From Candidatus Poribacteria bacterium (lineage in GTDB: Bacteria; Poribacteria; WGA-4E; WGA-3G), in NCBI GenBank assembly GCA_965205015.1, contig OZ242029.1, positions 4,832,001 to 4,896,000 of the forward strand: a stretch of 64,000 nucleotides of DNA, read 5' to 3'. Positions within the stretch are counted from its first letter, which is position 1, and each line of letters starts with the position of its first letter. The translations under genes and the position numbers were made by a program. The notes beneath the pieces were generated by a model. It was not told the origin of the DNA. It saw only the letters and a list, made by a program, of their open reading frames with translations, and ran no database searches. Below are positions 1 to 64,000 of this stretch, piece by piece.

Positions 1-542
1 ACCAATTCGGTACTGCGGCGCAACGCGTTTCTCGCCGTAGCCCCTTCAAACAGCACAGGGAGCGGATAGAGTCCCCACCGAACTGAAAAATAGATTGCAA
101 ACGGAATACCAACTATCGTAACCGTCAAACCGCCAACAACGAACGACCAGAGGATAAGACCCCCAAGGTACGTCCACAGCCGTTGCCACGCTCGGTGCAA
201 AGCCGCCCCCGGCGTTATCTCTCTGCCTAAGTAGATGTGTGCGCTTGCGTATGCCAGCCCAGCGACGACCCAGGTAGATACCACAATCCCAAATAGAACC
301 GTGACGATCAATACCCCTCCACTTGTACTCAACGTGCCATCTATCTCAAGCAGAAACACCGAAATCTGGTCCATACCAAATGATAGGAGGAGATAAAAGG
401 CGACAATCCCTAAAAACAATCGGAAGTGGTTTCGATAGAAACTGAACATCCCGTCCAGAATATCCGTGAAATCCATCGGTTGTAGAGGTGTAGTCCCGGT
501 CTCACTGCTGTTCACATGTGCTAAATCGTTGTGTTCTTGCAT
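1..542 (-). CDS. Membrane protein, paralog of 587..1450 (runs off the window start)
   Basis: Manual translation from ATG at 542 gives MQEHND...LQPMDFTDILDGMFSFYRNHFRLFLGIVA, matching RAMGFTDILDAMFSLYRRHFRLFLGIAA of the neighbouring gene. Confidence 0.8.
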   Translation of the reverse strand, partial: MQEHNDLAHVNSSETGTTPLQPMDFTDILDGMFSFYRNHFRLFLGIVAFYLLLSFGMDQISVFLLEIDGTLSTSGGVLIVTVLFGIVVSTWVVAGLAYASAHIYLGREITPGAALHRAWQRLWTYLGGLILWSFVVGGLTVTIVGIPFAIYFSVRWGLYPLPVLFEGATARNALRRSTEL

Positions 543-586
543 ATTCTCTCGCCTTTGAAAAGATTTATCGGAATACGGTTATTATA

Positions 587-1450
587 TCACATCTCCTGAT
601 TTGCTCGCATCTCAATATCAAAACCTTCCTTCTGGATCCGTTGATTGAAGTATAAGAGGGTGACACCGATAACCCAAATCGGAAAGGTGAAAAAGGAAAG
701 TGAAAAATGGACGCCCGTTATCATTATATACAGGATGAGATCGTCTGGCGTGAAAATAGAATTGCCAATCGTCGCCCATTCAATGATGTCTATGAAATCG
801 ACTTCACCAGCGCCCCCGCTTAAAACAAGAATAAATCCAACAGAAATTTCAAACACGGCATGGATCGCAGCACTGAGTAGGTAAACAGCGAGTAACATTC
901 CACACACCCGCCACCACATCCCCCTAACCAACTCACTGCTACGGCTTAAGGCATCGCGCGCAGAGACGCCCTCAAGCAGCAACGTTTCAACGAAGAAGCC
1001 CCAGCGCGCCGCAAAATAGAGCGCAAACGGGATACCCACAATTGTAACAGCCAAAACGACAACCACAAGTGACCAGAGCAAGGCAGCCCCGAGTAACGGA
1101 AAAAGCCGTTGCCGTACTCGCCCTAAAGCAGCACGAGCGGTAATTCGTCCCCCTACATAGAGTGCAGCACTTGCAACGACGATTCCACCTATACTTACAA
1201 TCAAACAAAATATCGAAATGACGAGTGCTAATGCCAGCCGTAGAAAATCTGGCACAATAAGCCGCGGAAAATCAATCAATAACTGTCCGATGAGTTCAGC
1301 AAACAGAGAAACGGCAGCGATCCCTAAAAACAGTCGGAAGTGACGCCGATAGAGACTGAACATCGCATCCAGAATGTCCGTAAATCCCATAGCCCGGAGT
1401 ATTGGTATCTTGGGATTATTTGATTTTGAGGCGTCGGTTGGCTCTAACAT
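587..1450 (-). CDS. Integral membrane protein (glycerophosphodiester phosphodiesterase membrane-domain-like)
   Basis: 287 aa with multiple TM helices; ALSRSSELVRGMWWR and TLLYFNQRIQKEGFD motifs. Confidence 0.7.
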   Translation of the reverse strand: MLEPTDASKSNNPKIPILRAMGFTDILDAMFSLYRRHFRLFLGIAAVSLFAELIGQLLIDFPRLIVPDFLRLALALVISIFCLIVSIGGIVVASAALYVGGRITARAALGRVRQRLFPLLGAALLWSLVVVVLAVTIVGIPFALYFAARWGFFVETLLLEGVSARDALSRSSELVRGMWWRVCGMLLAVYLLSAAIHAVFEISVGFILVLSGGAGEVDFIDIIEWATIGNSIFTPDDLILYIMITGVHFSLSFFTFPIWVIGVTLLYFNQRIQKEGFDIEMRANQEM

Positions 1451-1597
1451 ACATTCCTAATCCAAAGTGATCTCTATTGTTCTGAAATCATTTTATAGGT
1501 TCCACGCCTTCATGTCAAGAGCGAATGCATTGCTTCAGGCAGAGAAGTATGGTATACTCTACCTACAATAGAAATCAACTACACAGGAGAAATCGGA

Positions 1598-2503
1598 ATG
1601 CATAGCGGGCGCGTGAGATGGAAAGATAGATGTGTCTATCGGATAGTGTCTATGTTCGGGTGGGGGTGTCGTCGTCTTCCGAAGGGGTGGGCACTGCAAC
1701 TCGGAAGCGGTATAGGAATGTTGTGCTATCATTTCATCAAAAAACGCAGGGAGATTGCGCTCAAAAACCTACAGATTGCGTTCGGCAACCAGTTCACAAA
1801 CTCACAACGGATAGAGATTTGCAAGGCGAGTTTCATCAATGTTGGCAAAACCTGTATTGAGTTCCTCCGGTTCCCCAAACTCAACGCTGAAAACATCTGG
1901 CACGACGTTACAGTAGAAGGCGCAGAAAATCTCCACACAGCCTTGGCAGGTGGCAAAGGTGCGATTGTGTTCCTACCCCATTTCGGGAATTGGGAACTCC
2001 TTTCACTCGTCTACGGTGCGCTGATTCCCGATCGTGCGAAAGCCATCGCTTTCCCGCTGAAAAACGCGCGACTCAACACCTACATTTGGCGACATCGCGA
2101 GCAGATGCGTCTAAAATTGATCCCTCGGAAGCGTGCGATCCGAGAAACACTGCGCGCCCTGAAAAACAACGATGCAGTCGGTTTTTTCGCAGATCAGAAC
2201 GCCGGTCGAGAAGGGGTATTCGTCAATTTTTTGGGAAAACCCGCCTCAGCCGTCCGGGGTCCCGTTACATTAGCCCTCAAGACCGGGGCAGCCCTCCTCT
2301 TCTCAATCAGCATCCGCCAACCCGACGATCGACATCGCGTCTACATCTTACCCCCAATTCACTCCACCCCGTCCGACGACCCTGAGAGAGACGTTGAAAC
2401 TTACACAACACAGATGCTGAAACAGTTAGAAGCATATATCCATAAATACCCCGAACAGTGGCTTTGGCTCCATAACCGCTGGAAAACGCAACCGCCCCCA
2501 TAA
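1598..2503 (+). CDS. Lipid A lauroyl/late acyltransferase (LpxL/HtrB family)
   Basis: HFGNWE, FADQ and PEQWLWLHNRWK motifs. Confidence 0.9.
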   Translation: MHSGRVRWKDRCVYRIVSMFGWGCRRLPKGWALQLGSGIGMLCYHFIKKRREIALKNLQIAFGNQFTNSQRIEICKASFINVGKTCIEFLRFPKLNAENIWHDVTVEGAENLHTALAGGKGAIVFLPHFGNWELLSLVYGALIPDRAKAIAFPLKNARLNTYIWRHREQMRLKLIPRKRAIRETLRALKNNDAVGFFADQNAGREGVFVNFLGKPASAVRGPVTLALKTGAALLFSISIRQPDDRHRVYILPPIHSTPSDDPERDVETYTTQMLKQLEAYIHKYPEQWLWLHNRWKTQPPP

Positions 2504-2604
2504 AAATTGTGTTGCATCCATACTGAATTCGTGGTAAAATAGAGAAGATTCCCAAAAAGAGTGAAAACGTTGCGCCACCTTTTGAACCGTAGAGGGAAAA
2601 TCTC

Positions 2605-4152
2605 ATGAAAAGATACACCTTGTCCTTCATCGTCTTAGTGTTTGCTATCGGTATCCCGTTTCTGCTTATTCATCCGAATGAAAAAGATGCCATCAGCGGA
2701 GACGAACGCGTCACCGGTGTGATGTTAACCGACGCTTTGTCAACCGCTATCCGTATCACGAAAAAAAATTACTACAAACCGATCGAAGACACTCATGACC
2801 TCTTCCGCGGCTCCATCAAAGGGGCTCTCGCCTCCCTCGATGACCCCTACACCTATTATATCAAACCGCGCGACCACCAACGGGCTGTCGAAAATCTTTA
2901 CAATGCCGAATTTGGAGGCCTTGGTATTCATATCTATCCTGATCATCGCGGATTTATTAAGATCTCTAAACCGATTCCAAACACTCCCGCTGCACTTGCC
3001 AATCTCCAAGCAGGAGATTACATCACCAAAGTCAACGGCAAACGGATTCACCTCAGCGAAAAAACCGGCATGACGCGCGACGATGTCATCGATCTGCTCA
3101 GAGGAAAAGCGGGTACCGATGTGACAATCACAGTACAACGCAAATTCCTTGAACCTTTCGAGGTAACCCTGACCCGCGCCATTGTTCCTATCAGGAGCGT
3201 AAAGTCAACGATGCTTGACAGCGATATCGGATACATTCAGATATCAGGATTTATCGGAAACAAGGAAGGCACAGAAGTAGAGTTTAAAAACGCCCTTGCG
3301 GCACACAAAGCCGCCGGTATGAAAGCCCTCATCTTAGATTTGCGGGACAACCAAGGTGGACTCCTGAATGCCGCATATCACATCGCCGATGCTTTTATTG
3401 AAGAAGGACTCATCGTGTCGACAAGAAGCGAAACAAACAGCCAATTCAATGAAGAATATCCGGCAACATCCAACCTCTTGTGTCCACCCGATATTCCCCT
3501 CGTCGTCCTTGTCAACGAATACAGCGCGAGTGCCTCCGAAATCGTAGCAGGTGCGATTAAGGATACGCGCCGTGGTATCCTCGTTGGAAAGAAAACCTAT
3601 GGTAAAGGGGTCGTCCAAAAACGCTACGAACTACTCCCTGACGGCACTTCAATGTCGCTGACGATCTCCACGTATTATACGCCTAATGGCACCTCAATTA
3701 ACGAGGTAGGGATCACGCCACAAGTCTCTATCAACCTCGAAGAACCCAATGAGGTAGAAGAGATAATGCTCAGACAAGCGGATTCAACCGATTCTGTCGA
3801 AAATTTCGTCTCAAAATGGATTGATGACGCCCATCAAACCCCCGGTGAAATGCCAAAAGATTTCTCGCTGCTCGAAACTGAGCTGCCAAAATTACAGCAA
3901 ACGCTCGAAGAAGAAAACATCACTATCAGTTTACGGTGGCTCACACAGCGTGCAGAGCGACTCTTTAATCTATATGTCGGTATCGATCAGGTAGTGAATT
4001 TAGCGTACGACCGACAATTGCGGGAGGCGATTCGCATCATTAATGCCGATGAAGTTGGAAAGTATCTCATCCCTTCACCCGAAGAAACAGAACCGCCTTC
4101 GACGACCCAAGCGAACGTCCCATTGGAAGATGAGGTTATCACGGAAGAATAG
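2605..4152 (+). CDS. S41 family C-terminal processing protease (PDZ plus catalytic domain)
   Basis: LDLRDNQGGLL, SASASEIVAGA and TYGKGVVQ motifs; N-terminal anchor. Confidence 0.92.
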   Translation: MKRYTLSFIVLVFAIGIPFLLIHPNEKDAISGDERVTGVMLTDALSTAIRITKKNYYKPIEDTHDLFRGSIKGALASLDDPYTYYIKPRDHQRAVENLYNAEFGGLGIHIYPDHRGFIKISKPIPNTPAALANLQAGDYITKVNGKRIHLSEKTGMTRDDVIDLLRGKAGTDVTITVQRKFLEPFEVTLTRAIVPIRSVKSTMLDSDIGYIQISGFIGNKEGTEVEFKNALAAHKAAGMKALILDLRDNQGGLLNAAYHIADAFIEEGLIVSTRSETNSQFNEEYPATSNLLCPPDIPLVVLVNEYSASASEIVAGAIKDTRRGILVGKKTYGKGVVQKRYELLPDGTSMSLTISTYYTPNGTSINEVGITPQVSINLEEPNEVEEIMLRQADSTDSVENFVSKWIDDAHQTPGEMPKDFSLLETELPKLQQTLEEENITISLRWLTQRAERLFNLYVGIDQVVNLAYDRQLREAIRIINADEVGKYLIPSPEETEPPSTTQANVPLEDEVITEE

Positions 4153-4217
4153 TTGTTAGTTGTCGGTTAAGAGGTTTTCGTTTCACAAACCCGCCTTGTA
4201 ACCGACAACCGATAGCC
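4151..4217. repeat. Intergenic inverted repeat built from 7-nt units
   Basis: AGTTGTT-AGTTGTC-GGTT ... AACCGAC-AACCGAT-AGCC. Confidence 0.55.
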
Positions 4218-4228
4218 ATTCCAAAAAC

Positions 4229-6160
4229 ATGAATTCCAGACCCGCGAACCCACCCGATGTCATCACGAAAAAAGCACTCATTGTCGGACTCATTCTGGTT
4301 GTCGTTAACGCCTATTGGGTAGGGATAGCGAGTGAACTCTGGTATGCCGTCTACACACTCGTTTCCCCGTTCTCGAATGCAGTTTTCACGCTCTTTGTGC
4401 TGCTCGCCCTCAACGTCCTCCTCCGTAAAGGCGCGCCCCGCCTCGCCTTCACCCCCGCAGAACTGCTGCTCATCTATATTATGGTGACGATGGTGTCCAC
4501 CATCTCAGGACACGCAATGATGGCGATCCTTATGGGGACGCTCGCACATCCGTTCTGGTTCGCGAGTCCTGAGAACGAATGGGCACAACTCTTTCTACAT
4601 CACATCCCGCCATGGCTCACAGTCCATGAATTCGAGTGGTTAGCCGGCTACTATGAAGGCGAATCGAGCATCTATTGGGCAGAACATCTCCGCATTTGGA
4701 TTAGACCCGCGCTTCTCTGGTCAGGCTTCATCTTTCTCCTCTACGGTTCATTGCTCTGTTTAGGACTCCTGCTCCGTAAGCAGTGGATGGAACGCGAAAA
4801 ACTGAGTTTTCCACTCACACAATTGCCGTTGCAAATGACAATCCATCGCAGTTTTTTCCGTTCCCGCGCCCTCTGGTTCGGATTCGGAATCGCCGCGCTC
4901 CTCCGTATAATGGCTGGGTTGCACGACATTTTCCCAGTCATCCCGGCATTGCCACCCAACTATCGTCTCGATAAGCACTTTACGGAACGTCCCTGGAATG
5001 CGATCGGCTACGCCTCAATGTCCTTTAACCTCGCAATCGTCGGATTAACCTATTTCATGCCCCTCGACCTTGCGTTCTCGACGTGGTTCTTTTTCTGGCT
5101 CACCCGTGCCGAACGCGTCATCGCAAGCGCAGTCGGGGTCACAAACATCAGCGTCCTGCATCTCAATGACCGCGCATCGGGGGCTTGGGTGGGTATCGCC
5201 GTGTTGACGCTCTGGATGAGCCGTCGGCATTTCGCTCGCTTTTTCCGACACGTGATCGGAAGCGACCGCGGGGACGATAGCAACGAGCCTTTCTCCTATC
5301 GGACAACAGGGGTCCTGACCGTGCTGAGTATAGGACTCGTCTTCGGATTCTGCTATGCTGCGGGTATGTCATTGTGGGCAATCAGCGTATTTTACGCCCT
5401 ATTTATCGCGTTTGCGATAGCGATCGGACGCGTCCGAGCTGAACTCGGTCCGCCTTATCACGAAGTCATCGGCATCAACCCACGTCAGATGATGGTGAGT
5501 ATGTTCGGCACACGACAATTAGGGGCTGCAAACCTGACGGTAATGACGTTCCTCTATGCTTTCAATCGTTGCAACCGTTCACATCCGATGCCGAACCAGA
5601 TTGAATCGCTGCGGATTGGCGAACGTTCAGGAATGCCCGGCAAAACCTTGCTCTTAGGAATGGCACTTGCAATCGCAGTCGGTGCGCTGGCGACGTTCTG
5701 GACGTATCTGCAAGTCGCTTACCAGTACGGCGTGTTGGCACAATGCCAAGGCGTCGTCGGACGCTTCGGCTGGGAGAGTTTCAACCCGCTTCAGAGCTGG
5801 TTACAGCACCCCAAAGAACCAGATGTGAGCGCGATAACCTTTATGTGCGGTGGGTTCGCCTTTGTATTCGTCCTTAACTTCTTACGGACACGTCTGTTAT
5901 GGTGGACGCTACATCCATCGGGTTATGTGTTGTCAGGCGCGTCATGGGGTGGACTCATCTATTTCTGGTTTCCCGTCATGGTAAGCTGGCTCATCAAGTT
6001 TTTGATTCTCCGTTTCTCAGGCTGGCAAACATACCGTAAAGCGATCCCCTTCTTTCTCGGATTGGTTTTGGGGGATTACATACCGCGGAGTATCCTGAGT
6101 CTCATCAGTTTTGCCTTGCACCTCTACATGCCATCATCCGGTGCGGGGCACACACTTTAG
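4229..6160 (+). CDS. Large polytopic membrane protein (DUF6785/DUF6784-like)
   Basis: 643 aa with many TM helices; RKQWMEREKLSFPL, RVRAELG and WWTLHPSGY motifs. Confidence 0.6.
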   Translation: MNSRPANPPDVITKKALIVGLILVVVNAYWVGIASELWYAVYTLVSPFSNAVFTLFVLLALNVLLRKGAPRLAFTPAELLLIYIMVTMVSTISGHAMMAILMGTLAHPFWFASPENEWAQLFLHHIPPWLTVHEFEWLAGYYEGESSIYWAEHLRIWIRPALLWSGFIFLLYGSLLCLGLLLRKQWMEREKLSFPLTQLPLQMTIHRSFFRSRALWFGFGIAALLRIMAGLHDIFPVIPALPPNYRLDKHFTERPWNAIGYASMSFNLAIVGLTYFMPLDLAFSTWFFFWLTRAERVIASAVGVTNISVLHLNDRASGAWVGIAVLTLWMSRRHFARFFRHVIGSDRGDDSNEPFSYRTTGVLTVLSIGLVFGFCYAAGMSLWAISVFYALFIAFAIAIGRVRAELGPPYHEVIGINPRQMMVSMFGTRQLGAANLTVMTFLYAFNRCNRSHPMPNQIESLRIGERSGMPGKTLLLGMALAIAVGALATFWTYLQVAYQYGVLAQCQGVVGRFGWESFNPLQSWLQHPKEPDVSAITFMCGGFAFVFVLNFLRTRLLWWTLHPSGYVLSGASWGGLIYFWFPVMVSWLIKFLILRFSGWQTYRKAIPFFLGLVLGDYIPRSILSLISFALHLYMPSSGAGHTL

Positions 6161-6171
6161 ACACTCTGCGT

Positions 6172-6195
6172 TGGCGAGGTTAGGGAACCTCGCCA
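6172..6195. repeat. REP-like palindrome
   Basis: TGGCGAGGTT-aggg-AACCTCGCCA; a similar copy is at 46058..46083. Confidence 0.6.
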
Positions 6196-6231
6196 GCGGG
6201 GGCAAGGTGTAACCATCAGGAAGCGATAAAA

Positions 6232-7263
6232 ATGACACCATTACTCACTGTCGAATCCATCACAAAGCAATTTGCCACTACTCCTGTTGTGAAAGATGTC
6301 AGTTTCACGGTTTATCCAGGGGAAATCTTCGCGCTTTTGGGACCCAGCGGTTGCGGGAAAACGACAACCTTACGGATAGTCGCTGGATTTGAAACTACAG
6401 ACACCGGCAGAATCTCCATGGCAGAACGCACACTTGCTGATAGCGATACCCACGTCCCGCCCGAATCACGCGGAATTGGCTTTGTGTTTCAGGACTACGC
6501 CCTCTTTCCACACAAAAATGTGCTTGATAACGTTGCCTTTGGACTGCGAAAGGTGCCGAAAAAAATACGGCAGGAAAGAGCGTTAGCGGTGTTGGATATG
6601 GTCGGCATGACGGACTTACAGTCGCGTTTACCGCACCATCTCTCTGGTGGCGAGCAGCAGCGGGTCGCATTGGCGCGCGCCATCATTGCACGTCCGAAAC
6701 TGCTCCTCTTAGACGAACCCTTTTCAAGTCTCGATCCGGGGTTACGGCAGTCTACCCGTGAGGAAGTCCGTACGCTCCTGAAAGCCGAAGGGATCAGCGC
6801 AGTGCTCGTAACACACGCTCAGGAGGAGGCGTTGAGTTTTGCTGAGCGGTTGGGTGTGATGAAAGCGGGTACCCTCGAACAGATCGGCACCCCCGAGACG
6901 GTGTATCGCCATCCGAAAACGGCGTATGTCGCAGATTTTTTGGGACAGACAAATTTTATTCGCGCAGACATCAAAGATGGGATCGCAGAAACCCCGTTCG
7001 GACGTGTGAAAGTAGAAGGGACTGGAAGTGAAAACGCACTTCTCTCTATCCGACCGGAGTGTTTGACGATGATGCCTCCTGAGACGCAGCGCGACACTCA
7101 AAATGGACGTGTTGTCGGGCAGGCGTTCAAAGGACACGATTTCACATATCAGGTCGAGATGGACGGACAGCAGTACTTCGTCCAGACCGACCACCGTTGC
7201 CCGTTTCAGATAGGAGACCCAGTTCTGTTGAAAGCAGAATCAGCAATAGCAGTCACGCCATAA
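6232..7263 (+). CDS. ABC transporter ATP-binding subunit (FbpC/PotA-like, TOBE domain)
   Basis: GPSGCGKT Walker A, LSGGEQQR signature, LLLLDEP Walker B. Confidence 0.92.
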
Positions 7264-7270
7264 CTACAAA

Positions 7271-9316
7271 TTACAACATCCCCCGGATCTCATCAATCCC
7301 CTGAATCATTCGCGTGAATGCTTCAACCAGCCGATCGATTTCCGCATGTACCGCCGCATCATCACCATTCTCCAGCGCATCAAGTACCCCCGGAAAAACG
7401 ACTGCTGCATAGCCTGTGTTGAGCCCCGGTGCATAGATAAGATGCTTAAACCAAGGCCGTAACGGTAAGCCCGTCTCACTCGTCAAACTTCGCTCTAATT
7501 GATACAACCGTTGATTTATCTCCGCAATCTGAGAGAGATCGTCAGAAGCAAGGTAACGCGACAACTCTCGATTGAGTCTCCCTGCCGATTGCTGCCACTC
7601 TGTGAGCAGACTGTCTAACTTTTCAATATCTTTGGCAATTTTGTTTTTTGCGCCAGAATTTTGCAACAGTTTCAAAGGGGTCATCAGGTCTGTGGCATAC
7701 GTCTCATAGTCGAAGGGTAAAATATCGGCATTGGCGAGCTGCAGTGCGAGCGTGCCCCAGACCTGTGCCATCGCCGCCTGATACTGAAACGTCGGATCAC
7801 CGAAGTGTTCCATCCAGTAAAAGTTATCCTGCATGGCGTGGTACACCCCATAAGGACCCCCGAACCCCATGCTAATGGCGGGGATCCCTGCATGCCCAAC
7901 AAATGGCGAATGATCGGAGCCACTGCCGAGGTTACCGACCTGCGGAATTTCCTTGCCTTGCGCTGTTTTCCAACTCTTGTAAACCGGTTTCAGTGTCCCT
8001 GGATCAATGACATTCTGGGTTACTTCGCGCATTAACTCCCGTAACGACGGTGTTGCACTCACATAGAATCGTCCGCCCGTTGCGGCGATGTCTACATTGA
8101 GGTATGCGATCGTTTTCTGTTGGAGCGTTGCTTTCAAATCCTCAACCCACTCTGTTGAACCGAGGATGCCGAATTCTTCAGCGTCCCATGAGGCAAAAAC
8201 AATCGTTCGCTTCGGACGTGTCCCTGCTTTGGCAAGTTGCCCCAAACACTCGGCGACCTCCAAAAGTGAAGTCGTACCGCTGCCAGGATCTGCCGCCCCA
8301 TAAACCCACGCATCATGGTGGTTTCCCAAAATTACCCACTGATCTGGATATTCCGTGCCTTCTAAAGTCGCAATAACATTATAGATGGGGCGGATGCTGT
8401 GTTCACAGCGCACCTTGATCCGCACCTTCGCAGGTCCTGGTCCAATGTGATAGGCAAAAGGTAGACCGCCTTGCCATTCGGATGGAACATTCCGTCCTGC
8501 GAGTGCCTTCAGAAACCGTTTGGCATCTCGATACGCCAGCGGCACAACAGGAATTTTGGGAAGATCCGTCGCCTCGTCAAATGAGAGTCTCTCGGCATCT
8601 TTCGTCGCCGCCCAACCGGGTGTCAGCGGATCGCTGGCGTGCTGGAAAATATACTTCACGGTTCCACGTTGGATCGCATCCTCCGAACGCCACGGACCTC
8701 GCGGATAAACATCTCCCCGCATATATCCATCGTCCGCCGGATCGGAGTAGAGAATCAAACCGACTGCCCCGTTATCACCAGCAACCTTCGCCTTCACGCC
8801 ACGATAACTGCCGCCATACCGCGCGATACAAATTTTACCTTCCACCGAGATGCCCTGTCCGGCGAGAATTTCGTAGTCCGCAGGTAACCCTCTATTGACG
8901 TAGATCAGCTCAGCCGTTACATCCCCATCGGGCGAATAGGCGTTATATCCCGGCACAATTTCTGTTTCATAAGAATCCTTGTCCCACTCCCAACTCGCTT
9001 CTTTGTTGACAGCGAGATGCTGAACAGGTAAGAGCAGTTCTACATGCACTTCAAGCGGATGCGGAAGATACACATGATATTCGTATACCTGAACTTGTAA
9101 ACCGTAACTTTCATATTCAGTCCGAAGATATTCTGCGATCTTGCGACTATTCTCCGTACCAGCCAGGTGCGGCTCCTCCGTCAAATATCGCAATTTATGT
9201 TGGCATCTTTCCGCTGAAACCAGATCTTTAAAACGGGTTTCATATTGCTTCTGTGTAACGGTACTCTCCGCGGTGAACCCCCGCATCCCAAAAACATCAT
9301 GAGAAGGAAATGCCAA
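7271..9316 (-). CDS. M28 metallopeptidase, glutamate carboxypeptidase II-like (PA and TfR-dimer domains); start uncertain
   Basis: GNHHDAW, GAADPGSG, SWDAEEFG, GSGSDH and WFKHLIYAP motifs. Confidence 0.9.
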   Translation of the reverse strand: MAFPSHDVFGMRGFTAESTVTQKQYETRFKDLVSAERCQHKLRYLTEEPHLAGTENSRKIAEYLRTEYESYGLQVQVYEYHVYLPHPLEVHVELLLPVQHLAVNKEASWEWDKDSYETEIVPGYNAYSPDGDVTAELIYVNRGLPADYEILAGQGISVEGKICIARYGGSYRGVKAKVAGDNGAVGLILYSDPADDGYMRGDVYPRGPWRSEDAIQRGTVKYIFQHASDPLTPGWAATKDAERLSFDEATDLPKIPVVPLAYRDAKRFLKALAGRNVPSEWQGGLPFAYHIGPGPAKVRIKVRCEHSIRPIYNVIATLEGTEYPDQWVILGNHHDAWVYGAADPGSGTTSLLEVAECLGQLAKAGTRPKRTIVFASWDAEEFGILGSTEWVEDLKATLQQKTIAYLNVDIAATGGRFYVSATPSLRELMREVTQNVIDPGTLKPVYKSWKTAQGKEIPQVGNLGSGSDHSPFVGHAGIPAISMGFGGPYGVYHAMQDNFYWMEHFGDPTFQYQAAMAQVWGTLALQLANADILPFDYETYATDLMTPLKLLQNSGAKNKIAKDIEKLDSLLTEWQQSAGRLNRELSRYLASDDLSQIAEINQRLYQLERSLTSETGLPLRPWFKHLIYAPGLNTGYAAVVFPGVLDALENGDDAAVHAEIDRLVEAFTRMIQGIDEIRGML

Positions 9317-9537
9317 CGCAATAAAAACACAGATAAAGCAAAAATGTGGTCTCCACGTCCGCCATAGCAGATGAGATATATCTATTCGCTTTGTGATGCG
9401 TCATTACCCCCTATCGTGTTATTGTTTTATGAGAATCATAACACATTTCCCGCGCATTTTCACTATATTTTTTCTTACGCCCCAATCCTGCACCATCCGA
9501 CCGAAAATTGATCGTCCCCAAAAATAGTGCTATAAAA

Positions 9538-9567
9538 TTGACACGATACCGCATAATTTGTTAAAAT
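9538..9567 (+). promoter_or_regulatory. Putative sigma70 promoter
   Basis: TTGACA-N18-TAAAAT upstream of the response regulator. Confidence 0.5.
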
Positions 9568-9685
9568 AGGAGTGTAATCATTAATTGGCCGCAAGGACAA
9601 GGTGATTTCGTTTTCGATTTCACGTTTAGTTTTCGTTCACTTCTGTGAAAAAAAATATATAAAACGTAAGCGTTCCACCTGTTAC

Positions 9686-9708
9686 GGCACACGGCGTGTG
9701 CCTACTAC
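9686..9708. repeat. REP-like palindrome with GTAG foot (minus strand)
   Basis: GGCACAC-ggc-GTGTGCC-TACTAC. Confidence 0.5.
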
Positions 9709-9747
9709 TTTTAAAACTAAATAGCCCTGACCGCAAGGATGACTTAA

Positions 9748-10440
9748 ATGGACGCAAACATTCTAATTGTTGAAGATGAACGCGATATTGTAGATTTACT
9801 ACGGTACAATCTACAAGAAGCAGGTTTTGAAACAGATTACGTCCGGAACGGTGCAGATGCTCTCCATCAGGCTGTCGAAAATCCGCCGGATCTCATTTTG
9901 TTAGACTTGATGCTCCCCGAGGTAGACGGACTCATCGTCTGTCGGTTACTCAAGAACGATCCGAGGACGAAAAATATTCCGATCGTGATGGTAACGGCGA
10001 AGACCGAAGCGCGCGACCGAGTGGCAGGATTAGAACTCGGGGCAGACGATTACATCACAAAACCCTTCAGTCCGAGAGAAGTCGTACTCCGTGTATCCGC
10101 TGTGTTGCGCCGCATCCAATCCGGTAAACAAACAGAGGGTACCAAACAGATCGAAACGCACGGACTCACCATCGATCTCGACAAACATCAAATCTTGACT
10201 GAAAACGGTTCCATTGATCTCACAGCAACCGAATTCAAACTCATTACGTTATTCGCACGTTCGCCAGGACGCGTCTTTACTCGCGATATTTTAATGGAGG
10301 TCATCTGGGGACAAGAATATTACGGCATTGATAGGACAGTGGATACACACGTCAGTCGCCTTCGCCGTAAGCTGGGGGAATTCGGTAAGCATATTGAGAC
10401 AGTACACGGGGTTGGGTATCGGTTCAAGGAAGTCGGTTAA
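9748..10440 (+). CDS. OmpR/PhoB-family response regulator (no adjacent kinase)
   Basis: Receiver domain (VEDE, LLDLMLP, KPF) plus winged helix (RTVDTHVSRLRRKL, VHGVGYRF). Confidence 0.93.
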   Translation: MDANILIVEDERDIVDLLRYNLQEAGFETDYVRNGADALHQAVENPPDLILLDLMLPEVDGLIVCRLLKNDPRTKNIPIVMVTAKTEARDRVAGLELGADDYITKPFSPREVVLRVSAVLRRIQSGKQTEGTKQIETHGLTIDLDKHQILTENGSIDLTATEFKLITLFARSPGRVFTRDILMEVIWGQEYYGIDRTVDTHVSRLRRKLGEFGKHIETVHGVGYRFKEVG

Positions 10441-10506
10441 GGATTTCTACACCAGAGGCATTCAATCCTCGACGGATTGCCGACTGCCGAGGACTGACCG
10501 TTCATA

Positions 10507-10561
10507 AAGTGCTTTCAAGCGAGAGGGACTCTTAAGGTTCCTCCCGCATTGAAGCGCACTT
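10507..10561. terminator. Long imperfect hairpin between convergent genes
   Basis: AAGTGCTTTCAAGCG...CGCATTGAAGCGCACTT. Confidence 0.5.
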
Positions 10562-10602
10562 GTAACGTGTAGGGTTAAAATATATAGATTCTGCTCCTGT
10601 AC

Positions 10603-10977
10603 CTATGGAAACTGTATTCCCTGTTTTCGGCACACCTTTCGGATTTTGTTAACCGCACCGCCTATCTGTTTCCCGTTCCGCGTAACACCAAAAAGATGTT
10701 GACTGACAACACGGCGGGAAATACCGAGAATGTTCCCAATCTCCTCTTGTGTTTTACCTTTATAGAAGTAGAGTTGAATACACTCGGCTTGGCGTTTCGT
10801 GAGTTCTTTCGCGATAATCAGACGAATTTGCTCAAGGACAGCCCGTCGCTTCGCGCGACGTGCCTCGGTATATTCGTCATCAGGTGCCCGATACCAGAAA
10901 TAGTCTTCGGTAGTAAGCTGATCAAAATACTCCGGTGGCACCGGAATTTCCCAAAAGTCGGGATTGAATTTGGGCAT
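10603..10977 (-). CDS. Small protein containing only a sigma70 region 4-like HTH
   Basis: LTKRQAECIQLYFYKGKTQEEIGNILGISRRVVSQHL; no region 2 within its 124 aa. Confidence 0.75.
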   Translation of the reverse strand: MPKFNPDFWEIPVPPEYFDQLTTEDYFWYRAPDDEYTEARRAKRRAVLEQIRLIIAKELTKRQAECIQLYFYKGKTQEEIGNILGISRRVVSQHLFGVTRNGKQIGGAVNKIRKVCRKQGIQFP

Positions 10978-11030
10978 AGATAGAGCAACTCCCTCGAATG
11001 CGAGGCGATCGCGCCTATGCCTTCATCACA

Positions 11031-11108
11031 CTATTGATAATGGACAGAGGCACCATCGCCACAATTGAATACTTTCAGGTGAAGTGTGACGTGGTTCAAA
11101 CTTAGCAT
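11031..11108 (-). CDS. Putative 25-aa leader/small peptide MLSLNHVTLHLKVFNCGDGASVHYQ
   Basis: Doubled SD AAGGAGGATAAGGAGGT 7 nt before the ATG; ends about 53 nt before the sigma-r4 gene. Confidence 0.55.
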   Translation of the reverse strand: MLSLNHVTLHLKVFNCGDGASVHYQ

Positions 11109-11249
11109 AACGGGTACCTCCTTATCCTCCTTATTGTTTATGATTGGGAACGGTGCAAGCGGGTCGATGTCGTTTCGTAAAGACTGCCTTTTGCAAACCG
11201 TACATGATAGTATACCAAAAAAACACAAAAATATGCCATAAAAAAACGG

Positions 11250-11308
11250 CAATGGTTCACCTATACCCATTTTCGGATGCACTTTTGCCTGTTCCTCTGA
11301 AAAAATTA
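11250..11308 (-). repeat. 59-bp direct repeat, copy A (putative regulatory box)
   Basis: 51/59 identical to 11489..11547 by manual alignment; core CATTTTCGGATGCACTTTTG. Confidence 0.8.
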
Positions 11309-11348
11309 AAAAAATAAGGGACAGAGGGGTTTCAACCCCCCGTCCCTT
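11308..11348 (-). terminator. Intrinsic terminator
   Basis: AAGGGACGGGGGG-TTGAA-ACCCCTCTGTCCCTT followed by ATTTTTTT on the minus strand. Confidence 0.8.
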
Positions 11349-11393
11349 TCCAAAGCGTGTGACACTCGGTGCCACACCCATAAGGGCGTAACA

Positions 11394-11429
11394 CTAATAA
11401 GTGCCACACCTCCTCTGGTTTGCTAACAT
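11394..11429 (-). CDS. Putative 11-aa leader peptide MLANQRRCGTY
   Basis: AAGGAGGT 7 nt upstream of the ATG; 3' half overlaps alternative hairpins. Confidence 0.5.
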   Translation of the reverse strand: MLANQRRCGTY

Positions 11430-11488
11430 AACAAATACCTCCTTTTCCGCAATACAGCGGTATTAGGATACCATCATCATAAAAATGA

Positions 11489-11547
11489 CAATGGTTCACC
11501 TAAACACATTTTCGGATGCACTTTTGGAGGTTTCTGCGAAAAAATTA
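11489..11547 (-). repeat. 59-bp direct repeat, copy B
   Basis: Matches copy A; begins at the GNAT stop codon. Confidence 0.8.
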
Positions 11548-12375
11548 TTCTTCGGGATCAAAAAATATTTTGAGTGGGGCACTCAACTGTGGCGTAACGT
11601 CCTCTTCATCTACCACCTTCTCACCGCTCCATTCGCTGTGCTCAATGCCCATCGTGTAAACCTGTTCTGCGGTGTCGGTGTAACTGAGGTATTGGAACCC
11701 GGCATTCTCAAAACATATCAGTGCCGGTCCGTTGTCAGGTGATACCTGGAGTGTGATCTGTTCAGCCCCCAGTTGTTCAAATACGAAGCGGACCACTTCA
11801 ATGAGGGCATCCGTGCCGTATCCACGGGCGCGATAATCGGGTCGAATGATGACGAATTCGAGGGCAACCGTGTCTGTATCAGAGTGAAGAAAAGTAAATC
11901 CGATGAGAAGACGTGTCGTCCGGATCTCAATAGCGAGCGCGTGCATCCGTTCGTTTTCCATCCAACGGTGCCAATCTTCGAGAAACGTTTCAAACGAGAC
12001 CTGCGTTGCGTAGAGAAGATTCCTGATGCCCGGTCGGTTTATCCATCCCCAAATTCGACGGAGTTCATTTTCAGCGACCTGTCGGAGACGAATGCCGCCA
12101 CCGTGCAGCCGTTCTAACTGACGCAACTGACTTCTCAAGCCTTCCAATTGCGCCGAGTGCGCCCCGACTTGCGCTCCCGCGGCTCGAATCATACGCTGAT
12201 TCGGGCGATCCATGAATTGGGCTTGCTTTACGCGGTTCTGGAAGTATCCGAGTTTCTGTTCACTCCTTTCAATAATACGCATCAAGTTCTGAATGGCATC
12301 TTCCCATTTTTGTAGATCAGCGTTTGCGTCGTCGCGTGTTTCGGTCCGTTCTTCTCTTATCTGAGTTTCGTTCAT
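11545..12375 (-). CDS. GNAT acetyltransferase (RimJ/RimL-like) with N-terminal coiled coil
   Basis: RPDYRARGYGTDAL and DNGPALICFENAGF motifs; SD GGAGGGG before ATG 12375; 59-nt overlap with rsgA. Confidence 0.8.
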   Translation of the reverse strand: MNETQIREERTETRDDANADLQKWEDAIQNLMRIIERSEQKLGYFQNRVKQAQFMDRPNQRMIRAAGAQVGAHSAQLEGLRSQLRQLERLHGGGIRLRQVAENELRRIWGWINRPGIRNLLYATQVSFETFLEDWHRWMENERMHALAIEIRTTRLLIGFTFLHSDTDTVALEFVIIRPDYRARGYGTDALIEVVRFVFEQLGAEQITLQVSPDNGPALICFENAGFQYLSYTDTAEQVYTMGIEHSEWSGEKVVDEEDVTPQLSAPLKIFFDPEE

Positions 12376-13327
12376 ATCTCCCCTCCTTGAATCCAGAGAT
12401 CCGGAGGTAACTTTCATATCGGATCGGACTAATATCCCCAGTTTCAACCGCTTGCTTGACAGCACACGCCGGTTCGTGTTGGTGTGTACATGCGGCGAAT
12501 TTGCACTCCGGAATATAAGTCCGCATCTCCGGAAAATGAATATCTAATCCCTGTTCTTCATCAATTTCAAGCAAGCCGAGCGTTCGGATCCCGGGTGTGT
12601 CGGCGACGAACCCGCCGAATTCGAGGGGCAACAGCATGACCTCTGTTGTCGTATGCCGTCCTTTGTGGACGCGTGTATCCACCTCACCCGTGCGTAATTG
12701 GAGTCCCGGTTGTACCGCATTGAGCAGAGACGATTTCCCAACCCCTGATGAACCTACAATTGCAGAAATCCTATCCCGCATCACCTCCCGCAATTCTTCA
12801 ACACCCACACCTGTCACGATACTTGTATAAACCACTTTATAACCTAATTCTTCATATAATTTGAGTTCACGCTGTACATTCTCGAATTTCGCCAAATCAA
12901 GTTTGTTAATACAGATAACGGGTTCAACGTCAGATGCCTCGGCGGTGACGAGAAATCTGTCAAGCATCCGCAGTTTGAGTGTCGGATGCCGTGCCGCAAA
13001 GATAATGAGAAGCATATCTAAGTTAGCGACAATCACCTGCCGCCAGCCGTCCATGCGAATCCGCCCAAACTGGGTATCCCGAGGAAGACATTCCTCAATG
13101 TATCCACTGTCCGCTGTGGACATAGCGGTAGAAATGTGTACTCGGTCGCCAACGGCGACGAGATCCACGTACGGCATCTCCTTTGTCTCAGCGAGTCGCC
13201 GTTTTTCATCTTCAATGAGGTGGTGCCGCAAGGCACACGTGTAGCTTCGCTTGCCAACTTGTACCTCATAAGCACCACTTCGCGCTTTTATGACAATGCC
13301 TTCCATAGTTTGATTCAGGGGCGGCAT
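12317..13327 (-). CDS. rsgA: Ribosome small subunit-dependent GTPase A
   Basis: NKLD, GSSGVGKSS, GRHTTT, DTPG and CKFAACTHQHEPAC zinc finger; start chosen by SD GAGGAG. Confidence 0.93.
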   Translation of the reverse strand: MPPLNQTMEGIVIKARSGAYEVQVGKRSYTCALRHHLIEDEKRRLAETKEMPYVDLVAVGDRVHISTAMSTADSGYIEECLPRDTQFGRIRMDGWRQVIVANLDMLLIIFAARHPTLKLRMLDRFLVTAEASDVEPVICINKLDLAKFENVQRELKLYEELGYKVVYTSIVTGVGVEELREVMRDRISAIVGSSGVGKSSLLNAVQPGLQLRTGEVDTRVHKGRHTTTEVMLLPLEFGGFVADTPGIRTLGLLEIDEEQGLDIHFPEMRTYIPECKFAACTHQHEPACAVKQAVETGDISPIRYESYLRISGFKEGRYERNSDKRRTDRNTRRRKR

Positions 13328-13352
13328 CAAAGAACTCCTCATGCAACAGCAG

Positions 13353-13616
13353 CTAAGCGCCAGGATTCCGCCAGACAATGCGCCCGCGCGTCAGGTCATA
13401 CGGGGAAAGTTCAAGGGTCACCTGATCGCCAGGAAGCACCCAAATTCTGTGCTGCATTAGTTTTCCAGCGAGATATGCCACAACTTTGTGGTCATTCTCG
13501 TCCAATTTCACCTGAAATAGGTTCCCCGGTAGAGATTCCATAACAGTTCCGAGGACGCGGATCGCCGCGTCTTTAGAGGCTTCACGGGTCTTGGTTGTCG
13601 CGTTTTCATTTTTCAT
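13353..13616 (-). CDS. infA: Translation initiation factor IF-1 (divergent)
   Basis: [18 protein letters not shown] motif; SD GAGGAG. Confidence 0.9.
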
Positions 13617-13703
13617 TTTCTATTCTCCTCTTTTTTTAATGACTCTTTGTTACCTTTAACATTATATTGGATGCACTTTATTAACGAATTGTTCGGAAAA
13701 AAG

Positions 13704-13732
13704 TTGACATCCAGCCTGAAAAGTTGTAAAAT
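13704..13732 (+). promoter_or_regulatory. sigma70 promoter
   Basis: TTGACA-N17-TAAAAT. Confidence 0.65.
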
Positions 13733-13781
13733 ACACAAGTAGGAGATTCCATTTCGAGTTTTTTAGAAAAGGAGAAAAATA

Positions 13782-14585
13782 ATGAGCCAAGCCTTACCGC
13801 TTGTAGCCTATCCTGACCTCGAAGGCCAAGTCAAGGCGATGGAGGATGACGGATACGCCTACTTACCGAAAGTTATCGAAGGCGAACAACTTGCGGAACT
13901 TCGTGCCGCCATGGATCGGTTAACCGCAATATCTGAGAGTTTCGATCGGCACGGCACGCCAGAGAATGGCAACGGTTTCCTTAACAAACACATCAACAAC
14001 GCCTTCAACCGTGACCCGGTTTTCCTACAATATCTCGACCTGTCTCCAGTGATCGAATTGGCAGAGGCAGTGCACGGCGACGATTGTCACGTCATCGGTA
14101 TGACAGCATGGGTAACGGGACCTGGGCGTCCCGATCAAGGGTTACATGCAGATTGGCTGCCGATCCCCCTGCCAGCGGATATTCTGGAAGACCCGCGCGT
14201 CAAGGTGCCTATTTTCATTTCAACGGCACACTACTACTTAGATGACCTTTACGAAGACCTCGGTCCAACAAAATTCATTCCCGGTAGCCATCTTTCCGGA
14301 CGGAGACCTGACGGCGAGACAGAGTGGAAAGGGGCGACAGAAAAGAGTATCCTCTGCAATAGTGGGGATGTCGTGATTTTCCGGAGCGAAGTCTGGCATC
14401 GCGGTACAGCAAACCGTAGCGACCAAACGCGTTACCTCTTACAGGTACATTACGCGAATCGGATGATCACTCAGAAATATCCACCCTATCTGAACCGGTT
14501 TCAGTTCAACGATGAAATCTTGGAACAGGCAACGGAACGTCAACAACGATTAATGGGCAATCATCGCCCCGGTGCCTACGATTGA
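13782..14585 (+). CDS. Phytanoyl-CoA dioxygenase (PhyH) family protein
   Basis: LHAD, GPTKFIPGSH and WHRGTAN motifs (HxD...H triad). Confidence 0.9.
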   Translation: MSQALPLVAYPDLEGQVKAMEDDGYAYLPKVIEGEQLAELRAAMDRLTAISESFDRHGTPENGNGFLNKHINNAFNRDPVFLQYLDLSPVIELAEAVHGDDCHVIGMTAWVTGPGRPDQGLHADWLPIPLPADILEDPRVKVPIFISTAHYYLDDLYEDLGPTKFIPGSHLSGRRPDGETEWKGATEKSILCNSGDVVIFRSEVWHRGTANRSDQTRYLLQVHYANRMITQKYPPYLNRFQFNDEILEQATERQQRLMGNHRPGAYD

Positions 14586-14635
14586 TTCCAAATTTTTCAG
14601 CGCACAATGACCTCCACCGAGGATAACAGTTTCGT

Positions 14636-15556
14636 TTGAATAGAAAAGAGACCATCGGGACACCGCCAACACCCAGCGTCATCAGCGAGGAGCCGCACGG
14701 AAAAATTATTGCCCTCAGTTTGCTCCTCGCGTTTCTTTGGGGCGGGAATTCGCCCTCCATAAAAATCGGATTGGCAGACTTCCCTCCAATGGCATTGGCG
14801 TTCCTCCGTTTCGTGATTGGGCTTGTCGTTATCGGAGGCTGGGCACTCTATCGCGGTGTCTCACTTCGTTTGCGTAAGGGTGAACTCCCTCGACTGCTGT
14901 TGCTCACAACGATCTTCATCCTCCAAATTATCTGCTTGAACACCGGTACCCTATACACGACGGCATCCCGATCCACGATTTTTATTAACGTCTATCCGTT
15001 TTTCACCGCACTTTTTGCGCATTTCTGGATACCCGGCGAACGTCTCTCCGTTCCAAAGACCTTGGGAATCGTTGTCGCTTTCAGTGGTGTCTTCGTAACC
15101 GTTGCCCCGAACCTCGGAGAAGGCGAAACGAGTGTCCTCGGCGACATTGTCGTGCTTGTGAGCGGATGTTTCTTAGGCTTACGCGTCGTCGTGACGAAAC
15201 TGCTCATCCAGTCGATCCATCCGTATCGCCTCTTGGCGTGGCTGCTCACCTTGAGTCTCCCGTGCTATGTGGTCATGAGTCTCCTTTTTGAGCGTGGACT
15301 GCCGATGCAACTGACACTCAGGAGTAGTGCGGCTTTACTGTATCAAGGCGGCGTTATCGCGGGCTTCTGTTTTTTGGCGTGGACTTCAGTGCTTGAAAGG
15401 TATAGTGCGAGTAAACTCGTTGTGCTTTTTTTCGCAACCCCACTGTCGGGGGTTGTGTTTAGCTACGTGTTTTTAGGCGACGAGTTGACGCTTAGCTTAT
15501 TGGTAGGTGCCGCCCTCGTGGCCGCTGGGATTTATCTGGTGAATATGCGGCGTTGA
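14636..15556 (+). CDS. DMT/EamA transporter
   Basis: About 10 TM helices; LWGGN...IK and LGDELT motifs. Confidence 0.85.
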   Translation: MNRKETIGTPPTPSVISEEPHGKIIALSLLLAFLWGGNSPSIKIGLADFPPMALAFLRFVIGLVVIGGWALYRGVSLRLRKGELPRLLLLTTIFILQIICLNTGTLYTTASRSTIFINVYPFFTALFAHFWIPGERLSVPKTLGIVVAFSGVFVTVAPNLGEGETSVLGDIVVLVSGCFLGLRVVVTKLLIQSIHPYRLLAWLLTLSLPCYVVMSLLFERGLPMQLTLRSSAALLYQGGVIAGFCFLAWTSVLERYSASKLVVLFFATPLSGVVFSYVFLGDELTLSLLVGAALVAAGIYLVNMRR

Positions 15557-15559
15557 TGT

Positions 15560-15826
15560 GCTTAGAGGCACTGCTGGTAAGAGGAAATGTGGTCTCCCAT
15601 AGTGAATGGAAACCAAGATGCAGGGGATGAGAAGGCTCACGAGTGCAGGAGTGAGACCGATTCTGACTTTCATTAGGTTGCCTCCGGCAGGATCCACCTT
15701 TTCCCTTCAACCGATTTTACTAAATCTCGCGTAGACAGCCCCAATCACCATATAAAAAACAGCAAGAATAAAAGAAATGCCGTCAACCAGAACGCCCACA
15801 AGAAAAAAAGACTTAACAGATTCCAT
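15560..15826 (-). pseudogene. Internally deleted copy of the DUF1493-like/lipoprotein gene pair
   Basis: MESVKSFF start joined almost directly to LRDLVKSVEGKRWILPEAT*, then MKVRIG..., mirroring 17029..18245. Confidence 0.7.
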
Positions 15827-15871
15827 CTATGTCTCTCTTCTGTTGTCCGAGATAGTTTGTGTTGGCTCTAT

Positions 15872-16924
15872 TTACTGCGTTCTAAGAAAACGTTTTTCTA
15901 TCTCATCCTTGAACGATGAATGAAAATACCAGTCGGGGAAGTTCTTCAGAAGCTGCCTATATACCCATCGGGCAGCGACTTCATCATCCAGTTCCAAATA
16001 TCCCTCCCCAAGCATATACAAGTCATGAGCAAGCTCTATATCACGGGTCCCACTTTGCAGGGATATCTCAAGGAGCAGCTTGACCCGCTCAAATATCCGT
16101 CGTGCGGCGGCTTCATCTCCCAGTTCTAAATATCCTCCCCCAAGTACATACAAGGCATGGCTAAGGAAGCGAGCACGGATCCCACTTTGCAAGGATATCT
16201 CAAGCAACTCCTCAAGCTGCCCAAATGTCCGTCGTGCAGCGGCTTCATCACCGCGTTCCAAATACACGTTCCCAAGACTGGACAAGGCATCCTCAAGTAA
16301 GGGATCACTGACCCTATTCTGCAAGGCTCTCTCAAGTCGTTCAGCGAGCTGCCTAAATGCTCGTGGTACGGCGACTTCATCTCCCAGTTCCAAATACGTT
16401 TTCTCAAGATTGGACACGGTACTTTCAAAGAGGAAGCGATCATGAAACCCACGCTGCAGGGATATCTCAAGTAACGCCTCGTATTTGGCACGAGCTTCCG
16501 CATATTTTGCCTGCTTGAAAAGGATGTATCCCCAAAGATAGAGGATATCTGCCTGATCCGACTGGAGTGTCGCGGTTTGGTAACTCTCCTTGACCGCCGC
16601 TTCAGCTTTGATGTAAAAAGAAACATCCGCTTCCGTTTCCGCCAATTTGGCATAGCAAAAAGCGATACAGTATTTGAACTGCGGAATGTAACTGACATCA
16701 ACAACTTTTCTGGGGCGCGGGCGAATTTTAAAAGCTTGCTCATATTTCTCAACCGCCGCCCTGTATTCATCATCATATCGCAGGGACTGCGCTTCAGCAT
16801 ACAGGTCGATGTACTGATTCGTCAGCGTATTGGGCTTATACGGAAAAAGGCACCCACACCCGAGCAGCCCCACCGCGAAAACGCCAACAACGCATCTGCC
16901 TAATACCTTTATCAAAACATTCAT
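15872..16924 (-). CDS. TPR-repeat putative lipoprotein
   Basis: LLGC lipobox-like motif; repeated LG..YLELGDEAAARR helices. Confidence 0.75.
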   Translation of the reverse strand: MNVLIKVLGRCVVGVFAVGLLGCGCLFPYKPNTLTNQYIDLYAEAQSLRYDDEYRAAVEKYEQAFKIRPRPRKVVDVSYIPQFKYCIAFCYAKLAETEADVSFYIKAEAAVKESYQTATLQSDQADILYLWGYILFKQAKYAEARAKYEALLEISLQRGFHDRFLFESTVSNLEKTYLELGDEVAVPRAFRQLAERLERALQNRVSDPLLEDALSSLGNVYLERGDEAAARRTFGQLEELLEISLQSGIRARFLSHALYVLGGGYLELGDEAAARRIFERVKLLLEISLQSGTRDIELAHDLYMLGEGYLELDDEVAARWVYRQLLKNFPDWYFHSSFKDEIEKRFLRTQ

Positions 16925-17028
16925 AGGGATCTCCTTGGCAACCAACCCCCTCCGTGAACCCTCCTCAGTACTATATCATTGAACTTTCAGATTCCAGTTA
17001 GGTTGCCTATCACGTCCGAGAAAGCACT

Positions 17029-17625
17029 TTAATCGAGATTCAGATGAGCGCGCGTCTGATCGAAAATATCGTCCCACATATAGAAGGGGATCCCCCAGCG
17101 ATATTCCAGCCGGTCGGGGATGTCTGTCTCACTCAAACGGATGATAAATTTCAGGGGTGATATTCCTCTGTGCACATACGCGTCCATCTCAACAATATAC
17201 AGTTGTTCCGGTTCGAGCGGTAAGGCTTTCACCTTCTCTGCATAACCCCGTGGCACTTTCCCGTACGTCAGAGAAGATACGGTGGGTGTCGTTAGCCATC
17301 CCCAAAGTGCAACAATGATCCTATCCGTATCAGGAAAGGTTGATCTCAGTTCCCAAACCGTTTGGCGATCCTCCTGTAGTGGCAAATCCAACTCCGATCG
17401 CTTCTTGTGTTCAGAGGAACATAGCACTTTCTCAACTTTAATACCGCCAATCTGCAATCGTTTTTGAAAATATTGATCTCCATATAGACAAAACGTCGGG
17501 TTCATCAATTTTGACCCCGAATCGATGGCGATATACCCAGGGAGAGGCGTGCAGCCAATGGAGACCAAGCAGCTGATGAGAATGCCAACGAGGGCAATAA
17601 TGGCAATACCGATTCTATTTTTCAT
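17029..17625 (-). CDS. Hypothetical lipoprotein-like protein
   Basis: TAATG coupling to the upstream gene; MKNRIGIAIIALV...SIGC signal. Confidence 0.65.
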   Translation of the reverse strand: MKNRIGIAIIALVGILISCLVSIGCTPLPGYIAIDSGSKLMNPTFCLYGDQYFQKRLQIGGIKVEKVLCSSEHKKRSELDLPLQEDRQTVWELRSTFPDTDRIIVALWGWLTTPTVSSLTYGKVPRGYAEKVKALPLEPEQLYIVEMDAYVHRGISPLKFIIRLSETDIPDRLEYRWGIPFYMWDDIFDQTRAHLNLD

Positions 17626-18245
17626 TAGGTTGTCTCCGGCGGGATCCACCTTTTCGCTTCAGCCGATTTGACTAAATCTCGCAAATAAAGCGGTGTGAAA
17701 CAATCAGCCTCTTCACCCTCTTTTAGTTTTTCTCTGTCAAATAATAAATAATAGAGATCCACATATCCTTGAAACAGATTGCACCCCTCTCCACCGAAAT
17801 ATTCATAGGGATTAATCTCACTTGTATTTTGGATCTCGAATTTTTCACAAAATGCCTCAAGCAGTTCATAACCATCGTCACCGGCTATCCCTAAGTCTAA
17901 TAATAACGTGTCTGGATTGAGTTTTTCCTCTGATGTCAGCCACTGCTCCGCCACGAAAGTTTTGACGCGAGCGTAAAGTTCGGGATCCATTTCTTCTCGC
18001 GGTTTTTTCTCCGTTTCCTCCTGTGGTTTCTCCTCCGTCAAGGAACTCTCACAGTATGGACACCTAATAGCCTTTTTTTCTATTGCTTTTGCACAGTTGG
18101 GACATTTCGGTGCTGAGAAAAGTTTCGAGAAAAATTCGTAGATAGATATAATTATCGTTGAAAAAACAGTGACAATCAGAGAAATGAAGAGAAACAGAAC
18201 CATCGCGCCACAAACAAGGATAAAAAAAGACTTAACGGATTCCAT
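17625..18245 (-). CDS. TM, zinc ribbon and DUF1493/ACP-like domain protein
   Basis: CPNC..CPYC; LDLGIAGDDGYELLEAFCEKF; PLYLRDLVKSAEAKRW. Confidence 0.65.
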   Translation of the reverse strand: MESVKSFFILVCGAMVLFLFISLIVTVFSTIIISIYEFFSKLFSAPKCPNCAKAIEKKAIRCPYCESSLTEEKPQEETEKKPREEMDPELYARVKTFVAEQWLTSEEKLNPDTLLLDLGIAGDDGYELLEAFCEKFEIQNTSEINPYEYFGGEGCNLFQGYVDLYYLLFDREKLKEGEEADCFTPLYLRDLVKSAEAKRWIPPETT

Positions 18246-18257
18246 TATAGTACATTC

Positions 18258-18770
18258 TCAAAAAATATAGAGCCAACCCACCATGAGACTGCACCCTGCG
18301 ACAGCACCCGCAGAGGCTGCTATCAGCTGTCTGGAGCGCATTTTCTTGCTGTAGGCATTGACGTAAGCCTTGATATATTCAGGGTGCTTCCCGATCAATC
18401 TTTCAATCGGCGGGTATGGCGGGGTGTTGTAGTGCTTAAGAAGCGCGAGAAAAAAAGGGGAGGACCCCACAGCAATAAGCGCGCAGCCCACTGCTTCTGG
18501 CATGTTAGGGTACATTTCATTAGCGATGCACCCCGTCATCAGCCCAGACATTCCGCCAGCGAAAAATGATCCTATCCCCATGCCAAAAGGTATAAGCACT
18601 GTCATAACCTTATCCGCATCCTTTTTCGCATCAGATCCCGCCTTAAGACGCAGCGCATTTACGTCTTCTCCCCCTAAAGGCTCTTGCGCGAAGGCAAGAA
18701 GTGGAACAACAAGCGTTAGCGAAAGTATTAAAAAGCAGCCTTTGTTGATGTGTCCCTTGATTTTTGTCAT
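18258..18770 (-). CDS. Hypothetical membrane protein (paralog of 18813..19316)
   Basis: Shared AFAQEP..DAKKDADK and PPIERLIGKHPEY..AY motifs. Confidence 0.7.
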   Translation of the reverse strand: MTKIKGHINKGCFLILSLTLVVPLLAFAQEPLGGEDVNALRLKAGSDAKKDADKVMTVLIPFGMGIGSFFAGGMSGLMTGCIANEMYPNMPEAVGCALIAVGSSPFFLALLKHYNTPPYPPIERLIGKHPEYIKAYVNAYSKKMRSRQLIAASAGAVAGCSLMVGWLYIF

Positions 18771-18812
18771 CAGTTGTAATCTTTTTTTGTTAAATTCTAT
18801 TGTGTAATATAA

Positions 18813-19316
18813 TCAGTGTAATGCAATGAATAATACATCTGCAAAAGTATACGCCCAAACCGTTATGAGACCGCATCCTGCAGCAGCACCCGCCGAGCCT
18901 GCGATCAGCTGTCTGAATCGCATTTTTTCCCTGTATGCCTCAACGTAAGCCCTGACATATTCAGGGTGTTTCCCAATCAATTTTTCAATCGGCGGGTGTG
19001 GAGGGGTGTCATAGCGTTCAAGCGCGAGTGCCATAGGTAAACACCCCGCAATAGTAAGTACAGTGCCCCCAACATCTGATTCGATAGAAGGCAATGCGCG
19101 AAACGTCATCAGCAGACACATTCCGCTAGCGAAAACTGATCCCATCCCCGTGATAAAAGGTGCTGGCTTTCTCATATCCTTATCTGCGTCCTTTTTTGCA
19201 TCAGATTCCGCTTTAAGACGCAGCGCATTTACGTCCTCTCCCCTGAAAGGCTCTTGCGCGAAGGCAAGAAGTGGCGCAATCAGCGTGAGCAAAAGTATTA
19301 AAAAGCAGCGTTTCAT
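18813..19316 (-). CDS. Hypothetical membrane protein
   Basis: Tandem paralog of 18258..18770; SD GGAGG. Confidence 0.7.
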   Translation of the reverse strand: MKRCFLILLLTLIAPLLAFAQEPFRGEDVNALRLKAESDAKKDADKDMRKPAPFITGMGSVFASGMCLLMTFRALPSIESDVGGTVLTIAGCLPMALALERYDTPPHPPIEKLIGKHPEYVRAYVEAYREKMRFRQLIAGSAGAAAGCGLITVWAYTFADVLFIALH

Positions 19317-19352
19317 TTTCCCTACCTCCAGTTTTCAAGCAAACGTTCCACC

Positions 19353-19415
19353 TCAGCCTTGTGTGGTGAAAATGCTAACGCGGGCAATAATAGCAATACC
19401 GATTTTATCTTTCAT
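19353..19415 (-). pseudogene. Truncated N-terminus of the 17029..17625 lipoprotein family
   Basis: MKDKIGIAIIARVSIFTTQG*, TAATG-coupled as in the intact pair. Confidence 0.6.
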
Positions 19416-19996
19416 TACGTTGACTCTGGTGAGATCCATTTTTTTCCTTCAGCCGATTTGACTAAATCTCGCAAATAAAGCGGTCTCAGAGAATAATAAG
19501 GCTCATTTAGTTTTTCCCTGTTAAACACCCAGTAATAGAGCAAAACATATACGTAAAATGGGTCCGCCGCCTCTGGACCGAAATAGTCGTATGGCTCAAT
19601 CTCACTCATATTTTGGATCTCAAATGTTTCACAAAACGCCTCAAGCAGTTCATAGCCATCGTCACCCGCTATCCCTAAATCCTCGGCTAAGTGTGTGTCT
19701 GGCGTGAGTTCTTCTTCTGATACCCACGTTTGTTCTGCTATCAAAGCTTTGACGCGCGCGTAAAGTGCGGGATCTATTTCTTCTTGAGGTCGTTTCTCTC
19801 CGAGCGCACTCCGACAGTGTGGACACCTGATAGTCTCTTTTCCTACCCTTTTTGTACAGGTAGGGCATTTCGGGCGCGAGAAAAGGTAGTATAAAGTTCC
19901 TATCACCATATAAAGAACATTAACGGCAGCCGTAATACCGCAAAACAGAAGCCCCGCAAGGCAAAGATAAAGAAGAACAAACTCAACAGATTCCAT
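19415..19996 (-). CDS. TM, zinc ribbon and DUF1493/ACP-like domain protein
   Basis: Paralog of 17625..18245. Confidence 0.65.
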   Translation of the reverse strand: MESVEFVLLYLCLAGLLFCGITAAVNVLYMVIGTLYYLFSRPKCPTCTKRVGKETIRCPHCRSALGEKRPQEEIDPALYARVKALIAEQTWVSEEELTPDTHLAEDLGIAGDDGYELLEAFCETFEIQNMSEIEPYDYFGPEAADPFYVYVLLYYWVFNREKLNEPYYSLRPLYLRDLVKSAEGKKWISPEST

Positions 19997-20075
19997 CTAT
20001 GTCCCGCTCCGTTACTTGACCCTCCGATAAAATAACGTGAGTCCGATCTAACATTAGCGAAGTCCGACACGGTTT

Positions 20076-20552
20076 TCAATCCAGTCCAGCCACATTTCCA
20101 AATCTATCTCTTGTGAAGACAACACCGTTCCCTTCAACTATACTTAAGGCAGCACCGCCTTTCCCAGCCGCAGAAAAAATGGTTACGCCTCCACCCTCTG
20201 TGCCAATTGTGAGACTCGCTCCAGCATTCCCCTGTTTACCGGTAACGCCTACAATTCCACCCAACTTGCCAATCTGAAGACCCGCACCGGCAGGAGCACG
20301 TATCCCTCCCAGGCCGTAACACGATACCCTTCCACCATTTTCATCCACAGAGATAATAACTCGCGGCTCCCCATTGTCTGCAATCACGGTTATGTCTTCA
20401 AGCACAGTTAACCTCCGGACAATCAATTCATCAATCGTTTCAGACCCAGATTGTGCTTCGGTATTCTCGTTCATGTTTCCCAATACAAATCCGGCTAAGG
20501 CTATTAACGCACCCAAAGCCATATATTTCAACTTTTCACGTAATCTAAGCAT
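20076..20552 (-). CDS. Hypothetical exported Gly-rich beta protein
   Basis: 158 aa; N-terminal hydrophobic segment; SD AAGGAG. Confidence 0.65.
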   Translation of the reverse strand: MLRLREKLKYMALGALIALAGFVLGNMNENTEAQSGSETIDELIVRRLTVLEDITVIADNGEPRVIISVDENGGRVSCYGLGGIRAPAGAGLQIGKLGGIVGVTGKQGNAGASLTIGTEGGGVTIFSAAGKGGAALSIVEGNGVVFTRDRFGNVAGLD

Positions 20553-20633
20553 TATAGATTCTCCTTTTTATGAAACCGTGCGTAGGTTTAAAATTATCTG
20601 CTGCCATGTGTATTGCAGATGGTAATCCGTACC

Positions 20634-22694
20634 TCACTGGGGTTTGCCGAGGGCTCCAGCGATCTGAACTAAGTCTTGAATGTTGACGACCCCATCGCCA
20701 TTGACATCCGCGGTGTTTTGTGCTGCCTTGCCGAGGTGTGCTGCGACGAACACAAGGTCTTGGATGTTGACGACCCCATCGCCGTTGACATCCGCCGTGC
20801 GTCGCTGAGGTTTAGGTGGCGTCAGTTCCCACAGGAGCACCGTGCCATCCCCACTGCCACTGGCGAGTATATTGCCATCAGGACTCAACGATATGCTCGC
20901 AACACTCCCCTTATGCCCTGTGAGGGTGCGTATGTGATTTCCTGTCTCTACATCCCATAGACGGATAGTGCCGTCTTGACCGCCACTGACGAGGGTCGTG
21001 CCATCAGGACTAAACGATACACTCTCGACAGCAGCTATATGCCCTGTGAGAGTGCGTATGTGATTTCCTGTCTCTATATCCCATAAACGGGCAGTGCCGT
21101 CCTCACCCCCACTGGCGAGCGTCGTGCCATCGGGACTAAATGACACACTCTCGACAGCACTCGTGTGCCCGCCAAGTGTTCGGAGCTGCTTCCCTGTTTC
21201 TACATCCCAGAGACGGGCGGTGCCGTCTCCACTCCCACTGGCGAGCGTCGTGCCATTGTGACTAAATGACACGTCCAGGACACTATCTGCATGCCCTATG
21301 AGGGTGCGTATGTGATTTCCTGTCTCGACATTCCATAAACGGATAGTGCCGTCTCCACTCCCACTGGCGAGGGTCGTGCCATCGGGACTAAATGATACGC
21401 TATAGACGTGCCATTCATGCCCTTCAAACGTCCGAAACTGCCTCCCTGTTGCTACATCCCAGAGATGGACAGTAGCATTCGGATCTCCACCTGCGAGGGT
21501 CGTGCCATCGGGACTAAACGATACGCTATAGATGTACCATTCATGCCCTCCAAACGTCTGGAACTGCTTCCCTGTTGCTACATCCCAGAGACGGATGGCA
21601 TCCCCCAACTCCACACTGGCGAGGGTGCTACCATCAGGACTCAACGACACGCCATTGATAGACAATGTATATCCTTTAAGCGTCTGGGATTGCTTTCCCG
21701 TCGCTACATCCCAGAGACGGATGGTGCCGTCATCACCACCGCTGGCGAGGGTGCCGCCATCAGGACTAAACAACACGCTATAAACCTCACTCGTATGTCC
21801 TTCAAGTATCTGGAGCTGCTTCCCCGTTGCCACATCCCATAGACGGACAGTATTATCCTGACTCCCGCTGGCGAGGGTGCTACCATCAGGACTCAACGAC
21901 ACGCTATAGACTTCACTCGTATGTCCTTCGAGTATCTGGAGTTGCTTCCCCGTCGCTATATCCCATAGACGGACGGTGCCATCTCCGCTCCCGCTGGCGA
22001 GTGTCGTGCTATCGGGACTAAACGACGCACTCGTAATCCAACCCGTATGTCCTTCAAACATTTGGATTTCCTGTCCTGTCTCTACATTCCATAGATGGAT
22101 GGCATCCTCAAAATCTGCGCTGACGACCCTGCTCCCATCAGGACTCAACGACACGCTCTGGATATACCATATATGCTCTTCAAGTATCTGGAGCTGCTCC
22201 CCCGTCGCTACATCCCATAGACGGATATCCCAACTTGCACTGGCGAGTGTTGTGCCATCGGAACTAAACGACATACTCCCAACCCAACTCGTATGTCCTT
22301 CAAGTGTTCGGAGCTGCTTCCCTGTTGCTACATCCCATAGGTGGACGGTGCCATCCGCGCCCCCGCTGGCGAGGATCGTGCCATCGGGACTAAATGCGAG
22401 ACTCACAACCCAACTCGTATGACCCGTGAACAGATTAAGTGCTTCGTTGGTCACGGTATCGTAGATCCAAATACCGATAGAACCCGCAACCGCCAAACGC
22501 GTTCCGTCCGGAGAATACGCAATCTCCGTTATAAATCCTTTACCGAGGCGAGCCTTGGCACCTTCAGGTAAACCCCATTGTGTGTGGTCTTGTGCGAACG
22601 TGATTGCTGAAAAAATGAAGGAAGCACAAAATAGTGGACAAGCAATCAAAAACAGCCTGTTTTTCATGAAAATTTTCCTTTTGTGTTGTCTCAT
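20634..22694 (-). CDS. Secreted WD40-repeat protein with C-terminal dockerin
   Basis: About 14 GH..SV.FSPDG.TLASG..D.T.RLWD repeats; two DVNGDGVVNIQDL loops. Confidence 0.9.
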   Translation of the reverse strand: MRQHKRKIFMKNRLFLIACPLFCASFIFSAITFAQDHTQWGLPEGAKARLGKGFITEIAYSPDGTRLAVAGSIGIWIYDTVTNEALNLFTGHTSWVVSLAFSPDGTILASGGADGTVHLWDVATGKQLRTLEGHTSWVGSMSFSSDGTTLASASWDIRLWDVATGEQLQILEEHIWYIQSVSLSPDGSRVVSADFEDAIHLWNVETGQEIQMFEGHTGWITSASFSPDSTTLASGSGDGTVRLWDIATGKQLQILEGHTSEVYSVSLSPDGSTLASGSQDNTVRLWDVATGKQLQILEGHTSEVYSVLFSPDGGTLASGGDDGTIRLWDVATGKQSQTLKGYTLSINGVSLSPDGSTLASVELGDAIRLWDVATGKQFQTFGGHEWYIYSVSFSPDGTTLAGGDPNATVHLWDVATGRQFRTFEGHEWHVYSVSFSPDGTTLASGSGDGTIRLWNVETGNHIRTLIGHADSVLDVSFSHNGTTLASGSGDGTARLWDVETGKQLRTLGGHTSAVESVSFSPDGTTLASGGEDGTARLWDIETGNHIRTLTGHIAAVESVSFSPDGTTLVSGGQDGTIRLWDVETGNHIRTLTGHKGSVASISLSPDGNILASGSGDGTVLLWELTPPKPQRRTADVNGDGVVNIQDLVFVAAHLGKAAQNTADVNGDGVVNIQDLVQIAGALGKPQ

Positions 22695-22774
22695 GCCAAT
22701 AGATATAAAAATGCATCTGGACTTCAGGCAACGGAAACCAAGAAGCAGCCTGATTTATTTTGGTGGTCTATTTT

Positions 22775-23515
22775 TTATCGCCACGCACACCAAGCCCTAT
22801 CAAAGTAGCCCACATCCGGAAACGCATACGGAGCGGGTTCAACATTCTCCCGTTCGCTCTTGTCTCGGCGCCGACAGCGAACTCTATGTCCTCCATCGAG
22901 TTGTTTCCAATAGGTCGCCTGCCACGGCGTAACATAATCCCATTCAACTGACTCTAAAATCACCTCCATTTGTTGATAGAAACACATAGATTCCATGTAG
23001 GCTTCAAGCCAATTTTTATCTCCACAAATCAGTTCCCACATTTCATATTCACCTTCCTCATCTTCTGGCCGAGAACTTCCGGCTATGTATTTTTGCCAGT
23101 CAGGTGCGGCGAAGGCTTCCCATTGCGCGCCGCCTTCTTGCGTCAGTCCATAGGACGTGATTTTTCTCACATCTACAGGTTCCGTGCGCGGGGGTTTGGA
23201 TTCATCCGGGACAGTTTCGATGTCTCCGTCAGGTGAAATAAAGACGTGGTGGGTGTCCCAGGGTACCCGTTGCTCCAAAGCGAGTTCGATTTGTTCCTTC
23301 GTTGAGATAGACCCTGCCATCTCGCTGCTGGCATAAATTAGCCCCGAAGAGAGCAATTGATAGAAGGTTTCAACCAGTGATGCGCGTGTTAACCCATGCC
23401 CTTTTTTATTCCAGAATGCTTCAAAGTTGCTGTCAATGAGTGCACATACTTCAAATTCACGCTCAACAACAGTTTCCAGTAGCCAATACTCACCGCGTGT
23501 AAATCGTGGTTCCAT
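22775..23515 (-). CDS. Hypothetical protein
   Basis: 246-aa ORF co-oriented directly after 23535..27602. Confidence 0.65.
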   Translation of the reverse strand: MEPRFTRGEYWLLETVVEREFEVCALIDSNFEAFWNKKGHGLTRASLVETFYQLLSSGLIYASSEMAGSISTKEQIELALEQRVPWDTHHVFISPDGDIETVPDESKPPRTEPVDVRKITSYGLTQEGGAQWEAFAAPDWQKYIAGSSRPEDEEGEYEMWELICGDKNWLEAYMESMCFYQQMEVILESVEWDYVTPWQATYWKQLDGGHRVRCRRRDKSERENVEPAPYAFPDVGYFDRAWCAWR

Positions 23516-23534
23516 GTTGTAGTTTCTTTCTTAT

Positions 23535-26500
23535 CTACTTCCGAATTAGCATTTTTCGTGTTGCTGTGAAATCACCCGCTGTGAGCGTGTAGAGATAGAC
23601 GCCACTCGCCACGGACTCACCTACGTCATTTCTGCCATCCCAATACACCGCTCGACCCCGGCTCTGATAGATACCAGCAGGTGTTTGTCCCAACGCCAAT
23701 GTCCGAACCAATACCCCAGCTACAGAATAGATACGCAACGTGACCGCTGCAGGTTCTGACAACCGATACGGTATCCACGTCTCTGGATTGAATGGATTGG
23801 GATAGTTAGGCAGCAACGCCGTTTCTTCTGGCATCAGCCAGGCTAAAAGACTTCGAAGGTAAGCGATACCCTCTCGGAAGGCGACAGAGCCGTCATCTTC
23901 AACTTTCGCACGTTCTATCCACGCCTGTATCATCGCAGGATCCAATCCCTCTATGTCATCTACAGATAGCATCGAGGGGGCAGCTGAGGCGGTTGATTCA
24001 CCCATGTGCTGTGCTACGAGAATTAAGTCCAAGATACTGACGACTCCGTCGCGGTTTACGTCAACTTTAGAGGTGGCAGACGCAGCGGATCCCATGTGCT
24101 GCGCAACAAGAATTAGATCCAAAATACTGACCTGTCCATCCGCATTCACATCCCAAAGCGGTTGAGACCCCACTGTGATGATAAGATCACGCATGCCAGC
24201 AGGAATCACTTCACCCGCGGTCGATCCGAGTCGGAAGTCCTGCAGTGCTATTTGGCTGTTCCCTTCTGCCTTCGCAGAGAATACCACTGACAACAGTCTC
24301 CCAGTCCCTGCGACACCACCTTTGGAAATCAGTGCCGAACTTAAGCCTGTAATTTTACCCACAGTGTTATCAATCGTACCTTTCTGAAAGAAAGTCGTTC
24401 CACCACCCTTCTTCAGAAAATCACCTTCCTTCACTTCAACGACTTCAAGTACAGTAGGGTCAAACGTAAGATTAAACTGCCATCCTGCTAAATCCGCAAC
24501 CTTTTCGGCGTTGACGTGGACGGTAAAAGTATCCCCGACGCGAACACTTGGGGTATCCGTCGAAAACGTGAAACCGGTTCCGGGGGATATCACCGCATAT
24601 TGCGTGCCGGGTTCAAATCCGAAATAGCCACTAAATTCCCCACCGGCATCATAGACAGCAACCAATAATATATTTATTCCTTGTTTCAGCGTGACGGGCG
24701 CATAACTTTGATAATCACGAGCCCACACCCAGCTAAGGTTCTCGTGAACGAACTCCCCATTGAGCCAGACCTTATGGACAATATCGCTTCCGGCAAATAT
24801 CCGTGTTTGCTGTTCACGCGGCGAATATACGGTGAGGGAACCATAAACGACATTCCTTACATCCCTGTCTCCCTCCATACCAATAGCATTTAGCATTACG
24901 CGGATATTATCTCCTTCCGAGGGTGCAATTTTGTGCGATGTCCATACATTTCCCCCGACAGGACTTCCTTCTGTCGCCCCGCTTGTTGCGATTTCCAGTT
25001 CTGTCACAACACCGTTACTCGCTTGTGAAAGCAAATCCACGTCATCCCAAAAACCGGCTCCCGGCACCAACATCCATAACCAGGGGCCCTCTATTTTCGG
25101 ACCGCCCTGCGGGAAACCTGGATTGCTGAACGAATGGATTTCTGTATTCTCGCGTAACCCATCCAAGGGCGAGAGATCCGAGATGTTGTTCTGCTGAAGT
25201 TGCAACTGTTCCAAGTCGTGTAAATTTGCGAGAGGCGATACATCCGATATCTTATTCCGCGCCAGATTTAACGCTTTAAGATTTTTCAAAGATGCCAAAG
25301 ATGAGATGTCCGATATACGGTTGCCCTGTATTGCAAGCCATTCTAAATTAATCAATCCTCCCAGGGGTGAAACATCCGACACACCACTGGAATTAACACC
25401 TAATCTTACCAAGCTTTTTAATCCTTTTAAAGGTGAGAGATCAAGCTCTTTAGAGGCGTAAGTTTCCAGTCTTTTCAAATTTATGAGTCCTGCCAAGGGC
25501 GATAAATCAGATACCGGGCTGTTCTTAAATTCTAACCATTTGAGTTTCGTTAATCCTGATAGTGGGGAGAGGTCTGAGATGGATGTCTTCCAAAACCCTA
25601 CCCCCTCTAAGTTAACCAAATCTGCCAACGGAGATAGATCCGACAGAGATTCACCAGAAAGTCTTACTTCTTTGAGTGTTGTTAACCCGGATAGAGCGGA
25701 TAAATCAGAGAGCGGATTCCCGCGAAGATTAAGTTCTATCAGATCTACTGCAAACTGAAGCCCCTCCAAATCCTGAATATCCATTCCATCTGCATCAAGG
25801 TGTATCAAAGTCGCCATGTCCTCCGCTGTAATCGCAACGCCGGGTATTTTGCCGAGTGTTTCTGCGATTGCAGCGCGAAGGTTTACGTCAGGGATGTGAA
25901 CGGACTCTCCAGGGATGCGTTCCGTCCTCGGAACAACCGGCTTAACGATAGTGCTGTCAGGAGAATTCAGCGTCACAACGATTTCATTGAAATTCGATGT
26001 CCAGGTATCCCTTTTCACACTTCCACTCGCACCTGTCAGCACTCCCAAGCCTAAGTTTTTTAGATTCGCATTCTCGCGAACCTTTTGGAGGAGATCCGCC
26101 GTTTCTAACCCTACTGCGGCAGCCGCATGTGCCGCAGCAACCGGTCTTTGAAACGCCTCGTGGAACCGCTGAACGGGTTCAATACCACCGAAGACATCAC
26201 CTGTTTTTTCGAGTGCTTGCCGGTAACGAGCGGTATCCTCTTCTAAGAACTCGTCCATCTCCGCCTTCTCTGCATAGAGGCGTAACGCCCGCTCCTTGTT
26301 AAAGGGTGGATTCGCATTCTGTTCAACAACATCCCGCACCTCATCTTCAAACACCTTCATTCCCTCTGTATGACATCCGATGCAGGAGAGACCATTCCGG
26401 ACGGTTGGATCGCTCGCCGCGGGGTTTCGGACAATCTTTATCGGTGCTGCATCAAGCCGGTTGCCACCAGCATCCACCAGATAGTACGCCTGCAAACCGT

Positions 26501-27602
26501 TGGGCAGGTTGAAGATAATCTCACCCCCATCGTGTCTGAAGGAGAGCGGATGGGTAAAAACATTCTGCGTCCCCACGCTTCCAGCGAAGTCGTAACTTTT
26601 CCAATACGCCCCATACCGTGAGGTGTGCCGTTCGACAACACGGTTGTTACTCGATACACCCGAATTATTGAAACCCGCACGCCAGACGCGTCTGCCTGCT
26701 GCGTTCCGAATATTTTCGACAACGTTCACTTCAAGCCGTGTCTCTAACTCCGCAACCGTCTGTGGAAGGTCCAAGATGTCATGATAGAGTGGCGGTACGG
26801 AGGCAGTTGCGATAAACCAATCCACATGAACGAACGGCACCTCGCAATCCATCTGTTCGCGAAGATCGGTTAATTTTTCACGCAGCCGCGTCTGTGTCGG
26901 TGCATCGAACTCAATACGGTATGGATACACCTGTTCAACCAGCGTCCAGCGGTTGACTCCAATCTCCCATTCGTAGTCTCGGAGGTCAATATAGAAGATT
27001 GTTTCTTCCCGATCAATGGGTTGTGGTCTGATAACCTCGCGTCCCCAAGAGAGACTATTCACAAGTTTCGAGAGTGCCCGTTGATAGGCGTGGAGTGCCT
27101 CCACACTCTCACCGGCATTGTAGAGATGCGTCATCGTAAAATAGCGTGTGAAGGCACGGTCAAACGATGATAGTGAGTTGACGTGCGTCTCAATCGTTTC
27201 AAGCATTTCCGTGGGAGTAATAAAGTCAGTATCTCGTTCTGGCATCTGCCAATCCGGCGCGCCTGCTTGAATCCAGTTGCCAATCGTCAGAATCGCAGCG
27301 GCGGGAAGTTGGGGTTGACCCAGCGGCATCCGTTTGACTGGATCTTTTGTGAGGAGTCGCTTATAGAGTTCGGACGCAATTGGTTTTCCCGGAACAACAG
27401 CACCCGTTTCGATGAGTGCCGTGTGCGCAATAATAAGATTCTCGGTGTAGGCACCATGTTCTCCATGGCAGTTGAGACAATTTTGCGCAAAGATAGCATA
27501 TGCCTGTTGGGCGAGATTCTCTTGGGCGTCAGTATTTTTGAGTCCTAAAATGATAAGTGCTAAAACAATTAGAAGGATATATTTTTCTTTGCGTTTCATC
27601 AA
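23535..27602 (-). CDS. Secreted di-heme cytochrome c / LRR / beta-sandwich / cohesin / dockerin / FlgD-T9SS-like-tail protein
   Basis: Signal peptide; CLNCH and CIGCH; internalin-type LRRs; LAGWQFNLTFDPTVLEVV cohesin; DVNADGQVSILDL dockerin; NYPNPFNPETW tail. Confidence 0.85.
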   Translation of the reverse strand: MMKRKEKYILLIVLALIILGLKNTDAQENLAQQAYAIFAQNCLNCHGEHGAYTENLIIAHTALIETGAVVPGKPIASELYKRLLTKDPVKRMPLGQPQLPAAAILTIGNWIQAGAPDWQMPERDTDFITPTEMLETIETHVNSLSSFDRAFTRYFTMTHLYNAGESVEALHAYQRALSKLVNSLSWGREVIRPQPIDREETIFYIDLRDYEWEIGVNRWTLVEQVYPYRIEFDAPTQTRLREKLTDLREQMDCEVPFVHVDWFIATASVPPLYHDILDLPQTVAELETRLEVNVVENIRNAAGRRVWRAGFNNSGVSSNNRVVERHTSRYGAYWKSYDFAGSVGTQNVFTHPLSFRHDGGEIIFNLPNGLQAYYLVDAGGNRLDAAPIKIVRNPAASDPTVRNGLSCIGCHTEGMKVFEDEVRDVVEQNANPPFNKERALRLYAEKAEMDEFLEEDTARYRQALEKTGDVFGGIEPVQRFHEAFQRPVAAAHAAAAVGLETADLLQKVRENANLKNLGLGVLTGASGSVKRDTWTSNFNEIVVTLNSPDSTIVKPVVPRTERIPGESVHIPDVNLRAAIAETLGKIPGVAITAEDMATLIHLDADGMDIQDLEGLQFAVDLIELNLRGNPLSDLSALSGLTTLKEVRLSGESLSDLSPLADLVNLEGVGFWKTSISDLSPLSGLTKLKWLEFKNSPVSDLSPLAGLINLKRLETYASKELDLSPLKGLKSLVRLGVNSSGVSDVSPLGGLINLEWLAIQGNRISDISSLASLKNLKALNLARNKISDVSPLANLHDLEQLQLQQNNISDLSPLDGLRENTEIHSFSNPGFPQGGPKIEGPWLWMLVPGAGFWDDVDLLSQASNGVVTELEIATSGATEGSPVGGNVWTSHKIAPSEGDNIRVMLNAIGMEGDRDVRNVVYGSLTVYSPREQQTRIFAGSDIVHKVWLNGEFVHENLSWVWARDYQSYAPVTLKQGINILLVAVYDAGGEFSGYFGFEPGTQYAVISPGTGFTFSTDTPSVRVGDTFTVHVNAEKVADLAGWQFNLTFDPTVLEVVEVKEGDFLKKGGGTTFFQKGTIDNTVGKITGLSSALISKGGVAGTGRLLSVVFSAKAEGNSQIALQDFRLGSTAGEVIPAGMRDLIITVGSQPLWDVNADGQVSILDLILVAQHMGSAASATSKVDVNRDGVVSILDLILVAQHMGESTASAAPSMLSVDDIEGLDPAMIQAWIERAKVEDDGSVAFREGIAYLRSLLAWLMPEETALLPNYPNPFNPETWIPYRLSEPAAVTLRIYSVAGVLVRTLALGQTPAGIYQSRGRAVYWDGRNDVGESVASGVYLYTLTAGDFTATRKMLIRK

Positions 27603-27695
27603 TATCTTCGGGCTGGAAACCCCGTCTCCAGATAGCGGAGGAAGCCCGCTCCTTTCTCCTTTGACAAATGTCGCCCTTAGGACAGGGTGCTTGCC

Positions 27696-30611
27696 CTATT
27701 TTCGGTGTTCCAGGTTTAACCCAGAAAGTGGCGTCAAATCCTCTATCGGATTTCCCCTGATCCGCAATTCCCGCAGTTCTCGCAAACCCACTAAGGGACG
27801 CAGGTCGGAAATGTCGTTATGTGACAGATGCAAGATCCGAAGTTTTTTCAACCTCGCCAAGGGACCTATATCCGAGACTTTGCTATTCTCCAGCGTGAGT
27901 TCCTCTAAATTGATGAGCTCCGCTAACGGACGCAGGTCAAGGGTTGGCGCGTTTGGAAAGATATCCGAGAGATACAAACGTTTAAGCGTCGTCAAGTTGG
28001 CAAGTGGGCGGAGGTCTGTTATCGGATTGTCTCTAAGGTCAAGTTCCCTAAGATTCGTCGCAAATTCTAAACCTGTGATGTCAGAAATTCCCTTACCCGC
28101 AACATCAATGTCGCCGACCGTTTGCATCCGCTCTTTTGTCAAAGGGACATCGGGTAGCAACCCGATTTCACCCCGAACGGCGGTACGTAATGCTGGGTCG
28201 GGCATCCATGCTTCAGCAAGATCCGTTTGTCCCGTTGTCTGTCCGATAACATCGTATTTCAGGTTTTTAAGGTTCAATCCAGAGAGTGGCGTTAAATCTC
28301 TTATCGGATTCCCTTTGAGCAACAACGTCCGTAGTTCCGTCAGCCCTGATAGCGGTCGGATGTCGGAAATGCCACTATTTAAAAGATCCAAGGTTCGAAG
28401 TTCTTTCAACGCCGCCAACGGACTTATATCCGAAACCTTTATCGGATTGTTAGAAATGTTGAGATCTGCCAGATTCAATCCAGAGAGGGGTGCCAAATCC
28501 CTTATCGGATTTCTCTCAAGCCACAATTGCCACAGTTCCGTCAGTCCCACAAGTGGACTCACATCCTCAATTTGATTATTTGAGAGATGCAAGCGACGCA
28601 GTTTCTTCAACCCCATAAGCGGACGGATATCCGAAATCCAGTTCCCCTCCAAGGACAGCATCTCTAAATTAATGAGATTCGCCAAGGGACGCAGATCCAG
28701 ATTTGTCGGACGGACAGGGACATGCCAGAAATGAAACTCCACGAGTTGGGTCAGATTCGACAGTGGACGTAAATCTGTTATCGGATTCTGACGCAAATGT
28801 AGCACCCTAAGATTCGTTGCGAACTCCAATCCTGTGATGTCCAAGATGCCTTTGTCATGTGCCTTGAGATAGGTCAATCTCAGCATCTTTTTCTGGGTCA
28901 AGGGGATGCCTGGTAGCAGTCCGATTTCACCGCGAACCGCCGCTCGCAACGCTGGGTCGGGCATCCACGCTTCGGAAGGTTGTGTTTGTCCTACTGGATC
29001 CGATACAGCATCGTATTTCAGGTCTGTGAGATTCAATGTCGACAGCAGTGTAAAATCTTTTATCGGATTCTCTTTGAGTGCCAAGGTCCGCAGTTCCGTC
29101 AGACCCGTTAGTGGACTTAAGTCTCCAACGCGATTGTCTGTAAGGACAAGTTCCTTTAGGTTTTCCAAACCTGCGAGTGGAACAACGTTTTCAACTTCGT
29201 TGTCAAAAAGGTCTAATACCTCTAAACTTCTCAGATTCGCAAGCGGACTTAGATCCTTTACACGATTGTTAGCCAAATTCAGGTAGATAAGGGAAGTCAA
29301 CGCCCTCAGTGGAGATATATCAATTACGTGATTATTCCAGAGACTTAACTCGGTTAGATTCGTTAGGTTCACAAGCGGTCTCAGATTTGCGACTTGGTTG
29401 CCTCCTACATCGAGATTCATCAAAGATGTGAGCGTAGCGAGAGGACTTAAGTCGATAACATAATTACCCTCGTCTCCTAAATGTAAATCCACTAAATTTT
29501 GCGCGAATTCTAAACCCTTTATATCAGCAATCCCTCTTCCCCCGGCGTTTAGACGCTCCAGTCCTTGCATAGTATCCTGCGTCAAGGGTGCGGTTGCGGG
29601 CAGTCCGAGTTCCTCCCGAATCGCCGCACGCAATGCGGGATCGGGCATCCAGTGGGTCTGAGTATCTTCTGGCGGCACAGGCGCGATGGACGTTGAAACG
29701 CTTTTAGAAACCTGTAATCCGTTACCGATGGTATTATCAATGGGAACGACGGCACGTCCACTTTGATTGCGTAGTGCGGGTTTCGCGTCGGTCTCTAAGA
29801 CAATAGGTACATCCACGATCTCAATGGTCGGTTCAGATTCTGCCTCGAAACTATAGGGTCTCTGAAAACGAGCGAGGTGTTGGTTGCTGAGTCCGATCAA
29901 AAATAGAATCAAAACCACAGCCGCGCCAAACGCCGCCCATGGGAGCAACGGTTTCGTAGCCGAGGGTGGGGTCAGTTTCAAGTCAGCGACTTGCTGCATG
30001 ATGTTCTGGGTTAAATTCGCCGATATCTCCACACCGCCGAGAACTTCTTGAACCAAGCCTTCCTCTTTCTCCCGTAAACGTTTTCGTGCCCGACTGAGCC
30101 GACTACTGATCGTTTTTACGGAAACGCCCAAGAACTTACTAATCTCCTTCATTGTCATTTCGCCGAGATAGAAAAGCGTCATGACGGTGCGTTCACTCTC
30201 CGGGAGTTTTTCCAGAAGTTTTTTCACGAGTTCACGCCGGCGTTCCTCGGCTTCCGCCTCGCGGTGCGCCGACAAATAGTGAGTATAGGAGAGTTTTTCT
30301 ACTTCATCCACGCGTGTGTCCTCCAGCGATTGCATCGCAGATTTTTGCTTTCGCAGCCAATTCAGGCACCGTCGATTCGCGATGACATAGAGCCACCCGG
30401 CAAATTGATGGGGATCTCTGAGCGTCGGGAGTTTTTTATAGACTTGGAGGAAGGTGTCTTGCGTAATCTCTTCAGCATAATGAAAATCGCCGATCTTCCG
30501 CCATACAAGCGCATGAACGCTTTTTTGGTACTTTTCGACCAAGATGCTAAACGCGACATCATCACCTGATAAAATTCTCTGTATCAATTGAACATCGTCT
30601 TCTCTTGCCAT
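27696..30611 (-). CDS. ECF sigma factor fused to a TM helix and extracytoplasmic LRRs
   Basis: AEEITQDTFLQ..WLYVIANRRCLN (region 2); LPESER..EISKFLGVS (region 4); PWAAFGAAVVLILFLIGL TM; three WMPDPALR-capped LRR blocks. Confidence 0.88.
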   Translation of the reverse strand: MAREDDVQLIQRILSGDDVAFSILVEKYQKSVHALVWRKIGDFHYAEEITQDTFLQVYKKLPTLRDPHQFAGWLYVIANRRCLNWLRKQKSAMQSLEDTRVDEVEKLSYTHYLSAHREAEAEERRRELVKKLLEKLPESERTVMTLFYLGEMTMKEISKFLGVSVKTISSRLSRARKRLREKEEGLVQEVLGGVEISANLTQNIMQQVADLKLTPPSATKPLLPWAAFGAAVVLILFLIGLSNQHLARFQRPYSFEAESEPTIEIVDVPIVLETDAKPALRNQSGRAVVPIDNTIGNGLQVSKSVSTSIAPVPPEDTQTHWMPDPALRAAIREELGLPATAPLTQDTMQGLERLNAGGRGIADIKGLEFAQNLVDLHLGDEGNYVIDLSPLATLTSLMNLDVGGNQVANLRPLVNLTNLTELSLWNNHVIDISPLRALTSLIYLNLANNRVKDLSPLANLRSLEVLDLFDNEVENVVPLAGLENLKELVLTDNRVGDLSPLTGLTELRTLALKENPIKDFTLLSTLNLTDLKYDAVSDPVGQTQPSEAWMPDPALRAAVRGEIGLLPGIPLTQKKMLRLTYLKAHDKGILDITGLEFATNLRVLHLRQNPITDLRPLSNLTQLVEFHFWHVPVRPTNLDLRPLANLINLEMLSLEGNWISDIRPLMGLKKLRRLHLSNNQIEDVSPLVGLTELWQLWLERNPIRDLAPLSGLNLADLNISNNPIKVSDISPLAALKELRTLDLLNSGISDIRPLSGLTELRTLLLKGNPIRDLTPLSGLNLKNLKYDVIGQTTGQTDLAEAWMPDPALRTAVRGEIGLLPDVPLTKERMQTVGDIDVAGKGISDITGLEFATNLRELDLRDNPITDLRPLANLTTLKRLYLSDIFPNAPTLDLRPLAELINLEELTLENSKVSDIGPLARLKKLRILHLSHNDISDLRPLVGLRELRELRIRGNPIEDLTPLSGLNLEHRK

Positions 30612-30698
30612 CAGGATTCTCCATGATTCATGAACAGGTTTCGCAGCCTTGAATTCAAAGACTGCACCATTTAATGTGGGACCCTACCTTCCCTGTTG

Positions 30699-30731
30699 TT
30701 AAAGACACAATTTTTTATTAAAAGTCTGCAC
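30699..30731 (-). promoter_or_regulatory. Putative ECF autoregulatory promoter
   Basis: Minus strand TGCAGA-N16-GTGTCTTTAA; 18 bp identical to 45341..45358. Confidence 0.55.
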
Positions 30732-30807
30732 TAATTTAGCGCAAGTTGCTATTTTTAAAAAATAAGAAATAGCATTCATACCTCTCAAACGCGCCGTTAA
30801 AGAGAGA

Positions 30808-30844
30808 AAGGGTGGAAACCCTCTAACGTCCACCCTCCTTTTTT
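30808..30844 (-). terminator. Hairpin terminator after 30865..34899
   Basis: AGGGTGGA...TCCACCCT stem with pyrimidine/purine tracts on either side. Confidence 0.6.
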
Positions 30845-30864
30845 ATAACGCCATCAATGCCCTT

Positions 30865-33800
30865 CTACTTCTTTACCAGCATTTTTCGGGTAGCAGTGAA
30901 ATCACCAGCGGTGAAGGTGTAGAAATAGATACCGCTCGCTACGGGTTCACCTACGTCATTTCTGCCATCCCAATACGCCGCACGGCTGCGGTTTTGGTAA
31001 ATTCCAGCAGACGTTTGTCCCAACGTCAATGTCCGAACCAATACTCCATTTACAGAATAGATACGCAACGTGACATCTGCGGGTTCCGAGAGTTGATACG
31101 GTATCCACGTCTCTGGATTGAACGGGTTGGGATAGTTCGCAAGCAACACTGTTTTTTCTGGAATCAGCGATGCTAAGAGGCGTCGAAGGTTCACAATGCC
31201 CTCTTGGAAAGCAATAGAACCATCATCTTCAACTTGGGCACGTTCTATCCACGCCTGTATCACCGCAGGCTCCAACTCGCTTATACCATCCACGGTAAGC
31301 ATCGAAGGCGCAGCTGCGGCAGTTGCCCCACCCATGTTCTGGGAGACAAGGATGAGATCCAGGACATTGATAACCCCATCACCATTTAGGTCAACTTCCG
31401 AGTTGGCGGGCACAGTTTTCCCGAAGTGTCGAGCCACCAGCACCAAGTCCAGGATGCTCACCTGACCGTCCCGATTCACATCCCCGGTCCTCTGTTCCCC
31501 CTTTACAGCAATGACGACCTCCTGCGGTCCTGCATCGATGGACTTACCGGTGATAGCAGCGAGTTGAAAATTATCGAGTTTCAACCGCGTGTGTCCAGGG
31601 GCTTTCGCTGTAAATGTTACCGACAATAGCGTGCCAGTGCCGCTAACGCCATCTTCACCGAGTCGCGCTGCACTCAGACCTTTAATCTTACCCAACCGAT
31701 TCTCAATCGTCCCTCTCTGGAAGAAGGTCGCTCCGCCGTCTGTTTTCAGGAAATCGCCTTCATTGACTTCAACGGCTTCAAGCACAGCAGCGTCATAAGC
31801 GATATCAAATTGCCAGCCCGCCAAATTGTAGATATCCTCTGCCCGAATTTCAAGCGTGAAGGTATCGCCGGCATCGATGATAGATTGGGAAAACACGTAT
31901 CCGACACGCGGGTTTAGCACGGTATACTCTGCCTCAGGGTTAAACCCCCAAAAACCGTTCCCCCCCGTTCTTGTTGCTACTAACAAGACATTTACACCCT
32001 CTTTGAGCGTAACAGGAACGAAATGTTGGTAATCTTCACCGCGTGCGCCTTTAAGTTTTTCATGGACCAAAACACCGTTGAGCCACGCTTTACCGCCACC
32101 ATCATTCCCAGCAAACAGCGTTACCTCTTGTTCTCGCGGTGAATACAGGACGACACATCCATAGATAACGCCGGGCACAAAAGGACCTGCTAACACCTCC
32201 TCTGTTAACACCTCCGCAATATTATTCCGCCCCGTAGTCGGTATTTTGTCGGAATACCAGATGTTATCCCCAACAGGGTTACCTTCGATTGCGCCGTTGG
32301 TTGAAACCTTTACTTCTGTCACCGCGCCACCACTCACCTCCGCAAGAAGATCCCTTGCGAGCTGATCATCTGTACCGCCTTTAACATCTGTCTCTGGCAC
32401 CAGCACCCATAACCAGGGTCCCTCTATTTTAGGTCCACCTTGAGGGAAAGCGGGATTGGTGTGATTAATGATCGTTACATCCTCACTGAATCCCTCTAAA
32501 GGCGAAAAGTCGGATATCATATTTCCACCAACGTGTAGCCATGTCAAGTTCTTTAACTTTGCCACGGGTGATACATCCACTATTTTGTTCTCTGAGAGTT
32601 CTAACCATTTCAGATTCGTTAACTTTGCTAAGGGTGATATATCCGATACGGGGTTGCCTGCAACGCGTAAGCGTGTTAATCCCGTCAATTTCGCCACAGG
32701 GGAGACATCCGACACCCCGCCTCCGAGAAGATAGAGTTCTTTCAAATTTTTCGCGCCCGCCAAGGTGGATACATCCGGCTCCCCCCCACAAATATCTATG
32801 ACCTCAAGTTCTATGAGTGGCGATAGGTCGGACACGGGATTTCCCCAAGAATCAAACCTGTTCAGATTGGGCAATCCCGCCAGAGGTGAGAGATCCGATA
32901 TGTTGTTATGACTTACCTTTACGTGTCTAAGATTTTTTAGTCCCGCCAGCGCGGATAAGTCACTTATCTCATTGCCACTGATATCCAAAAGATCCAGTTT
33001 CGGTAATCCCGCTATAGGGGATATGTCGGATATTTGGTTTCCCTGAATTTTTAACCATTCCAAATTTGTTGCAAACTCAAGCCCCGTCAAATCGCGGATG
33101 CCCATTTCTTCAGGAAAAATCCGATGTAACCTCGTCATATCTTCCACTGTAATTGGGGTGTTTGGTGTTTTTCCGAGTTTTTCTTCAATGAACGCACGTA
33201 AATTCGGGTCGGGGAGGTAGACAGATGCCCCAGGGATGCGTTCCGTCTGCGGGTCGACGGAAATCGCCACATCCGGGAAATCCAACGCAAACACGATTTC
33301 ACTAAACTTCGATGTCCATGTATCTCTTTTCATCGTACCATTTTCTAAGACTAACACCCCTAAGCTTTTCAAATTCGCGGAGGCACGAATCTTTTGGAGA
33401 AACGCCTCGGTCTCCAACCCAACGGCGGCAGCGGCATACGCCGCATCGACCGGTCTTTGAAACGCCTCGTGGAATCGATGAACGGGTTCAATCCCACCAA
33501 ACACATCGCCGGTCGCTTTAAGTGCTTGTTTATAGCGATCAGTATCCTCCGCCACGAGTCCCGCCATCGTGGCTTTGTCTGTATAGAGTTGCAACGCTCG
33601 GTCTTTGTTAAATGGGGGGTTTGGGTTCTTCTCAACAACAGTACGCACCTCATCTTCAAACAGCTTCATTCCTTCGGTATGGCAACCGATGCACGAGAGG
33701 CCATTGCGCACAGTCGGATCGCTCGCAGCAAGGTTGCGAACAATCTTTATGGGTGCCGCATCAAGTCGTCTACCACCGGCATCTGCAAGATAGTATGCCT

Positions 33801-34899
33801 GCAAACCATTGGGCAGGTTGAAGATAATCTCGCCACCATCATGGGCGAAAGAGAGTGGATGCGTAAAGATGTTCTGGGTGCCGACACTCCCCGCAAAGTC
33901 GTAACTCTTCCAATACGCACCATACCGAGAGATGTGGCGTTCCACAACGCGGTTGTGATTCGATACACCTGAATCGCTGAAACCCGCACGCCAGACGCGC
34001 TTTCCCGCTGCATTCCGAAGATTTTCAACAACATTTACCTCAAGTCGTTCCTCTAATTCTCGATCGGTTTCAGGGAGCCCCAAAATGTCGTGGTAGAGGG
34101 GCGGCAGTGAAGCATTGGCAAGAAACCAATCGGCATGGATGAACGGCACTTCACAATCCATCTCTTCGCGCAAACTCGTTAGTTTTTCATGTAGATTTGT
34201 CTGGGTCGGGGCATTGAACGCAATGCTATACGGATACACCTGTTCAATCTGTGTCCATCTATTGGTCCCGATCTCCCATTCGTAGTCTCGGAGGTCAATA
34301 TAGAAAATTGTTTCTTCCGGATCAATGGGTTGTGGTTTGATGACCTCGCGTCCCCAAGAGAGGCTATTCACGAGTTTCGAGAGGGCCCGTTGATAGGCGT
34401 GAAGTGCCTCCGCGCTCTCATCTGCATTATAGAGATGCGTCAGCGTGAAATAGCGTGCGAAGGTGCGATTAAACGGTGCCAGCGAGTTGATATGCTTCTC
34501 AATCGTCTCCAGCATTTCTTTGGGTGTAATAAAGTCAGTATCTCGTTCTGGTGTCTGCCAATCCGGTGCGCCTGCTTGAATCCAATTACCAATTGTCAGA
34601 ATCGCGACGGGAGGGAGTTGGGGTTGCCCCAACGGCATCCGTTTCGTTGGATCGTTTACAAGCAACCGCTTATAGAGTTCGGAGTCAATCGGTTTCCCCG
34701 GAACCACTGCGCCAGTTTCTATGAGTGCTGTGTACTCGATAATGATTTCCTCTGTAAATGCGCCGTGTTCCCCATGACAGTTGAGACAACTTTGCTCAAA
34801 AATCGCATACGCCTGCTGGGCGAGATTCTGCTGTGCATCCGCGGTTTGATATCCGAAGATAACCGTGAATATAAGACTAATTTTGATGAAATTCTTCAT
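30865..34899 (-). CDS. Secreted di-heme cytochrome c / LRR / cohesin / dockerin / FlgD-T9SS-like-tail protein (paralog 2)
   Basis: Same architecture as 23535..27602; start set at the MKNFIKISL signal peptide. Confidence 0.85.
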   Translation of the reverse strand: MKNFIKISLIFTVIFGYQTADAQQNLAQQAYAIFEQSCLNCHGEHGAFTEEIIIEYTALIETGAVVPGKPIDSELYKRLLVNDPTKRMPLGQPQLPPVAILTIGNWIQAGAPDWQTPERDTDFITPKEMLETIEKHINSLAPFNRTFARYFTLTHLYNADESAEALHAYQRALSKLVNSLSWGREVIKPQPIDPEETIFYIDLRDYEWEIGTNRWTQIEQVYPYSIAFNAPTQTNLHEKLTSLREEMDCEVPFIHADWFLANASLPPLYHDILGLPETDRELEERLEVNVVENLRNAAGKRVWRAGFSDSGVSNHNRVVERHISRYGAYWKSYDFAGSVGTQNIFTHPLSFAHDGGEIIFNLPNGLQAYYLADAGGRRLDAAPIKIVRNLAASDPTVRNGLSCIGCHTEGMKLFEDEVRTVVEKNPNPPFNKDRALQLYTDKATMAGLVAEDTDRYKQALKATGDVFGGIEPVHRFHEAFQRPVDAAYAAAAVGLETEAFLQKIRASANLKSLGVLVLENGTMKRDTWTSKFSEIVFALDFPDVAISVDPQTERIPGASVYLPDPNLRAFIEEKLGKTPNTPITVEDMTRLHRIFPEEMGIRDLTGLEFATNLEWLKIQGNQISDISPIAGLPKLDLLDISGNEISDLSALAGLKNLRHVKVSHNNISDLSPLAGLPNLNRFDSWGNPVSDLSPLIELEVIDICGGEPDVSTLAGAKNLKELYLLGGGVSDVSPVAKLTGLTRLRVAGNPVSDISPLAKLTNLKWLELSENKIVDVSPVAKLKNLTWLHVGGNMISDFSPLEGFSEDVTIINHTNPAFPQGGPKIEGPWLWVLVPETDVKGGTDDQLARDLLAEVSGGAVTEVKVSTNGAIEGNPVGDNIWYSDKIPTTGRNNIAEVLTEEVLAGPFVPGVIYGCVVLYSPREQEVTLFAGNDGGGKAWLNGVLVHEKLKGARGEDYQHFVPVTLKEGVNVLLVATRTGGNGFWGFNPEAEYTVLNPRVGYVFSQSIIDAGDTFTLEIRAEDIYNLAGWQFDIAYDAAVLEAVEVNEGDFLKTDGGATFFQRGTIENRLGKIKGLSAARLGEDGVSGTGTLLSVTFTAKAPGHTRLKLDNFQLAAITGKSIDAGPQEVVIAVKGEQRTGDVNRDGQVSILDLVLVARHFGKTVPANSEVDLNGDGVINVLDLILVSQNMGGATAAAAPSMLTVDGISELEPAVIQAWIERAQVEDDGSIAFQEGIVNLRRLLASLIPEKTVLLANYPNPFNPETWIPYQLSEPADVTLRIYSVNGVLVRTLTLGQTSAGIYQNRSRAAYWDGRNDVGEPVASGIYFYTFTAGDFTATRKMLVKK

Positions 34900-35055
34900 G
34901 TATCTCTTTTTCCCTTCTTGAAAGAGTGAGCTGGACTCGCGATGCCTTTTGGCTGTCGTTGGACTGTCCAGTTTAAAATTCGGGTTGTTCGTAGTGGTGC
35001 AATTCACGCACCTGGGTGGAAGCGCTAAACCACTTACACGAACCCTACGGACGCC

Positions 35056-35457
35056 TTAATCCGTCAAGACCTTCCAAAGCCAGAGTGCTGCTCCGAGCGA
35101 TACGCCCCAGCCTATTGCTGACCTCTCTATCCGTTGGTTCTTGATGGAGCGTTTGTATTCATCAGTATAGGTGTGAACGTATGTAGCGGACTTGCCTAAC
35201 AGTTGATGACTTGGAACTGTCGGATTATTTACGCTTGCCTAGACGATAGCAAACATCCAGCACCCTGCACCATAAGCGAACCAACGCAAGCCTGCGTCGT
35301 GCCACGCATCGCGTCTGGCATCTTCTTGCGCGTGTTGGATGAGTTGGGCGATCGGATCGTGTGGCTCTGTCATCGCTTCTACTGGGGGTATGAGCATATG
35401 GACGCTGATCAGTATAAGGATTATCATTATTGTGATGCATTTGAAAATGAGGTTCAT
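35056..35457 (-). pseudogene. Homolog of the 18258/18813 family with an in-frame TAG at 35239..35241
   Basis: Reading past the TAG gives ASVNNPTVPSHQLLGKSATYVHTYTDEYKRSIK...LTD*, matching the family motif LIGKxPEYV.AY..AY..K. Confidence 0.7.
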
Positions 35458-35712
35458 AGGTTCTCCTTCATACCGAAAAAAAATCGGGTATGTTCCGTTT
35501 ACGATTTCTCTATTTTCACCCAAGTTGCCAGTTGTAGCATAACCTGTTAGGGTGTGCATCTTAAGCACGCAGACTCACAGTCTACGCTACGAAATACCTC
35601 CGAATCATGAAACCATTTCAATGAAAACGGGGACTGTATCCCTAAAATCTTATGAGTAGCAACTTGGGTTATTTTCAACGAAGCCTGGTGCTTTAAGTCA
35701 AAGGAGTTGTGC

Positions 35713-37962
35713 TCAAAATGCATTTGCGACAACGACTAAGTCCAACACATTAACCGTCCCATCGCCGTTAACATCCGGAGCGTCTTTGCCGAAAGCGTTT
35801 GCGATAATGACTAAATCCAAGATATTGACGATACCATCCCTGTTGAGGTCAGCAACATTGCCAAGGCTTTTCAAGTATATCTCACCGTCTAAATCTGGGA
35901 TTGTGTGAGAATGCCCTTCGATCCCACTTGAAACGCCTATTGTGTTTTCTGATAATTGAATTTGTTGTGCTTTTCCGCTACGGTTATAGACCGCCCAGCC
36001 GTTGGTGAACTCACGAATAAATAAACCTTCTCGGTTGTCGTAAAGCTGCGCTTTTGCTTCCGTGCCGCCGACGGGACGACCAAGCGGGGCATCATAGAAA
36101 TCATACCAATAGTGTTCACTATGTGACCCGCCAAGATAGACCGCACCTGTATTGTAAAGCACATAACCGTCCGAATGCGTGAGCGTGAGTGTCGTAAATA
36201 CGCGCATCCATTTTTGATTCTTTGGGCTATTTGGATGCTCTGTTCCGAGTCCGAAGCCCTCCACACCATTGACATGCGGAGGTCGTAAGTTTGCTTCGTT
36301 CCATAACAGGGCATTTTCCAGCCTCAAAAGGTCCGCGTAATTATAGTATCTACCAGGCTCTCTGACAAACTCTATTTGAGACCCGTTTATAAGTTCCGAA
36401 AGGCTTTCCATTTTTGAAACACCCGCGTTGACGATAATTATGAAATCGTCCGGTGCTTGGGCACGGATTTCACTGAAAATGCGTATAATGGCTGCCTCAA
36501 TTTCTTCAGAAGACGCTTTGAGCCGCTCCTCACGATTATCTATTGAGACAACATGACCCGGACCGCCACCGAAGTTATCAATCATGATACCATCAAAAAG
36601 ACCACAGGATACTATAGCAAGCCCTTGTCTTATCAGAATTTCTTGAACTTCAAGATCCAGGAAGTTAATATAAAGATTGCTGCCGCTACCATATGGGATC
36701 CGATTCCCGTCACTGTCTGTCATCCAATACTTGGGTTCATCTGGAAAGAGATCGCTTGGCTTCGAGGCAAAGAAACCCCACCGATATAAAGACACAAAAT
36801 TGGAGTTACGCCCATGATAATACTTGTGACGCTCCTGCGGCACGCCTTCACCCAATATTATATATGCTCCGAGAGTACTCCGTTCAAAATGTAGTCTGCT
36901 CGTATTTCCGTACTGGATAGCTCCTCCAAGAAGGAGATCGTGGGACGGCACCAATTCGGGATCTGTATAACGGTCCCATAGTGGTATCCCTTCAATCCAG
37001 ATCGGATTTTGGTTTTGATAAACTGAAGGAAAAGATCGTGTTGATATTCGTTCCTCAACAGGGATTATAGAGAATTCAACAGACTCACACAAGGCATCGT
37101 ATCTGAATTCTATTAGATTCAAATTAAGGAATGGTGTAATATCTTCTACCAAAATGTTTTCGATATTGAGATACTTCAAGGCAGGTAAGCTCAGTAATGG
37201 ACTAAAGTCTCGAATAGGGTTGTCTTGAAGCCTGACTTCCACAAGATTCGACAGATTTTCTAAGGCGGATATATCTATGATCTTATTATCGTTAAGACTG
37301 AGCTCCACTAATTCAGTAAAATTTCCCAGTGGCGTTATATCACTAATGTGATTCCTACCTAAATGCAATACTTTTAAGTTGGTAAGTCTTTCAAGCGGTG
37401 ATATATCGGAGATACGATTTACACTCAAGGCGAGTTGCTCAAGTTCAACCAAATTTGCTAATGAAAGTAGATTACTGATCTGGTTTTCGCCAGATTGTAA
37501 ATGCAATACTTTTAAGTTGATAAGTCTTTCAAGGGGGGATATATCGGAAATACGATTCGCACTCAGGTAGAGATTTTCCAAGTTTGTCAGGTTCGCAAGT
37601 GGCGTTATATCTGAGATTCGATTGTTGTGGAGAGATAAACTCGTCAGATTTACCAAATTTGCTAAAGGCTGTAAGTCTTGGATTTGGTTGCGATCCGCAT
37701 TAAACTTTTCTAAAAAAACTGCGTGCTCTAATCCCGTTAGATTATTAACTTTGCTATCACCCGGGACGCTAAGACGTGTTAATAATCTCAAATGTTCTTT
37801 TTTCAGTGGTGTATTATCTGGTAAACCTATCTCTGATCGGAGTGTTTCCCTGATTGCCAGTCGTAAATTCGGATCGGGGAGCCAGTCTTCTGCCAAAAGA
37901 GGACGGGTTACAAGTGGAACACCGAGCAAAACAAAAGCTAAAAGATAGTTTTTTATTTTCAT
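35713..37962 (-). CDS. Secreted LRR / putative glycoside hydrolase (GHL15-like) / dockerin protein
   Basis: Signal MKIKNYLL; LRRs; FDGIMIDNF, FIIIVN and REFTNGWAVYNRSG motifs; two dockerin loops. Confidence 0.75.
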   Translation of the reverse strand: MKIKNYLLAFVLLGVPLVTRPLLAEDWLPDPNLRLAIRETLRSEIGLPDNTPLKKEHLRLLTRLSVPGDSKVNNLTGLEHAVFLEKFNADRNQIQDLQPLANLVNLTSLSLHNNRISDITPLANLTNLENLYLSANRISDISPLERLINLKVLHLQSGENQISNLLSLANLVELEQLALSVNRISDISPLERLTNLKVLHLGRNHISDITPLGNFTELVELSLNDNKIIDISALENLSNLVEVRLQDNPIRDFSPLLSLPALKYLNIENILVEDITPFLNLNLIEFRYDALCESVEFSIIPVEERISTRSFPSVYQNQNPIWIEGIPLWDRYTDPELVPSHDLLLGGAIQYGNTSRLHFERSTLGAYIILGEGVPQERHKYYHGRNSNFVSLYRWGFFASKPSDLFPDEPKYWMTDSDGNRIPYGSGSNLYINFLDLEVQEILIRQGLAIVSCGLFDGIMIDNFGGGPGHVVSIDNREERLKASSEEIEAAIIRIFSEIRAQAPDDFIIIVNAGVSKMESLSELINGSQIEFVREPGRYYNYADLLRLENALLWNEANLRPPHVNGVEGFGLGTEHPNSPKNQKWMRVFTTLTLTHSDGYVLYNTGAVYLGGSHSEHYWYDFYDAPLGRPVGGTEAKAQLYDNREGLFIREFTNGWAVYNRSGKAQQIQLSENTIGVSSGIEGHSHTIPDLDGEIYLKSLGNVADLNRDGIVNILDLVIIANAFGKDAPDVNGDGTVNVLDLVVVANAF

Positions 37963-38248
37963 ACGGATCTCTCCATTTTTGATTAACGGGTTTGCTACCA
38001 AACCATGACATCCATTGACGGTGTGCGTCCATGGGGGAATCGACTTGAAAACCTTGAGGTCTCCCGATGTGATCACGTCTGGGGCGGTGGGATGACCTAC
38101 GTCCGCCTCACAGGGCACTTCGTCTATGTTTTTCTGCTTATAGAAAACGGTAGATGTGATCCTCCGCAAGCCGAAGAAAGTGCTATGTCTAAGAGGGTCC
38201 ACATCAACCCTTTAGTTAGCTTATGGTCAAGCCTATGGTCATTTGATA

Positions 38249-41200
38249 CTATTTCAAAATCAGCATCTTCCGCGTGGCAGAGAAATCCCCAGCTGTGAGT
38301 GTATAGAAATAAACACCACTCGAAACTTTTTCACCGACAGCGTTACAACCGTCCCAATACGCCGCACGACCTCGCGTCTGATACATTCCGGCAGGTTGAT
38401 ACCCTAACGTTATGGTTCGCACGACTTCACCCGCCGCAGAATATATTGTCAGTGTCACCTCACTTGGGTTCGCCAAGTGATACGGTATCCACGTCTCCGG
38501 ATTGAATGGGTTGGGATAGTTCGCAAGCAGCATTGTCTCTTTTGGAATCAGTGATAGCAGCAGTTCTTGAAGTTTTGCGATCCCCTGTCGGAAGGCGATA
38601 GAGCCGTCATCTTCCATTTGTGCACGTTCTATCCATGTCCGTATTATCGCAGGATCCAATCCGTCTATGTCATCCACAGATAACATCGAAGGGGCGGCTA
38701 ACCCGTTTGATCCACCCATATTCTGAGAAACAAGAATGAGATCTAAGATATTCACAATTCCATCGCCATTCACGTCTACTTCAGCGTTCGCAGGTGCAGT
38801 TTCGCCCAAGTGTCGGGCAATAAGGATCATATCAAGAATGCTGACCTGACCATCGCGATTCACATCTCCAATAGTGAGTTGACCTTCTATCGTGATGACA
38901 ATCTCATAAGATTCTGCGGCGATGTGCTCACCTGTAATAGATCCCATTTGGAGGTTATGCAGTCTCAATTTAGCTTCCCCACTCGTTTTCGCTGAGAACG
39001 TCACCGACACGAGGGTCCCTGTTCCTGAGACACCCTTTCCACTAAGGTCCAATGCGTTAATACCTTTGATTTTGCCCGCGGCATTATCAATCGTCCCTTT
39101 CTGAAAGAGGGTGCTGTCGCCCGCCGACTTCAGGAAAGGACCTTCGTTGACTTCAACGGTCTCAAGCACTGCGGCATCAAACAAAATATCAAATTGCCAC
39201 CCTGCTAAATCACTTACATTCTCCGCGTTTAAGTTGACGGTGAAGGTATCACCGATATGAATTGGCGTATCGGGAAAACCATATCCAATACCGGAGTCCG
39301 ACACTATATATTCCGTACCGGTTTCAAATCCAAAAAAACCGTTAGCATGGGAATGGAAAGCGACCAACAAGACATTTTTCCCCGATTGAAGCGTGACTGG
39401 GTAAAAATCCGTGTAATCATTGCCTATCCTGTCGTAATGACCGTGCTGATGAATCAGGGTACCGTTGAACCAGACTTTTAGTTCCTGGCGACTGCCGACA
39501 CCCAGCATTGTTTGTTGTTCGCGTGGCGAATATAGAGACACAACACCATAGATGGTTCCATCTGGAGTGGAGCGTTTTAGCATATCTTCAATACGCCCCG
39601 TATTTGGGAGTTCGTGGGATGTCCAGACGCTACTGCCGATAGACTGTCCCGCTATTGCCCCACGGACGGCAATCTCTGCCTCTGTTACGCTTCCATCACT
39701 CGCCTCCGACAGTAAATCCGACCCACTCTCCAGATCAGCATCTGGCAATAGGACCCATAACCAGGGTCCTGCTATCTTCGGTCCGCCTTTCGGGAACCCT
39801 GGATTGTCGTGCCAAATGAGCGTTATGTTCTGGCGTATCCCATCCAAAGGCGAAAAGTCGGATATATTATTGTTGTTAAGCCTCAGGTAGTCCAAGTGTG
39901 TCAACCCGGCGAGTGGCGATATGTCGGATACATTGTTGCTTCTGAGATCAAGCGTATTTACGTTGGTTAGCTCAGCGAGTGGCGATATATCGGATATCCC
40001 GTTAGCAGCAAGGAGCAGATTCCTCAAATTTGTCAAACCCACCAAAGGCTTAAGATCGGATATAGTTCCACCACAAATGTCTAACTTCTCCAGTTTTGTT
40101 AATCCTGCCAAAGGGGACAAATCGGATATGGGGTTGCCCCAAAACCAAATCCGTCTCAGATTGGTTAATCCTGCCAGGGGTGAAAGGTCGGATATATTCC
40201 CATGCTTAGTGTCTATCACGATCCCGGTTTCCGTTTCGATTTTGCTGATTGCCTCAAATATACCGCCTTGGTTCGCAGCTACATCCTCCAGGCTGTTTAA
40301 TCCGCTGAGTGGCGACAGGTCGGAGACTTGTGTACGATGAAACCAGAACACCTTGAGATTTTTCAGTCCTTTCAAGGGCGATAAATCGGATATGAGAGGC
40401 GTAGAAGCCCCTAACTCGTTGAGATTGATTAATCCTGCAAGCGGTGATAGATTCGATACATGCGTGTTATCAATTACCAATAGCGTGAGATTTATTAGCT
40501 GCTTCAGGGGCGATAAATCAGATACAGGGTTGCCCGTGAGCCAGAGTGTGTGTAATCCGGTTAAACCCGCTATCGGTGAGAGGTCGGAGATCTGATTACC
40601 GTTGAGAGATAAGCGGCTCAGATTGATTGCTGACTGAAGTCCAGTCAAATCTTGGATGCCCTTGTCACGCGCCACAAGTCTGCCCAATCCTTCCATCTCC
40701 TCGATTGTAATTTGGGCGTTTGGTGCCTTTCCGAGTGCCTCCGCAATTGCCGTACGCAGATTCGGATCGGGCATATGAACAGATTCGCCCGGAATACGTT
40801 CCGTTTGCGGATCAACTGGTGTCACAGCACTTTTTGCTGGGAAATCCAGAGCGAAAACGACTTCACTAAACTGACTTGTCCATGTGTCCCGTTTCATCGT
40901 GTCGTTCTCTAACACCAATAAGCCTAAGTTCTGCAACCCCGCATTCTCACGTATCTTTTGGAGAAACACCTCGGTTTCCAAACCGACCGCTGCAGCAGCA
41001 TGCGCCGCATCAAGCGGTCTCTGAAATGCTTCGTGGAACCGTTGAACGGGTTCAATCCCACCAAATACACCGCCTGTCGCTTCAAGTGCCTGTCGATACC
41101 GAGCGGTATCTTCGCCCACCAAACGATCCATAGTGGCTTTATCAGTATAGAGCTGTAATGCTCTTTCCTTGTTAAAAGGCGGATTCGCGTTCCGTTGAAT

Positions 41201-42469
41201 AACAGCCCGAACTGTATCTTGAAAATCTTTCATCCCCTCGGTGTGGCATCCGATACAGGAGAGTCCGTTACGGACGGTTGGATCGCTCGCAGCCGGATTG
41301 GAAACGATGTCTATCGGTGCCTCATCAAGTCGCCTACCGCCGGCATCCACGAGGTAGTATGCCTGCAATCCATTCGGTAAATTGAAGATAATTTCACCCC
41401 CATCCTGCGTGAAGGAGAGCGGATGCGTAAAGATATTCTGTGTCCCGACACTCCCCGCAAAGTCGTAACTTTTCCAATACGCTCCGTATCGAGAGTCGTG
41501 CCGTTCAACAACACGGTTATGATTGGACACACCGGAATCATTGAAACCCGCACGCCAGACGCGCTTTCCTGGGGCATTCCGAATATTTTCAACGACATTT
41601 ACTTCTAATCGAGTTTCGAGTTCACGATCCGTCTCGGGGAGTCCCAGAATATCATGGTAGAGCGGGGGTAAAGAGGCTGTTGCGATGAACCAATCGACAT
41701 GAACGAACGGCACTTCGCACTCCATTGTTTCCCGCAGGTCTGTCAGTTTTTCGCGAAGTGCTGTCTGTGTTGGCGCGTTGAATTCGATCTCATAAGGATA
41801 CTCCGCCTCAATCAACGTCCATCGATTGGTTCCGATCTCCCATTCGTAGTCGCGCAGATCAATATAGAAGATCGTTTCTTCTGAATCAATGGGTTGTGGA
41901 ATTTTAATAGTACGCCCCCAAGAGAGACTGTTCACGAGTTTTGAGAGTGCGCGTTGATAGGCGTGGAGTGCTTCCGTCGTCTCACCACCGTTATAGAGAT
42001 GCGTCATCGTAAAATAACGTGCGAAGGCACGGTCAAAGGAGGACAGTGAGTTGACGTGCTTTTCAATCGTCTCAAGCATTTTTTTCGGTGTAATAAAGTC
42101 GGTGTCTCGTTCCGGTGTCTGCCAATCCGGTGCGCCTGCTTGAATCCAATTACCAATCGTCAGAATCGCAGCGGGAGGGAGTTGGGGTTGTCCCAGCGGC
42201 ATCCGTTTCGCCGGATCGTTTACAAGCAACCGCTTATAGAGTTCGGAGTCAATCGGTTTCCCCGGAACAACTGCGCCAGTCTCTATGAGTGCTGTGTGAT
42301 CAATGATGATTTCTTCAGTAAACGCGCCGTGTTCTCCATGGCAGTTGAGGCAACTTTGCTCAAAAATCGCATACGCCTGCTGGGCGAGGTTCTGTTGTGC
42401 ATTAGCACTTCCGAACCCTAACGCCATGAAAGTTAAAGTGATAAGTAAAAGATTTTTTGCTGTTTTCAT
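38249..42469 (-). CDS. Secreted di-heme cytochrome c / LRR / cohesin / dockerin / FlgD-T9SS-like-tail protein (paralog 3)
   Basis: Same architecture as 23535..27602. Confidence 0.85.
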   Translation of the reverse strand: MKTAKNLLLITLTFMALGFGSANAQQNLAQQAYAIFEQSCLNCHGEHGAFTEEIIIDHTALIETGAVVPGKPIDSELYKRLLVNDPAKRMPLGQPQLPPAAILTIGNWIQAGAPDWQTPERDTDFITPKKMLETIEKHVNSLSSFDRAFARYFTMTHLYNGGETTEALHAYQRALSKLVNSLSWGRTIKIPQPIDSEETIFYIDLRDYEWEIGTNRWTLIEAEYPYEIEFNAPTQTALREKLTDLRETMECEVPFVHVDWFIATASLPPLYHDILGLPETDRELETRLEVNVVENIRNAPGKRVWRAGFNDSGVSNHNRVVERHDSRYGAYWKSYDFAGSVGTQNIFTHPLSFTQDGGEIIFNLPNGLQAYYLVDAGGRRLDEAPIDIVSNPAASDPTVRNGLSCIGCHTEGMKDFQDTVRAVIQRNANPPFNKERALQLYTDKATMDRLVGEDTARYRQALEATGGVFGGIEPVQRFHEAFQRPLDAAHAAAAVGLETEVFLQKIRENAGLQNLGLLVLENDTMKRDTWTSQFSEVVFALDFPAKSAVTPVDPQTERIPGESVHMPDPNLRTAIAEALGKAPNAQITIEEMEGLGRLVARDKGIQDLTGLQSAINLSRLSLNGNQISDLSPIAGLTGLHTLWLTGNPVSDLSPLKQLINLTLLVIDNTHVSNLSPLAGLINLNELGASTPLISDLSPLKGLKNLKVFWFHRTQVSDLSPLSGLNSLEDVAANQGGIFEAISKIETETGIVIDTKHGNISDLSPLAGLTNLRRIWFWGNPISDLSPLAGLTKLEKLDICGGTISDLKPLVGLTNLRNLLLAANGISDISPLAELTNVNTLDLRSNNVSDISPLAGLTHLDYLRLNNNNISDFSPLDGIRQNITLIWHDNPGFPKGGPKIAGPWLWVLLPDADLESGSDLLSEASDGSVTEAEIAVRGAIAGQSIGSSVWTSHELPNTGRIEDMLKRSTPDGTIYGVVSLYSPREQQTMLGVGSRQELKVWFNGTLIHQHGHYDRIGNDYTDFYPVTLQSGKNVLLVAFHSHANGFFGFETGTEYIVSDSGIGYGFPDTPIHIGDTFTVNLNAENVSDLAGWQFDILFDAAVLETVEVNEGPFLKSAGDSTLFQKGTIDNAAGKIKGINALDLSGKGVSGTGTLVSVTFSAKTSGEAKLRLHNLQMGSITGEHIAAESYEIVITIEGQLTIGDVNRDGQVSILDMILIARHLGETAPANAEVDVNGDGIVNILDLILVSQNMGGSNGLAAPSMLSVDDIDGLDPAIIRTWIERAQMEDDGSIAFRQGIAKLQELLLSLIPKETMLLANYPNPFNPETWIPYHLANPSEVTLTIYSAAGEVVRTITLGYQPAGMYQTRGRAAYWDGCNAVGEKVSSGVYFYTLTAGDFSATRKMLILK

Positions 42470-42541
42470 AGTGTATTCTCCGGCTTAAAAGTATTACGAA
42501 TTGATAACACTATCGCCGTTGAGATCGGCAGATGGGTCTAT

Positions 42542-45220
42542 CTATTTCAGGTAGATTTCACCGTCCAAATCAGCAAGGGTGTGCTGAATATTGGTGATGC
42601 CCCTCGCGACAGCGGATGCTTGCGCCGGTAAATAAATCTCTTGCGCTTTTCCGCTGCGATTGTAGACTGCCCAACCATTGGTGAACTCCCGGATAAACAA
42701 ACCCTCAACCCCATGTCCCTTACCATCACGATAAAGGCGCGCCTTCTCGCCTACAGGACGACCGAGGTCCGCATCCCAGAATGGATACCAATAGTGTTGG
42801 TGGTTGTGATTATGCCGCTCACCTACTATATGTTCTCTCTCATGTTCGGGCGAGAGCGCGTATTCATGCTGATGGATGATGCCGGTAACTCCCATGACAT
42901 AACAAACGTAACCATCAGAATGTGTGAGGCTCAACGTCGTAATAACACGCATCATTTGCTGGTTACGGGGAGAATCTGGACGCTCAAACGGAATTCCTTG
43001 ACCTTCAAGCGCATTTATTCGCGGTCCACGAAAGTTCTGCTCCGACCATAACAACGTGCTTTCAATCTCTCGGAGACGCTCATGCGTGTAAGCCGTATCA
43101 CCTTCGTCCAGAATCGTTTCTATGAACGCCCCATTAAGGTAGGGTGCAGACAGTCGAGCTTTATGCCGTCCCGTATTGACAATCATCAGAAAATTGTCAC
43201 CAACAGCCTCACGAATCCGACGCATCATAGATATTCTCGCCGACCACTCGGCTTCAACACCTCGATAGTAAACCCCGTTGTCGTCCTCAAGCGTAACCTC
43301 GCCTTCCTGCCACCGTCCCAAGAAGACCCCGTCATGGAGACTACATTTCGCGACGGCGAGAACTTTCTGAACGAGGATGTCCTGGACGACAGGGTGTGTG
43401 AAATCTATCAGGAAGGTGGAACCCCCAGCGTAAGCTTGAACTCGATCGCCGTTCGCATCTCTTATCCAATGGGGCCACTCTTCAGGGTAGTCGCTTGGAT
43501 CAGCATCAATGTAGTCGAGACTCACAAGTCTTAGAAAGTTAGGATTTTTTGAAAGCAGATACTCCCTTTTCCCGTGTGCATCGTCTATTCTACCAAAGAG
43601 CCGGAGTCCTTCAGGTGTAGGCTGCCATTGCAGATGAAACCCCGGTCCACCCCAAAATAGATCGTGATAGACGAGTTCCTCATCTGCAGATAAGTTTGGT
43701 ACGTTGAGCATATCGTAATACCACGCTGAAAAGACCGAAGGATACTCCCTATCTTTGATACGAGATGCTACCGCGACCCGCGATATATCATCACAGATCC
43801 GGAAATTGCCATGCGTGTGTAACTCCTCTAAGTGCGTCAGCCCATCGAGGGGTGAAAAATCCCGAATATCATTATTTTCTACTAATAACTTTTTGAGATT
43901 GACTAACCCTGCAAGGGGTGAAATATCTTCGATGTGGTTCTGCCAAACATGTAAAGTCTCTAAACGCGTGAGTGCTGTGAGCGGACGTAGGTCCGAAATC
44001 TGGTTCTCTCCCAAATCCAGAAAAGCAAGTCCCGTTAGACTTGACAAAGGAGATATATCGTGAATCTTGTTCCCTATCAGAACAAGTGCTTGCAAATCAG
44101 TCGCGTGCTCTAAACCTATAAGATCGACGATCCCTTTATATCGCACATCAAGGGTTGTTAGGTGTTGAAGATCCCCCGGTGCCAATAGGTGGTGTGCTGG
44201 AAGCTGAAGCGTTTCTCGGACAGCCTGTCGGAGCGCGGAGTCCGGCATCCACTGTCCCTCAGAAAGTTTGAGTGAATCTTTTGAGGCATTGGGTGTTAAA
44301 TGCCTCTCGGGATCGTGTAAGCCGGTACTATTGTTTTTACTGATGGTGGTCGTTTGTCCAATTTGATTTCGCACGGAGGGTTTTGCGTCAGTCTCAAGGA
44401 CAATAGGGGCATCCATAATTTCAACGGTCGGGGCGGATTCAGCCTCGAAGCTGTAAGGTTTCTGAAAATGTGCGAGGTATTGGTTGCTGACGCTGAGCAT
44501 CAACAGGGTTGCTAAAACCACAGCACTCCCAAAAGCCGCCCACGGCAAGAACGGTTCCATTTTCGGAGAAGGGGTCGGTTGCATGTTAGCAACCTCTCGC
44601 ATGATGTTCTGTTTTATACTCGCCGATATCTGCACACCCCCGAGCACTTCTTGGATCAACAGTTCTTCATCTTCTTGTAACCGTTTCCGGGCACGATGCA
44701 GCCGAGTCCTTATCGTCTCCACTGACACCCCCAAGAATTTGCCAATGTCCTTCGTCGTCATTTCACCGAGATAATAGAGCGTCATCGCTGTCCGTTCACT
44801 CTCCGGCAATTTCTCCAAAAGTTTTTTGACGATTTCAAAACGATGTTCGGTTGCCTCTGTCTCGCGCCGTTCTAAGATGTAACGCGCATAAGCGGATTTC
44901 ACCACTTCTTCCACAGGTGTGTCCTCCAAGGATTGCAAGTGTCTTTCAGGTTTCTGTTTGCGCAGCCAATTCAGACACAGCCGATTCGCAATGACATACA
45001 GCCACCCGAGAAACTGGCTCGGATTTCTCAGCGTTGAAAGGTTTTGATAGGCACGGAGGAAAGTATCTTGCGTAATTTCCTCTGCATAGTGGAAATCACC
45101 GATCTTCCGCCACACGAGGGCGTGAACACTTTTTTGGTATTTTTCTACTAAAATGTCAAATGCCGTGTCGTCGCCTGACAAAACGGCATGAATCAACTGA
45201 ACATCGTCTTTTCTCTCCAC
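42542..45220 (-). CDS. ECF sigma factor fused to TM, LRRs and a putative GH-like domain
   Basis: GTG start with SD GAGGAGG; sigma regions 2 and 4; TM; LRRs; C-terminus homologous to 35713..37962. Confidence 0.88.
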   Translation of the reverse strand: MERKDDVQLIHAVLSGDDTAFDILVEKYQKSVHALVWRKIGDFHYAEEITQDTFLRAYQNLSTLRNPSQFLGWLYVIANRLCLNWLRKQKPERHLQSLEDTPVEEVVKSAYARYILERRETEATEHRFEIVKKLLEKLPESERTAMTLYYLGEMTTKDIGKFLGVSVETIRTRLHRARKRLQEDEELLIQEVLGGVQISASIKQNIMREVANMQPTPSPKMEPFLPWAAFGSAVVLATLLMLSVSNQYLAHFQKPYSFEAESAPTVEIMDAPIVLETDAKPSVRNQIGQTTTISKNNSTGLHDPERHLTPNASKDSLKLSEGQWMPDSALRQAVRETLQLPAHHLLAPGDLQHLTTLDVRYKGIVDLIGLEHATDLQALVLIGNKIHDISPLSSLTGLAFLDLGENQISDLRPLTALTRLETLHVWQNHIEDISPLAGLVNLKKLLVENNDIRDFSPLDGLTHLEELHTHGNFRICDDISRVAVASRIKDREYPSVFSAWYYDMLNVPNLSADEELVYHDLFWGGPGFHLQWQPTPEGLRLFGRIDDAHGKREYLLSKNPNFLRLVSLDYIDADPSDYPEEWPHWIRDANGDRVQAYAGGSTFLIDFTHPVVQDILVQKVLAVAKCSLHDGVFLGRWQEGEVTLEDDNGVYYRGVEAEWSARISMMRRIREAVGDNFLMIVNTGRHKARLSAPYLNGAFIETILDEGDTAYTHERLREIESTLLWSEQNFRGPRINALEGQGIPFERPDSPRNQQMMRVITTLSLTHSDGYVCYVMGVTGIIHQHEYALSPEHEREHIVGERHNHNHQHYWYPFWDADLGRPVGEKARLYRDGKGHGVEGLFIREFTNGWAVYNRSGKAQEIYLPAQASAVARGITNIQHTLADLDGEIYLK

Positions 45221-45340
45221 GGAGCTCCCTCCTCATAAACAGATTCAACCGTGTCGACTTCCACTGAAACATCCAATTCGGTACTAAGTCTCGGACTTTA
45301 TGCCATGCAACACAGTTTACACAATTATGTTATGACAATA

Positions 45341-45372
45341 TTAAAGACACAATTTTTTCGTGAAACGTTACA
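45341..45372 (-). promoter_or_regulatory. Putative ECF autoregulatory promoter
   Basis: Minus strand TGTAAC-N16-GTGTCTTTAA. Confidence 0.55.
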
Positions 45373-45479
45373 TCAGGTGGAAAAAAGAATTTATCAGAGG
45401 GCAATTTACGATTCTTTTTGTCAGGGTAGGGATTAGTGAAAAGGGAAGCAGTATTGTATTTTCCTGCTGTTTTGATAGG

Positions 45480-45638
45480 TTATGTTATCTTTTGTAACCA
45501 TGTATATGGATTCTCTACGCGGACGTGAAGGTGCGACTGATAGCGTTTGGCGAGTCTTAACATTCGGTCATCAGTTGTCAGAAGGATATCCGCATCACCC
45601 CTTTCGGCACACGCGATATGCAGAGCATCATAAGGCTT
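45480..45638 (-). pseudogene. C-terminal fragment of a PIN-domain toxin
   Basis: Manual translation KPYDALHIACAERGDADILLTTDDRMLR...VENPYTWLQKIT*; no start codon. Confidence 0.75.
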
Positions 45639-45978
45639 AAATCTCACGCAGGAACCGCATCTGTCCAGATGGACCCAGTTTTCCTGAAATTACGCTAAGT
45701 CCAAACCGATAAACCTCAATATCTGCCATTTCACTTATGTCTTTCGGAGATTTATTTTCGGGTCCCTCTTGTTTTTTTTCACGGAGATCTTGAATCCCTT
45801 GCATAATTGTCTCCATATCCAGACCGTCTAACCACTTGTGACGTTCAGCGGTATAATCGCCCGTGGGAGGCTCACACTGCCTAAGGAATCGAATTGTTCC
45901 AGCACGCCCCAATTTATCCAAAAGGATCTCAAGTCCCAACTCGTAAACTTCAGTGTCTGACATCTCTCGTATGTTCAT
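45637..45978 (-). CDS. Putative antitoxin of a PIN TA pair, with an internally repeated domain
   Basis: EMSDTEVYELGL..L.DKLGRAGTIRFLRQ..GDYTAERHKWL, repeated as EMADIEVYRFGL..ISGKLGPSGQMRFLRE. Confidence 0.6.
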   Translation of the reverse strand: MNIREMSDTEVYELGLEILLDKLGRAGTIRFLRQCEPPTGDYTAERHKWLDGLDMETIMQGIQDLREKKQEGPENKSPKDISEMADIEVYRFGLSVISGKLGPSGQMRFLREI

Positions 45979-46057
45979 TGGTACTTATCTCCTGTAACCA
46001 TTATGTAGATTTCCAACGCGTACCCGAAATCGGATAATTAAGCACTCCCTTTAAGAG

Positions 46058-46083
46058 AAGGCGAGGTCAGGAAACCTCGCCTT
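46058..46083. repeat. REP-like palindrome
   Basis: AAGGCGAGGT-caggaa-ACCTCGCCTT. Confidence 0.6.
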
Positions 46084-46187
46084 ACGGGTAATCAGGGATA
46101 AAATTTACCACTCCCCCGCTAAAGTTTCCCCTACCTTTAGGTAGGGGATGTAAGCGGAAACCAAGGGTGTGAAAGTCTCAATTAAAC

Positions 46188-46216
46188 TTGAAATTATACA
46201 GAAAATGTGGTATGAT
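46188..46216 (+). promoter_or_regulatory. sigma70 promoter inside the element
   Basis: TTGAAA-N17-TATGAT with extended -10 TG. Confidence 0.65.
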
Positions 46217-46222
46217 TCTTAT

Positions 46223-46636
46223 ATCAACGGGATAGGATAACAATCACCCGAAACCTATCGGGTGTCCTATCCAACCCAATTGTTAGGGTAGCGTTGACGT
46301 TGATACTTTCAACAAATACCACTTTTCGATTTATGAGTTATTAGCAAGGTTATGACCCTTGCGATCGTTTGTGATGAGTTGCTTTGGTAGAGATTGTGAA
46401 ATCACCTTTAATTTCACAACCGCCACACTGTATAGCAACGTCTTATCAAAGTATCGGTCTATTCTATGGGGTAATCGGAATAGTCCGTAGTTGTGCATTG
46501 GCTGGCACCGCGATTGTTGTATCGTGTCACCAGTAGAAATACTGGGAACGGCATTTAGACCGTAAGAGTGTACCCAGCGACTGAAATAGGATCGCCAAGC
46601 AAAGAAACCCCATGCTTTAGCTTGCGGGAGCAGTCA
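46223..46636 (+). ncRNA. Putative ~410-nt structured RNA (omegaRNA-like 3' end)
   Basis: Series of hairpins, e.g. GGATAGGA/TCCTATCC, TTGTGAAAT/ATTTCACAA, CCAGTA-GAAA-TACTGG; no ORF of 60 aa or more. Confidence 0.5.
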
Positions 46637-47257
46637 TTTGCGTTTAGAGGGTGCTTCCATCGCTGGATAGATTTCTATATCCGCTCGCGTGATGAGAACG
46701 CCGACGTAGAAGGTCAACCAGTCGCCGCAGAGCTCAATAGACATGTACTCGTCGTTATCACTGGCGTACTCGTGAAGTTCAACATCAAACTTATCTTCCC
46801 CTTCGGCATTGGCGAGGGTAAGGGTGGCAGGCACAACGTCTTGTCGGTTATATTCAACAGCGATGTCCTCACCCTGACTATCTGAGTTAGGAAAATAGAG
46901 GGTCATTGTGTCCGGCAACGGATCGCCGAGTTCACATTCGTCGTCAACAATCCATCGGGAAATCTCGTATTCGTCCTTCGTCCCAGCGACATGATCGACC
47001 CCGATAACGACCTCTTCCTCCGCGTCTTGGACGTGATACATATAGCGGCGGAGGCTGTTACCTTCATACTTCTTCCGTGTGACCAGTTTGAAGGCGTGCG
47101 AAGTATCTCCCGTCTCCTCATACGTAATGATATCGGAGAGTTCAATCATGCTATCAAGCGGAATGTCGACTAACTCATGTCGCTCCGGTTTCTTGGGTTC
47201 AGCGTCCTTTCGTCTACCAAACAGGGGTGTGCCATCTTTTCTACCAAACAGTGCCAT
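46634..47257 (-). CDS. Acidic hypothetical protein (DUF4178-like)
   Basis: 207 aa; C-terminal YMSIELCGDWLTFYVG...DIEIYP. Confidence 0.55.
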   Translation of the reverse strand: MALFGRKDGTPLFGRRKDAEPKKPERHELVDIPLDSMIELSDIITYEETGDTSHAFKLVTRKKYEGNSLRRYMYHVQDAEEEVVIGVDHVAGTKDEYEISRWIVDDECELGDPLPDTMTLYFPNSDSQGEDIAVEYNRQDVVPATLTLANAEGEDKFDVELHEYASDNDEYMSIELCGDWLTFYVGVLITRADIEIYPAMEAPSKRK

Positions 47258-47265
47258 GTTCCCCC

Positions 47266-48432
47266 CTAAAAATAACCCTTGTTATACATCACAACCACAA
47301 CCACGCCAACAACGAGGACGCTTCCGAAGATAAGCAGGAACCAAGTTGCCCCCGATGTCTCCTTCTCGATAACAACGGTTCGTGTAGCAGGCGGGGCGCG
47401 CGTTGCGGGGGTTGTTACCGTCGGTGTCGCCTCGGCAGCGGCAAGGAGTTCCGACTTCAATGCCTCTTCATCTGGCAGCTCATCAACTGTAACAGCCTCG
47501 GCACCCTCCCCATAAAACGCATCAGGGTTCTCCTCAACGTAACTCGCGACATAATCCTCATCTCGGTTTGTGCCGGGGTCTACGTAATTCGCGTTCGGTT
47601 CAACACCTTGGCTCTCGTAATAGTCTTTGTAGTACTCATACTCCGCCTGTTTTTCTGCACTCCAATGCGAGCGGTCATAATCGCGATGGTGATAGTGCCA
47701 CAGGTAACTATGGCGAATCGAATGGTTGTAATAATCATGGAAATAGATACCGAACATGAGGTTGTTAAACGCCATAGATGCCGCCAACGGGTACATTGAA
47801 TACCCCATCATTGGATAGTAACCCCCGAAGTTATTGACGTTAATCGTTTGGCGTGCGTCTCGGCGAGCGCGTGCCGTCTCGCGATTCGCTCTTCTGTTTT
47901 GGCGTTTTAGCGTCCGGTTTTCTGCCTTGAGTTGTCGAACCTGTTTCCGATTTTGCGCTTTCACCTGCCGTTGCTGACTGCGCGTTGCGCTCCGAGTCGC
48001 GGTCGTGCTTCGATTTGTTGCAGTCGTCGCTTTTGCACGGCTCGTTGCCGTCTGCCGCTGACGCGCTACGGTGCTGGCACGTGTACCGGTGCTTCTCGAC
48101 GCGCTACTTCTGCTATAACTGCTGCCTGTACTGCGGGTCGTTCGCGTCGAACTCCGTGGCGTGCTATAAGAACGACTCGTGCTACTCCGACTGCGCGTGC
48201 TACTATAGGAACGCCTGGGAGTGGTACTCCGTCGACTCGTGCTACGACTATAACTCCGGCTACGACTGAAACTCCGTCCTCCCCGAAAACCACCGCCGCG
48301 ACGGCTCTCTACAATATCGGGTGCAAAACTGAATAAAAAGACAACCAGAACCGCAAGGATTGAAAACTTCTGAAATTTACGTTTCACCCTGATCTTCCTC
48401 CTTAGATTTTTTTCGATGGAAAAACTTGACAA
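47266..48432 (-). CDS. Membrane-anchored protein with long Arg/Ser/Thr low-complexity region; start uncertain
   Basis: Signal-like segment, RRGGGFRGGRSFSRS..., Tyr/His-rich middle, C-terminal TM. Confidence 0.7.
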   Translation of the reverse strand: MSSFSIEKNLRRKIRVKRKFQKFSILAVLVVFLFSFAPDIVESRRGGGFRGGRSFSRSRSYSRSTSRRSTTPRRSYSSTRSRSSTSRSYSTPRSSTRTTRSTGSSYSRSSASRSTGTRASTVARQRQTATSRAKATTATNRSTTATRSATRSQQRQVKAQNRKQVRQLKAENRTLKRQNRRANRETARARRDARQTINVNNFGGYYPMMGYSMYPLAASMAFNNLMFGIYFHDYYNHSIRHSYLWHYHHRDYDRSHWSAEKQAEYEYYKDYYESQGVEPNANYVDPGTNRDEDYVASYVEENPDAFYGEGAEAVTVDELPDEEALKSELLAAAEATPTVTTPATRAPPATRTVVIEKETSGATWFLLIFGSVLVVGVVVVVMYNKGYF

Positions 48433-48454
48433 AAGATGCCGAATTTGTTAAAAT
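48426..48454 (+). promoter_or_regulatory. sigma70 promoter of the tRNA gene
   Basis: TTGACA-N17-TAAAAT. Confidence 0.7.
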
Positions 48455-48516
48455 TAAGAATACATGTAAATCAGGGGCGGTTTTATTCGTTAACCTCCCT
48501 GACTTTGAAGATTTAT

Positions 48517-48590
<74 letters not shown>

Positions 48591-48713
48591 TTCTTTTTTT
48601 TAATGGACGCGCACGTCACATTCTCACTGCGAGAAACCTTATTCCACCATTTTAAAGATTATGCTAACATTAATTCAGAGAATTGTCAAGGACTTTTGAA
48701 CGAAAGGAAAAAC

Positions 48714-49598
48714 ATGGCACTTGATGTCCGAGATGCACGATTAACGGATCTGATCGATCCGGAGGCAGCCGTTGAGCAAATAGCAACAGGCTGCCAATTC
48801 ACCGAGGGACCCCTCTGGCACGCCACAGAGCAGTTTCTGCTTTTTAGCGATATTCCGGCAAACAAGATGCGGAGATGGGATGCCGACTCTGGAATGACTG
48901 TTTTTCGTGAACCCTCCGGTAAGTCAAACGGCTTGACTTACGACAAAGGTGGACACCTCATCGCCTGTGAACACGCAAACCGACGGGTCTCAAGAACAAC
49001 AGCAGATGGGCACGTCATCACAATCGCATCACACTATCAAGGCAAACGTTTGAACAGTCCGAACGATGTCGTCGTGAAATCCGATGGAAGCATCTATTTC
49101 ACCGATCCACCCTACGGGCTCAGCGCAGCCTACGGCGTTGAATCGGAGAAAGAACTCGACTTCCAAGGTGTCTATCGTCTCTCTCCAAATGGTGAGACCT
49201 TGACCCTTCTCGTCGATGACTTTGACAGACCCAACGGTATCTGCTTTGCACCGGACGAGTCGATCCTCTACATTAACGACACCGAACGGATGCATGTGCG
49301 CGCTTTTGATGTGCACTCCGACGGCACCCTCACAAACGACCGCATCTTCGGTGAAGAGGAAGGGGATACTGGAAAACCGGACGGGATGAAAGCCGATATA
49401 CAGGGAAACGTTTATTTAACAGGTCCCGATGGTATTTGGGTCTTCGCACCGGACGGAACACATCTCGGAATTATTCTCGTGCCTGAGCGCGCCGCGAACT
49501 TAGCGTGGGGTGGAGATGACTGGAAAACCCTTTTCATCACGGCGAGTACCTCCGTTTATCGCATAGCATGCAAAGCAGTAGGGGTCGCAGTCCCATAG
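48714..49598 (+). CDS. SMP-30/gluconolactonase family protein
   Basis: FTEGPLW, LNSPND, PNGI and PDGM motifs; SD AAGGA. Confidence 0.92.
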   Translation: MALDVRDARLTDLIDPEAAVEQIATGCQFTEGPLWHATEQFLLFSDIPANKMRRWDADSGMTVFREPSGKSNGLTYDKGGHLIACEHANRRVSRTTADGHVITIASHYQGKRLNSPNDVVVKSDGSIYFTDPPYGLSAAYGVESEKELDFQGVYRLSPNGETLTLLVDDFDRPNGICFAPDESILYINDTERMHVRAFDVHSDGTLTNDRIFGEEEGDTGKPDGMKADIQGNVYLTGPDGIWVFAPDGTHLGIILVPERAANLAWGGDDWKTLFITASTSVYRIACKAVGVAVP

Positions 49599-49603
49599 TC
49601 CCC

Positions 49604-50035
49604 ATGAAAGTTAATATCAAACGCATCGACAAGACACTTCCGTTGCCGAAATATGAAACCCCGGGTTCCGTCGGTTTCGATCTAATTTGTCGAGAATCGG
49701 CAGAGATCGCCCCACACACCATCGTCCTGATCCCCGCGAACGTTATTGTCGAAACACCGCCGGGTTATATGCTGATGGTATGTTCGCGAAGTAGCACACC
49801 GCGCAAATTCGGCTTGATGGTGCCCCAAGGCGTAGGTATCGTCGATAACGACTATTGTGGTGAAGCGGATGAATTGCAAATTCAGGTTTATAATTTCACA
49901 GATAGCGTTGTTAAGGTTGAAAGAGGGAGTCGCATCGCACAAGCCATTTTCGTGCGTGTAGACACAGCAGCGTGGAATGAGGTCGAACAGATGTCTGCTG
50001 CCTCCAGAGGTGGATTCGGTAGCACAGATCGGTAG
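49604..50035 (+). CDS. dut: Trimeric dUTPase
   Basis: GFDL, SRSS, GIVDNDYCG, RIAQ and RGGFGST motifs. Confidence 0.92.
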   Translation: MKVNIKRIDKTLPLPKYETPGSVGFDLICRESAEIAPHTIVLIPANVIVETPPGYMLMVCSRSSTPRKFGLMVPQGVGIVDNDYCGEADELQIQVYNFTDSVVKVERGSRIAQAIFVRVDTAAWNEVEQMSAASRGGFGSTDR

Positions 50036-50171
50036 GACCTACGCGACTCTCTGGTAGTACCTGTCACCGAACCAACAGAAACCTTGCCTCTATGTCCGTA
50101 TGCCCGACCGTACAGCACCCGGACAAAAACCTATATCTGCGGTAAGAAATAAAAAAACAAGGAGACTCTTT

Positions 50172-52679
50172 ATGAAATCGACATCTGTTTTCGTTGCTTT
50201 TTGGCTGGTGCTTATTTGTGCCCTAACAAGTTTCGCCCAAGATTACACCAAGTGGAATTTACCGGAGGGAGCGGTTGCCCGTCTCGGCAAAGGCAGTATA
50301 AATGAGATAGCGTATTCCCCGGATGGCGATCGGTTCGCGACAGCCGGTGGTGCTGGTATTTGGATATACGATGCGGATAGCGGTGAAGAATTAGCAATCC
50401 TCACAGGGGACTCGAAAGGGCTGGGCCTGAGCCTGAGCATTGCGTATAGTCCAGATGGGAAAACACTCGCAACGGGGAGTTCGGACGGCACCGTGCGTCT
50501 CTGGGACCCAAACACTGGCACTCTCAAAAACACACTCACTGAACGCATAGGCTATGTCTGGAGTGTCGCGTATAGTCCAGATGGGAAAACACTCGCAACG
50601 GGGAGTTCGGACAGCCCGGTGCGTCTCTGGGACCCAAACACTGGCACTCTCAAAAACACACTCACTGAACACACAAAAGGAGTCTCGAATGTAGCGTATA
50701 GTCCAGATGGGAAAACACTCGCAACGGGGAGTTCGGACGGCACCGTGCGTCTCTGGGACCCAAACACTGGCACTCTCAAAAACACACTCACTGAACACAA
50801 GTACTCTGCCCTGAGCGTAGCGTATAGTCCCGATGGCACTACCCTCGCAAGTGGGAGTACGGACAGCACCGTGCGTCTCTGGGATGCAAGGACAGGCACT
50901 CTCAAACATACACTCACTGGACGCACGGGCTGGATCTGGGTCCATAGTGTCGCGTATAGTCCAGATGGGAAAACACTCGCAACGGGGAGTTCGGACGGCA
51001 CCGTGCGTCTCTGGGACCCAAACACTGGCACTCTCAAAAACACACTCACTGGACGCATGGGCGCGTACTGTGATGACTTTAGTGTAGCGTATAGTCCCGA
51101 TGGCACCACCCTCGTAAGTGGGAGTACGGTCGACACTGTGCGTCTCTGGGACCCAAACACTGGCACTCTCAAAAACATACTCACCGGACATACGCCCTCT
51201 GTCCAGAGTGTCGCGTATAGTCCAGATGGGAAAACACTCGCAACGGGGAGTTCGGACAGCACCGTACGTCTCTGGAACACCACGACAGGCACCCTCCGAC
51301 AGACGCTCACTGGACACACTTGGGGGATCAAGAGCGTCGCGTATAGTCCAGATGGGAAAACACTCGCAACGGGGAGTTTGAACAGCACCGTGCTTCTATG
51401 GGATGCGACGACAGGCACCCTCAAAAACACACTCACTGGACACACGGACAGGGTCTTTAGTGTCGCGTATAGTCCAGATGGGAAAACACTCGCAACGGGG
51501 AGTTCGGACCACACTGTGCGTCTATGGGATGCGACGACAGGCACCCTCAAAAACACACTCACTGGACACACGGACGATGTCCGGAGTGTCGCGTATAGTC
51601 CAGATGGGAAAACACTCGCAACGGGGAGTTCGGACCACACTGTGCGTCTATGGGATGCGAGAACAGGTACGCTCAAACACGCACTCACTAGATACACGAC
51701 CGAAGTCTATAGCGTTGCGTATAGTCCGGATGGGAACGCACTCGTAACTGGGGGTTCGGACCGCACCGTGCGTCTATGGGATGTCACGACAGGAATCTCC
51801 AAATACGCCACTGGACACACGGACAATGTCCGGAGTGTAGCGTATAGTCCGGATGGGAACACACTCGCAACAGGGAGTTCGGACCATACCGTGCGTCTAT
51901 GGGATGTCACGACAGGTGCCCTCAAAAACACACTCACCGGACAGACGTACGTTTCAAGTGTAGCGTATAGTCCCGATGGAAACACCCTCGCAAGTGGGAG
52001 TTCGGACGGCACCGTGCTGCTGTGGCAACTCACACCCACTGAACCCACCGACGCACCCAAGCAACTTGCCGCCGACATCAACGCCGATGGACAGGTCAAT
52101 ATCCAAGACCTCGCGCTCGTCGCCACCGCATTCGGGCAGACGGGGGAAAATACGGCGGATGTCAACGCCGATGGGAAAGTTGATATCCAAGACCTCACGC
52201 TCGTCGCCGCCGCATTCGGAAACAGAAACGGTGCCCCCAAGGCATCGCACCCAGACTCCGCAAGCAGTGCCAATAGAGAACAGGTCCAGCACTGGCTCAC
52301 ACAGGCACGGCAATCTGCCCTCACCGATCCTGTTTCGCTCCGTGGCATTGCTGTGCTGGAGCAACTCCTCGCTGCCTTGACGCCTACAGAGACGGCACTC
52401 CTGCCGAACTATCCGAATCCGTTCAATCCGGAGACGTGGATCCCCTATCAACTCTCGAAACCTGCGGCGGTTACGGTGAGTATCTATACGGCGGATGGCA
52501 CGCGGGTCCGCGTTTTGGCGGTCGGGCATCAAGCGGCGGGGATGTATCAGCACCGCAGCCGGGCGGTGTATTGGGACGGCAGGAACACGCAAGGGGAGTC
52601 TGTGGCGAGTGGCGTCTATTTCTATACGTTGACCGCTGGCGATTTCACTGCGACTCGGAAGATGATCATACGAAAGTAG
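50172..52679 (+). CDS. Secreted WD40-repeat / dockerin / FlgD-T9SS-like-tail protein
   Basis: Signal peptide; about 14 near-identical ~126-nt WD40 units; DINADGQVNIQDL and a second loop; NYPNPFNPETW tail. Confidence 0.9.
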   Translation: MKSTSVFVAFWLVLICALTSFAQDYTKWNLPEGAVARLGKGSINEIAYSPDGDRFATAGGAGIWIYDADSGEELAILTGDSKGLGLSLSIAYSPDGKTLATGSSDGTVRLWDPNTGTLKNTLTERIGYVWSVAYSPDGKTLATGSSDSPVRLWDPNTGTLKNTLTEHTKGVSNVAYSPDGKTLATGSSDGTVRLWDPNTGTLKNTLTEHKYSALSVAYSPDGTTLASGSTDSTVRLWDARTGTLKHTLTGRTGWIWVHSVAYSPDGKTLATGSSDGTVRLWDPNTGTLKNTLTGRMGAYCDDFSVAYSPDGTTLVSGSTVDTVRLWDPNTGTLKNILTGHTPSVQSVAYSPDGKTLATGSSDSTVRLWNTTTGTLRQTLTGHTWGIKSVAYSPDGKTLATGSLNSTVLLWDATTGTLKNTLTGHTDRVFSVAYSPDGKTLATGSSDHTVRLWDATTGTLKNTLTGHTDDVRSVAYSPDGKTLATGSSDHTVRLWDARTGTLKHALTRYTTEVYSVAYSPDGNALVTGGSDRTVRLWDVTTGISKYATGHTDNVRSVAYSPDGNTLATGSSDHTVRLWDVTTGALKNTLTGQTYVSSVAYSPDGNTLASGSSDGTVLLWQLTPTEPTDAPKQLAADINADGQVNIQDLALVATAFGQTGENTADVNADGKVDIQDLTLVAAAFGNRNGAPKASHPDSASSANREQVQHWLTQARQSALTDPVSLRGIAVLEQLLAALTPTETALLPNYPNPFNPETWIPYQLSKPAAVTVSIYTADGTRVRVLAVGHQAAGMYQHRSRAVYWDGRNTQGESVASGVYFYTLTAGDFTATRKMIIRK

Positions 52680-52822
52680 CACTATTTCCAGAAGATTATA
52701 TCGCATTGGCGGACCGTCTCAAAGACTGCACAGGAGACCAACGGTCTCCTATGCTACAAAGCACTCGTTTGTGGAAGCATTTTCAATTGCGGTAAGAGAT
52801 AAAAAAACAAGGAGAATGTCTC

Positions 52823-55786
52823 ATGAAACCGACACCTGTTTTCGTTGCTTTTTGGCTGGTGCTTATCTGTGCCCTAACGAGTTTCGCCCAAGATTACACC
52901 ACGTCGAATTTACCGGAGGGAGCGATTGCCCGTCTCGGCAAAGGCGTTGTAAAGGAGATAGCGTATTCCCCGGATGGCGATCGGCTTGCGATAGTGAGTA
53001 GTGTAGGTATTTGGATATACGATGCGGGGAGCGGTGAAGAATTGGCACTCCTCACTGAACACAAGGAAGCGGTCAATAGTGTTGCGTATAGTCCCGATGG
53101 AAACACACTCGCAACGGGGGGTTCGGGCGATGTGCGTTTATGGGATGCGAAGACAGGCACGCTCCGACAGACGCTCACCGAACAAGGGGTCGAGGTCACA
53201 GATATTACGTATAGTCCCGATGGAAATACACTCGCAACGGGGGGTGTCTGGAACGAAGGGCATCTATGGGATGTGAAGACAGGCACACTCAAACATAAAC
53301 TCCCTGGAACCGTGGGCTGTATCGCCTCACATGTTGCGTATAGTCCCGATGGGAACACACTCGCAACGGGGCGTAGTGACGGCACCCTGCGTCTATGGGA
53401 TGCAGCGACAGGTACGCTCAAAAACACGCTCAAAAACACGCTCACTGAACACAAGGAGGCGGTCAATAGTGTTGCGTATAGTCCCGATGGGAATACACTC
53501 GCAACGGGGAATGAGGACGGCACCGTGCGTTTATGGGATGCAACCACAGGCACGCTTCGACAGACGCTCACTGGACGCATAGGCATAGTGAGTGGCTGGT
53601 ATCGTGGCATGGTCAATAGTGTTGCGTATAGTCCCGATGGGAACACACTCGCAACGGGGAGTGGGGACGGCACCGTGCGTTTATGGGATGCAACCACAGG
53701 CACGCTCAAAAACACGCTTACTGGACACACGGATTGGGTCAGTAGTGTTGCGTATAGTCTCGATGGAAACACACTCGCAACGGGGAGTACGAACGGCACC
53801 GTGCATTTATGGGATGCAACCACAGGCATACTCAAAAACACACTCACTGGACACACGAGTTATGTCTTTAGTGTTGCGTATAGTCTCGATGGAAACACAC
53901 TCGCAACGGGAGGTTCGCGCGATGTGCGTTTATGGGATGCAACCACAGGCACGCTCAAAAACACGCTCACTGGACACACGTATCAGGTCAGAAGTGTTGC
54001 GTATAGTCCCGATGGGAACACACTCGCAACGGGGAGTAGGGACGGCACCGTGCGTTTATGGGATGCAACCACAGGCACGCTCAAAAACACATTCACTGGA
54101 CACACGAGCGAGAGTGTTGCGTATAGTCCCGATGGGAACACACTCGCAACGGGGAGTGGGGACGGCACCGTGCTGCTGTGGGATGCAACCACAGGCACGC
54201 TCAAAAACACGCTCACTGGACACAAGGGGAATGCCCTTAGTGTTGCGTATAGTCCCGATGGGAATACACTCGTAAGTGGAGGTTTTGACAGCACTGTGCG
54301 TTTATGGGATGCAACCACAGGCATACTCAAAAACACACTTACTGGACACAAGGAGGGGGTCTATAGTGTTGCGTATAGTCCCGATGGGAACACACTCGCA
54401 ACGGGGAGTAGGGACGGCACCGTGCGTCTATGGGATGCAACCACAGGCACGCTCAAAAACACACTTACTGGAAACACGGATGGAGTCTTTAGTGTTGCGT
54501 ATAGTCCCGATGGGAACACACTCGCAAGTGGGGGGGACACCACCGTGCGTTTATGGAATGCAACCACAGGCACGCTCAAACACACGCTCACTGGAAACAC
54601 GAACGTAATCAAAAGTGTTGCGTATAGTCCCGATGGGAACACACTCGCAACGGCGGGTGCGAACGGCACCGTGCTGCTGTGGGATGTCACACCCTACAAC
54701 TCACAAACTTATTCGGTTGAAACAGATAGTCTCACAGAAGTACCTGAGGTGTCTGTCAACAGTGATGTTGCGCATGTGAGTCTCTCCGCTGCGTCGGTCT
54801 GGTCTGGCACTATAGGTGACCAACTGACGGTGAACGCTAACATCACAGAGGGTGTAGACGTGAGGGGGTATCAAATAGAACTCATTTTCGAGCGTGCAGC
54901 ACTGCGTTTTGTGTCAAGTGTGGATGGCGGGTATCTGCCGGCGGGTGCTTTCGTTGTGCCGCCCGTGGTGAATGGCAATCGGGTCACGTTTGGGGCGACA
55001 TCTCTACAAGCGAGTAGCGAAGGGGATGGGACGCTTGCGGCCTTCACGTTTGAAGCATTGACTGCCTCGCCTGCGCTGCCGACACTCTCCGATGTGAAAC
55101 TGGCCGACAGTGATGCCAACTTCTTAGCCGTGCGGATTGAGACCAAGACGGGAGAAGTCGGTCTTACCTCTCTTGCGGGAGACGTGAACGGTGATGGTGT
55201 GGTGAGTCTTGAGGATATGACTGTGGCTTCGGGGCGTCTGGGTCAGACAGGTGAGAACACAGCGGATATGAACAAGGATGGCGTAGTGGATGTGGCGGAT
55301 CTCCTGTTAGTTGCAGCAGCGATAGAAGCCGCGGCGGCTGCCCCGTCGCTGCATCCGGAGCGTATTGCTGAGATGTTCACTGCAACAGAGGTGCGTCAGT
55401 GGTTATCGCTTGCGCGGGCAGAAGGTCTCACAGGTGGGCGGTATCAGCGAGGGGTGCTGCTTCTGGAACACCTTCTTATGAGACTCACCCCGAAAGAGAC
55501 GTTGCTCTTAGCGAACTATCCGAATCCGTTCAATCCGGAGACGTGGATACCGTATCAGTTATCAGAGCCTGCGGATGTGTCTATTTTCATCTATGCTGCA
55601 GATGGACGTTTGGTTCGGATGCTGACGTTAGGGCATCAGTCTGCGGATATCTATGCGTCTCGGAGCCGTGCGGCGTATTGGGACGGCAGGAACACGCAAG
55701 GGGAGTCTGTGGCGAGTGGCGTCTATTTCTACACGTTGACTGCCGGCGATTTCACGGCAACCCGGAAGCTGTTGATACGAAAGTAA
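52823..55786 (+). CDS. Secreted WD40-repeat / cohesin / dockerin / FlgD-T9SS-like-tail protein
   Basis: About 14 WD40 units; VRGYQIELIFERAALRFV cohesin-like segment; dockerin loops; tail. Confidence 0.88.
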   Translation: MKPTPVFVAFWLVLICALTSFAQDYTTSNLPEGAIARLGKGVVKEIAYSPDGDRLAIVSSVGIWIYDAGSGEELALLTEHKEAVNSVAYSPDGNTLATGGSGDVRLWDAKTGTLRQTLTEQGVEVTDITYSPDGNTLATGGVWNEGHLWDVKTGTLKHKLPGTVGCIASHVAYSPDGNTLATGRSDGTLRLWDAATGTLKNTLKNTLTEHKEAVNSVAYSPDGNTLATGNEDGTVRLWDATTGTLRQTLTGRIGIVSGWYRGMVNSVAYSPDGNTLATGSGDGTVRLWDATTGTLKNTLTGHTDWVSSVAYSLDGNTLATGSTNGTVHLWDATTGILKNTLTGHTSYVFSVAYSLDGNTLATGGSRDVRLWDATTGTLKNTLTGHTYQVRSVAYSPDGNTLATGSRDGTVRLWDATTGTLKNTFTGHTSESVAYSPDGNTLATGSGDGTVLLWDATTGTLKNTLTGHKGNALSVAYSPDGNTLVSGGFDSTVRLWDATTGILKNTLTGHKEGVYSVAYSPDGNTLATGSRDGTVRLWDATTGTLKNTLTGNTDGVFSVAYSPDGNTLASGGDTTVRLWNATTGTLKHTLTGNTNVIKSVAYSPDGNTLATAGANGTVLLWDVTPYNSQTYSVETDSLTEVPEVSVNSDVAHVSLSAASVWSGTIGDQLTVNANITEGVDVRGYQIELIFERAALRFVSSVDGGYLPAGAFVVPPVVNGNRVTFGATSLQASSEGDGTLAAFTFEALTASPALPTLSDVKLADSDANFLAVRIETKTGEVGLTSLAGDVNGDGVVSLEDMTVASGRLGQTGENTADMNKDGVVDVADLLLVAAAIEAAAAAPSLHPERIAEMFTATEVRQWLSLARAEGLTGGRYQRGVLLLEHLLMRLTPKETLLLANYPNPFNPETWIPYQLSEPADVSIFIYAADGRLVRMLTLGHQSADIYASRSRAAYWDGRNTQGESVASGVYFYTLTAGDFTATRKLLIRK

Positions 55787-55957
55787 AATCATTTTTTGAG
55801 GAAGGATGGAAGCACAGGAAGACGACAAGGGACACCGTATCCGCTATCTTCCAACCTTCCATACTTCCAACTTTCTAACGGATTTGCCGATCAAAACCTA
55901 AATTTAATATTCAAACGTGCTTAAGGAAGGACCAGTTATTTAGGACAGCACGCAGCC

Positions 55958-56755
55958 ATGGAACAATATATAGACGGACTTCGACACGTATTCGATACCG
56001 GCATTGACCGCGAGGGTAGAAACGGGGTAACCCGCGCACTCTTCGGCATGCAAATGCGCTACAACATGGAAGACGGGTTTCCTGCCGTAACCACTAAAAA
56101 ACTCGCGTTCCGGTCAGTAAAAGCAGAACTTCTCGGTTTCCTGCGCGGCTACGATCACGTTGATCAGTTTCAAAAACTTGGGACACAAATTTGGGATGCC
56201 AACGCTGAGGCATGGGGACGCGAGGGTTATCTCGGACGCATATACGGCGTCCAATGGCGGAGATGGAAAACAGAAAATGGGACGATTGATCAGTTAGCCA
56301 AAATCATCGAACAACTTCAGACCCACCCGCATAGCCGCAAACATATTGTCACGGCATGGAACCCTGCGGAGTTAGATGAAATGGCATTGACACCCTGCCA
56401 CATGTGTTTCCAATTCGTTGTCGCAAACGGCAAGTTGTCGCTGCAGATGTATCAACCCAGTTGTGATATGTTCTTAGGGGTCCCGTTCAATATCGCCTCG
56501 TATGCGCTTCTCCTACACATGGTGGCACAGGTAACAGGCTTTACGCCTTATGAATTCATCCATACCTTAGGCGACGCGCACATCTATCACGAACATCTTG
56601 AAGCCGTCCAAACCCAATTAAAACGGAAACCGTATCCACTCCCGAAACTCGAACTGAATCCGAAGATCAAGTCAATCGACGCTTTCAAGATGCAGCACAT
56701 TCAATTGGTAGACTACCAACACCACGAGACTATTTACGCACCTATGATTGTGTAG
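55958..56755 (+). CDS. thyA: Thymidylate synthase (Pro at the conserved Arg)
   Basis: FPAVTTKKL, YGVQWR, ALTPCH, SCDMFLGVPFN and GDAHIY motifs. Confidence 0.93.
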   Translation: MEQYIDGLRHVFDTGIDREGRNGVTRALFGMQMRYNMEDGFPAVTTKKLAFRSVKAELLGFLRGYDHVDQFQKLGTQIWDANAEAWGREGYLGRIYGVQWRRWKTENGTIDQLAKIIEQLQTHPHSRKHIVTAWNPAELDEMALTPCHMCFQFVVANGKLSLQMYQPSCDMFLGVPFNIASYALLLHMVAQVTGFTPYEFIHTLGDAHIYHEHLEAVQTQLKRKPYPLPKLELNPKIKSIDAFKMQHIQLVDYQHHETIYAPMIV

Positions 56756-56780
56756 AATTCTCACAGTATTTAGGGAGAGA

Positions 56781-57284
56781 ATGAAACAGAAAAAGCAAAA
56801 CCAAGGCAATTCCGATCCCTCTCAACAGAACGGTAATTCCGCAATCTCAGACGAACTGACGCTGGCAGAGGAAGCCGGGTTCCTCATTCAAATCGCTTTT
56901 GAGGAATTTGAAGAGATTATCATCAATTACCCGCATCACGCCGCCTACTGCTTCGCATCAATCACGCGTCTGGCGGATACAACCGAGAACCTCTCACACT
57001 TCACACGACGGTTGGGCATGTGGCTCTGGATAGAAGTGCTTGCCTTTCAAACCGAAGAACCCCTGGATCTCACAGAATTCGTCGAACAGTTTGACGTCGA
57101 TGTGGAGACCATTGAGACCGGGATTAACGAGCTTGTAACTGCCGAAGAATTTAAGATTGAATGGGAACAGGAAAAACAGATCAAACTCGTACCGCGTATG
57201 GCAAAAGAGACAGTCATCCATTTTGCCGAGCGCGTCTTGAGTGGGATACGGGCAGGACAACAGGAGGAAGGAGTCGAGCCTTAA
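56781..57284 (+). CDS. Acidic hypothetical protein between thyA and folA
   Basis: SD GGGAG; ends 1 nt before the folA start. Confidence 0.65.
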   Translation: MKQKKQNQGNSDPSQQNGNSAISDELTLAEEAGFLIQIAFEEFEEIIINYPHHAAYCFASITRLADTTENLSHFTRRLGMWLWIEVLAFQTEEPLDLTEFVEQFDVDVETIETGINELVTAEEFKIEWEQEKQIKLVPRMAKETVIHFAERVLSGIRAGQQEEGVEP

Positions 57285-57285
57285 A

Positions 57286-57774
57286 ATGGTAGTTTCAATG
57301 ATCGCCGCAATGGATAAAAATAGACTCATCGGGAACGGACCGGATATCCCGTGGCAGATGCCGGTCGATCGACGGCACTTCCGTGATATGACAATTGGCA
57401 AACCCGTCGTTATGGGACGCAAGACCTTTGAAACCCTGAAACGTCCCCTCGGCAAGCGGCGCAACATTATTCTCACACGAAACAGGACTTACGCGGCACC
57501 GAAAGGGTGTAGCGTCGCACATTCGGTAGAAGAGATCCTTAAGCTTTGTGCGGGGACAGAGGAACTCATGATATGCGGCGGTGCGCCTATCTACGAAGCC
57601 TTTCTACCCCACGCCGATCGACTCTACCTCACGCAGATCCACGCCACATTCAAAGGCGACGTCTATTTTCCAGCGTTCGATATCGAGGCATGGCAAGAAG
57701 TAAAACGCATTGATGGTGAACCTGATGAGAAAAACCCTTATCCTTATAGCTTTGTGTTTTTAGAAAGAAAATAG
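57286..57774 (+). CDS. folA: Dihydrofolate reductase
   Basis: IPWQMPVD, VMGRKTF, ICGGAPIY and GDVYFP motifs. Confidence 0.93.
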   Translation: MVVSMIAAMDKNRLIGNGPDIPWQMPVDRRHFRDMTIGKPVVMGRKTFETLKRPLGKRRNIILTRNRTYAAPKGCSVAHSVEEILKLCAGTEELMICGGAPIYEAFLPHADRLYLTQIHATFKGDVYFPAFDIEAWQEVKRIDGEPDEKNPYPYSFVFLERK

Positions 57775-57784
57775 GAGAAGACCC

Positions 57785-58417
57785 TTGCTTAATTTGTGTA
57801 TGCTTTCCGGTTCTTTTGAGTACGACTCCGAGGAATCTTTGACGACCTTCAAAACGTTCGTTGAAAAACACTATCCGATCCAAGCAAATTTACTTATCTA
57901 CAATTCAGAAGATCACGATCCATCTTTAGCGGCGTTAGCGGATGCAGATGCGCTGTTGGTCTTCACACGCCGTCTCAATACAGAGGGAGCATCACTCAGG
58001 CAATTTCAAGCCTACTGCGAACAAGGCAAACCCCTTGTTGGTGTTAGGACAGCCAGTCACGCTTATCAAAACTGGTTGGAATTTGATAAAACTGTGCTCG
58101 GCGGCGACTATCAAGGTCATTATGGCGACGGTCCCCGCACTCAGGTGGAATTGATTGCTACAGAACACCCTATTCTGAACGGCATTCCAGCGTTTGACTG
58201 TTATGGCAGCCTTTACAAAAACCCATCCCTTCGCGACGATACCTCTCTACTGCTAATGGGACATACGGATGAACATTCAGAACCTGTCGCATGGACGCGT
58301 TTGCATAACGGCGGACGTATCTGTTATACTTCATTAGGGCACCAGAAAGATTTTGAAGTCGAACCCTTTTTACGGCTCCTCGCGCAAAGCATCTTGTGGG
58401 TAGCGGAACAGATATAG
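57785..58417 (+). CDS. ThuA-like (class I glutamine amidotransferase-like) domain protein
   Basis: GVRTASHAY, EPVAWTR and YTSLGH motifs. Confidence 0.8.
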   Translation: MLNLCMLSGSFEYDSEESLTTFKTFVEKHYPIQANLLIYNSEDHDPSLAALADADALLVFTRRLNTEGASLRQFQAYCEQGKPLVGVRTASHAYQNWLEFDKTVLGGDYQGHYGDGPRTQVELIATEHPILNGIPAFDCYGSLYKNPSLRDDTSLLLMGHTDEHSEPVAWTRLHNGGRICYTSLGHQKDFEVEPFLRLLAQSILWVAEQI

Positions 58418-58443
58418 GAAAAAATTCAAGGCATTTTGGAGAT

Positions 58444-59703
58444 ATGGAAACCCTTACAATTCTGAATGGCGACATCTACACCCCTATGCATCATGGACAG
58501 GGGAGCATCGTCATTCAAAACGACAAAATTTCAACGATAACGTCAGAGGCACTACACCCCTCAGGAAAGATCATTGATGCCTCTGGATGTCTCGTCATTC
58601 CTGGATTAATTGACGGACTGGTGCACGGTGGGGGCGGTTGTGATAGCATGACGGGTCACGTTGAAGACATTGAGACAATCGTGCGAGCACATGCGTGTAG
58701 CGGTGTCACTTCGGTGGTGTTAGGAATCTCCTCGGGGAGTATGCCACAAATCAACAACGCCTTAACCGCTATTGCGCACGTCGTTGACGCACCGATAGCA
58801 GACGGTTCCCGAATTTTAGGATCATACGTGGAAGGAAAATTCGGGAGTCTCGCCAAAAACGGGGCACAGAATGCGAAATACATTACACCGCCAAACTTTG
58901 AAGAATTCCATGCGATGTGGGCAGCTTCGGATGGAACTTTAAAGGTAATCTCTGTCGCGCCAGAAAATGATGAAAATCTGCAGTTTATCCAGCATCTCGC
59001 GACCTTTAAAACAGATGCGTATAATAACATCGTCATAGCGATGGGACACACAAACGCGACATACCAACAAGCAATGGAGGCAATTGACGCAGGCGTGACA
59101 CGCGCGACCCATACTTACAACGGTATGAGTGGGATGCACCACCGCACACTCGGCGCGATTGAAGCCGTCCTCTCCCATCCAGACATCCACGCAGAACTCA
59201 TCGTTGATGAACACCACGTCCACCCGTTTTGGGGAAATACCCTCATCCGACAAAAAGGGATTCACGCCGTTGGGTTAATTACGGACTGCACAGAACTCGC
59301 CGGTGTCCCTGAGGGAGACTGGCAAACCTCGGCAACATACATCCCCGAGCTGGATGCCTATCGCCTCAACGCAGATGCCATTCCCGAACACGACACGGCT
59401 TTTGAAATCAACAGTACCGAGAAATACGTCCGCAACGGAGCGATGTGGTTGGATGTAGGAAAGCCGACTGAACGCCTCGCGGGTGCGACAATTACACTTA
59501 TGGAGGGTGTCCGTAACGTTATCAACTGGGGGCATTCCTTGGAAGACACCCTAACGATGGCGACTTTAACGCCCGCACAAAATTTAGGCGTTGCAGATGC
59601 AGTGGGTTCAATTGCAACCGGGAAAACAGCAGATATCGTTATTGTTGACGAAAATTTGAGCGTTCAAACCGTTATTTTAGGCGGAAAAGTGGTAAAAAAG
59701 TAG
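58444..59703 (+). CDS. nagA: N-acetylglucosamine-6-phosphate deacetylase
   Basis: VAPE, MGHTNA, THTYNGM, HHVHP, LITD and LTPAQNLG motifs. Confidence 0.85.
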   Translation: METLTILNGDIYTPMHHGQGSIVIQNDKISTITSEALHPSGKIIDASGCLVIPGLIDGLVHGGGGCDSMTGHVEDIETIVRAHACSGVTSVVLGISSGSMPQINNALTAIAHVVDAPIADGSRILGSYVEGKFGSLAKNGAQNAKYITPPNFEEFHAMWAASDGTLKVISVAPENDENLQFIQHLATFKTDAYNNIVIAMGHTNATYQQAMEAIDAGVTRATHTYNGMSGMHHRTLGAIEAVLSHPDIHAELIVDEHHVHPFWGNTLIRQKGIHAVGLITDCTELAGVPEGDWQTSATYIPELDAYRLNADAIPEHDTAFEINSTEKYVRNGAMWLDVGKPTERLAGATITLMEGVRNVINWGHSLEDTLTMATLTPAQNLGVADAVGSIATGKTADIVIVDENLSVQTVILGGKVVKK

Positions 59704-59750
59704 AAAATTCGTAGAATGTCAATCTTTTTTGCTTTTTTTTGAAAAAAAAT

Positions 59751-59779
59751 TTGACACCGCCTAAAAAATTGTGTATAAT
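59751..59779 (+). promoter_or_regulatory. str operon promoter
   Basis: Perfect TTGACA-N17-TATAAT. Confidence 0.85.
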
Positions 59780-59968
59780 ATTAGTTTTGGGAACCCTAAT
59801 CAATCTTTTTTGGAAACGAGGGGGCAATTACGGAAACATTCTAACGTCGTATCTAAAATCCACGTTAATATGTTGAAGTTATAATGCCCCGCGCGGGGCT
59901 TTTTTATTTTCATGAGAACCCCCCCCAGCTGCGCTACGACGGAAGACGCATCATTACGGAGGTCCGAC

Positions 59969-60340
59969 ATGCCAACCATTAATCAATTAATCAAAAAACC
60001 GCGCAAAAAGTCCCGGAAAAAAACGAAATCTCCGGTACTGGAGCAGTGTCCCCAGCGGCGCGGTATCTGTTTACAGGTAAAAACAGTAACACCGAACAAA
60101 CCGAATTCGGCACTGCGTAAAGTCGCCCGGGTGCGGTTCACCAGTGGCTACGAAGCGACGTGTTACATTCCGGGGATCGATCATAATCTTCAAGAACACT
60201 CAGTCGTTTTAGTCCGGGGCGGGAGAGTGAAAGACCTTTCTAATGTACGCTACCACATCGTCCGCGGCAAATTGGATACAGCAGGTGTCGATAACCGTCG
60301 CCAAGGTCGTTCAAAGTACGGCGCACGGAAACCGGCTTAA
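59969..60340 (+). CDS. rpsL: 30S ribosomal protein S12
   Basis: [18 protein letters not shown] and HNLQEHS motifs; SD GGAGGT. Confidence 0.97.
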
Positions 60341-60358
60341 ACAGCGGAGGAAGCGTAA

Positions 60359-60829
60359 ATGCCGAGGCGTGGAAACATCAGCAAACGGGATGTCAGTCCT
60401 GACGCGAAATTTAACAGCAAGTTGGTATCAAAATTCATCAATAGCCTCATGTTGGATGGCAAGAAAAGCACGGCGCAATCAATCCTATATGAGAGTTTTG
60501 AGATTATTGAATCCCGGTCAAACGAAGACGGCTTTGCCGTGTTCCGTCAAGCCATCAACAATGTCAAACCGGTATTAGAAATTAGGCCCCGGCGTGTCGG
60601 CAGCCAGACGTATCAAGTGCCTGTTGATGTAAAAGCGGAACGGAAACAGCGGTTGGCTTTTAGTTGGATTATTCAATCCGCTCGCGCCCGTGGCGAAAGA
60701 CGGATGTCAGAACGCCTTGCCGGCGAAATACTTGAAGCGTCGCAGAACGAGGGTGGTGCCATTCGTCGGAAAATGGATCAGCACCGAATGGCAGAAGCGA
60801 ACCGAGCTTTTGCACATTATCGATGGTAA
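60359..60829 (+). CDS. rpsG: 30S ribosomal protein S7
   Basis: MPRRG...AEANRAFAHYRW. Confidence 0.97.
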   Translation: MPRRGNISKRDVSPDAKFNSKLVSKFINSLMLDGKKSTAQSILYESFEIIESRSNEDGFAVFRQAINNVKPVLEIRPRRVGSQTYQVPVDVKAERKQRLAFSWIIQSARARGERRMSERLAGEILEASQNEGGAIRRKMDQHRMAEANRAFAHYRW

Positions 60830-60883
60830 AAAATGCGTCCTGGCTTACGCCGAGTCGTTAACACACAAAAGGAGTCTCCAACC

Positions 60884-63001
60884 GTGGCGGAGAAAAAAAA
60901 TAGCAACCCCCAACGCTTAGAACTGCCCCATATGCGAAATATCGGCATTATGGCACACATTGATGCCGGAAAGACGACTGTCACTGAACGCATCCTCTAT
61001 TATACCGGTAAAGTCTATCGGATCGGGGATGTCGACGATGGCACCACTGCCATGGATTGGATGGTGCAAGAACAGGAACGCGGCATTACGATTACTGCCG
61101 CTGCGACAACCTGTCAGTGGAAGAAACACCAAATCAATATCATCGATACACCGGGGCATATTGACTTTACCGTTGAAGTCGAACGCTCTCTTCGTGTCCT
61201 CGACGGCGCAGTCGCAGTTTTTTGCGCAGTTGGCGGCGTTGAACCCCAATCTGAAACTGTTTGGAGACAAGCAGATAAATACAACACACCCCGCATCGCA
61301 TTTGTCAATAAAATGGATCGAACCGGTGCCGATTTCTTCCGCACCGTTGAAATGATGGAAGAACGCCTCGGTGCTACAGCGATACCCCTGCAACTTCCAA
61401 TCGGTTCGGCAGAACAATTCACAGGGATCGTAGACCTCATTTCCATGAAGGGGCAGATCTGGAACGTAGGCACAGACGCAGGCAGCGATGGCACCGTCAT
61501 CCAAGAGACAGACATCCCCAGGGAAATGGAGGAAATGGCAGCCGAATACCGCGAACGGATGTTAGAGGCTATCGCCGATCACAACGAAGAACTTATGCTT
61601 AAATACTTGGATGGTGTTGAAGTTTCACCTGAAGAGATTAAAGTAGGAATGCGAAACGCTGTCCTTACCGGGAATGTCGTCCCTGTTCTTTGCGGAACGG
61701 CGCTAAAAAATAAAGGTGTACAACCCCTCTTAGATGCGATTGTCTCCTATCTACCAGCCCCGACCGACGTACCGCCTGTGGTAGGGTTTAATCCGAAAAC
61801 TGAAGAAGCGGAAACACGTCCGCCACATGACAATGAACCCTTCTGTGCATTGGCGTTCAAAATCATGACGGATCCGCACGTTGGCAAACTCACCTACTTA
61901 CGTGTGTATTCCGGTATCCTCAAGAAAGGCGATACCGTCTATAACAGTAAAACTGGAAAACACGAGCGGATTGGGCGGTTAATGCAGATGCACGCCAACA
62001 AACGGGAAGAACACCAAGCCGTTCACTCAGGCGACATCGCCGCCGTCATTGGGTTAAAAGACCTCTCAACGGGTGATACCCTCTGCGACCCGAAGGCACA
62101 TATCACATTAGAAACGATGGTGTTCCCGCTGCCGGTGATGTCTATCGCCATTGAGCCTCGAACGCAATCTGATATTGATAAACTGAATCTCGCTCTCTTG
62201 AAACTTGCTGAAGAAGATCCGACCTTTAAAGTGCATCAAGACAGCGAAACAGGACAAACCTTATTGTCCGGTATGGGTGAACTTCATCTTGAAATCATCG
62301 TTGATAGACTCGTCCGCGAGTTTAACGTCTCAGCGAATGTTGGCAACCCACAAGTCGCCTATCGGGAAACGATCCTTAAAGCCGTTAAATCTGTCGGGCG
62401 TTTCGTACGTCAATCTGGTGGTAGAGGCCAATTTGGACACGTTGTGCTTGAGGTCGAACCCCTTGAGAAAGGGACCGGTTTTGAATTCATTGACGAAACC
62501 AAAGGTGGCGTTATTCCGCAAGAATATATCCCCGCAGTGCGGAAAGGCGTTGAGAACGCAATGAATACGGGGATCTTAGCCGGCTATCCAGTTGTTGATG
62601 TGTTAGTAAGACTCGTAGACGGTTCACACCACGCCGTGGATTCATCAGAAATGGCGTTCTCTATAGCAGGTTCGATGGCGTTTAAAGACGCAATGAAGCG
62701 TGGTACGCCGACGCTTCTCGAACCGATTATGGACGTTGAAGTTATTGTCCCTGACGAATACCTCGGCAAAGTCATAGGCGATCTGAATTCGCGGCGTTCA
62801 CAGATACGTGAAACTGAAACGCAAGCGAAATCTCGTATTCAAGTTATTCGTGTTGATGTCCCGCTTTCAGAAATGTTTGGGTACGTCAAAACCCTTAGGT
62901 CACTCACACAGGGTAGAGCCAACTACTCTATGGAGTTTGCACATTATAACGAAGTCCCAACAAGCGTGATGGAAGATTTAATTTCATCAGCGAATCGTTA
63001 A
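60884..63001 (+). CDS. fusA: Elongation factor G
   Basis: [19 protein letters not shown] and GMGELHL motifs; GTG start after AAGGAG. Confidence 0.97.
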
Positions 63002-63191
63002 GTAGTTTTTAAGGTGTCCGAACTGTTGGAATGTTCACATTTCCCACAAGCGGACACAGGATTTTAATAGTTATCAGGGCAGGTTGCTACGTAAACCTTT
63101 CAGTTGACTGAAAACCGATCACTGAAAACTTGCGCAGCAGTCGAATTGATAACCCATATAACAATAAACTTTTAGTGGAGCTCGGACAAAA

Positions 63192-64000
63192 ATGGCTAAA
63201 GAAACGTTTGAAAGGACTAAACCACACGTCAATGTTGGAACAATTGGCCACGTTGACCACGGTAAGACAACGTTAACAGCAGCAATTACGATGGTGCTTT
63301 CGAAACTCGCTGACGCAGACTACGTCATGGAGTACGACGAAATTGATAAGGCACCTGAAGAAAAAGAGCGTGGTATTACTATTAATACAGCACACGTTGA
63401 GTATGAAACCGAAAACCGGCATTACGCACACGTAGATTGTCCCGGACACGCCGACTATATCAAGAATATGATTACCGGTGCGGCACAAATGGACGGTGCA
63501 ATCCTCGTCGTATCCGCCGCTGACGGTCCTATGCCTCAGACACGTGAGCACGTGCTACTGGCGCGACAGGTGAACGTCCCCTCTCTCGTCGTCTTCCTGA
63601 ATAAAGCAGACATGGTTGATGACGAAGAGCTGCTTGAACTTGTCGAATTGGAAGTTCGCGAATTACTCAGCGATTATGACTTCCCTGGCGACGATATTCC
63701 TATCATCGCGGGTTCTGCTCTTGAAGCCATGGAATCTGGGGGTGATCCCGAGCATGAAGCATGCCAACCCATTCTTGAACTCATGGCAGAGGTGGATGCC
63801 TATATCCCAGAACCGGTGCGCGATACAGATAGACCCTTCTTGATGCCGATTGAAGATATCTTCACCATCAGTGGACGTGGCACCGTTGTTACCGGTAGGG
63901 TTGAACGTGGCACCGTTGAAATCGGGAACACCGTTGAAATCGTCGGATTACGTGAAACACAAGACACTGTTGTTACAGGTGTTGAGATGTTTAACAAGAG
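63192..64000 (+). CDS. tuf: Elongation factor Tu (runs off the window end)
   Basis: Manual translation [29 protein letters not shown]. Confidence 0.97.

Follow-up and report, generated by a model that had tools for sequence, protein, structure and literature searches.

What connects a gene for a stand-alone sigma-70 region 4 domain with the translation genes beside which it lies in a Candidatus Poribacteria bacterium, and through which signals would such a gene be controlled? In the window, that is, the whole 64-kb stretch of DNA analysed here, infA (translation initiation factor IF-1, 87 amino acids; 13353..13616; Pfam eIF-1a, 9.9e-23), rsgA (30S-assembly GTPase; 12317..13306; Pfam RsgA_GTPase, 4.2e-55) and a gene for a GNAT acetyltransferase (11545..12375; Pfam Acetyltransf_3, 5.8e-12, residues 96-228) precede two short units and the gene for a 124-amino acid HTH protein (10603..10977; Pfam Sigma70_r4, 1e-12). 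All these genes and both units are on the minus strand. The N-terminal extension of the GNAT protein (~95 amino acids) has no family match, and the comparison of this protein with NCBIfam yielded a rimI-like match below the cut-off and nothing more. The immediate neighbors of the HTH gene are a 25-amino acid uORF upstream and a convergent response regulator gene downstream, with nothing else adjoining.

A sequence-only reading of the window had described two homologous small-ORF units upstream of the HTH gene, and the present analysis confirms the observation and partly supports the interpretation. The 59-bp repeat (51 of 59 positions identical) agrees with two 67-nt copies of 85% identity (family D1 in a repeat search of the window; 11242-11308 and 11481-11547), the small ORFs of 11 and 25 amino acids are real (11429..11394 and 11108..11031, respectively), and so are the motifs TGGTATCCT around 11472, TGGTATACT at 11217..11209 and AAGGAGGTAnnnGTTATG(T/C)TA in both units, as well as the sigma-region-4-like gene itself. 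The homology of the two units stands as far as the repeat is concerned but does not extend to their roles: unit 1 is better described as a separate RNA gene, and the second repeat copy, judging by the related loci, is lineage-specific.

Unit 1 corresponds to a structured RNA of ~190 nt (11305..11495, predicted ends) that consists, in the 5' to 3' direction, of a 5' hairpin, a UCCU:AGGA anti-SD pairing around a CCGC/GCGG hairpin, an SD with a mini-ORF, twin hairpins, for which a single long hairpin is the alternative, and a terminator. Across the 56 sequences of its alignment (A2), 99.5% of the cells pair, compared with 39-60% when the partners are slid, and nine pairs are changed on both sides, compared with 2.9 +/- 1.0 in shuffles (0 of 500); the twin-hairpin alternative fits equally well (99.0%). 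The intrinsic terminator identified by a terminator scan (11305..11348) comprises a 13-bp stem followed by a T run, and the stem covaries, with four pairs changed on both sides; in the deep group A, the terminal hairpin has no T run. The mini-ORF (11394..11429, MLANQRRCGTY) starts with ATG, with a perfect SD 7 nt upstream, contains an internal AGGAGGTG and has its stop codon in a hairpin loop. In most relatives, this ORF encodes 10 amino acids, and in the deep lineages, the SD, the ATG and an ORF of 9-10 codons that ends in the next hairpin are retained with other residues (MKLLRWCDR, MFKSPRWLET); the architecture of the unit as a whole is kept in deep groups where the identity of the HTH protein is 45-60%. 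A search of Rfam 15 with positions 10300-13900 of the window, at E-values up to 5, returned a single chance microRNA match outside the units, and 13 other loci with the box described below showed no match at gathering scores.

Full-length, single-copy unit 1 was detected in 51 genomes, and a 24-nt match in one more, for a total of 52 of the 81; wherever found, the unit is located 3' of infA or of the infA operon. In 64 of 80 loci, it adjoins the HTH gene upstream on the same strand; in at least four genomes, unit 1 directly follows infA whereas the HTH gene is ~1 Mb or more away where one contig contains both. The role of an HTH-gene leader was accordingly rejected for unit 1, a separately terminated RNA gene. 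Also ruled out was TGGTATCCT as its -10 element, because this motif lies inside the predicted transcript, where its UCCU pairs with the SD of the mini-ORF; the 5' hairpin upstream of TGGTATCCT covaries. Examined as a rho-independent small RNA gene, unit 1 presents the terminator, the support for the fold and varying or converging downstream genes, with the promoter deduced from motif conservation; by these comparative features, it is an independent RNA gene with a putative promoter and a terminator of its own.

Unit 2 is the leader of the HTH gene, roughly 225 nt long, with its own conserved -10 element. The putative promoter P2 (11209..11217, TGGTATACT) is extended -10-like and would yield the HTH mRNA. 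Of the 77 loci scanned, those with sufficient upstream DNA, most have its conserved core, TATA(C/A)T, between about -215 and -270, even where unit 1 and the box are absent; in the L052 group, the sequence is TTGCGA-17-TATACT. In most lineages, P2 would be the only promoter of the HTH gene. The uORF of this leader (uORF2, 11031..11108, 25 amino acids, MLSLNHVTLHLKVFNCGDGASVHYQ), is retained in relatives: 77 of 81 loci have a uORF with an SD and ATG, 23-39 codons long, and in all but one of these 77, its stop lies 43-56 nt ahead of the HTH ATG; uORF2 is also present in the deep groups A and B. By codon position, its variability is 12.5 (first), 9.3 (second) and 13.1 (third), no more than weakly coding-like. 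Inside uORF2 lies an RNA block, segment 2 (11045..11060, GGCGATGGTGCCTCTG), that is invariant in all 29 leaders compared and is read in two different frames depending on the lineage (GDGAS versus RRWCLC), and therefore the constraint is on the RNA rather than on the peptide.

Segment 2 can pair either with the SD of uORF2 or with segment 3 (11014..11021, GGCATAGG), which is unchanged in 34 of 35 leaders, including those of the deep groups A and B, the exception being GGCATGGA in L167. Segment 3, in turn, has two possible partners, segment 2, with which it would form stem A, and the HTH start region, where the start codon is embedded in CTATGCC, to which GGCATAG is complementary. Stem A shows AU to UA compensatory changes in four sequences and, by eye, a change from GGUGCCU/AGGCACC to GGUACCU/AGGUACC in group A. 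Further downstream, an anti-SD hairpin (10989..11005) is formed by CCTCG and the CGAGG of the HTH SD, GAGGGAG, and covaries by eye in alignments A3 and A4 (CCUCG/CGAGG, CCUCA/UGAGG and CCUUC/GAAGG). Among the minimum-energy folds for eight species, some are in state I, in which the HTH start is paired with GGCAUAGG, and others in state II, which contains stem A. The HTH leader displays traits of erm/cat-type attenuators, namely, a uORF with its own SD and pairings that exclude each other, with the HTH start concealed in one of them. A translation-sensing leader is plausible because a conserved uORF leader is combined with alternative structures around the HTH start.

The element that the sequence-only reading saw as the tie between the HTH locus and infA is the 11-mer AAAGTGCATCC, here denoted the box, which occurs in three exact copies in the window, all on the minus strand (11524-11514, 11285-11275 and 13679-13669). 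With up to one mismatch, there are four matches in the window, compared with 1.15 +/- 1.16 in shuffles, four of 100 of which reached four, so that taken alone, the within-window statistic is weak; the box stands out beyond chance because it is conserved across relatives. Of 80 related loci, most carry an exact copy of the 11-mer ahead of the HTH gene. Upstream of infA, where the window contains the exact third copy (13669..13679), 37 loci were examined over 300 nt: the box is intact in 21 and has a single mismatch in 10, for a total of 31 with no more than one, and the other six have two or more. In the orthologous regions of L087, L094 and L106, a TATAnn-like element ~9 nt downstream is retained. 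On this evidence, the box is a genuine cis-element, and its conservation is deep both at the HTH locus and at infA. The tie is not exclusive, given that the box heads some 5-10 further promoters per genome, before varied genes: the class includes, along with infA, a second rsgA paralog, ABC permeases and WD40 genes, and the box is also found before transporter, oxidoreductase and mobile-element genes.

The likely promoter consists of the box, nine nucleotides and TATAnn, with predicted starts, an arrangement common to promoter-like sites in eight genomes (three plus five, the first three represented by non-locus matches). Because the box is 9 nt upstream of TATAnn, it would span about -32 to -22; at several sites, TTG immediately precedes the box, resulting in TTGAAA-17-TATAAG. 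In the putative promoter of unit 1 (11499..11524), the box (11524..11514) is followed, after a 9-nt gap, by the -10-like TTTAGG (11504..11499), in place of which relatives have TATAGG or TTTAAG. The second copy, within the 67-nt repeat (11260..11285), combines the box (11285..11275) with TATAGG (11265..11260); an exact box at about -275 to -310 from the HTH start (-419 in one case) is present in roughly 20 of the 80 loci. The last base of the -10-like element in box promoters is mostly G or A, not T, which is unusual for a housekeeping-type -10.

The HTH protein, for which 285 homologs and 215 species-level loci were identified, is poribacterial in all sources shown except for one sponge record (Geodia barretti). 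Its Sigma70_r4 match in Pfam scores 47.8 bits (cut-off 24.1) over residues 58-95, and only region-4-type domains, with no region 2, were found in the Pfam search. Over the same residues, there is a weaker match to GerE (24.8 bits, cut-off 23.5); the YlxM/UPF0122 matches are weak, and the match to the NCBIfam sigma70-ECF model, at positions 96-154 of 165, is below the cut-off (40.6 versus 42.9 bits). The AF2 model (pLDDT 75) has low confidence for residues 1-33 and contains a beta-hairpin, or wing, inserted at residues 98-105 after the recognition helix; in a Foldseek search, domains of sigma region 4 rank at the top (E about 0.02, range 0.01-0.05). The recognition helix, GI(S/R/G)RRVVSQH, persists in homologs with as little as 45% identity, and the N-terminus contains a conserved FNPDFWE segment with low predicted order. 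The predicted complex of residues 34-124 with the beta flap of the same organism gives an ipSAE of 0.37, compared with 0.01 for the best control, with contact agreement among runs of at least 63% and partner pLDDT of at least 73. In calibration, 116 of 157 solved complexes attain the ipSAE mark, as do two of 215 mismatched pairs; when the score is 0.60 or under, just 18 of those 157 attain it, along with both mismatches. The prediction, which may reflect likeness to solved sigma-4/flap complexes, thus lends weak support to docking of the HTH protein on the flap.

Does this protein read the box? In a scan of 81 Poribacteria genomes, there were 609 box matches, compared with 167 for the reversed-pattern control; in two genomes, the counts are raised by a multi-copy element containing the 11-mer. 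The enrichment is confined to genomes that encode the HTH protein: 551 matches versus 106 in the control for the 62 genomes with the gene and 58 versus 61 for the 19 without it (Mann-Whitney p = 2e-9, with kinship among the genomes ignored). This co-occurrence may stem from shared ancestry, with the HTH-lacking genomes perhaps forming separate clades. In all four deep lineages examined, a box-bearing unit is directly upstream of the HTH gene; in nine divergent genomes, the box is 530-790 nt upstream and in a tenth, 1.4 kb. In nine of the 80 loci, the box was not found (0-1 mismatch) within 4 kb upstream of the HTH gene, and therefore autoregulation through the box would not be universal. The invariance of the recognition helix parallels that of the box, and we infer that the HTH protein may be its reader. 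In contigs from four metatranscriptome studies, in which transcription starts cannot be seen and word depth is a poor measure of expression because only contigs are represented, the summed word depth of the HTH gene is ~2 to 100 times that of GNAT-rsgA-infA, and the depth of unit 1 is likewise higher.

Several known systems are partially similar. In whiB7/wblC-type leaders and other bacterial regulatory uORFs (10.1101/2023.06.02.543512; PMC12121999), ribosome behavior on the uORF is considered to set expression. As in these systems, the poribacterial gene for a transcription regulator comes after an extended leader in which a short, putatively translated ORF is combined with alternative RNA folds. 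The regulator here differs in being a sigma-region-4-like HTH protein with no WhiB-type Pfam match, the switch at the HTH start looks translational, with the start codon and SD hidden, rather than a case of terminator attenuation, and the terminator-bearing unit 1 is a separable gene. As in the SigO-RsoA type, a stand-alone protein carries the -35-reading sigma-4 domain alone; unlike that type, the HTH gene has no adjoining gene for a sigma-2-like partner, the protein has the FNPDFWE segment and the inserted beta-hairpin, and the shared family is limited to the region-4 fold. An activator box can also take the place of the -35 element, as do the phage T4 MotA box at about -30, which operates with AsiA, and the pho boxes. 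The poribacterial box, ~10 nt upstream of a sigma-70-like -10 with the normal -35 missing, resembles these, but the candidate reader is a host-encoded sigma-4 look-alike, unlike MotA and PhoB, and we know of no AsiA-like co-factor. Among dual-function small RNAs and leader-peptide RNAs, such as SgrS/SgrT and RNAIII/hld, unit 1 finds a counterpart as a small, terminated, structured RNA with a ribosome-binding site and a short ORF, but its ORF has 9-11 codons, with residues poorly conserved between deep lineages, and an internal SD-like AGGAGGUG. Finally, like GerE/LuxR and YlxM, the HTH protein is small and built on the tetra-helical HTH seen in sigma region 4, but its best match is Sigma70_r4, and it has an N-terminal extension and a wing insertion; dimers of GerE/LuxR typically bind inverted repeats, whereas the box is one asymmetric site.

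Taken together, the evidence suggests, at slightly under an even chance in our judgment, a conserved regulatory module of sponge-symbiont Poribacteria that would consist of box promoters, the unit-1 RNA and a uORF-gated gene for a sigma-region-4-only HTH protein. In this module, the box, at -32 to -22, would overlap and replace a proper -35 in a small promoter class, and unit 1 would be a box-driven RNA, ended by the terminator, with a strongly ribosome-binding mini-ORF of 9-11 codons. In state I of the HTH leader, the invariant block would be occupied by the uORF SD and the HTH start codon by GGCAUAGG, whereas in state II, the block would pair with GGCAUAGG instead, freeing the start codon. 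The balance of the two states would be set by ribosome traffic on the uORF, so that the rate at which the HTH protein is made would serve as a readout of translation capacity. This protein would act at the -35 position of box promoters, perhaps docked on the beta flap of RNA polymerase like sigma region 4, and through the box would co-regulate infA-rsgA, the second rsgA, the small RNA and a few transporter and WD40 genes. The full version of this scheme, in which a flap-docked, stand-alone region 4 serves as a trans-acting -35 reader gated by the uORF switch within a translation-capacity loop, with the unit-1 RNA as a 30S sensor or sponge, is speculative and, as a whole, improbable.

Several other readings of the same data deserve weighing. 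The box could be read by another factor, an alternative sigma or a different transcription factor, with the HTH gene merely neighboring the box unit and its product having some other role, such as binding to RNA polymerase or to a sigma factor with no recognition of this DNA. Such an arrangement, rather unlikely in our estimate although a substantial contender, would fit the functionally mixed set of box-headed genes, the nine loci without a box, the distance of unit 1 and its box from the HTH gene in at least four genomes and the abundance of candidates, with about 70 Sigma70_r2 matches in one genome, any of which could be the reader. It is at odds with the enrichment of the box solely in HTH-encoding genomes among those sampled, the placement of a box-bearing unit directly upstream of the HTH gene in four of four deep lineages and the match between invariant helix and invariant box; the box-TATAnn spacing also differs from the usual 16-17-nt ECF geometry. 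Region-2 proteins figure as well in a further variant, a SigO-RsoA-like split sigma, in which the 124-amino acid protein would be the sigma-4 half, with the box as its -35, and a putative sigma-2-like partner would read TATAnn. The region-4-only architecture, the position of the box on the -35 side of a two-part promoter and the weakly supported flap docking agree with it, but no sigma-2-like partner ORF was found adjoining the HTH gene, and all 70 region-2 matches in that genome are in open frames of at least 182 amino acids, none in shorter ones, a survey that an RsoA-like partner could escape; we regard this variant as very improbable.

Two further possibilities concern the units themselves. 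Unit 1 could be a cis-acting transcription attenuator instead of a free-standing RNA, with translation of the leader ORF deciding, as in whiB7 or trp leaders, whether transcription continues past the terminator toward the HTH gene. Its position adjoining that gene in 64 of 80 loci, the order of SD-ORF, alternative hairpins and terminator, and the absence of a T run in group A all speak for attenuation; nevertheless, the conserved promoter P2 lies downstream of the terminator, and in L160-L163, where unit 1 is directly 3' of infA, there is no constant downstream gene (a convergent one in L161 and unrelated ones in L160, L162 and L163), the HTH gene being the distant one noted above, so that this reading is unlikely. 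The original proposal of the sequence-only reading, that two leader-peptide units with TGGTAT(C/A)CT as -10 report ribosome status in an HTH-box translation-stress circuit, draws on a real repeat and real ORFs, on the box conserved at infA and shared by the second rsgA paralog, and on the conservation of uORF2 and its switch-like leader. As a whole, it is quite improbable, given that TGGTATCCT is within a covarying RNA structure, a strong terminator closes unit 1, which in some genomes shows no linkage to the HTH gene, the second repeat copy is present in just a quarter or so (~20 of 80) of the loci, and the box precedes transporter, WD40, oxidoreductase and mobile-element genes as well.

If the full scheme, with the HTH protein as a flap-docked reader of the box, is real, it would represent a translation-capacity feedback loop built around a free sigma domain, whereby RNA polymerase in these Poribacteria would be redirected to infA, the two rsgA genes and the small RNA.

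All relevant genes of the locus lie on the minus strand of the window: infA (13616..13353), rsgA (13306..12317) and a GNAT acetyltransferase gene (12375..11545), each assigned by Pfam, followed by the gene for the 124-aa HTH protein (10977..10603), in which Pfam Sigma70_r4 (1e-12, residues 58-95) is the sole domain. Two repeat-bearing units separate the GNAT stop codon from the HTH gene. A repeat search of the window recovers two copies of a 67-nt repeat (85% identity), with the 11-nt box AAAGTGCATCC within each, and a third exact copy of the box is located upstream of infA, in agreement with the sequence-only reading; the 11-aa and 25-aa ORFs, their AAGGAGGTA SD sequences and the TGGTAT(C/A)CT motifs are also as first described. 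The annotated GNAT gene starts within the end of rsgA, and its product has a ~95-aa N-terminal extension that matches no family; the best NCBIfam matches of this protein, all far under the cut-off, are PseH-like and RimI-like. Divergent from infA is a gene for a PhyH-family dioxygenase (13782-14585, plus strand), with a near-consensus TTGACA-17-TAAAAT promoter at 13704-13732 (plus strand), and the PhyH-infA pairing is maintained in distant genomes.

The HTH protein has 285 homologs and, among the source names listed, all are poribacterial save one sponge (Geodia barretti) record. The encoding loci number 215 in species-representative genomes, and the best 80 of the 215 were fetched for comparison; all 79 of the named loci in this set carry the organism name Poribacteria. 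The order infA-rsgA-GNAT-unit 1-HTH is found in 34 of the 80 loci, unit 1-HTH in 16, the HTH gene alone in 15, and infA-unit 1-HTH and GNAT-unit 1-HTH in five each, with minor orders making up the remainder.

Unit 1 is a new conserved small RNA of a predicted ~190 nt that represents a new RNA family; Rfam matched no family to either unit or to the other box loci. A profile built from 18 loci detects it at full length in 64 of the 80 loci, and BLAST finds one full-length copy in each of 51 of 81 genomes sampled across the phylum, with one further genome yielding a 24-nt match only. In the RNAalifold fold of an alignment of 56 distinct sequences, a 10-bp 5'-terminal hairpin is followed by pairing of the UCCU of TGGTATCCT with the AGGA of the mini-ORF SD, which encloses a CCGC/GCGG hairpin, then by either one long hairpin or two nearly identical 10-bp hairpins, and finally by a strong intrinsic terminator that closes the unit. 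In this alignment, 99.5% of the cells pair, compared with 39-60% when the partners are slid (99.0% for the twin-hairpin alternative), and nine pairs are changed on both sides, compared with 2.9 +/- 1.0 in shuffled alignments (0 of 500 shuffles).

This fold bears directly on the location of the promoter. The 5' hairpin begins right after the box and its TATAnn element and has a loop of variable length, which implies that the region through TGGTATCCT is transcribed RNA rather than promoter, so that the initial assignment of TGGTATCCT as the -10 element of unit 1 has to be abandoned because this element lies inside transcribed, paired RNA. The same applies to the candidate TTGTCA-N15-19-TATCCT, where the spacer ranges between 15 and 19 nt and each element is part of a covarying RNA helix. 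A sigma-70 promoter scan did not find, under its rules, a promoter for unit 1 or for unit 2.

All 56 aligned sequences retain a perfect SD and an ATG, with the in-frame stop placed in a hairpin loop, and the mini-ORF peptide is MLANQRRC(D/G)T in most relatives. The mini-ORF also contains AGGAGGTG, which is complementary to the 3' end of 16S rRNA. The deep lineages, with 45-60% HTH protein identity, keep the order of the parts of unit 1 and encode different peptides (MKLLRWCDR, MFKSPRWLET), so that translation or ribosome binding looks more conserved than the peptide itself.

Unit 1 need not adjoin the HTH gene. Five genomes in which the HTH locus is without unit 1 carry it elsewhere, and in all four of these that were fetched it lies directly 3' of infA, in the arrangement PhyH, divergent infA, unit 1; where one contig holds both, the HTH gene is ~1 Mb or more away. 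On its 3' side, the infA-linked unit 1 is followed by IS-like ORFs, by a convergent gene, or by an HNH-like gene and then rnpA and yidC, leaving infA or the infA operon as the constant neighbour. With high confidence, unit 1 can be regarded as an independent structured RNA gene. The 3' arm of its terminator (11314-11327) and the invariant block of the HTH leader (11037-11050) have CCTCTGTCC(A/C)TTAT in common, which suggests that the two units may be old paralogs beyond the 67-nt repeat. Pairing in trans between this arm and the leader block through the shared CCTCTGTCC was also considered and set aside because the arm is locked in its own hairpin.

Unit 2 is the leader of the HTH gene. Most loci, including ones without unit 1 or the box, carry a TG-preceded TATA(C/A)T (TGGTATACT in the window) ~215-270 nt ahead of the HTH ATG. 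Only ~20 of the 80 loci have the second repeat copy, seen as an exact box about 275 to 310 nt (in one case 419 nt) before the HTH start. An SD and ATG open a uORF of 23-39 codons in 77 of 81 loci, and in 76 of these 77, its stop lies 43-56 nt before the HTH ATG. The block GGCGATGGTGCCTCTG in the 3' part of the uORF is invariant in 29 of 29 leaders and is translated as GDGAS in the clade of the window and as RRWCLC in most others, which places the constraint on the nucleic acid; this use of two reading frames rules out peptide-level selection on the C-terminal part. The N-terminal part (..LNH(A/T)TL(H/N)LN..) shows some synonymous variation, and the codon-position signal of the uORF is weak (12.5, 9.3, 13.1).

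The invariant block pairs with the downstream AUGGCAUAGGC in the RNAalifold fold to form stem A, in which one pair changes from AU to UA in four sequences and, by eye, GGUACCU/AGGUACC of one deep group corresponds to GGUGCCU/AGGCACC in the others. The GGCATAGG segment, unchanged in 34 of 35 leaders, can alternatively pair with CTATGCC, which holds the HTH start codon, and the HTH SD lies in a small hairpin with a partner that covaries, again by eye (CCUCG/CGAGG, CCUCA/UGAGG, CCUUC/GAAGG). Single-sequence folds from eight species alternate between two states: in one, the uORF SD GGAGGUACC pairs with the block and GGCAUAGG with the start region; in the other, stem A is formed. We infer that the leader works as a translational switch, its pairings being redistributed when a 30S subunit binds the uORF and a ribosome passes along it; that unit 2 is a uORF-containing, switch-like leader appears likely. 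The leader resembles the whiB7-type regulatory uORF leaders, although the poribacterial regulator is not WhiB-like.

The box itself also occurs outside this locus, at a low number of sites per genome but with enrichment. Most of the 80 loci have the exact 11-mer upstream of the HTH gene, and its presence at infA, first noticed as a single copy, reflects a real element, with zero or one mismatch within 300 nt upstream of infA in 31 of the 37 loci examined. The genome-wide counts come from related genomes: three complete ones contain 9, 12 and 8 matches, compared with 2, 3 and 0 for the reversed-pattern control, and the 81 sampled genomes contain 609 compared with 167 (medians 7 and 2). At intergenic sites outside the locus, the box is followed, after ~9 nt, by TATA(A/G)(G/A), often as ...AAAATGTGTATAGGTGAA, and at several sites a TTG directly 5' of the box creates TTGAAA-17-TATAAG. 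The box thus covers approximately positions -32 to -22 of promoter-like elements, most of which have no normal -35. The geometry is similar to that of activator boxes that replace the -35, and the box is very likely a regulatory site embedded in a promoter. Upstream of one unit 1-HTH locus (L041:1165-1885) are five tandem 136-nt units, each opening with a one-mismatch box and then the promoter-like TGTGTATAGA.

Two other explanations of the box were weighed. A dispersed repeat or mobile element is rejected for the promoter-like sites, which hold fixed positions before orthologous genes. Two genomes, G027 and G030, do have a separate multi-copy element, probably mobile, whose copies (L130, L131, L136, L141, L145, L146, L150, L151, L156) each show the exact 11-mer in the same sequence context, for the most part within a long ORF, and inflate the box counts there. 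An ECF-type or sporulation-sigma-type element is ruled out as well, given that inspection against the consensus sequences of these classes reveals no conservation 15-17 nt downstream of the core. The genes headed by the promoter-embedded box include the infA operon, a second RsgA-family GTPase, ABC-2 and MacB/FtsX permeases, several WD40 proteins, a DAO oxidoreductase, a GNAT, and some transposase or resolvase genes. Both rsgA paralogs are thus box-headed; the second (L089:1623-2834 and L107, in genomes G001 and G002) has a box promoter and a ~110-aa N-terminal extension. The box is not restricted to infA and the HTH gene; overall, the initial observation holds and its interpretation is supported in part.

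The candidate reader of the box is an unusual protein. AF2 models it with a pLDDT of 75, with low confidence for residues 1-33, followed by a long helix, the HTH, a beta-hairpin (98-105) and a last helix, and its best structural matches are sigma-4 domains (E about 0.01-0.05); it reaches none of the curated NCBIfam families. GI(S/R/G)RRVVSQH and the N-terminal F(N/D)P(D/K)FWE are conserved down to 45% identity. A predicted complex of residues 34-124 with the beta-flap domain from the same organism gives an ipSAE of 0.37, compared with 0.01 for the best control, under a mark passed by 116 of 157 solved complexes and 2 of 215 mismatched pairs, where passes at 0.60 or under came from only 18 of the 157 solved complexes and from both mismatches. 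With contact agreement between runs of at least 63% and partner pLDDT of at least 73, the model lends weak support to docking on the flap, and, since sigma-4/flap complexes have already been solved, the pass may be due to likeness alone. The rpoB open frame (G001:C1:3767369-3769852; L174, L175) encodes 1748 aa, and its Rpb2_6 domain is interrupted, immediately past the flap, by a large insertion. In the split factor SigO-RsoA, the sigma-4 half is a protein similar to the HTH protein, but no partner gene adjoins the poribacterial HTH gene, and a profile search of one genome found no small sigma-2-only partner. The G001 genome has 70 Sigma70_r2 matches, most of them in open frames of ~900-1050 aa, where an ECF-type sigma domain is joined to a long C-terminal region.

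The protein and the box are associated in their distribution. In counts that ignore kinship, the 62 of the 81 sampled genomes that encode the HTH protein contain 551 box matches compared with 106 in the control, the 19 genomes without it contain 58 compared with 61, and all 51 genomes with a full-length unit 1 encode the protein. Ten divergent genomes have a same-strand box 530-790 nt (1.4 kb in one) 5' of the HTH gene, which heads either a divergent copy of unit 1 or, in a single lineage, a ~100-aa membrane-protein ORF. In this deep lineage (L168, L169, L172, L173), the box promoter is ~700-780 nt upstream of the HTH start, and the ORF replaces the unit-1 RNA. The HTH protein may read the box, a tentative assignment that we consider somewhat less than even.

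Transcription of the locus can be glimpsed in metatranscriptome contigs from four studies, where the HTH gene exceeds the GNAT-rsgA-infA stretch ~2- to 100-fold in summed word depth and unit 1 likewise stands above these genes, in data for which starts, ends, strands and true levels are out of reach and uncovered parts are uninformative. This hints that the HTH gene and unit 1 are both transcribed, the former being apparently abundant in such contigs.

Poribacteria are uncultured sponge symbionts, and a search of the literature on poribacterial gene regulation, this protein or this RNA found nothing relevant. Taken as a whole, the locus is a variation on known kinds of regulation that includes an RNA family not described before. 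It offers four handles that are accessible in vitro or in a heterologous host, with no need to grow Poribacteria: an invariant promoter box whose regulon can be defined, an unusual candidate regulator consisting of sigma region 4 alone, the conserved new small RNA adjoining infA, and a leader with a clear two-state fold. Should the sigma-4-only protein prove to recognize the box at the -35 position, it would represent a cellular equivalent of split sigma factors and of the 'sigma appropriation' practised by phages.

Follow-up and report, generated by a model that had tools for sequence, protein, structure and literature searches.

The window, a 64,000-nt stretch of DNA from Candidatus Poribacteria bacterium, whose lineage is sponge-associated, contains two genes encoding fusions of an ECF sigma factor, a TM helix and LRRs. 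The gene sig1 (42542..45220, minus strand, 892 aa) is followed after 72 nt by big1 (38249..42469, minus strand, 1406 aa), and sig2 (27696..30611, minus strand, 971 aa) after 93 nt by big3 (23535..27602, minus strand, 1355 aa). Between the two pairs lie a third large paralogue, big2 (30865..34899, minus strand), and the LRR-GHL15-dockerin gene ghl (35713..37962, minus strand). An earlier note on this DNA had described two sigma-TM-LRR fusions, each followed on the same strand by a secreted protein of ~1350–1400 aa, with a third such protein and an LRR-GH-dockerin gene in between. Pfam sigma and LRR domains, hydropathy and an ORF check, which placed all six ORFs on the minus strand, bear out this description with its exact coordinates. 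The first ~290 aa of sig1 and sig2 are about 80% identical and the three large proteins are 66–68% identical overall; the pairs are thus paralogous duplicates, their occurrence twice in the window does not amount to two independent observations, and the independence of the sigma/haem pairing rests on related genomes only.

In sig1 (Pfam, NCBIfam, hydropathy, alignment), sigma-2 (residues 24–90) and sigma-4 (130–183) are followed by a linker, a TM helix at ~223–247, a juxtamembrane segment at ~245–290 and an ectodomain with a Ser/Thr-rich linker, LRRs at ~324–475 and GHL15 at 580–850. In sig2 (Pfam, hydropathy, alignment, TIGR profiles), the ECF sigma, linker, TM helix (~218–247) and juxtamembrane segment precede three tandem LRR domains that extend to the C-terminus. 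Sigma70_r2, Sigma70_r4_2 and Sigma70_ECF exceed their curated Pfam cut-offs in both proteins, and LRR_4 is found in both; in sig1, GHL15 scores 34.1 bits against a cut-off of 27 and TIGR02937 97.4 bits against 42.9. A single strongly hydrophobic stretch follows sigma-4 in each protein (19-mers starting at 223–228 in sig1 and 218–229 in sig2, mean Kyte-Doolittle up to 2.42), with a linker of ~35 aa before it, a conserved juxtamembrane segment of ~45 aa and 650–750 aa of LRR or GHL15 ectodomain. The earlier note had seen no evident anti-sigma gene, and Pfam and NCBIfam scans likewise matched no anti-sigma family in any cluster ORF at E<=0.01. Pfam found neither a zf nor a FecR domain in the sigma fusions, sig2 has one Cys in the entire protein, and Asn-Pro is absent from the aligned juxtamembrane segment.

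The sigma-TM-juxtamembrane module is at least ~70% identical across fusions with differing ectodomains, the types behind it being LRR, LRR+GHL15, BNR/Sortilin-like, Kelch or none. Its relatives comprise more than 6,627 clusters of 534–1700 aa and 2,299 shorter ones. Short sigma forms of 227–307 aa have little or no ectodomain, and many of them could be fragments cut off at contig ends. Between the sig1 ectodomain and the secreted ghl protein, identity is 36% over 598 aa. The sigma LRRs are no closer to those of their neighbours than to other LRRs (35–48% identity in all pairs).

Each of the three large proteins has a signal-peptide-like N-terminus, a pair of CxxCH motifs (positions 40/405 in big1, 74/439 in big2 counted from the GTG start, 42/407 in big3) and Pfam matches to PSCyt1, LRR_4, Cohesin (41–53 bits vs. 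24.1), Dockerin_1 (38–40 bits vs. 22.9) and FlgD_ig. The layout of big1 is signal peptide, dihaem module (~25–550), LRRs, PA14/CBM-like beta-sandwich, cohesin (1072–1168), dockerin (1201–1250) and CTD (1318–1404), and its cohesin profile matches solved cohesins at 1.6e-13. The TIGR04183 Por_Secre_tail profile scores 30.4–30.7 bits (cut-off 23) in big1 and big3, the two proteins covered by that scan. Taken with the AF2 models, these matches agree with the domain order in the earlier note (two CxxCH, LRR, beta-sandwich, cohesin, dockerin, FlgD/T9SS-like tail). The LRRs are of internalin type. The region between LRRs and cohesin is modelled as a beta-sandwich (pLDDT 89.5, big3 residues 826–1005) with moderate resemblance to GH2 sugar-binding, PA14 and CBM35 domains (TM 0.44–0.49, E ~1e-4), and big3 residues 1–560 are modelled at pLDDT 90.8. 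The dihaem module, 520 aa long, occurs widely, is not covered by Pfam and has no PDB relative. The C-terminal domain is predicted to be of T9SS type; passages of a study of poribacterial single-cell genomes report that T9SS genes were not found there (PMC3909097). The big2 ORF spans 30865..35007, with M37 (34899) as the probable true start, and a weak terminator-like hairpin with a T-rich tail follows it (30807..30824, minus strand), regional terminator-like sites being no more numerous than in shuffles. The 813-nt gap upstream of big2 holds a 109-aa ORF (35239..35568).

The ghl ORF reaches 38202, and its probable true start, M81 (37962), gives a signal peptide, followed by LRRs, GHL15 and a C-terminal dockerin with two Ca-binding repeats, DLNRDGIVNILD and DVNGDGTVNVLD. 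GHL15 is a hypothetical hydrolase family only (putative glycoside-hydrolase-like). Downstream of big3, after 19 nt, lies p246 (22775..23515, minus strand, 246 aa), with no Pfam or NCBIfam match, signal peptide or TM helix; its homologues adjoin haem-protein genes in five related loci (L009, L013, L022, L025, L026). On the same strand, 80 nt after p246 and outside the stretch delimited in the earlier note, a gene encodes a secreted WD40 protein that ends in a dockerin (20634..22694, minus strand; Dockerin_1 52.2 bits vs. 22.9); it probably closes the series of dockerin cargo in the sig2 unit. Two unlinked plus-strand genes encode secreted WD40-dockerin-CTD proteins, 50100..52679 (Dockerin_1 43.1 bits, FlgD_ig 40.1 bits) and 52823..55786 (35.3 and 32.4 bits), which by their domains appear to be members of the same cohesin-dockerin set. 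The cluster is therefore wider than the earlier note said, three WD40 proteins of the window bearing dockerins, and the set in the window counts 3 cohesins and 7 dockerins. Related clusters also contain DUF6259/GH66-like dockerin cargo. The proposed complex would not consist just of repeat proteins rather than cellulases, since GHL15, the DUF6259/GH66-like cargo of relatives and the sugar-binding-like beta-sandwich would also belong to it; because of GHL15 and the carbohydrate-binding-like modules, a glycan-directed role is as likely as one of repeat proteins only.

Related loci (63 from 39 Poribacteria genomes) were fetched via the haem protein, and contain 36 sigma-fusion genes, 34 of them evaluable with downstream sequence. 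A haem-LRR-cohesin-dockerin gene is the first or second downstream gene in 32 of the 34, a count conditional on loci picked by haem protein and exclusive of BNR-, Kelch- and short-type sigma paralogues. It follows directly in 20 (gaps of −4 to 153 nt), after a 133–150-aa ORF in two and after an LRR-GHL15-dockerin gene in 10; two sigma genes have only a GHL15-dockerin gene downstream. The pairing occurs in 17 of the 39 genomes, with haem-protein identity to big1 as low as 57% (L039). A secreted GHL15 gene is among the next three genes for 15/25 GHL15-type sigmas vs. 1/9 LRR-only sigmas, in a tally counted by hand whose rows are not independent. Seen from the haem proteins, 30 of 77 evaluable genes stand alone, with unrelated neighbours, no sigma gene and no motif; their 36 scanned neighbours include no sigma factor, and the −10 core is absent from 28/31 upstream regions, the other three lacking the −35 part. 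The sigma pairing hence holds for a subset of haem-protein genes only, and the adjacency pointed out in the earlier note recurs from the sigma side but not for these lone genes. Within this scope, a conserved, co-oriented unit of sigma and haem/LRR/cohesin-dockerin genes is supported.

An ECF-type promoter-like motif precedes both sigma genes of the window and 31 of 36 evaluable relatives. At sig1 (45338..45383, minus strand) it consists of a −35-like GATGTAAC, ~17 nt and a −10-like TGTCTTTAA, ends ~117 nt before the start (PWM score 48.0) and recurs as the same variant before the sig1 orthologues of L003, L007, and L009. At sig2 (30696..30741, minus strand) it combines TAGTGCAGAC with the −10-like TGTCTTTAA, ends ~84 nt before the start (PWM score 56.6) and recurs as the same variant before 10 orthologues. 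Within the window the exact 15-mer AAATTGTGTCTTTAA is found at two sites, 45341..45355 and 30699..30713, each upstream of a sigma gene (0.21 occurrences expected); in the loci, 11 of its 13 exact matches are upstream of sigma genes. The promoter-like element is also designated GTCTTTAA. Scanning 2.59 Mb with the PWM yielded 45 matches (27 of them training sites), of which 44 are intergenic on the cluster strand and 31 have a sigma gene next. The motif also stands directly before four haem-protein genes without an adjacent sigma gene. It is of sig1 type before the sigma-less haem genes L021 5571, L004 3449, and L005 1241, and two of these three genomes (OY764016, OZ242349) encode a sig1-type sigma at another position within the loci fetched. 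Sigma-4 helix variants pair with −35 variants (4/4, 11/11, and 6/6 cases), and an Asn/Asp residue at the sigma-2 end pairs with T/C before GTC in the −10 part (30/30), the switch having changed at least three times on the tree, once inside the sig2 clade (L019_7631); this co-variation amounts to 2–3 independent events (sign test p 0.5, significance being out of reach at this n). The PWM scan of the window placed no motif directly before big1, big3, ghl, or big2, so that ghl (286-nt gap) and big2 (813-nt gap) would be expressed via read-through or other promoters. A regulatory link from the sigmas to the haem/LRR/cohesin-dockerin genes is well supported at the level of sequence.

From these architectures, gene order, motif and co-variation we infer autoregulation, ligand sensing, release by proteolysis, assembly and whatever part the haem module plays, and the whole proposal is put forward as moderately probable. 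The region would comprise a tandem pair of transcription units belonging to a signalling and surface system specific to Poribacteria. Each would open with a single-pass membrane-anchored ECF sigma that has cytoplasmic sigma-2/sigma-4, an extracytoplasmic juxtamembrane segment and a sensor ectodomain that varies, combining LRR and GHL15 in sig1 and consisting of LRRs alone in sig2. The promoter before each sigma gene most likely drives the sigma and the genes behind it; ECFs usually autoregulate, according to parts of PMC7826278. The ectodomain would bind an extracellular ligand; given that the sig1 sensor and the secreted GHL15 protein are paralogues, this ligand is probably a glycan or glycoconjugate from the surrounding (host) matrix. 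The signal would lead to cleavage in the juxtamembrane/TM region by regulated proteolysis, the mode of activation described for IutY, ECF52 and RsgI in passages of PMC8999054 and PMC10328401. The freed sigma domain would bring RNA polymerase to its own promoter, giving self-amplification and operon induction. The exported products would be three scaffold-like proteins (one cohesin and one dockerin each) and dockerin-tagged LRR-GHL15 and WD40 cargo, which cohesin-dockerin contacts would join into a layer or complex at the surface; the secreted haem, repeat, and sugar-binding-like proteins can probably attach to one another on the cell surface.

The same wiring may serve a different output unrelated to glycans, a coat of eukaryote-like LRR/WD40 proteins with an adhesive or host-interaction role, through which the bacterium would be recognised by sponge cells or would evade them, with sensors that bind host proteins. 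LRR and WD40 are protein-binding folds, the LRRs here are internalin-type and the sig2 ectodomain has only LRRs. Poribacteria are enriched in LRR, WD40, and TPR proteins bearing TIGR04183 tails, which parts of PMC3909097 discuss as host-interaction factors. This output is possible but less probable, GHL15 being present in one sensor and in cargo, DUF6259/GH66-like dockerin cargo in related clusters and a beta-sandwich that resembles sugar-binding domains in the large proteins; a glycan role and a host-interaction coat do not exclude each other.

More doubtful is a sigma that stays tethered, active on the membrane like ToxR/CadC or switched by ectodomain-driven oligomerisation or conformational change with no proteolysis. 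Since an anti-sigma domain is missing and sigma-4 is separated from the TM by only ~35 residues, the classical logic of release from an inhibitor has no inhibitor; short forms with little or no ectodomain also exist, but many of these may be contig-end fragments. The juxtamembrane segment is kept whatever the ectodomain, which fits a common processing site, and the parts of the review PMC8999054 on characterised TM-fused sigma/anti-sigma systems describe proteolysis in all and none active without cleavage. It is quite unlikely that there is no regulatory link, i.e., that two expanded paralogue families came to lie side by side by tandem duplication while the sigmas control other genes or only themselves. 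The two pairs of the window are indeed paralogous copies, many haem-protein genes are alone and big1, big3, ghl and big2 have no motif directly before them, but order and orientation persist in 32/34 sigma genes over 17 genomes down to 57% haem identity, the sigma-haem gaps are short in the 20 direct cases, and the same motif directly precedes four haem-protein genes without a sigma gene.

Ligand-triggered release from a membrane-anchored sigma, as preferred here, has relatives among known systems, and the concept of a TM-anchored ECF fusion with extracytoplasmic carbohydrate-binding or WD40 domains is not new (ECF52, ECF53, ECF57, IutY; passages in PMC8999054, PMC7826278). Actinobacterial ECF52/ECF53 (e.g., SCO4117) combine an ECF core, a C-terminal TM and an extracytoplasmic part that can bear a carbohydrate-binding domain, and SCO4117 induces itself, with activation by proteolysis proposed (PMC8999054, PMC7826278, PMC5826349). 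They resemble sig1/sig2 as ECF-TM-extracytoplasmic fusions without a separate anti-sigma gene, but in them a zinc-finger (ZAS-like) anti-sigma segment is described as separating sigma-4 from the TM and extensions reach up to ~400 aa, whereas sig1/sig2, from another phylum, have no zinc finger, a ~35-aa linker, a conserved juxtamembrane segment and 650–750-aa LRR/GHL15 ectodomains. ECF57 (formerly ECF01-Gob, Planctomycetes) shares the long C-terminal extension with TM, in some members with a WD40-like propeller, but PMC7826278 describes it with ~2 TM helices and with a Cys pair in sigma-2 and sigma-4 that is fully conserved; sig1/sig2 have neither. IutY of Pseudomonas putida, an ECF243 sigma/FecR-type anti-sigma fusion, also unites sigma and TM sensor in one protein and is switched on via regulated intramembrane proteolysis by Prc and RseP (passages of PMC8999054), but its FecR-type anti-sigma domain, with a signal from a TonB-dependent receptor, has no counterpart in sig1/sig2.

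The earlier note knew of no description of the combination, which stands for the pairing but not for the anchored fusions as such. Proteins of the LRR (PF12799) and WD40 kinds that bear signal peptides and TIGR04183 tails are reported to be abundant in poribacterial single-cell genomes (PMC3909097), and in the main text of that study the words sigma, cohesin, dockerin, and cytochrome do not occur, nor are the regulatory pairing, promoter, or dihaem module described. The analogy with SigI-RsgI of the clostridial cellulosome, drawn in the earlier note, is apt. sig1/sig2 differ in being one protein with an ECF-type sigma, in having no juxtamembrane Asn-Pro and in one cohesin per scaffold-like protein. 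Both systems, as far as the relevant parts of PMC10328401 and PMC6056542 describe SigI-RsgI, have several paralogous sigma/sensor modules, a TM, a conserved periplasmic segment, a linker, a sensor and autoregulation (inferred for sig1/sig2), and in both the ectodomains resemble complex components, RsgI6 carrying a GH10 sensor (PMC10328401) as sig1 carries the likeness of the secreted LRR-GHL15-dockerin protein.

The six large ORFs described in the earlier note were all found again at the same coordinates, and all are on the minus strand. Two of them, sig1 (42542..45220) and sig2 (27696..30611), encode the fusions of an ECF sigma factor, a TM segment and an LRR ectodomain that had been proposed. 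Both exceed the curated Pfam cut-offs for Sigma70_r2 (54.5 and 54.6 bits in sig1 and sig2, respectively), Sigma70_r4_2 (59 and 58.1 bits), Sigma70_ECF (25 and 26.5 bits, cut-off 21.1) and LRR_4, sig1 carries GHL15 in addition, and each protein has a single strongly hydrophobic stretch about 35 residues past sigma-4. The NCBIfam model of the ECF superfamily (TIGR02937) scores 97.4 bits in sig1 and 101.1 bits in sig2, with a cut-off of 42.9. Sigma region 3 and region 1 gave no Pfam match at E<=0.01, and the two proteins, having sigma-2 and sigma-4 regions only, are ECF (group 4) sigma-70 factors. Anti-sigma families of Pfam and NCBIfam were matched neither in the fusion proteins nor in the neighbouring ORFs of the cluster, which bears out the remark that no anti-sigma gene was evident; the cognate anti-sigma factor or domain that is a feature of ECF groups is thus lacking in sig1 and sig2.

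In an alignment of 16 members, conservation covers the sigma domain, the TM helix and about 45 extracytoplasmic residues next to the membrane (the juxtamembrane segment); a Ser/Thr-rich linker of variable sequence leads from there to the sensor. The first 300 residues of sig2 matched more than 6,627 clusters of proteins of 534-1700 aa, the best 120 matches being at least 69% identical over that part. Ectodomains among the matches vary and include LRR, LRR with GHL15, and BNR/Sortilin-type propellers. Shorter proteins gave 2,299 further matches, some of them possibly fragments from contig ends; a form of about 460 aa recurs among them, and others bear Kelch domains. Named relatives of both the fusions and the large secreted proteins, as well as all 63 related loci from species-representative genomes, belong to Candidatus Poribacteria. 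The window is chromosomal, since it contains rpsL-rpsG-fusA-tuf and other housekeeping genes. Because sig1 and sig2 are paralogues, and the three large genes likewise, their repetition in the window reflects duplication and is not independent evidence.

The large secreted proteins are encoded by big1 (38249..42469), big2 (30865..34899, with the ORF extending to 35007) and big3 (23535..27602), all on the minus strand. Their architecture is as the earlier note had it: each has a signal-peptide-like start, two CxxCH motifs, PSCyt1 and LRRs, followed by one cohesin, one dockerin and a FlgD_ig end, the predicted FlgD/T9SS-like tail. PSCyt1 scores 26-27.2 bits (cut-off 22) and identifies the N-terminus as a c-type cytochrome. 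Of the dihaem module, which is about 520 aa long, Pfam covers just the first ~55 residues. All 38 aligned relatives share the two CxxCH motifs, Met92 and many polar residues without exception. In a 50%-identity library, the N-terminal 560 residues of big3 matched 4,945 representatives at E<=0.001, of which 1,603 reach 1e-30. Among 24 relatives sampled, the module is N-terminal in TPR, WD40, beta-helix, LRR or FGE-sulfatase proteins, or internal, behind Ser/Thr kinase or FHA domains. Its AF2 model is of high confidence (pLDDT 90.8, pTM 0.88). Foldseek gave 0 matches of this model in the PDB at E<=0.001 (best TM about 0.1), phmmer against PDB sequences gave one weak match to a cytochrome c (E 0.032), and clusters in the ESM Atlas were unnamed or PSCyt1-bearing only. 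Homology to the fatty-acid cis/trans isomerase (CTI, Pfam) was not accepted, because the match was weak and confined to 6 of the 38 relatives (best E 1.6e-4).

The stretch between LRRs and cohesin models as a beta-sandwich (AF2, pLDDT 89.5) moderately similar to the GH2 sugar-binding domain, PA14, CBM35 and an RsgI sensor domain. A structure search with it returned 45 matches at E<=0.001, full-length matches having TM 0.41-0.49, and the ESM Atlas gave sub-threshold PA14/rhamnosidase leads. Each of big1, big2 and big3 has a single Pfam cohesin (PF00963, 41.4-53 bits, cut-off 24.1). A profile of 30 such cohesins matches solved cohesins from anchoring or adaptor scaffoldins (3l8q, 1.6e-13; 2b59, 9.4e-7). 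Dockerins (PF00404) score above the cut-off in big1-3, in the secreted LRR-GHL15-dockerin protein ghl (35713..37962, minus strand, with the ORF extending to 38202) and in three secreted WD40 proteins. One of the latter (20634..22694, minus strand) has a C-terminal dockerin and lies downstream of big3 and the p246 gene on the same strand; the other two (50100..52679 and 52823..55786, both plus strand) also have the FlgD_ig/Por-tail C-terminal domain of the haem proteins. As the three WD40 proteins also end in dockerins, the window holds seven dockerins and three cohesins, and the cohesin-dockerin set extends well beyond the region delimited earlier. In a pattern scan of big1, ghl and the WD40 proteins, the Ca-binding repeat DxNxDGxVxxxD of dockerins occurs in duplicate in big1, in ghl and in two WD40 proteins, and once in the WD40 protein at 52823..55786. 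Complex prediction for the big1 cohesin and the ghl dockerin gave a score of 0.03 and a mark of 0.32, which weigh neither for nor against binding. TIGR04183 (Por_Secre_tail), scanned in big1 and big3, scores 30.7 and 30.4 bits, respectively (cut-off 23), the C-terminus matching the sorting domain of T9SS type A cargo. Structural genes for Por secretion (T9SS) are reported as not found in poribacterial single-cell genomes (PMC3909097).

Cargo in the window consists of GHL15, a hypothetical GH family, and WD40 proteins, and DUF6259/GH66-like cargo occurs in relatives. Related clusters include DUF6259 (weakly GH66-like) proteins with dockerin (L012 6164, L016 16258, L021 14319, L040 11705), LRR proteins with dockerin, and LRR-GHL15-YWTD-propeller proteins with the CTD (L021 2494, L035 10133). 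In related MAGs several haem-protein genes are split into two adjacent ORFs (L007 20042..24195, L011 11707..15755, L013 4613..8796, L040 916..4976), one for haem and LRRs and the other for sandwich, cohesin, dockerin and CTD; these may be frameshifts, assembly errors or genuine splits.

Gene order was studied in loci obtained by scanning genome_contigs with an alignment of big1-3, keeping the best 80 of 166 matches with 10 kb on each side; ORFs in the resulting 63 loci were assigned to classes by BLASTP, with the window proteins cut into domains as the reference set. These loci contain 36 sigma-fusion genes, of which two are at a locus end, leaving 34 evaluable cases from 17 of the 39 genomes. 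A haem-protein gene follows directly on the same strand in 20/34 (gaps of -4 to 153 nt), after an intervening ORF of 133-150 aa in 2/34, and after an LRR-GHL15-dockerin gene in 10/34, while in 2/34 a GHL15-dockerin gene follows with no haem gene in the next two positions. Lone pairs amid unrelated genes are included (L029, L030, L034, L039), with haem proteins down to 57% identical to big1. The sigma-centred count is conditional, because the loci were selected by the haem protein. Counted from the haem side, 91 rows less four duplicates (overlapping loci L001/L014 and L004/L019) gave 87 unique genes, 77 of which have enough upstream sequence (10/87 do not). The upstream neighbour is a sigma fusion in 20/77, a GHL15-dockerin gene in 16/77, another haem-protein gene or split half in 11/77 and an unrelated gene in 30/77. 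A haem gene is first or second after 32/34 sigma genes, and the proposed adjacency holds for a subset of the haem genes only, given the 30/77 with unrelated upstream neighbours. Among 36 scanned neighbours of 22 stand-alone haem loci there were no sigma factors; these neighbours are housekeeping genes or encode WD40, TPR and LamG proteins.

The regions 5' of both sigma genes in the window (45338..45383 for sig1 and 30696..30741 for sig2) have AAAAAATTGTGTCTTTAA in common. A 15-mer core of this motif has two matches in the window, both 5' of sigma genes (0.21 expected), and 13 exact matches in the related loci, 11 of them at 30-250 nt 5' of sigma genes. Aligned sites are bipartite, with a -35-like block (GATGTAAC, TAGTGCAGAC, TTATGCGAA or TTATGCAG), a T-rich stretch and then (C/T)GTCTTTAA about 17 nt on. 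ECF promoters have an AAC-type -35 and a CGTC-type -10, and the motif here looks alike. Comparable motifs are listed for other ECF groups in the PMC7826278 supplement. Across all loci (2.59 Mb, both strands), a PWM matched 45 sites, 27 of which had served for training; 44/45 lie between genes and on the strand of the cluster, and in 31/45 the next gene is a sigma fusion. Matches also stand 5' of haem-protein genes that have no sigma gene (L021 5571, L004 3449, which equals L019 14337, L005 1241 and L049 9761), of a WD40 gene (L041) and a degenerate sigma remnant (L025), each with a haem-protein gene next in line, and of a lipoprotein gene set (L022). Four others precede genes for secreted PD40-type (TolB-like) propeller proteins at the 3' side of clusters (L015 16576, L040 15890, L045 18689, L049 21154), with a motif variant 109-110 nt 5' of each gene; these genes may belong to the regulon too. 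In the window itself the PWM found no further site, even at a low threshold. At stand-alone haem-protein genes the -10 core is absent from 28/31 upstream regions, and the remaining three lack the -35 part. A scan of the window for sigma-70 promoters and terminators gave counts not above those of shuffles.

Variants of the motif go together with residues of the sigma factors. A motif is recognisable at 31 sigma genes, and in these the sigma-4 recognition helix VETIRTRLH or VGTVWTRLH pairs with a GATGTAAC/G -35 block (4/4), VKTISSRLS with TAGTGCAGAC (11/11) and SAIHNRLY with TTATGCGAA (6/6). At the sigma-2 end C-x-(N/D)-W, Asn goes with T as the base 5' of GTC (15/15) and Asp with C (15/15), with one case of Ser and C. 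When the trait residue is masked and a tree is built from the sigma-TM part, each of the two traits requires three changes, one of them inside the sig2 clade (L019_7631). The co-variation falls short of significance, as it comprises just 2-3 independent pairs, all concordant. Such pairing speaks well, though not conclusively, for recognition by each sigma factor of the putative promoter ahead of its own gene.

The sensor of sig1 resembles a cargo protein: over 598 residues its ectodomain shares 36% identity with the secreted ghl protein, the similarity ending where the ghl dockerin starts. By hand count, a secreted GHL15 gene is among the next three genes in 15/25 GHL15-type against 1/9 LRR-only sigma genes, a contrast that is suggestive only, because the sigma rows counted are related. 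A closer relationship of the sigma LRRs to those of the neighbouring protein was considered and rejected, all pairs being 35-48% identical. No solved relative of GHL15 was found by sequence, and the LRR part alone matched internalins.

Several other genes surround the cluster. The p246 gene (22775..23515, minus strand) begins 19 nt after big3 and encodes a 246-aa protein of no known family, with neither signal peptide nor TM helix; homologues adjoin haem-protein genes in L009, L013, L022 (three copies), L025 and L026. Small membrane and lipoprotein genes form a run at 15872..20552 (minus strand) with two paralogue pairs, 19415..19996 and 17625..18245 (56% identical; Zn-ribbon, DUF1493) and 18813..19316 and 18258..18770 (61% identical). 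In the same run, a lipoprotein (17029..17649) and a TPR lipoprotein (15872..16945) resemble products of genes located after haem-protein genes in L022 and L041, and a sigma-type motif stands 5' of their relatives in L022. At 45480..45978 (minus strand), in the 1.4-kb gap 5' of sig1, a 55-aa C-terminal PIN-domain fragment (PF01850, 24.2 bits) is accompanied by an internally repetitive ORF of 113 aa, by appearance a decayed toxin-antitoxin pair. The sole RNA gene of the window (Rfam and tRNA scans) is tRNA-Arg (CCG) at 48516..48591 (plus strand).

The most likely arrangement is that a one-component ECF receptor would autoregulate and drive the genes behind it. Two transcription units are probable, sig1-big1(-ghl-big2) and sig2-big3-p246-WD40, with the boundary between them marked by the motifs and by a weak terminator-like hairpin after big2. 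By analogy, activation is proposed to occur through cleavage in the conserved juxtamembrane/TM region, proteolytic precedents being described for IutY, ECF52 and RsgI in the consulted parts of PMC8999054 and PMC10328401. A ToxR-like mode, in which the sigma domain acts without release, remains a rival, and the absence from the fusions of an anti-sigma domain that would hold a tethered sigma silent counts in its favour. A protease of the CtpB/Prc class is the site-1 enzyme of the IutY fusion (PMC8999054, in part), and a CtpB- or Prc-like C-terminal processing protease (Peptidase_S41/PDZ) is encoded at 2605..4152 (plus strand); no link is claimed, because this gene is 38 kb away from the cluster.

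As to the output of the receptors, GHL15, the CBM/PA14-like sandwich and the GH-like cargo of relatives support a glycan-directed surface complex, and the ligand of the GHL15-type sensor may, by a slight leaning, be a glycan or glycoconjugate. A host-interaction coat is supported as well, by the LRR and WD40 proteins, which are treated as eukaryote-like proteins in parts of PMC3909097, and the two readings are not mutually exclusive.

A wider reading, tentative and rather doubtful as a whole, is that of a phylum-wide class of anti-sigma-less single-pass ECF receptors driving a redox-active, 'cellulosome-like' but non-cellulolytic host-matrix organelle. The class, of which about 8,900 clusters (90% identity) or more were found, would have a constant sigma-TM-juxtamembrane cassette with swappable LRR, GHL15, BNR and Kelch ectodomains. 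With a promoter variant of its own, each receptor would induce matching surface proteins assembled by cohesin and dockerin, on a scaffold bearing the 520-aa dihaem domain, a fold without solved relative that elsewhere would form the extracytoplasmic part of Ser/Thr kinases.

Poribacteria, which are uncultivated, are dominant symbionts of sponges, and their numerous 'eukaryote-like' repeat proteins are listed as candidate symbiosis factors. To our knowledge, nothing is known so far of how these proteins are regulated, and a sigma factor with a built-in sensor represents a concrete circuit adjoining the genes that are probably under its control. New elements are the very large anti-sigma-less sigma-TM cassette family, the readable promoter/sigma code, in which -35/-10 variants are paired with sigma-4/sigma-2 residues, and the pairing of sigma fusions with cohesin-dockerin proteins bearing an uncharacterised dihaem fold. 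ECF biology would gain a very large fusion family without anti-sigma domain, for which the question arises of how a tethered sigma is silenced. For cohesin-dockerin biology, regulated and modular surface assembly would be extended to a Gram-negative-type, non-cellulolytic lineage, and the dihaem module by itself constitutes a domain family that is uncharacterised.

Literature searches gave no paper that connects Poribacteria with cohesins, dockerins or fusions of sigma factors. For cohesin and dockerin the single match was unrelated; for sigma factors the passages checked of the top-ranked match mention only a sigma-factor antagonist attributed to an Acidobacterium-like organism, and the other matches looked unrelated by title and abstract. 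The words 'Poribacteria' and 'LRR' are absent from the main text of the ECF re-classification and from the part of its supplement available (PMC7826278). TM-anchored ECF fusions as such have been described in groups ECF52/53 and ECF57 and in IutY (PMC8999054 and PMC7826278 supplement, both in excerpt). ECF52/53 proteins of Actinobacteria combine a ZAS-like zinc finger with 1-2 TM helices and, in some cases, with a domain for carbohydrate binding (PMC8999054; PMC7826278, sections thereof), whereas sig1 and sig2 are poribacterial and have no zinc-finger match in Pfam, sig2 containing one Cys in total. ECF57 proteins are described, in the accessible part of the PMC7826278 supplement, as having about two TM helices, a conserved Cys pair in sigma-2 and sigma-4, and WD40, in contrast to the single hydrophobic segment of sig1 and sig2 and the one Cys of sig2. 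IutY carries a FecR-type domain (PMC8999054, in extract). In SigI/RsgI systems the anti-sigma domain is at the N-terminus of a separate protein, RsgI, which also has a domain for autocleavage at Asn-Pro, whereas sig1 and sig2 are single polypeptides with no RsgI_N match in Pfam and no Asn-Pro in the conserved juxtamembrane segment. The two fusions thus lack the defining features of ECF52/53, ECF57 and IutY, while the working principle is common to all.

Follow-up and report, generated by a model that had tools for sequence, protein, structure and literature searches.

A stretch of DNA with transposon-like ends and no protein gene lies against the end of a host gene in the 64,000-nt contig segment analysed here (the window, whose positions are used throughout). 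What does it carry, and on which strand would its product be made? The initial annotation took the locus for an ORF-less IS605-type element expressing a structured RNA, unusually long and possibly of a new ncRNA class. Protein-less IS200/IS605 elements and trans-acting stand-alone omegaRNAs are known (PMC10055086, PMC10691335, PMC9581776). PATEs often encode omegaRNAs used in trans, as in the Geobacillus stearothermophilus case of Meers et al. (PMC10055086), and mobilised stand-alone omegaRNAs were reported by Altae-Tran et al., as summarised in PMC10691335. The present element is a further case of this kind. Since the available text of these three sources already describes stand-alone omegaRNA elements and PATEs, it does not found a new class.

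Insertion site and boundaries

Positions 46109–46637 of the window (529 bp, top strand, +) form, with high confidence, a non-autonomous IS200/IS605 element of the PATE/MITE-like sort. In a related metagenome contig (X6 record 15) position 46108 is joined straight to 46638, giving an exact empty site; the alignment skips 529 nt unambiguously and without shared letters at the joint. Two further empty sites, both diverged, have the sequences ...CTTAC|TTGCG and ...TTTAC|TGACG. The target site TTAC (46105–46108, +), also a putative TAM, lies directly 5′ of the element and is retained in the empty site. It stands directly before the window's copy and before the element in two further flank settings, with no duplication of the target. 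Where the left flank is a different one (X6 record 17; X12/X10), the match of the contig begins at 46105 and includes the TTAC. The right junction 46637/46638 is seen in X6 record 17, X10 record 2 and X12 record 8. These junctions correct the bounds first given, 46116–46660.

The empty site, the TTAC target and the copies in other flanks, which keep the same ends with TTAC before each, uphold the view of the locus as an ORF-less element of IS200/IS605 type. The locus documents such a protein-less element, with a clean empty site, in an uncultured lineage of sponge or coral symbionts. The ends presumably resemble those of Helicobacter pylori IS608. The element would derive from an IS608-like IS200/IS605 insertion sequence by loss of the protein genes (PATE/MITE type), and a Y1 transposase (TnpA) encoded elsewhere may have placed it, in single-stranded form, immediately 3′ of TTAC.

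Left and right ends

Elements of the IS200/IS605 family have no terminal inverted repeats but subterminal hairpins on one strand, about 19 nt inside the left end and about 10 nt inside the right. The left end (46109–46157, +) comprises a 19-nt spacer ending CTAAAG-TTT and then a perfect hairpin, CCCCTACCT-TT-AGGTAGGGG (46128–46147). The hairpin, which sits 19 nt inside the element, folds as DNA at -12.3 kcal/mol (z -3.45). Relative to the abundant variant, the copy in the window has three T more after the AAAG motif, ahead of the hairpin. The left-end block alone is common to contigs with different interiors. The right end (46609–46637, +) comprises a degenerate hairpin, CCCCATGC-TTTA-GCTTGCGGG (46609–28), located 9 nt inside the element, and the terminal 9-nt tail AGCAGTCAT. 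When this hairpin is aligned to the right ends of loci L017, L031 and L020, six of nine stem pairs are kept and three are broken; two of the six are preserved through changes on both sides. By itself the hairpin is unstable (z -0.01), and it was therefore counted as a subterminal hairpin only in degenerate form. Thus the IS200/605-like hairpins that had been noted at the ends hold for the left, where the structure is strong, and not fully for the right. Across loci, a covariation between the 4 nt preceding the right hairpin and the element's last 4 nt was considered and dropped, the cleavage points at the compared loci being uncertain.

L017, an IS605-type element with tnpA and tnpB on a metagenome contig, shows the same plan. 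The two share the TTAC target, a 17–19-nt spacer ending TAAAG, CCCC...TTTA...GGGG hairpins at both ends, and an 8–9-nt right tail ending TCA(A/T). At the left end the order is TTAC, 19 nt ending CTAAAG and hairpin in the window, versus TTAC, 17 nt ending GTAAAG and hairpin in L017. The element differs from L017 in having neither tnpA nor tnpB, no significant similarity outside the hairpin, and a degenerate right hairpin.

The exact 20-nt left hairpin occurs at 47 loci in metagenome_contigs. Alignment of these loci to the element revealed nothing in common beyond the hairpin, and they were therefore used solely as family controls. The hairpin adjoins a TnpB, TnpA or IsrB-like gene or a HEARO RNA in 12 of the 39 loci examined (Pfam was run on 37, Rfam at gathering thresholds on 8, and both on 6) out of the 47 fetched. 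The ORFs beside the exact hairpin, among 40 scanned, encode TnpB (7), Y1 transposase (Y1_Tnp, 4) and an IsrB-like protein (RRXRR, 1). Genes for TnpA and TnpB, which the initial annotation proposed to look for, do stand beside the left hairpin at these loci, which belong to distant relatives.

Coding capacity

In agreement with the initial annotation, the element lacks any long ORF that has a start codon. The longest stop-free frame covers 100 codons on the - strand (46334–46633). It was rejected as a gene: Pfam and the search for homologues both came back empty, and other copies carry 1-nt insertions or deletions within it. Pfam at E<=10 gave no match for seven stop-free pieces and one read-through frame. 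A custom TnpB HMM built from six sequences and run on six frames with the filters off returned negative scores only, and protein-database searches with the element's frames found nothing. Among the proteins searched, no C-terminus matches + frames 0 and 1 of the core.

Two seeming remnants, spotted by eye, were considered. One was a decayed tnpB in + frame 0 (46287–46565, two stops; YHFSIYE, HRD...EIL), for which Pfam, HMM and protein searches were empty. The other was an IsrB N-terminus-like VVFVES on the opposite strand (compare locus L008), for which the searches were empty as well. The two sets of motifs cannot both be real, and they were rejected as pattern-seeking. In sum, transposase, TnpB or IsrB remnants were not detected in the element by these searches, and the interior, which might have translated to a decayed tnpB, bears no trace of one by Pfam, HMM or protein comparison. 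No TnpA gene was found in the 64-kb window.

Exchangeable middle and conserved core

Comparison of copies separates a variable middle module from a conserved core. The middle module (46226–46364, +) contains a strong hairpin (46230–46272) and a small hairpin (46344–46362) with a weak terminator-like tail. In X6 record 17 its 139 nt are swapped for 131 unrelated letters. The non-coding core (46365–46637), a candidate omegaRNA scaffold for which the + strand is the likelier, differs between the window and X6 record 17 by seven letter changes and two one-nt insertions over 274 nt (97% identity). For the left end plus promoter of the same two copies the identity is 86%, and for the host flanks in the same contig set it is 90–92%.

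A sub-core (46445–46637, +) is found in yet another element type. This is X10 record 2, a contig of 1707 nt with 10 differences in the 193 nt and 1391 other letters upstream of the sub-core; it may hold a parent element. Positions 46493–46637 plus 123 nt of flank also occur, with 6 differences from the window, in X12 record 8, which comes from an RNA library. A DNA contig of the same sample continues upstream; the hint towards a + strand RNA is weak, and DNA can occur in RNA libraries. Sequencing runs with small word shares (X8, X9, X11, X13–X20) were given no weight for habitat or spread, and neither were uncovered parts of the stretch in the runs compared.

The predicted RNA does not qualify as unusually long, because the part shared by the copies is the last 193–274 nt only and 46226–46364 is replaced in another copy. 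This right-end-proximal part is conserved (97% between copies) and structured, as expected for an omegaRNA.

A repeat search of the 64-kb window revealed no second copy of the element, and plasmid and phage collections gave no match to it. A core 20-mer and a left-hairpin 22-mer are absent from viral_contigs, and a core 24-mer is absent from metagenome_contigs. Two loci in genome_contigs carry the core 20-mer; alignment showed both to be chance matches. The 20-mer/24-mer search of genome, viral and metagenome contigs recovered no tnpB-bearing relative with this core.

Promoter

A sigma-70-type promoter-like site, TTGAAA-17 nt-(TG)-TATGAT, lies at 46188–46216 (+) and faces the right end, with an expected transcript start at about 46223. 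The near-consensus promoter-like site of the initial annotation is real, one of four sites of this quality (>=10/12 matches plus TG) in 128 kb, both strands counted. It stands about 40 nt past the left hairpin, and in L017 such a site stands about 42 nt past its hairpin. In full-length relatives this promoter would follow the left hairpin and precede the first gene. The weak terminator-like hairpin at 46344–62 (+) lies between promoter and core. Another of the four promoter-like sites is just upstream of a tRNA gene at 48517.

Host gene and putative guide

The element borders a gene of 207 aa on the - strand (46634–47257), which belongs to no Pfam family and whose stop codon the element now supplies. 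The TTAC target overlaps, on the opposite strand, the TAA stop of this gene. Read on the - strand, the empty site ends ...CGC AAG TAA versus ...CGC AAA TGA when occupied, so that Lys and stop are both retained. The window also contains a 206-aa ORF, to which the protein shows no similarity.

From the empty site and the known layout of TnpB omegaRNAs, the putative TnpB-type guide is the flank TTGCGTTTAGAGGGTG (46638–46653, +). With 46638 as the first base of the flank, the guide would open with TTGCG, shifted by one base downstream of the start first given. It is antisense to the final codons of the 207-aa gene. Its sequence is unique in the window, where no second target was found. The exact bounds, the target/TAM (TTAC) and the candidate guide define a putative RNA that could be paired with a compact nuclease from the tnpB or isrB genes of this genome.

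Folding and strand

The six helices listed in the initial annotation could all be located. GGATAGGA / TCCTATCC (46230–37 / 46265–72) encloses CACCCGA (46246–52) / TCGGGTG (46258–64), and the long-range helix pairs GATACTTT with AAAGTATC (46302–09 / 46448–55). The others are GCAAGG / CCTTGC (46344–49 / 46357–62), TTGTGAAAT / ATTTCACAA (46394–402 / 46411–19), CTATTC / GAATAG (46459–64 / 46478–83) and CCAGTA / TACTGG (46530–35 / 46540–45).

Compared with shuffled sequences, the whole element folds with z -6.0 (+) and -7.75 (-), and positions 46200–46660 with -4.6 (+) and -5.8 (-). The middle module gives -4.1 (+) and -4.7 (-), its strong hairpin -4.92. For the core alone z is -2.81 on the - strand and -0.96 on the + strand. 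Among the differences listed between copies, which are the best-supported ones, 8 of 9 are unpaired in the MFE structure of the - strand and 6 of 9 in that of the + strand, the unpaired fractions of these structures being 0.41 (-) and 0.39 (+). The avoidance of stems by the listed differences, counted as 6 events, has p ~0.005 (-) and 0.03 (+). The helix 46572–46600 has four extra G-U pairs on the - strand only; that of 46374–85 with 46626–37, which joins the core ends, has three extra on the + strand only. Choosing the strand by G-U pair counts was given up, since the helices favour each strand. In these structure models the strand signals from folding, variants and G-U pairs conflict. RNAalifold on four right ends recovered the end hairpin only. 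In TnpB omegaRNAs the nucleotides beside the guide form a pseudoknot with the scaffold's 5′ part; a search for such a partner of the 3′ tail gave several 5–8-nt complements, with no consistent place among six right ends.

Comparison with RNA families

The Infernal/Rfam comparison brought no match for the element among 4227 families. HEARO (RF02033) in particular is not matched at E<=10 on either strand of 45900–46800 or 46340–46665. The model does recognise three control loci: beside the same hairpin it scores 127.2 bits at L026 and 122.4 bits at L028, and it scores 37.4 bits upstream of the IsrB-like gene of L008. Rfam found nothing at 11 further loci scanned, 7 of them TnpB loci, and thus the blank result for the element fits a TnpB-type RNA. 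No group I intron (IStron) family is among the Rfam matches at E<=10.

HEARO RNA and the core share several traits: both are right-end-proximal and structured, measure 210–280 nt and include the transposon-end hairpin. Gene-less copies of HEARO also exist, at L026 and L028. The element differs in having a 12-nt linker between the end hairpin and the next helix, where in HEARO the second hairpin follows immediately. It shows no similarity to the control HEARO RNAs beyond the hairpin.

Nature of the putative RNA

The core probably functions as the guide-RNA scaffold of an OMEGA nuclease. As to which, we lean towards a PATE-type element with a TnpB-type omegaRNA on the + strand and a guide starting at 46638. 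Such an element would keep its left end, the inward promoter and a 274-nt right-end-proximal non-coding module. The + transcript from the promoter would traverse the core and exit at the right end; the last ~150–270 nt would be the TnpB-type scaffold and the first ~16 nt of the flank the guide. A TnpB from a full-length relative elsewhere in the genome could use this RNA in trans. By cutting the TTAC-flanked empty site after excision, it may allow the element to be copied back by homologous repair.

Judged by sequence, the + strand promoter, the L017-like layout of the left end and the blank HEARO result suggest the TnpB type. The terminator-like hairpin at 46344–62, a predicted structure between promoter and core, suggests the contrary for a + strand transcript. 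In full-length elements the omegaRNA usually overlaps the tnpB 3′ end. No trace of a tnpB 3′ end overlapping the core was found, which counts against the TnpB-type reading.

One reference is ISDra2. TnpB omegaRNAs come from the right end, with the guide outside the element, and the mature ISDra2 scaffold of 116 nt derives from a 231-nt precursor scaffold (PMC10097598). As far as the available text of that source describes it, the candidate RNA is like the ISDra2 omegaRNA in its predicted right-end position, in the flank guide and in a T-rich motif 5′ of the target, and the size range of the core is similar. It is unlike it in that there is no sequence similarity and no overlap with a tnpB 3′ end, and in that the pseudoknot search gave no consistent partner.

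Could the element instead be an inert relic, a decaying deletion derivative without functional RNA? The folding would then reflect the cis single-stranded DNA hairpins of TnpA together with chance, and the identity of the core would stem from recent spread or recombination, not from selection. The single copy within the 64-kb window, the right hairpin with 3/9 stem pairs broken and unstable alone, the three extra T of the left end versus the abundant variant, and a + strand core that folds no better than shuffles (z -0.96) all fit such decay, and no partner gene was seen. Set against this are one pair of copies in which the core is 97% and the left end 86% identical and the middle is replaced, the avoidance of stems by the listed changes (p ~0.005 on -, 0.03 on +; 6 events, among the differences listed), and the retention of a promoter of a quality seen 4 times in 128 kb. 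In IS608, TnpA requires only some tens of nucleotides per end. Needs of this size leave the 274 conserved nt unexplained, and we regard the relic as unlikely.

More improbable again, and less likely than a TnpB-type RNA on the + strand, is an IscB/IsrB-type omegaRNA carried on the - strand of the same mini-transposon. It would be transcribed from the 207-aa gene, with the complement of 46638–46657 as guide and a scaffold from 46637 to about 46365, and its user would be an IsrB or IscB encoded at another locus. The element and this upstream - strand gene point the same way, so that read-through could supply the - strand guide. The 274-nt core comes near the ~264-nt scaffold of DtIsrB given in the available text of PMC9581776, and the - strand folds better against shuffles and fits the listed variants slightly better. 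The same hairpin type also borders bottom-strand HEARO RNAs (L026, L028) and an IsrB-like gene (L008). However, HEARO is blank at E<=10 on both strands where the controls reach 127, 122 and 37 bits, and nothing resembles the control RNAs beyond the hairpin. The strong internal promoter would be antisense to such an RNA, and the left end and promoter are laid out as in L017, a tnpA+tnpB element. With TTAC as the target the TAM would be GTAA, whereas the available text of PMC9581776 gives NTGA/NTG motifs for IsrB. That the cargo is a structured ncRNA unrelated to OMEGA guides (regulatory, antisense or self-serving) riding in an IS200/IS605 shell is very improbable. In its favour, none of the 4227 Rfam families matches, Pfam and the TnpB HMM detect no tnpB/isrB remnant, and RNA running out of the element would be antisense to the 207-aa gene at its 3′ end. 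Against it, the conserved part reaches precisely to the right end, where guide-RNA scaffolds sit, Rfam is likewise blank at the 7 TnpB loci among 11 scanned, and no positive sign of another RNA class was seen, with no group I intron match at E<=10.

A more far-reaching version of the guide-RNA reading is a long shot. The core might be a guide-RNA scaffold of a lineage outside Rfam, selected in sponge-symbiont genomes as a stand-alone, promoter-equipped trans guide. Copies would be able to swap its 5′ domain, and the TTAC target (G-TAA on the other strand) together with the TGA supplied by the end would let the element land harmlessly on stops. If so, a dispersed guide repertoire at gene 3′ ends could result, possibly not for transposon homing.

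Compared with PATEs as the available text of their description presents them, the element agrees in having no protein gene, IS200/IS605 ends, a short conserved motif without duplication and a right-end-proximal non-coding module, and in needing TnpA and a nuclease in trans. It departs from them in a predicted RNA that matches no described family, in the swappable 139-nt middle and in its position exactly on a host stop. Its insertion over a stop codon, silent for the gene, illustrates well how these elements may persist in dense genomes.

The insertion unit and its target

The gap that holds the flagged stretch is 655 nt long and is bordered by two minus-strand ORFs of 113 aa (45637-45978) and 207 aa (46634-47257), both of which lack a Pfam family. 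Contigs from four public sequencing runs were aligned to window 45600-47300. Record 15 of run X6, a DNA contig of 3099 nt, represents the empty site: it tracks the window over 45601-46108 and resumes at 46638, omitting exactly 529 nt at a joint without shared letters. The element is also absent from two diverged versions of the neighbourhood, one in X10 and one in X6 (...CTTAC/TTGCG and ...TTTAC/TGACG). Other copies with different flanks, which the initial annotation had proposed to seek, were found. Record 17 of X6 (1210 nt) carries the element at another site, matching 46105-46638 between flanks that are both unrelated to those of the window. Partial copies are present in X10 and X12; contigs of X12 and X10 contain the left 53 nt (46105-46157) with another flank and another interior, and the right 193 nt (46445-46637) lie at the end of X10 record 2 (1707 nt), again with a different flank behind them. 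No second copy exists in the 64-kb window, and scans of collected genome, viral and metagenome contigs yielded no close relative.

TTAC directly precedes the element at every left junction. Because of these junction and empty-site contigs, the unit is 46109-46637, inserted 3' of TTAC without target duplication, which is the "peel and paste" signature of IS200/IS605 elements. The element is thus a real insertion that has moved, and the empty site corrects its boundaries from 46116..46660.

The landing site coincides with the stop codon of the 207-aa gene. On the minus strand this gene ends in ...CGC AAG TAA at the empty site and in ...CGC AAA TGA at the occupied one. TTAC (46105-46108) is complementary to G-TAA, in which G closes the Lys codon and TAA is the stop; as the last bases of the element now provide A-TGA within 46634-46639, Lys and stop are both retained. 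The insertion is thus silent for this gene, leaving its protein unaltered.

Ends and family of the element

The left end consists of TTAC, 19 nt ending in CTAAAG-TTT, and a perfect hairpin, CCCCTACCT-TT-AGGTAGGGG (DNA fold z -3.45). Three additional T (46125-46127) separate the AAAG motif from the hairpin here and in X6 record 17 but are missing from the abundant left-end variant of X12 and X10. The right end is CCCCATGC-TTTA-GCTTGCGGG, then the tail AGCAGTCAT. It can be aligned with the right ends of three metagenome loci that carry the 20-nt hairpin (L017, L031 and L020); of the 9 stem pairs, three are broken and 6 are kept, two through changes on both sides. The right hairpin is unstable on its own as folded DNA. 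We take these ends to resemble those of IS608 of H. pylori.

A scan of metagenome contigs identified the 20-nt left hairpin at 47 loci. Among 120 neighbouring ORFs, the nearest 40, from 37 loci, were scanned with Pfam and comprise seven TnpB, four Y1 transposases and one IsrB-like RRXRR protein (358 aa). L017 is a complete tnpA+tnpB element. Both it and the window element have TTAC, a 17-19-nt spacer ending in TAAAG (17 nt ending in GTAAAG in L017; TTT is added in the window element), a hairpin, which is imperfect in L017, and a promoter-like site farther on (about 42 nt in L017, about 40 nt here). As to the tnpA and tnpB genes sharing these ends that the initial annotation had proposed to seek, the hairpin adjoins TnpB and Y1 ORFs, but nothing is shared with the element beyond the hairpin in any of the 47 loci. 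These loci are controls for the family, not relatives of the element's cargo.

A folded module near the right end

Against dinucleotide shuffles, the whole element folds with z -6.0 on the plus and -7.75 on the minus strand, and 46200-46660 with z -4.6 and -5.8, respectively. All helices listed in the initial annotation are present in the sequence. Compared with X6 record 17, the element in the window falls into three zones. The left end and promoter (46105-46225) are 86% identical over 121 nt, with 17 differences and a single gap. The middle (46226-46364) is replaced by 131 unrelated letters. Over its 274 nt, the core (46365-46638) differs at 7 positions and by two 1-nt insertions (97% identical), while host DNA around the empty site in that run matches the window at 90-92% identity.

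The core differences considered (46405, 46433, 46440, 46473, 46553/55/56/59 and 46587) come from a list restricted to the best-supported differences, a partial set with 226 further differences outside it. Eight of these nine are unpaired in the minus-strand MFE structure and six in the plus-strand one, against unpaired fractions of 0.41 and 0.39 for these structures; four fall in one 8-nt hairpin loop. The zone identities, together with listed differences that are mostly unpaired, point to a folded 274-nt module, proximal to the right end, that is probably under constraint. Of the structured RNA of about 410 nt that had been supposed, this right part is conserved and folded; the replacement in X6 record 17 argues that the first ~139 nt would lie outside any conserved structure. 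The long-range pairing of 46302-09 with 46448-55 listed in the initial annotation is unlikely to matter because it bridges the replaceable module.

Coding capacity and promoter

The sole long stop-free frame, 100 codons on the minus strand, does not open with a start codon, matches no Pfam family, lacks homologues and is disrupted by 1-nt indels in other copies. The plus-strand frame 46287-46565 contains two stops and, read through with X, matched nothing in Pfam or among longer proteins; a second plus-strand frame gave no protein match. A TnpB profile built from six fetched TnpBs and run with all filters off scored negatively in all six frames. The description of the element as ORF-less thus withstood Pfam, protein and TnpB-profile searches for a decayed tnpB in the interior. 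No transposase or nuclease gene was found elsewhere in the 64-kb window.

The near-consensus promoter reported at 46188-46216 on the plus strand was recovered as TTGAAA-17-TATGAT with TG before the -10 hexamer, and is one of only 4 sites of such quality in 128 kb (the whole window, both strands counted). Another of the four, at 48426-48454 (plus strand; 11/12 consensus positions and TG), lies directly upstream of a tRNA gene (48517-48590). This suggests that the organism uses sigma-70-like promoters and makes the element's internal promoter more credible.

Type of guide RNA

According to PMC10097598, a TnpB omegaRNA occupies the top strand at the IS200/IS605 right end and takes its guide from the 3' flank; for IscB/IsrB omegaRNAs (HEARO), PMC10055086 places the RNA on the bottom strand, preceded 5' by its guide. 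The latter arrangement, HEARO on the bottom strand at the right end with a 5' guide, is seen in L026 and L028, where the RNAs overlap the same hairpin (Rfam).

We lean towards a TnpB-type omegaRNA for the core, because the top strand carries the rare promoter, placed as in the tnpA+tnpB element, and because TTAC would serve as a 5' T-rich motif. Rfam was silent in the 11 hairpin loci scanned, 7 of them TnpB loci, so its silence on the core is expected from a TnpB-type RNA. An RNA-library contig spans 46493-46637 plus flank and then stops, whereas that sample's DNA contig extends further, a weak hint in the same direction. That the element is an inert relic appears unlikely.

Still less probable is an IscB/IsrB-type omegaRNA on the minus strand. 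The core is close in size to the ~264-nt IsrB scaffold (PMC9581776), it folds better against shuffles on the minus strand (z -2.81 versus -0.96), the listed variants match the minus-strand fold slightly better, and the upstream gene would be co-directional with such an RNA. However, the HEARO model, one of the checks suggested in the initial annotation, finds no match in the element at E<=10, whereas it scores 127, 122 and 37 bits on control RNAs adjoining this hairpin in three other loci. G-U pairs favour different strands in different helices: helix 46572-46600 gains four on the minus strand, and the helix joining the two ends of the core (46374-85 / 46626-37) acquires three when read on the plus strand. 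Some other RNA is very unlikely.

The element belongs to an already-known kind, and the initial interpretation is partly supported. PMC10691335 summarises mobilised stand-alone omegaRNAs acting in trans, and PMC9581776 mentions them. In a limited search, the literature matched on such elements does not mention Poribacteria, and we make no claim that elements of this kind are unpublished for the phylum.

Other features of the window and the hairpin loci

All that remains of a PIN domain at 45480-45647 (minus strand) is its C-terminal end (Pfam profile positions 90-119 of 120). Because the related contig X6 record 15 contains 414 additional letters between 45643 and 45646, a deletion seems to have shortened this VapC-like gene in the window. 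Between 23535 and 45220 (minus strand), giant leucine-rich-repeat proteins are encoded by three tandem paralogues, each about 7.3 kb long, and beside them lies a gene for an 892-aa protein (42542-45220) in which an ECF sigma factor is fused with LRR repeats and a GHL15 domain. Long genes of 126-nt (42-aa) repeats occur at 20634-22694 (minus), 50100-52679 (plus) and 52823-55786 (plus); their repeats are related to one another across both strands, and those of 20634-22694, the only one of the three scanned, are WD40 (Pfam).

Among the unrelated metagenome contigs, L026 (380-790) and L028 (326-553) are ORF-less where the HEARO match overlaps the end hairpin. L026 looks like a gene-less HEARO mini-element because a second, similar hairpin lies about 360 nt away. 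In L008, the IsrB-like gene (2493-3850; 358 aa, RRXRR domain, no HNH match) is downstream of the weak 37-bit HEARO match and ends within a second hairpin, CCCCTGCCTTTAGGCAGGGG; its upstream RNA sequence is common to L016 and L040.
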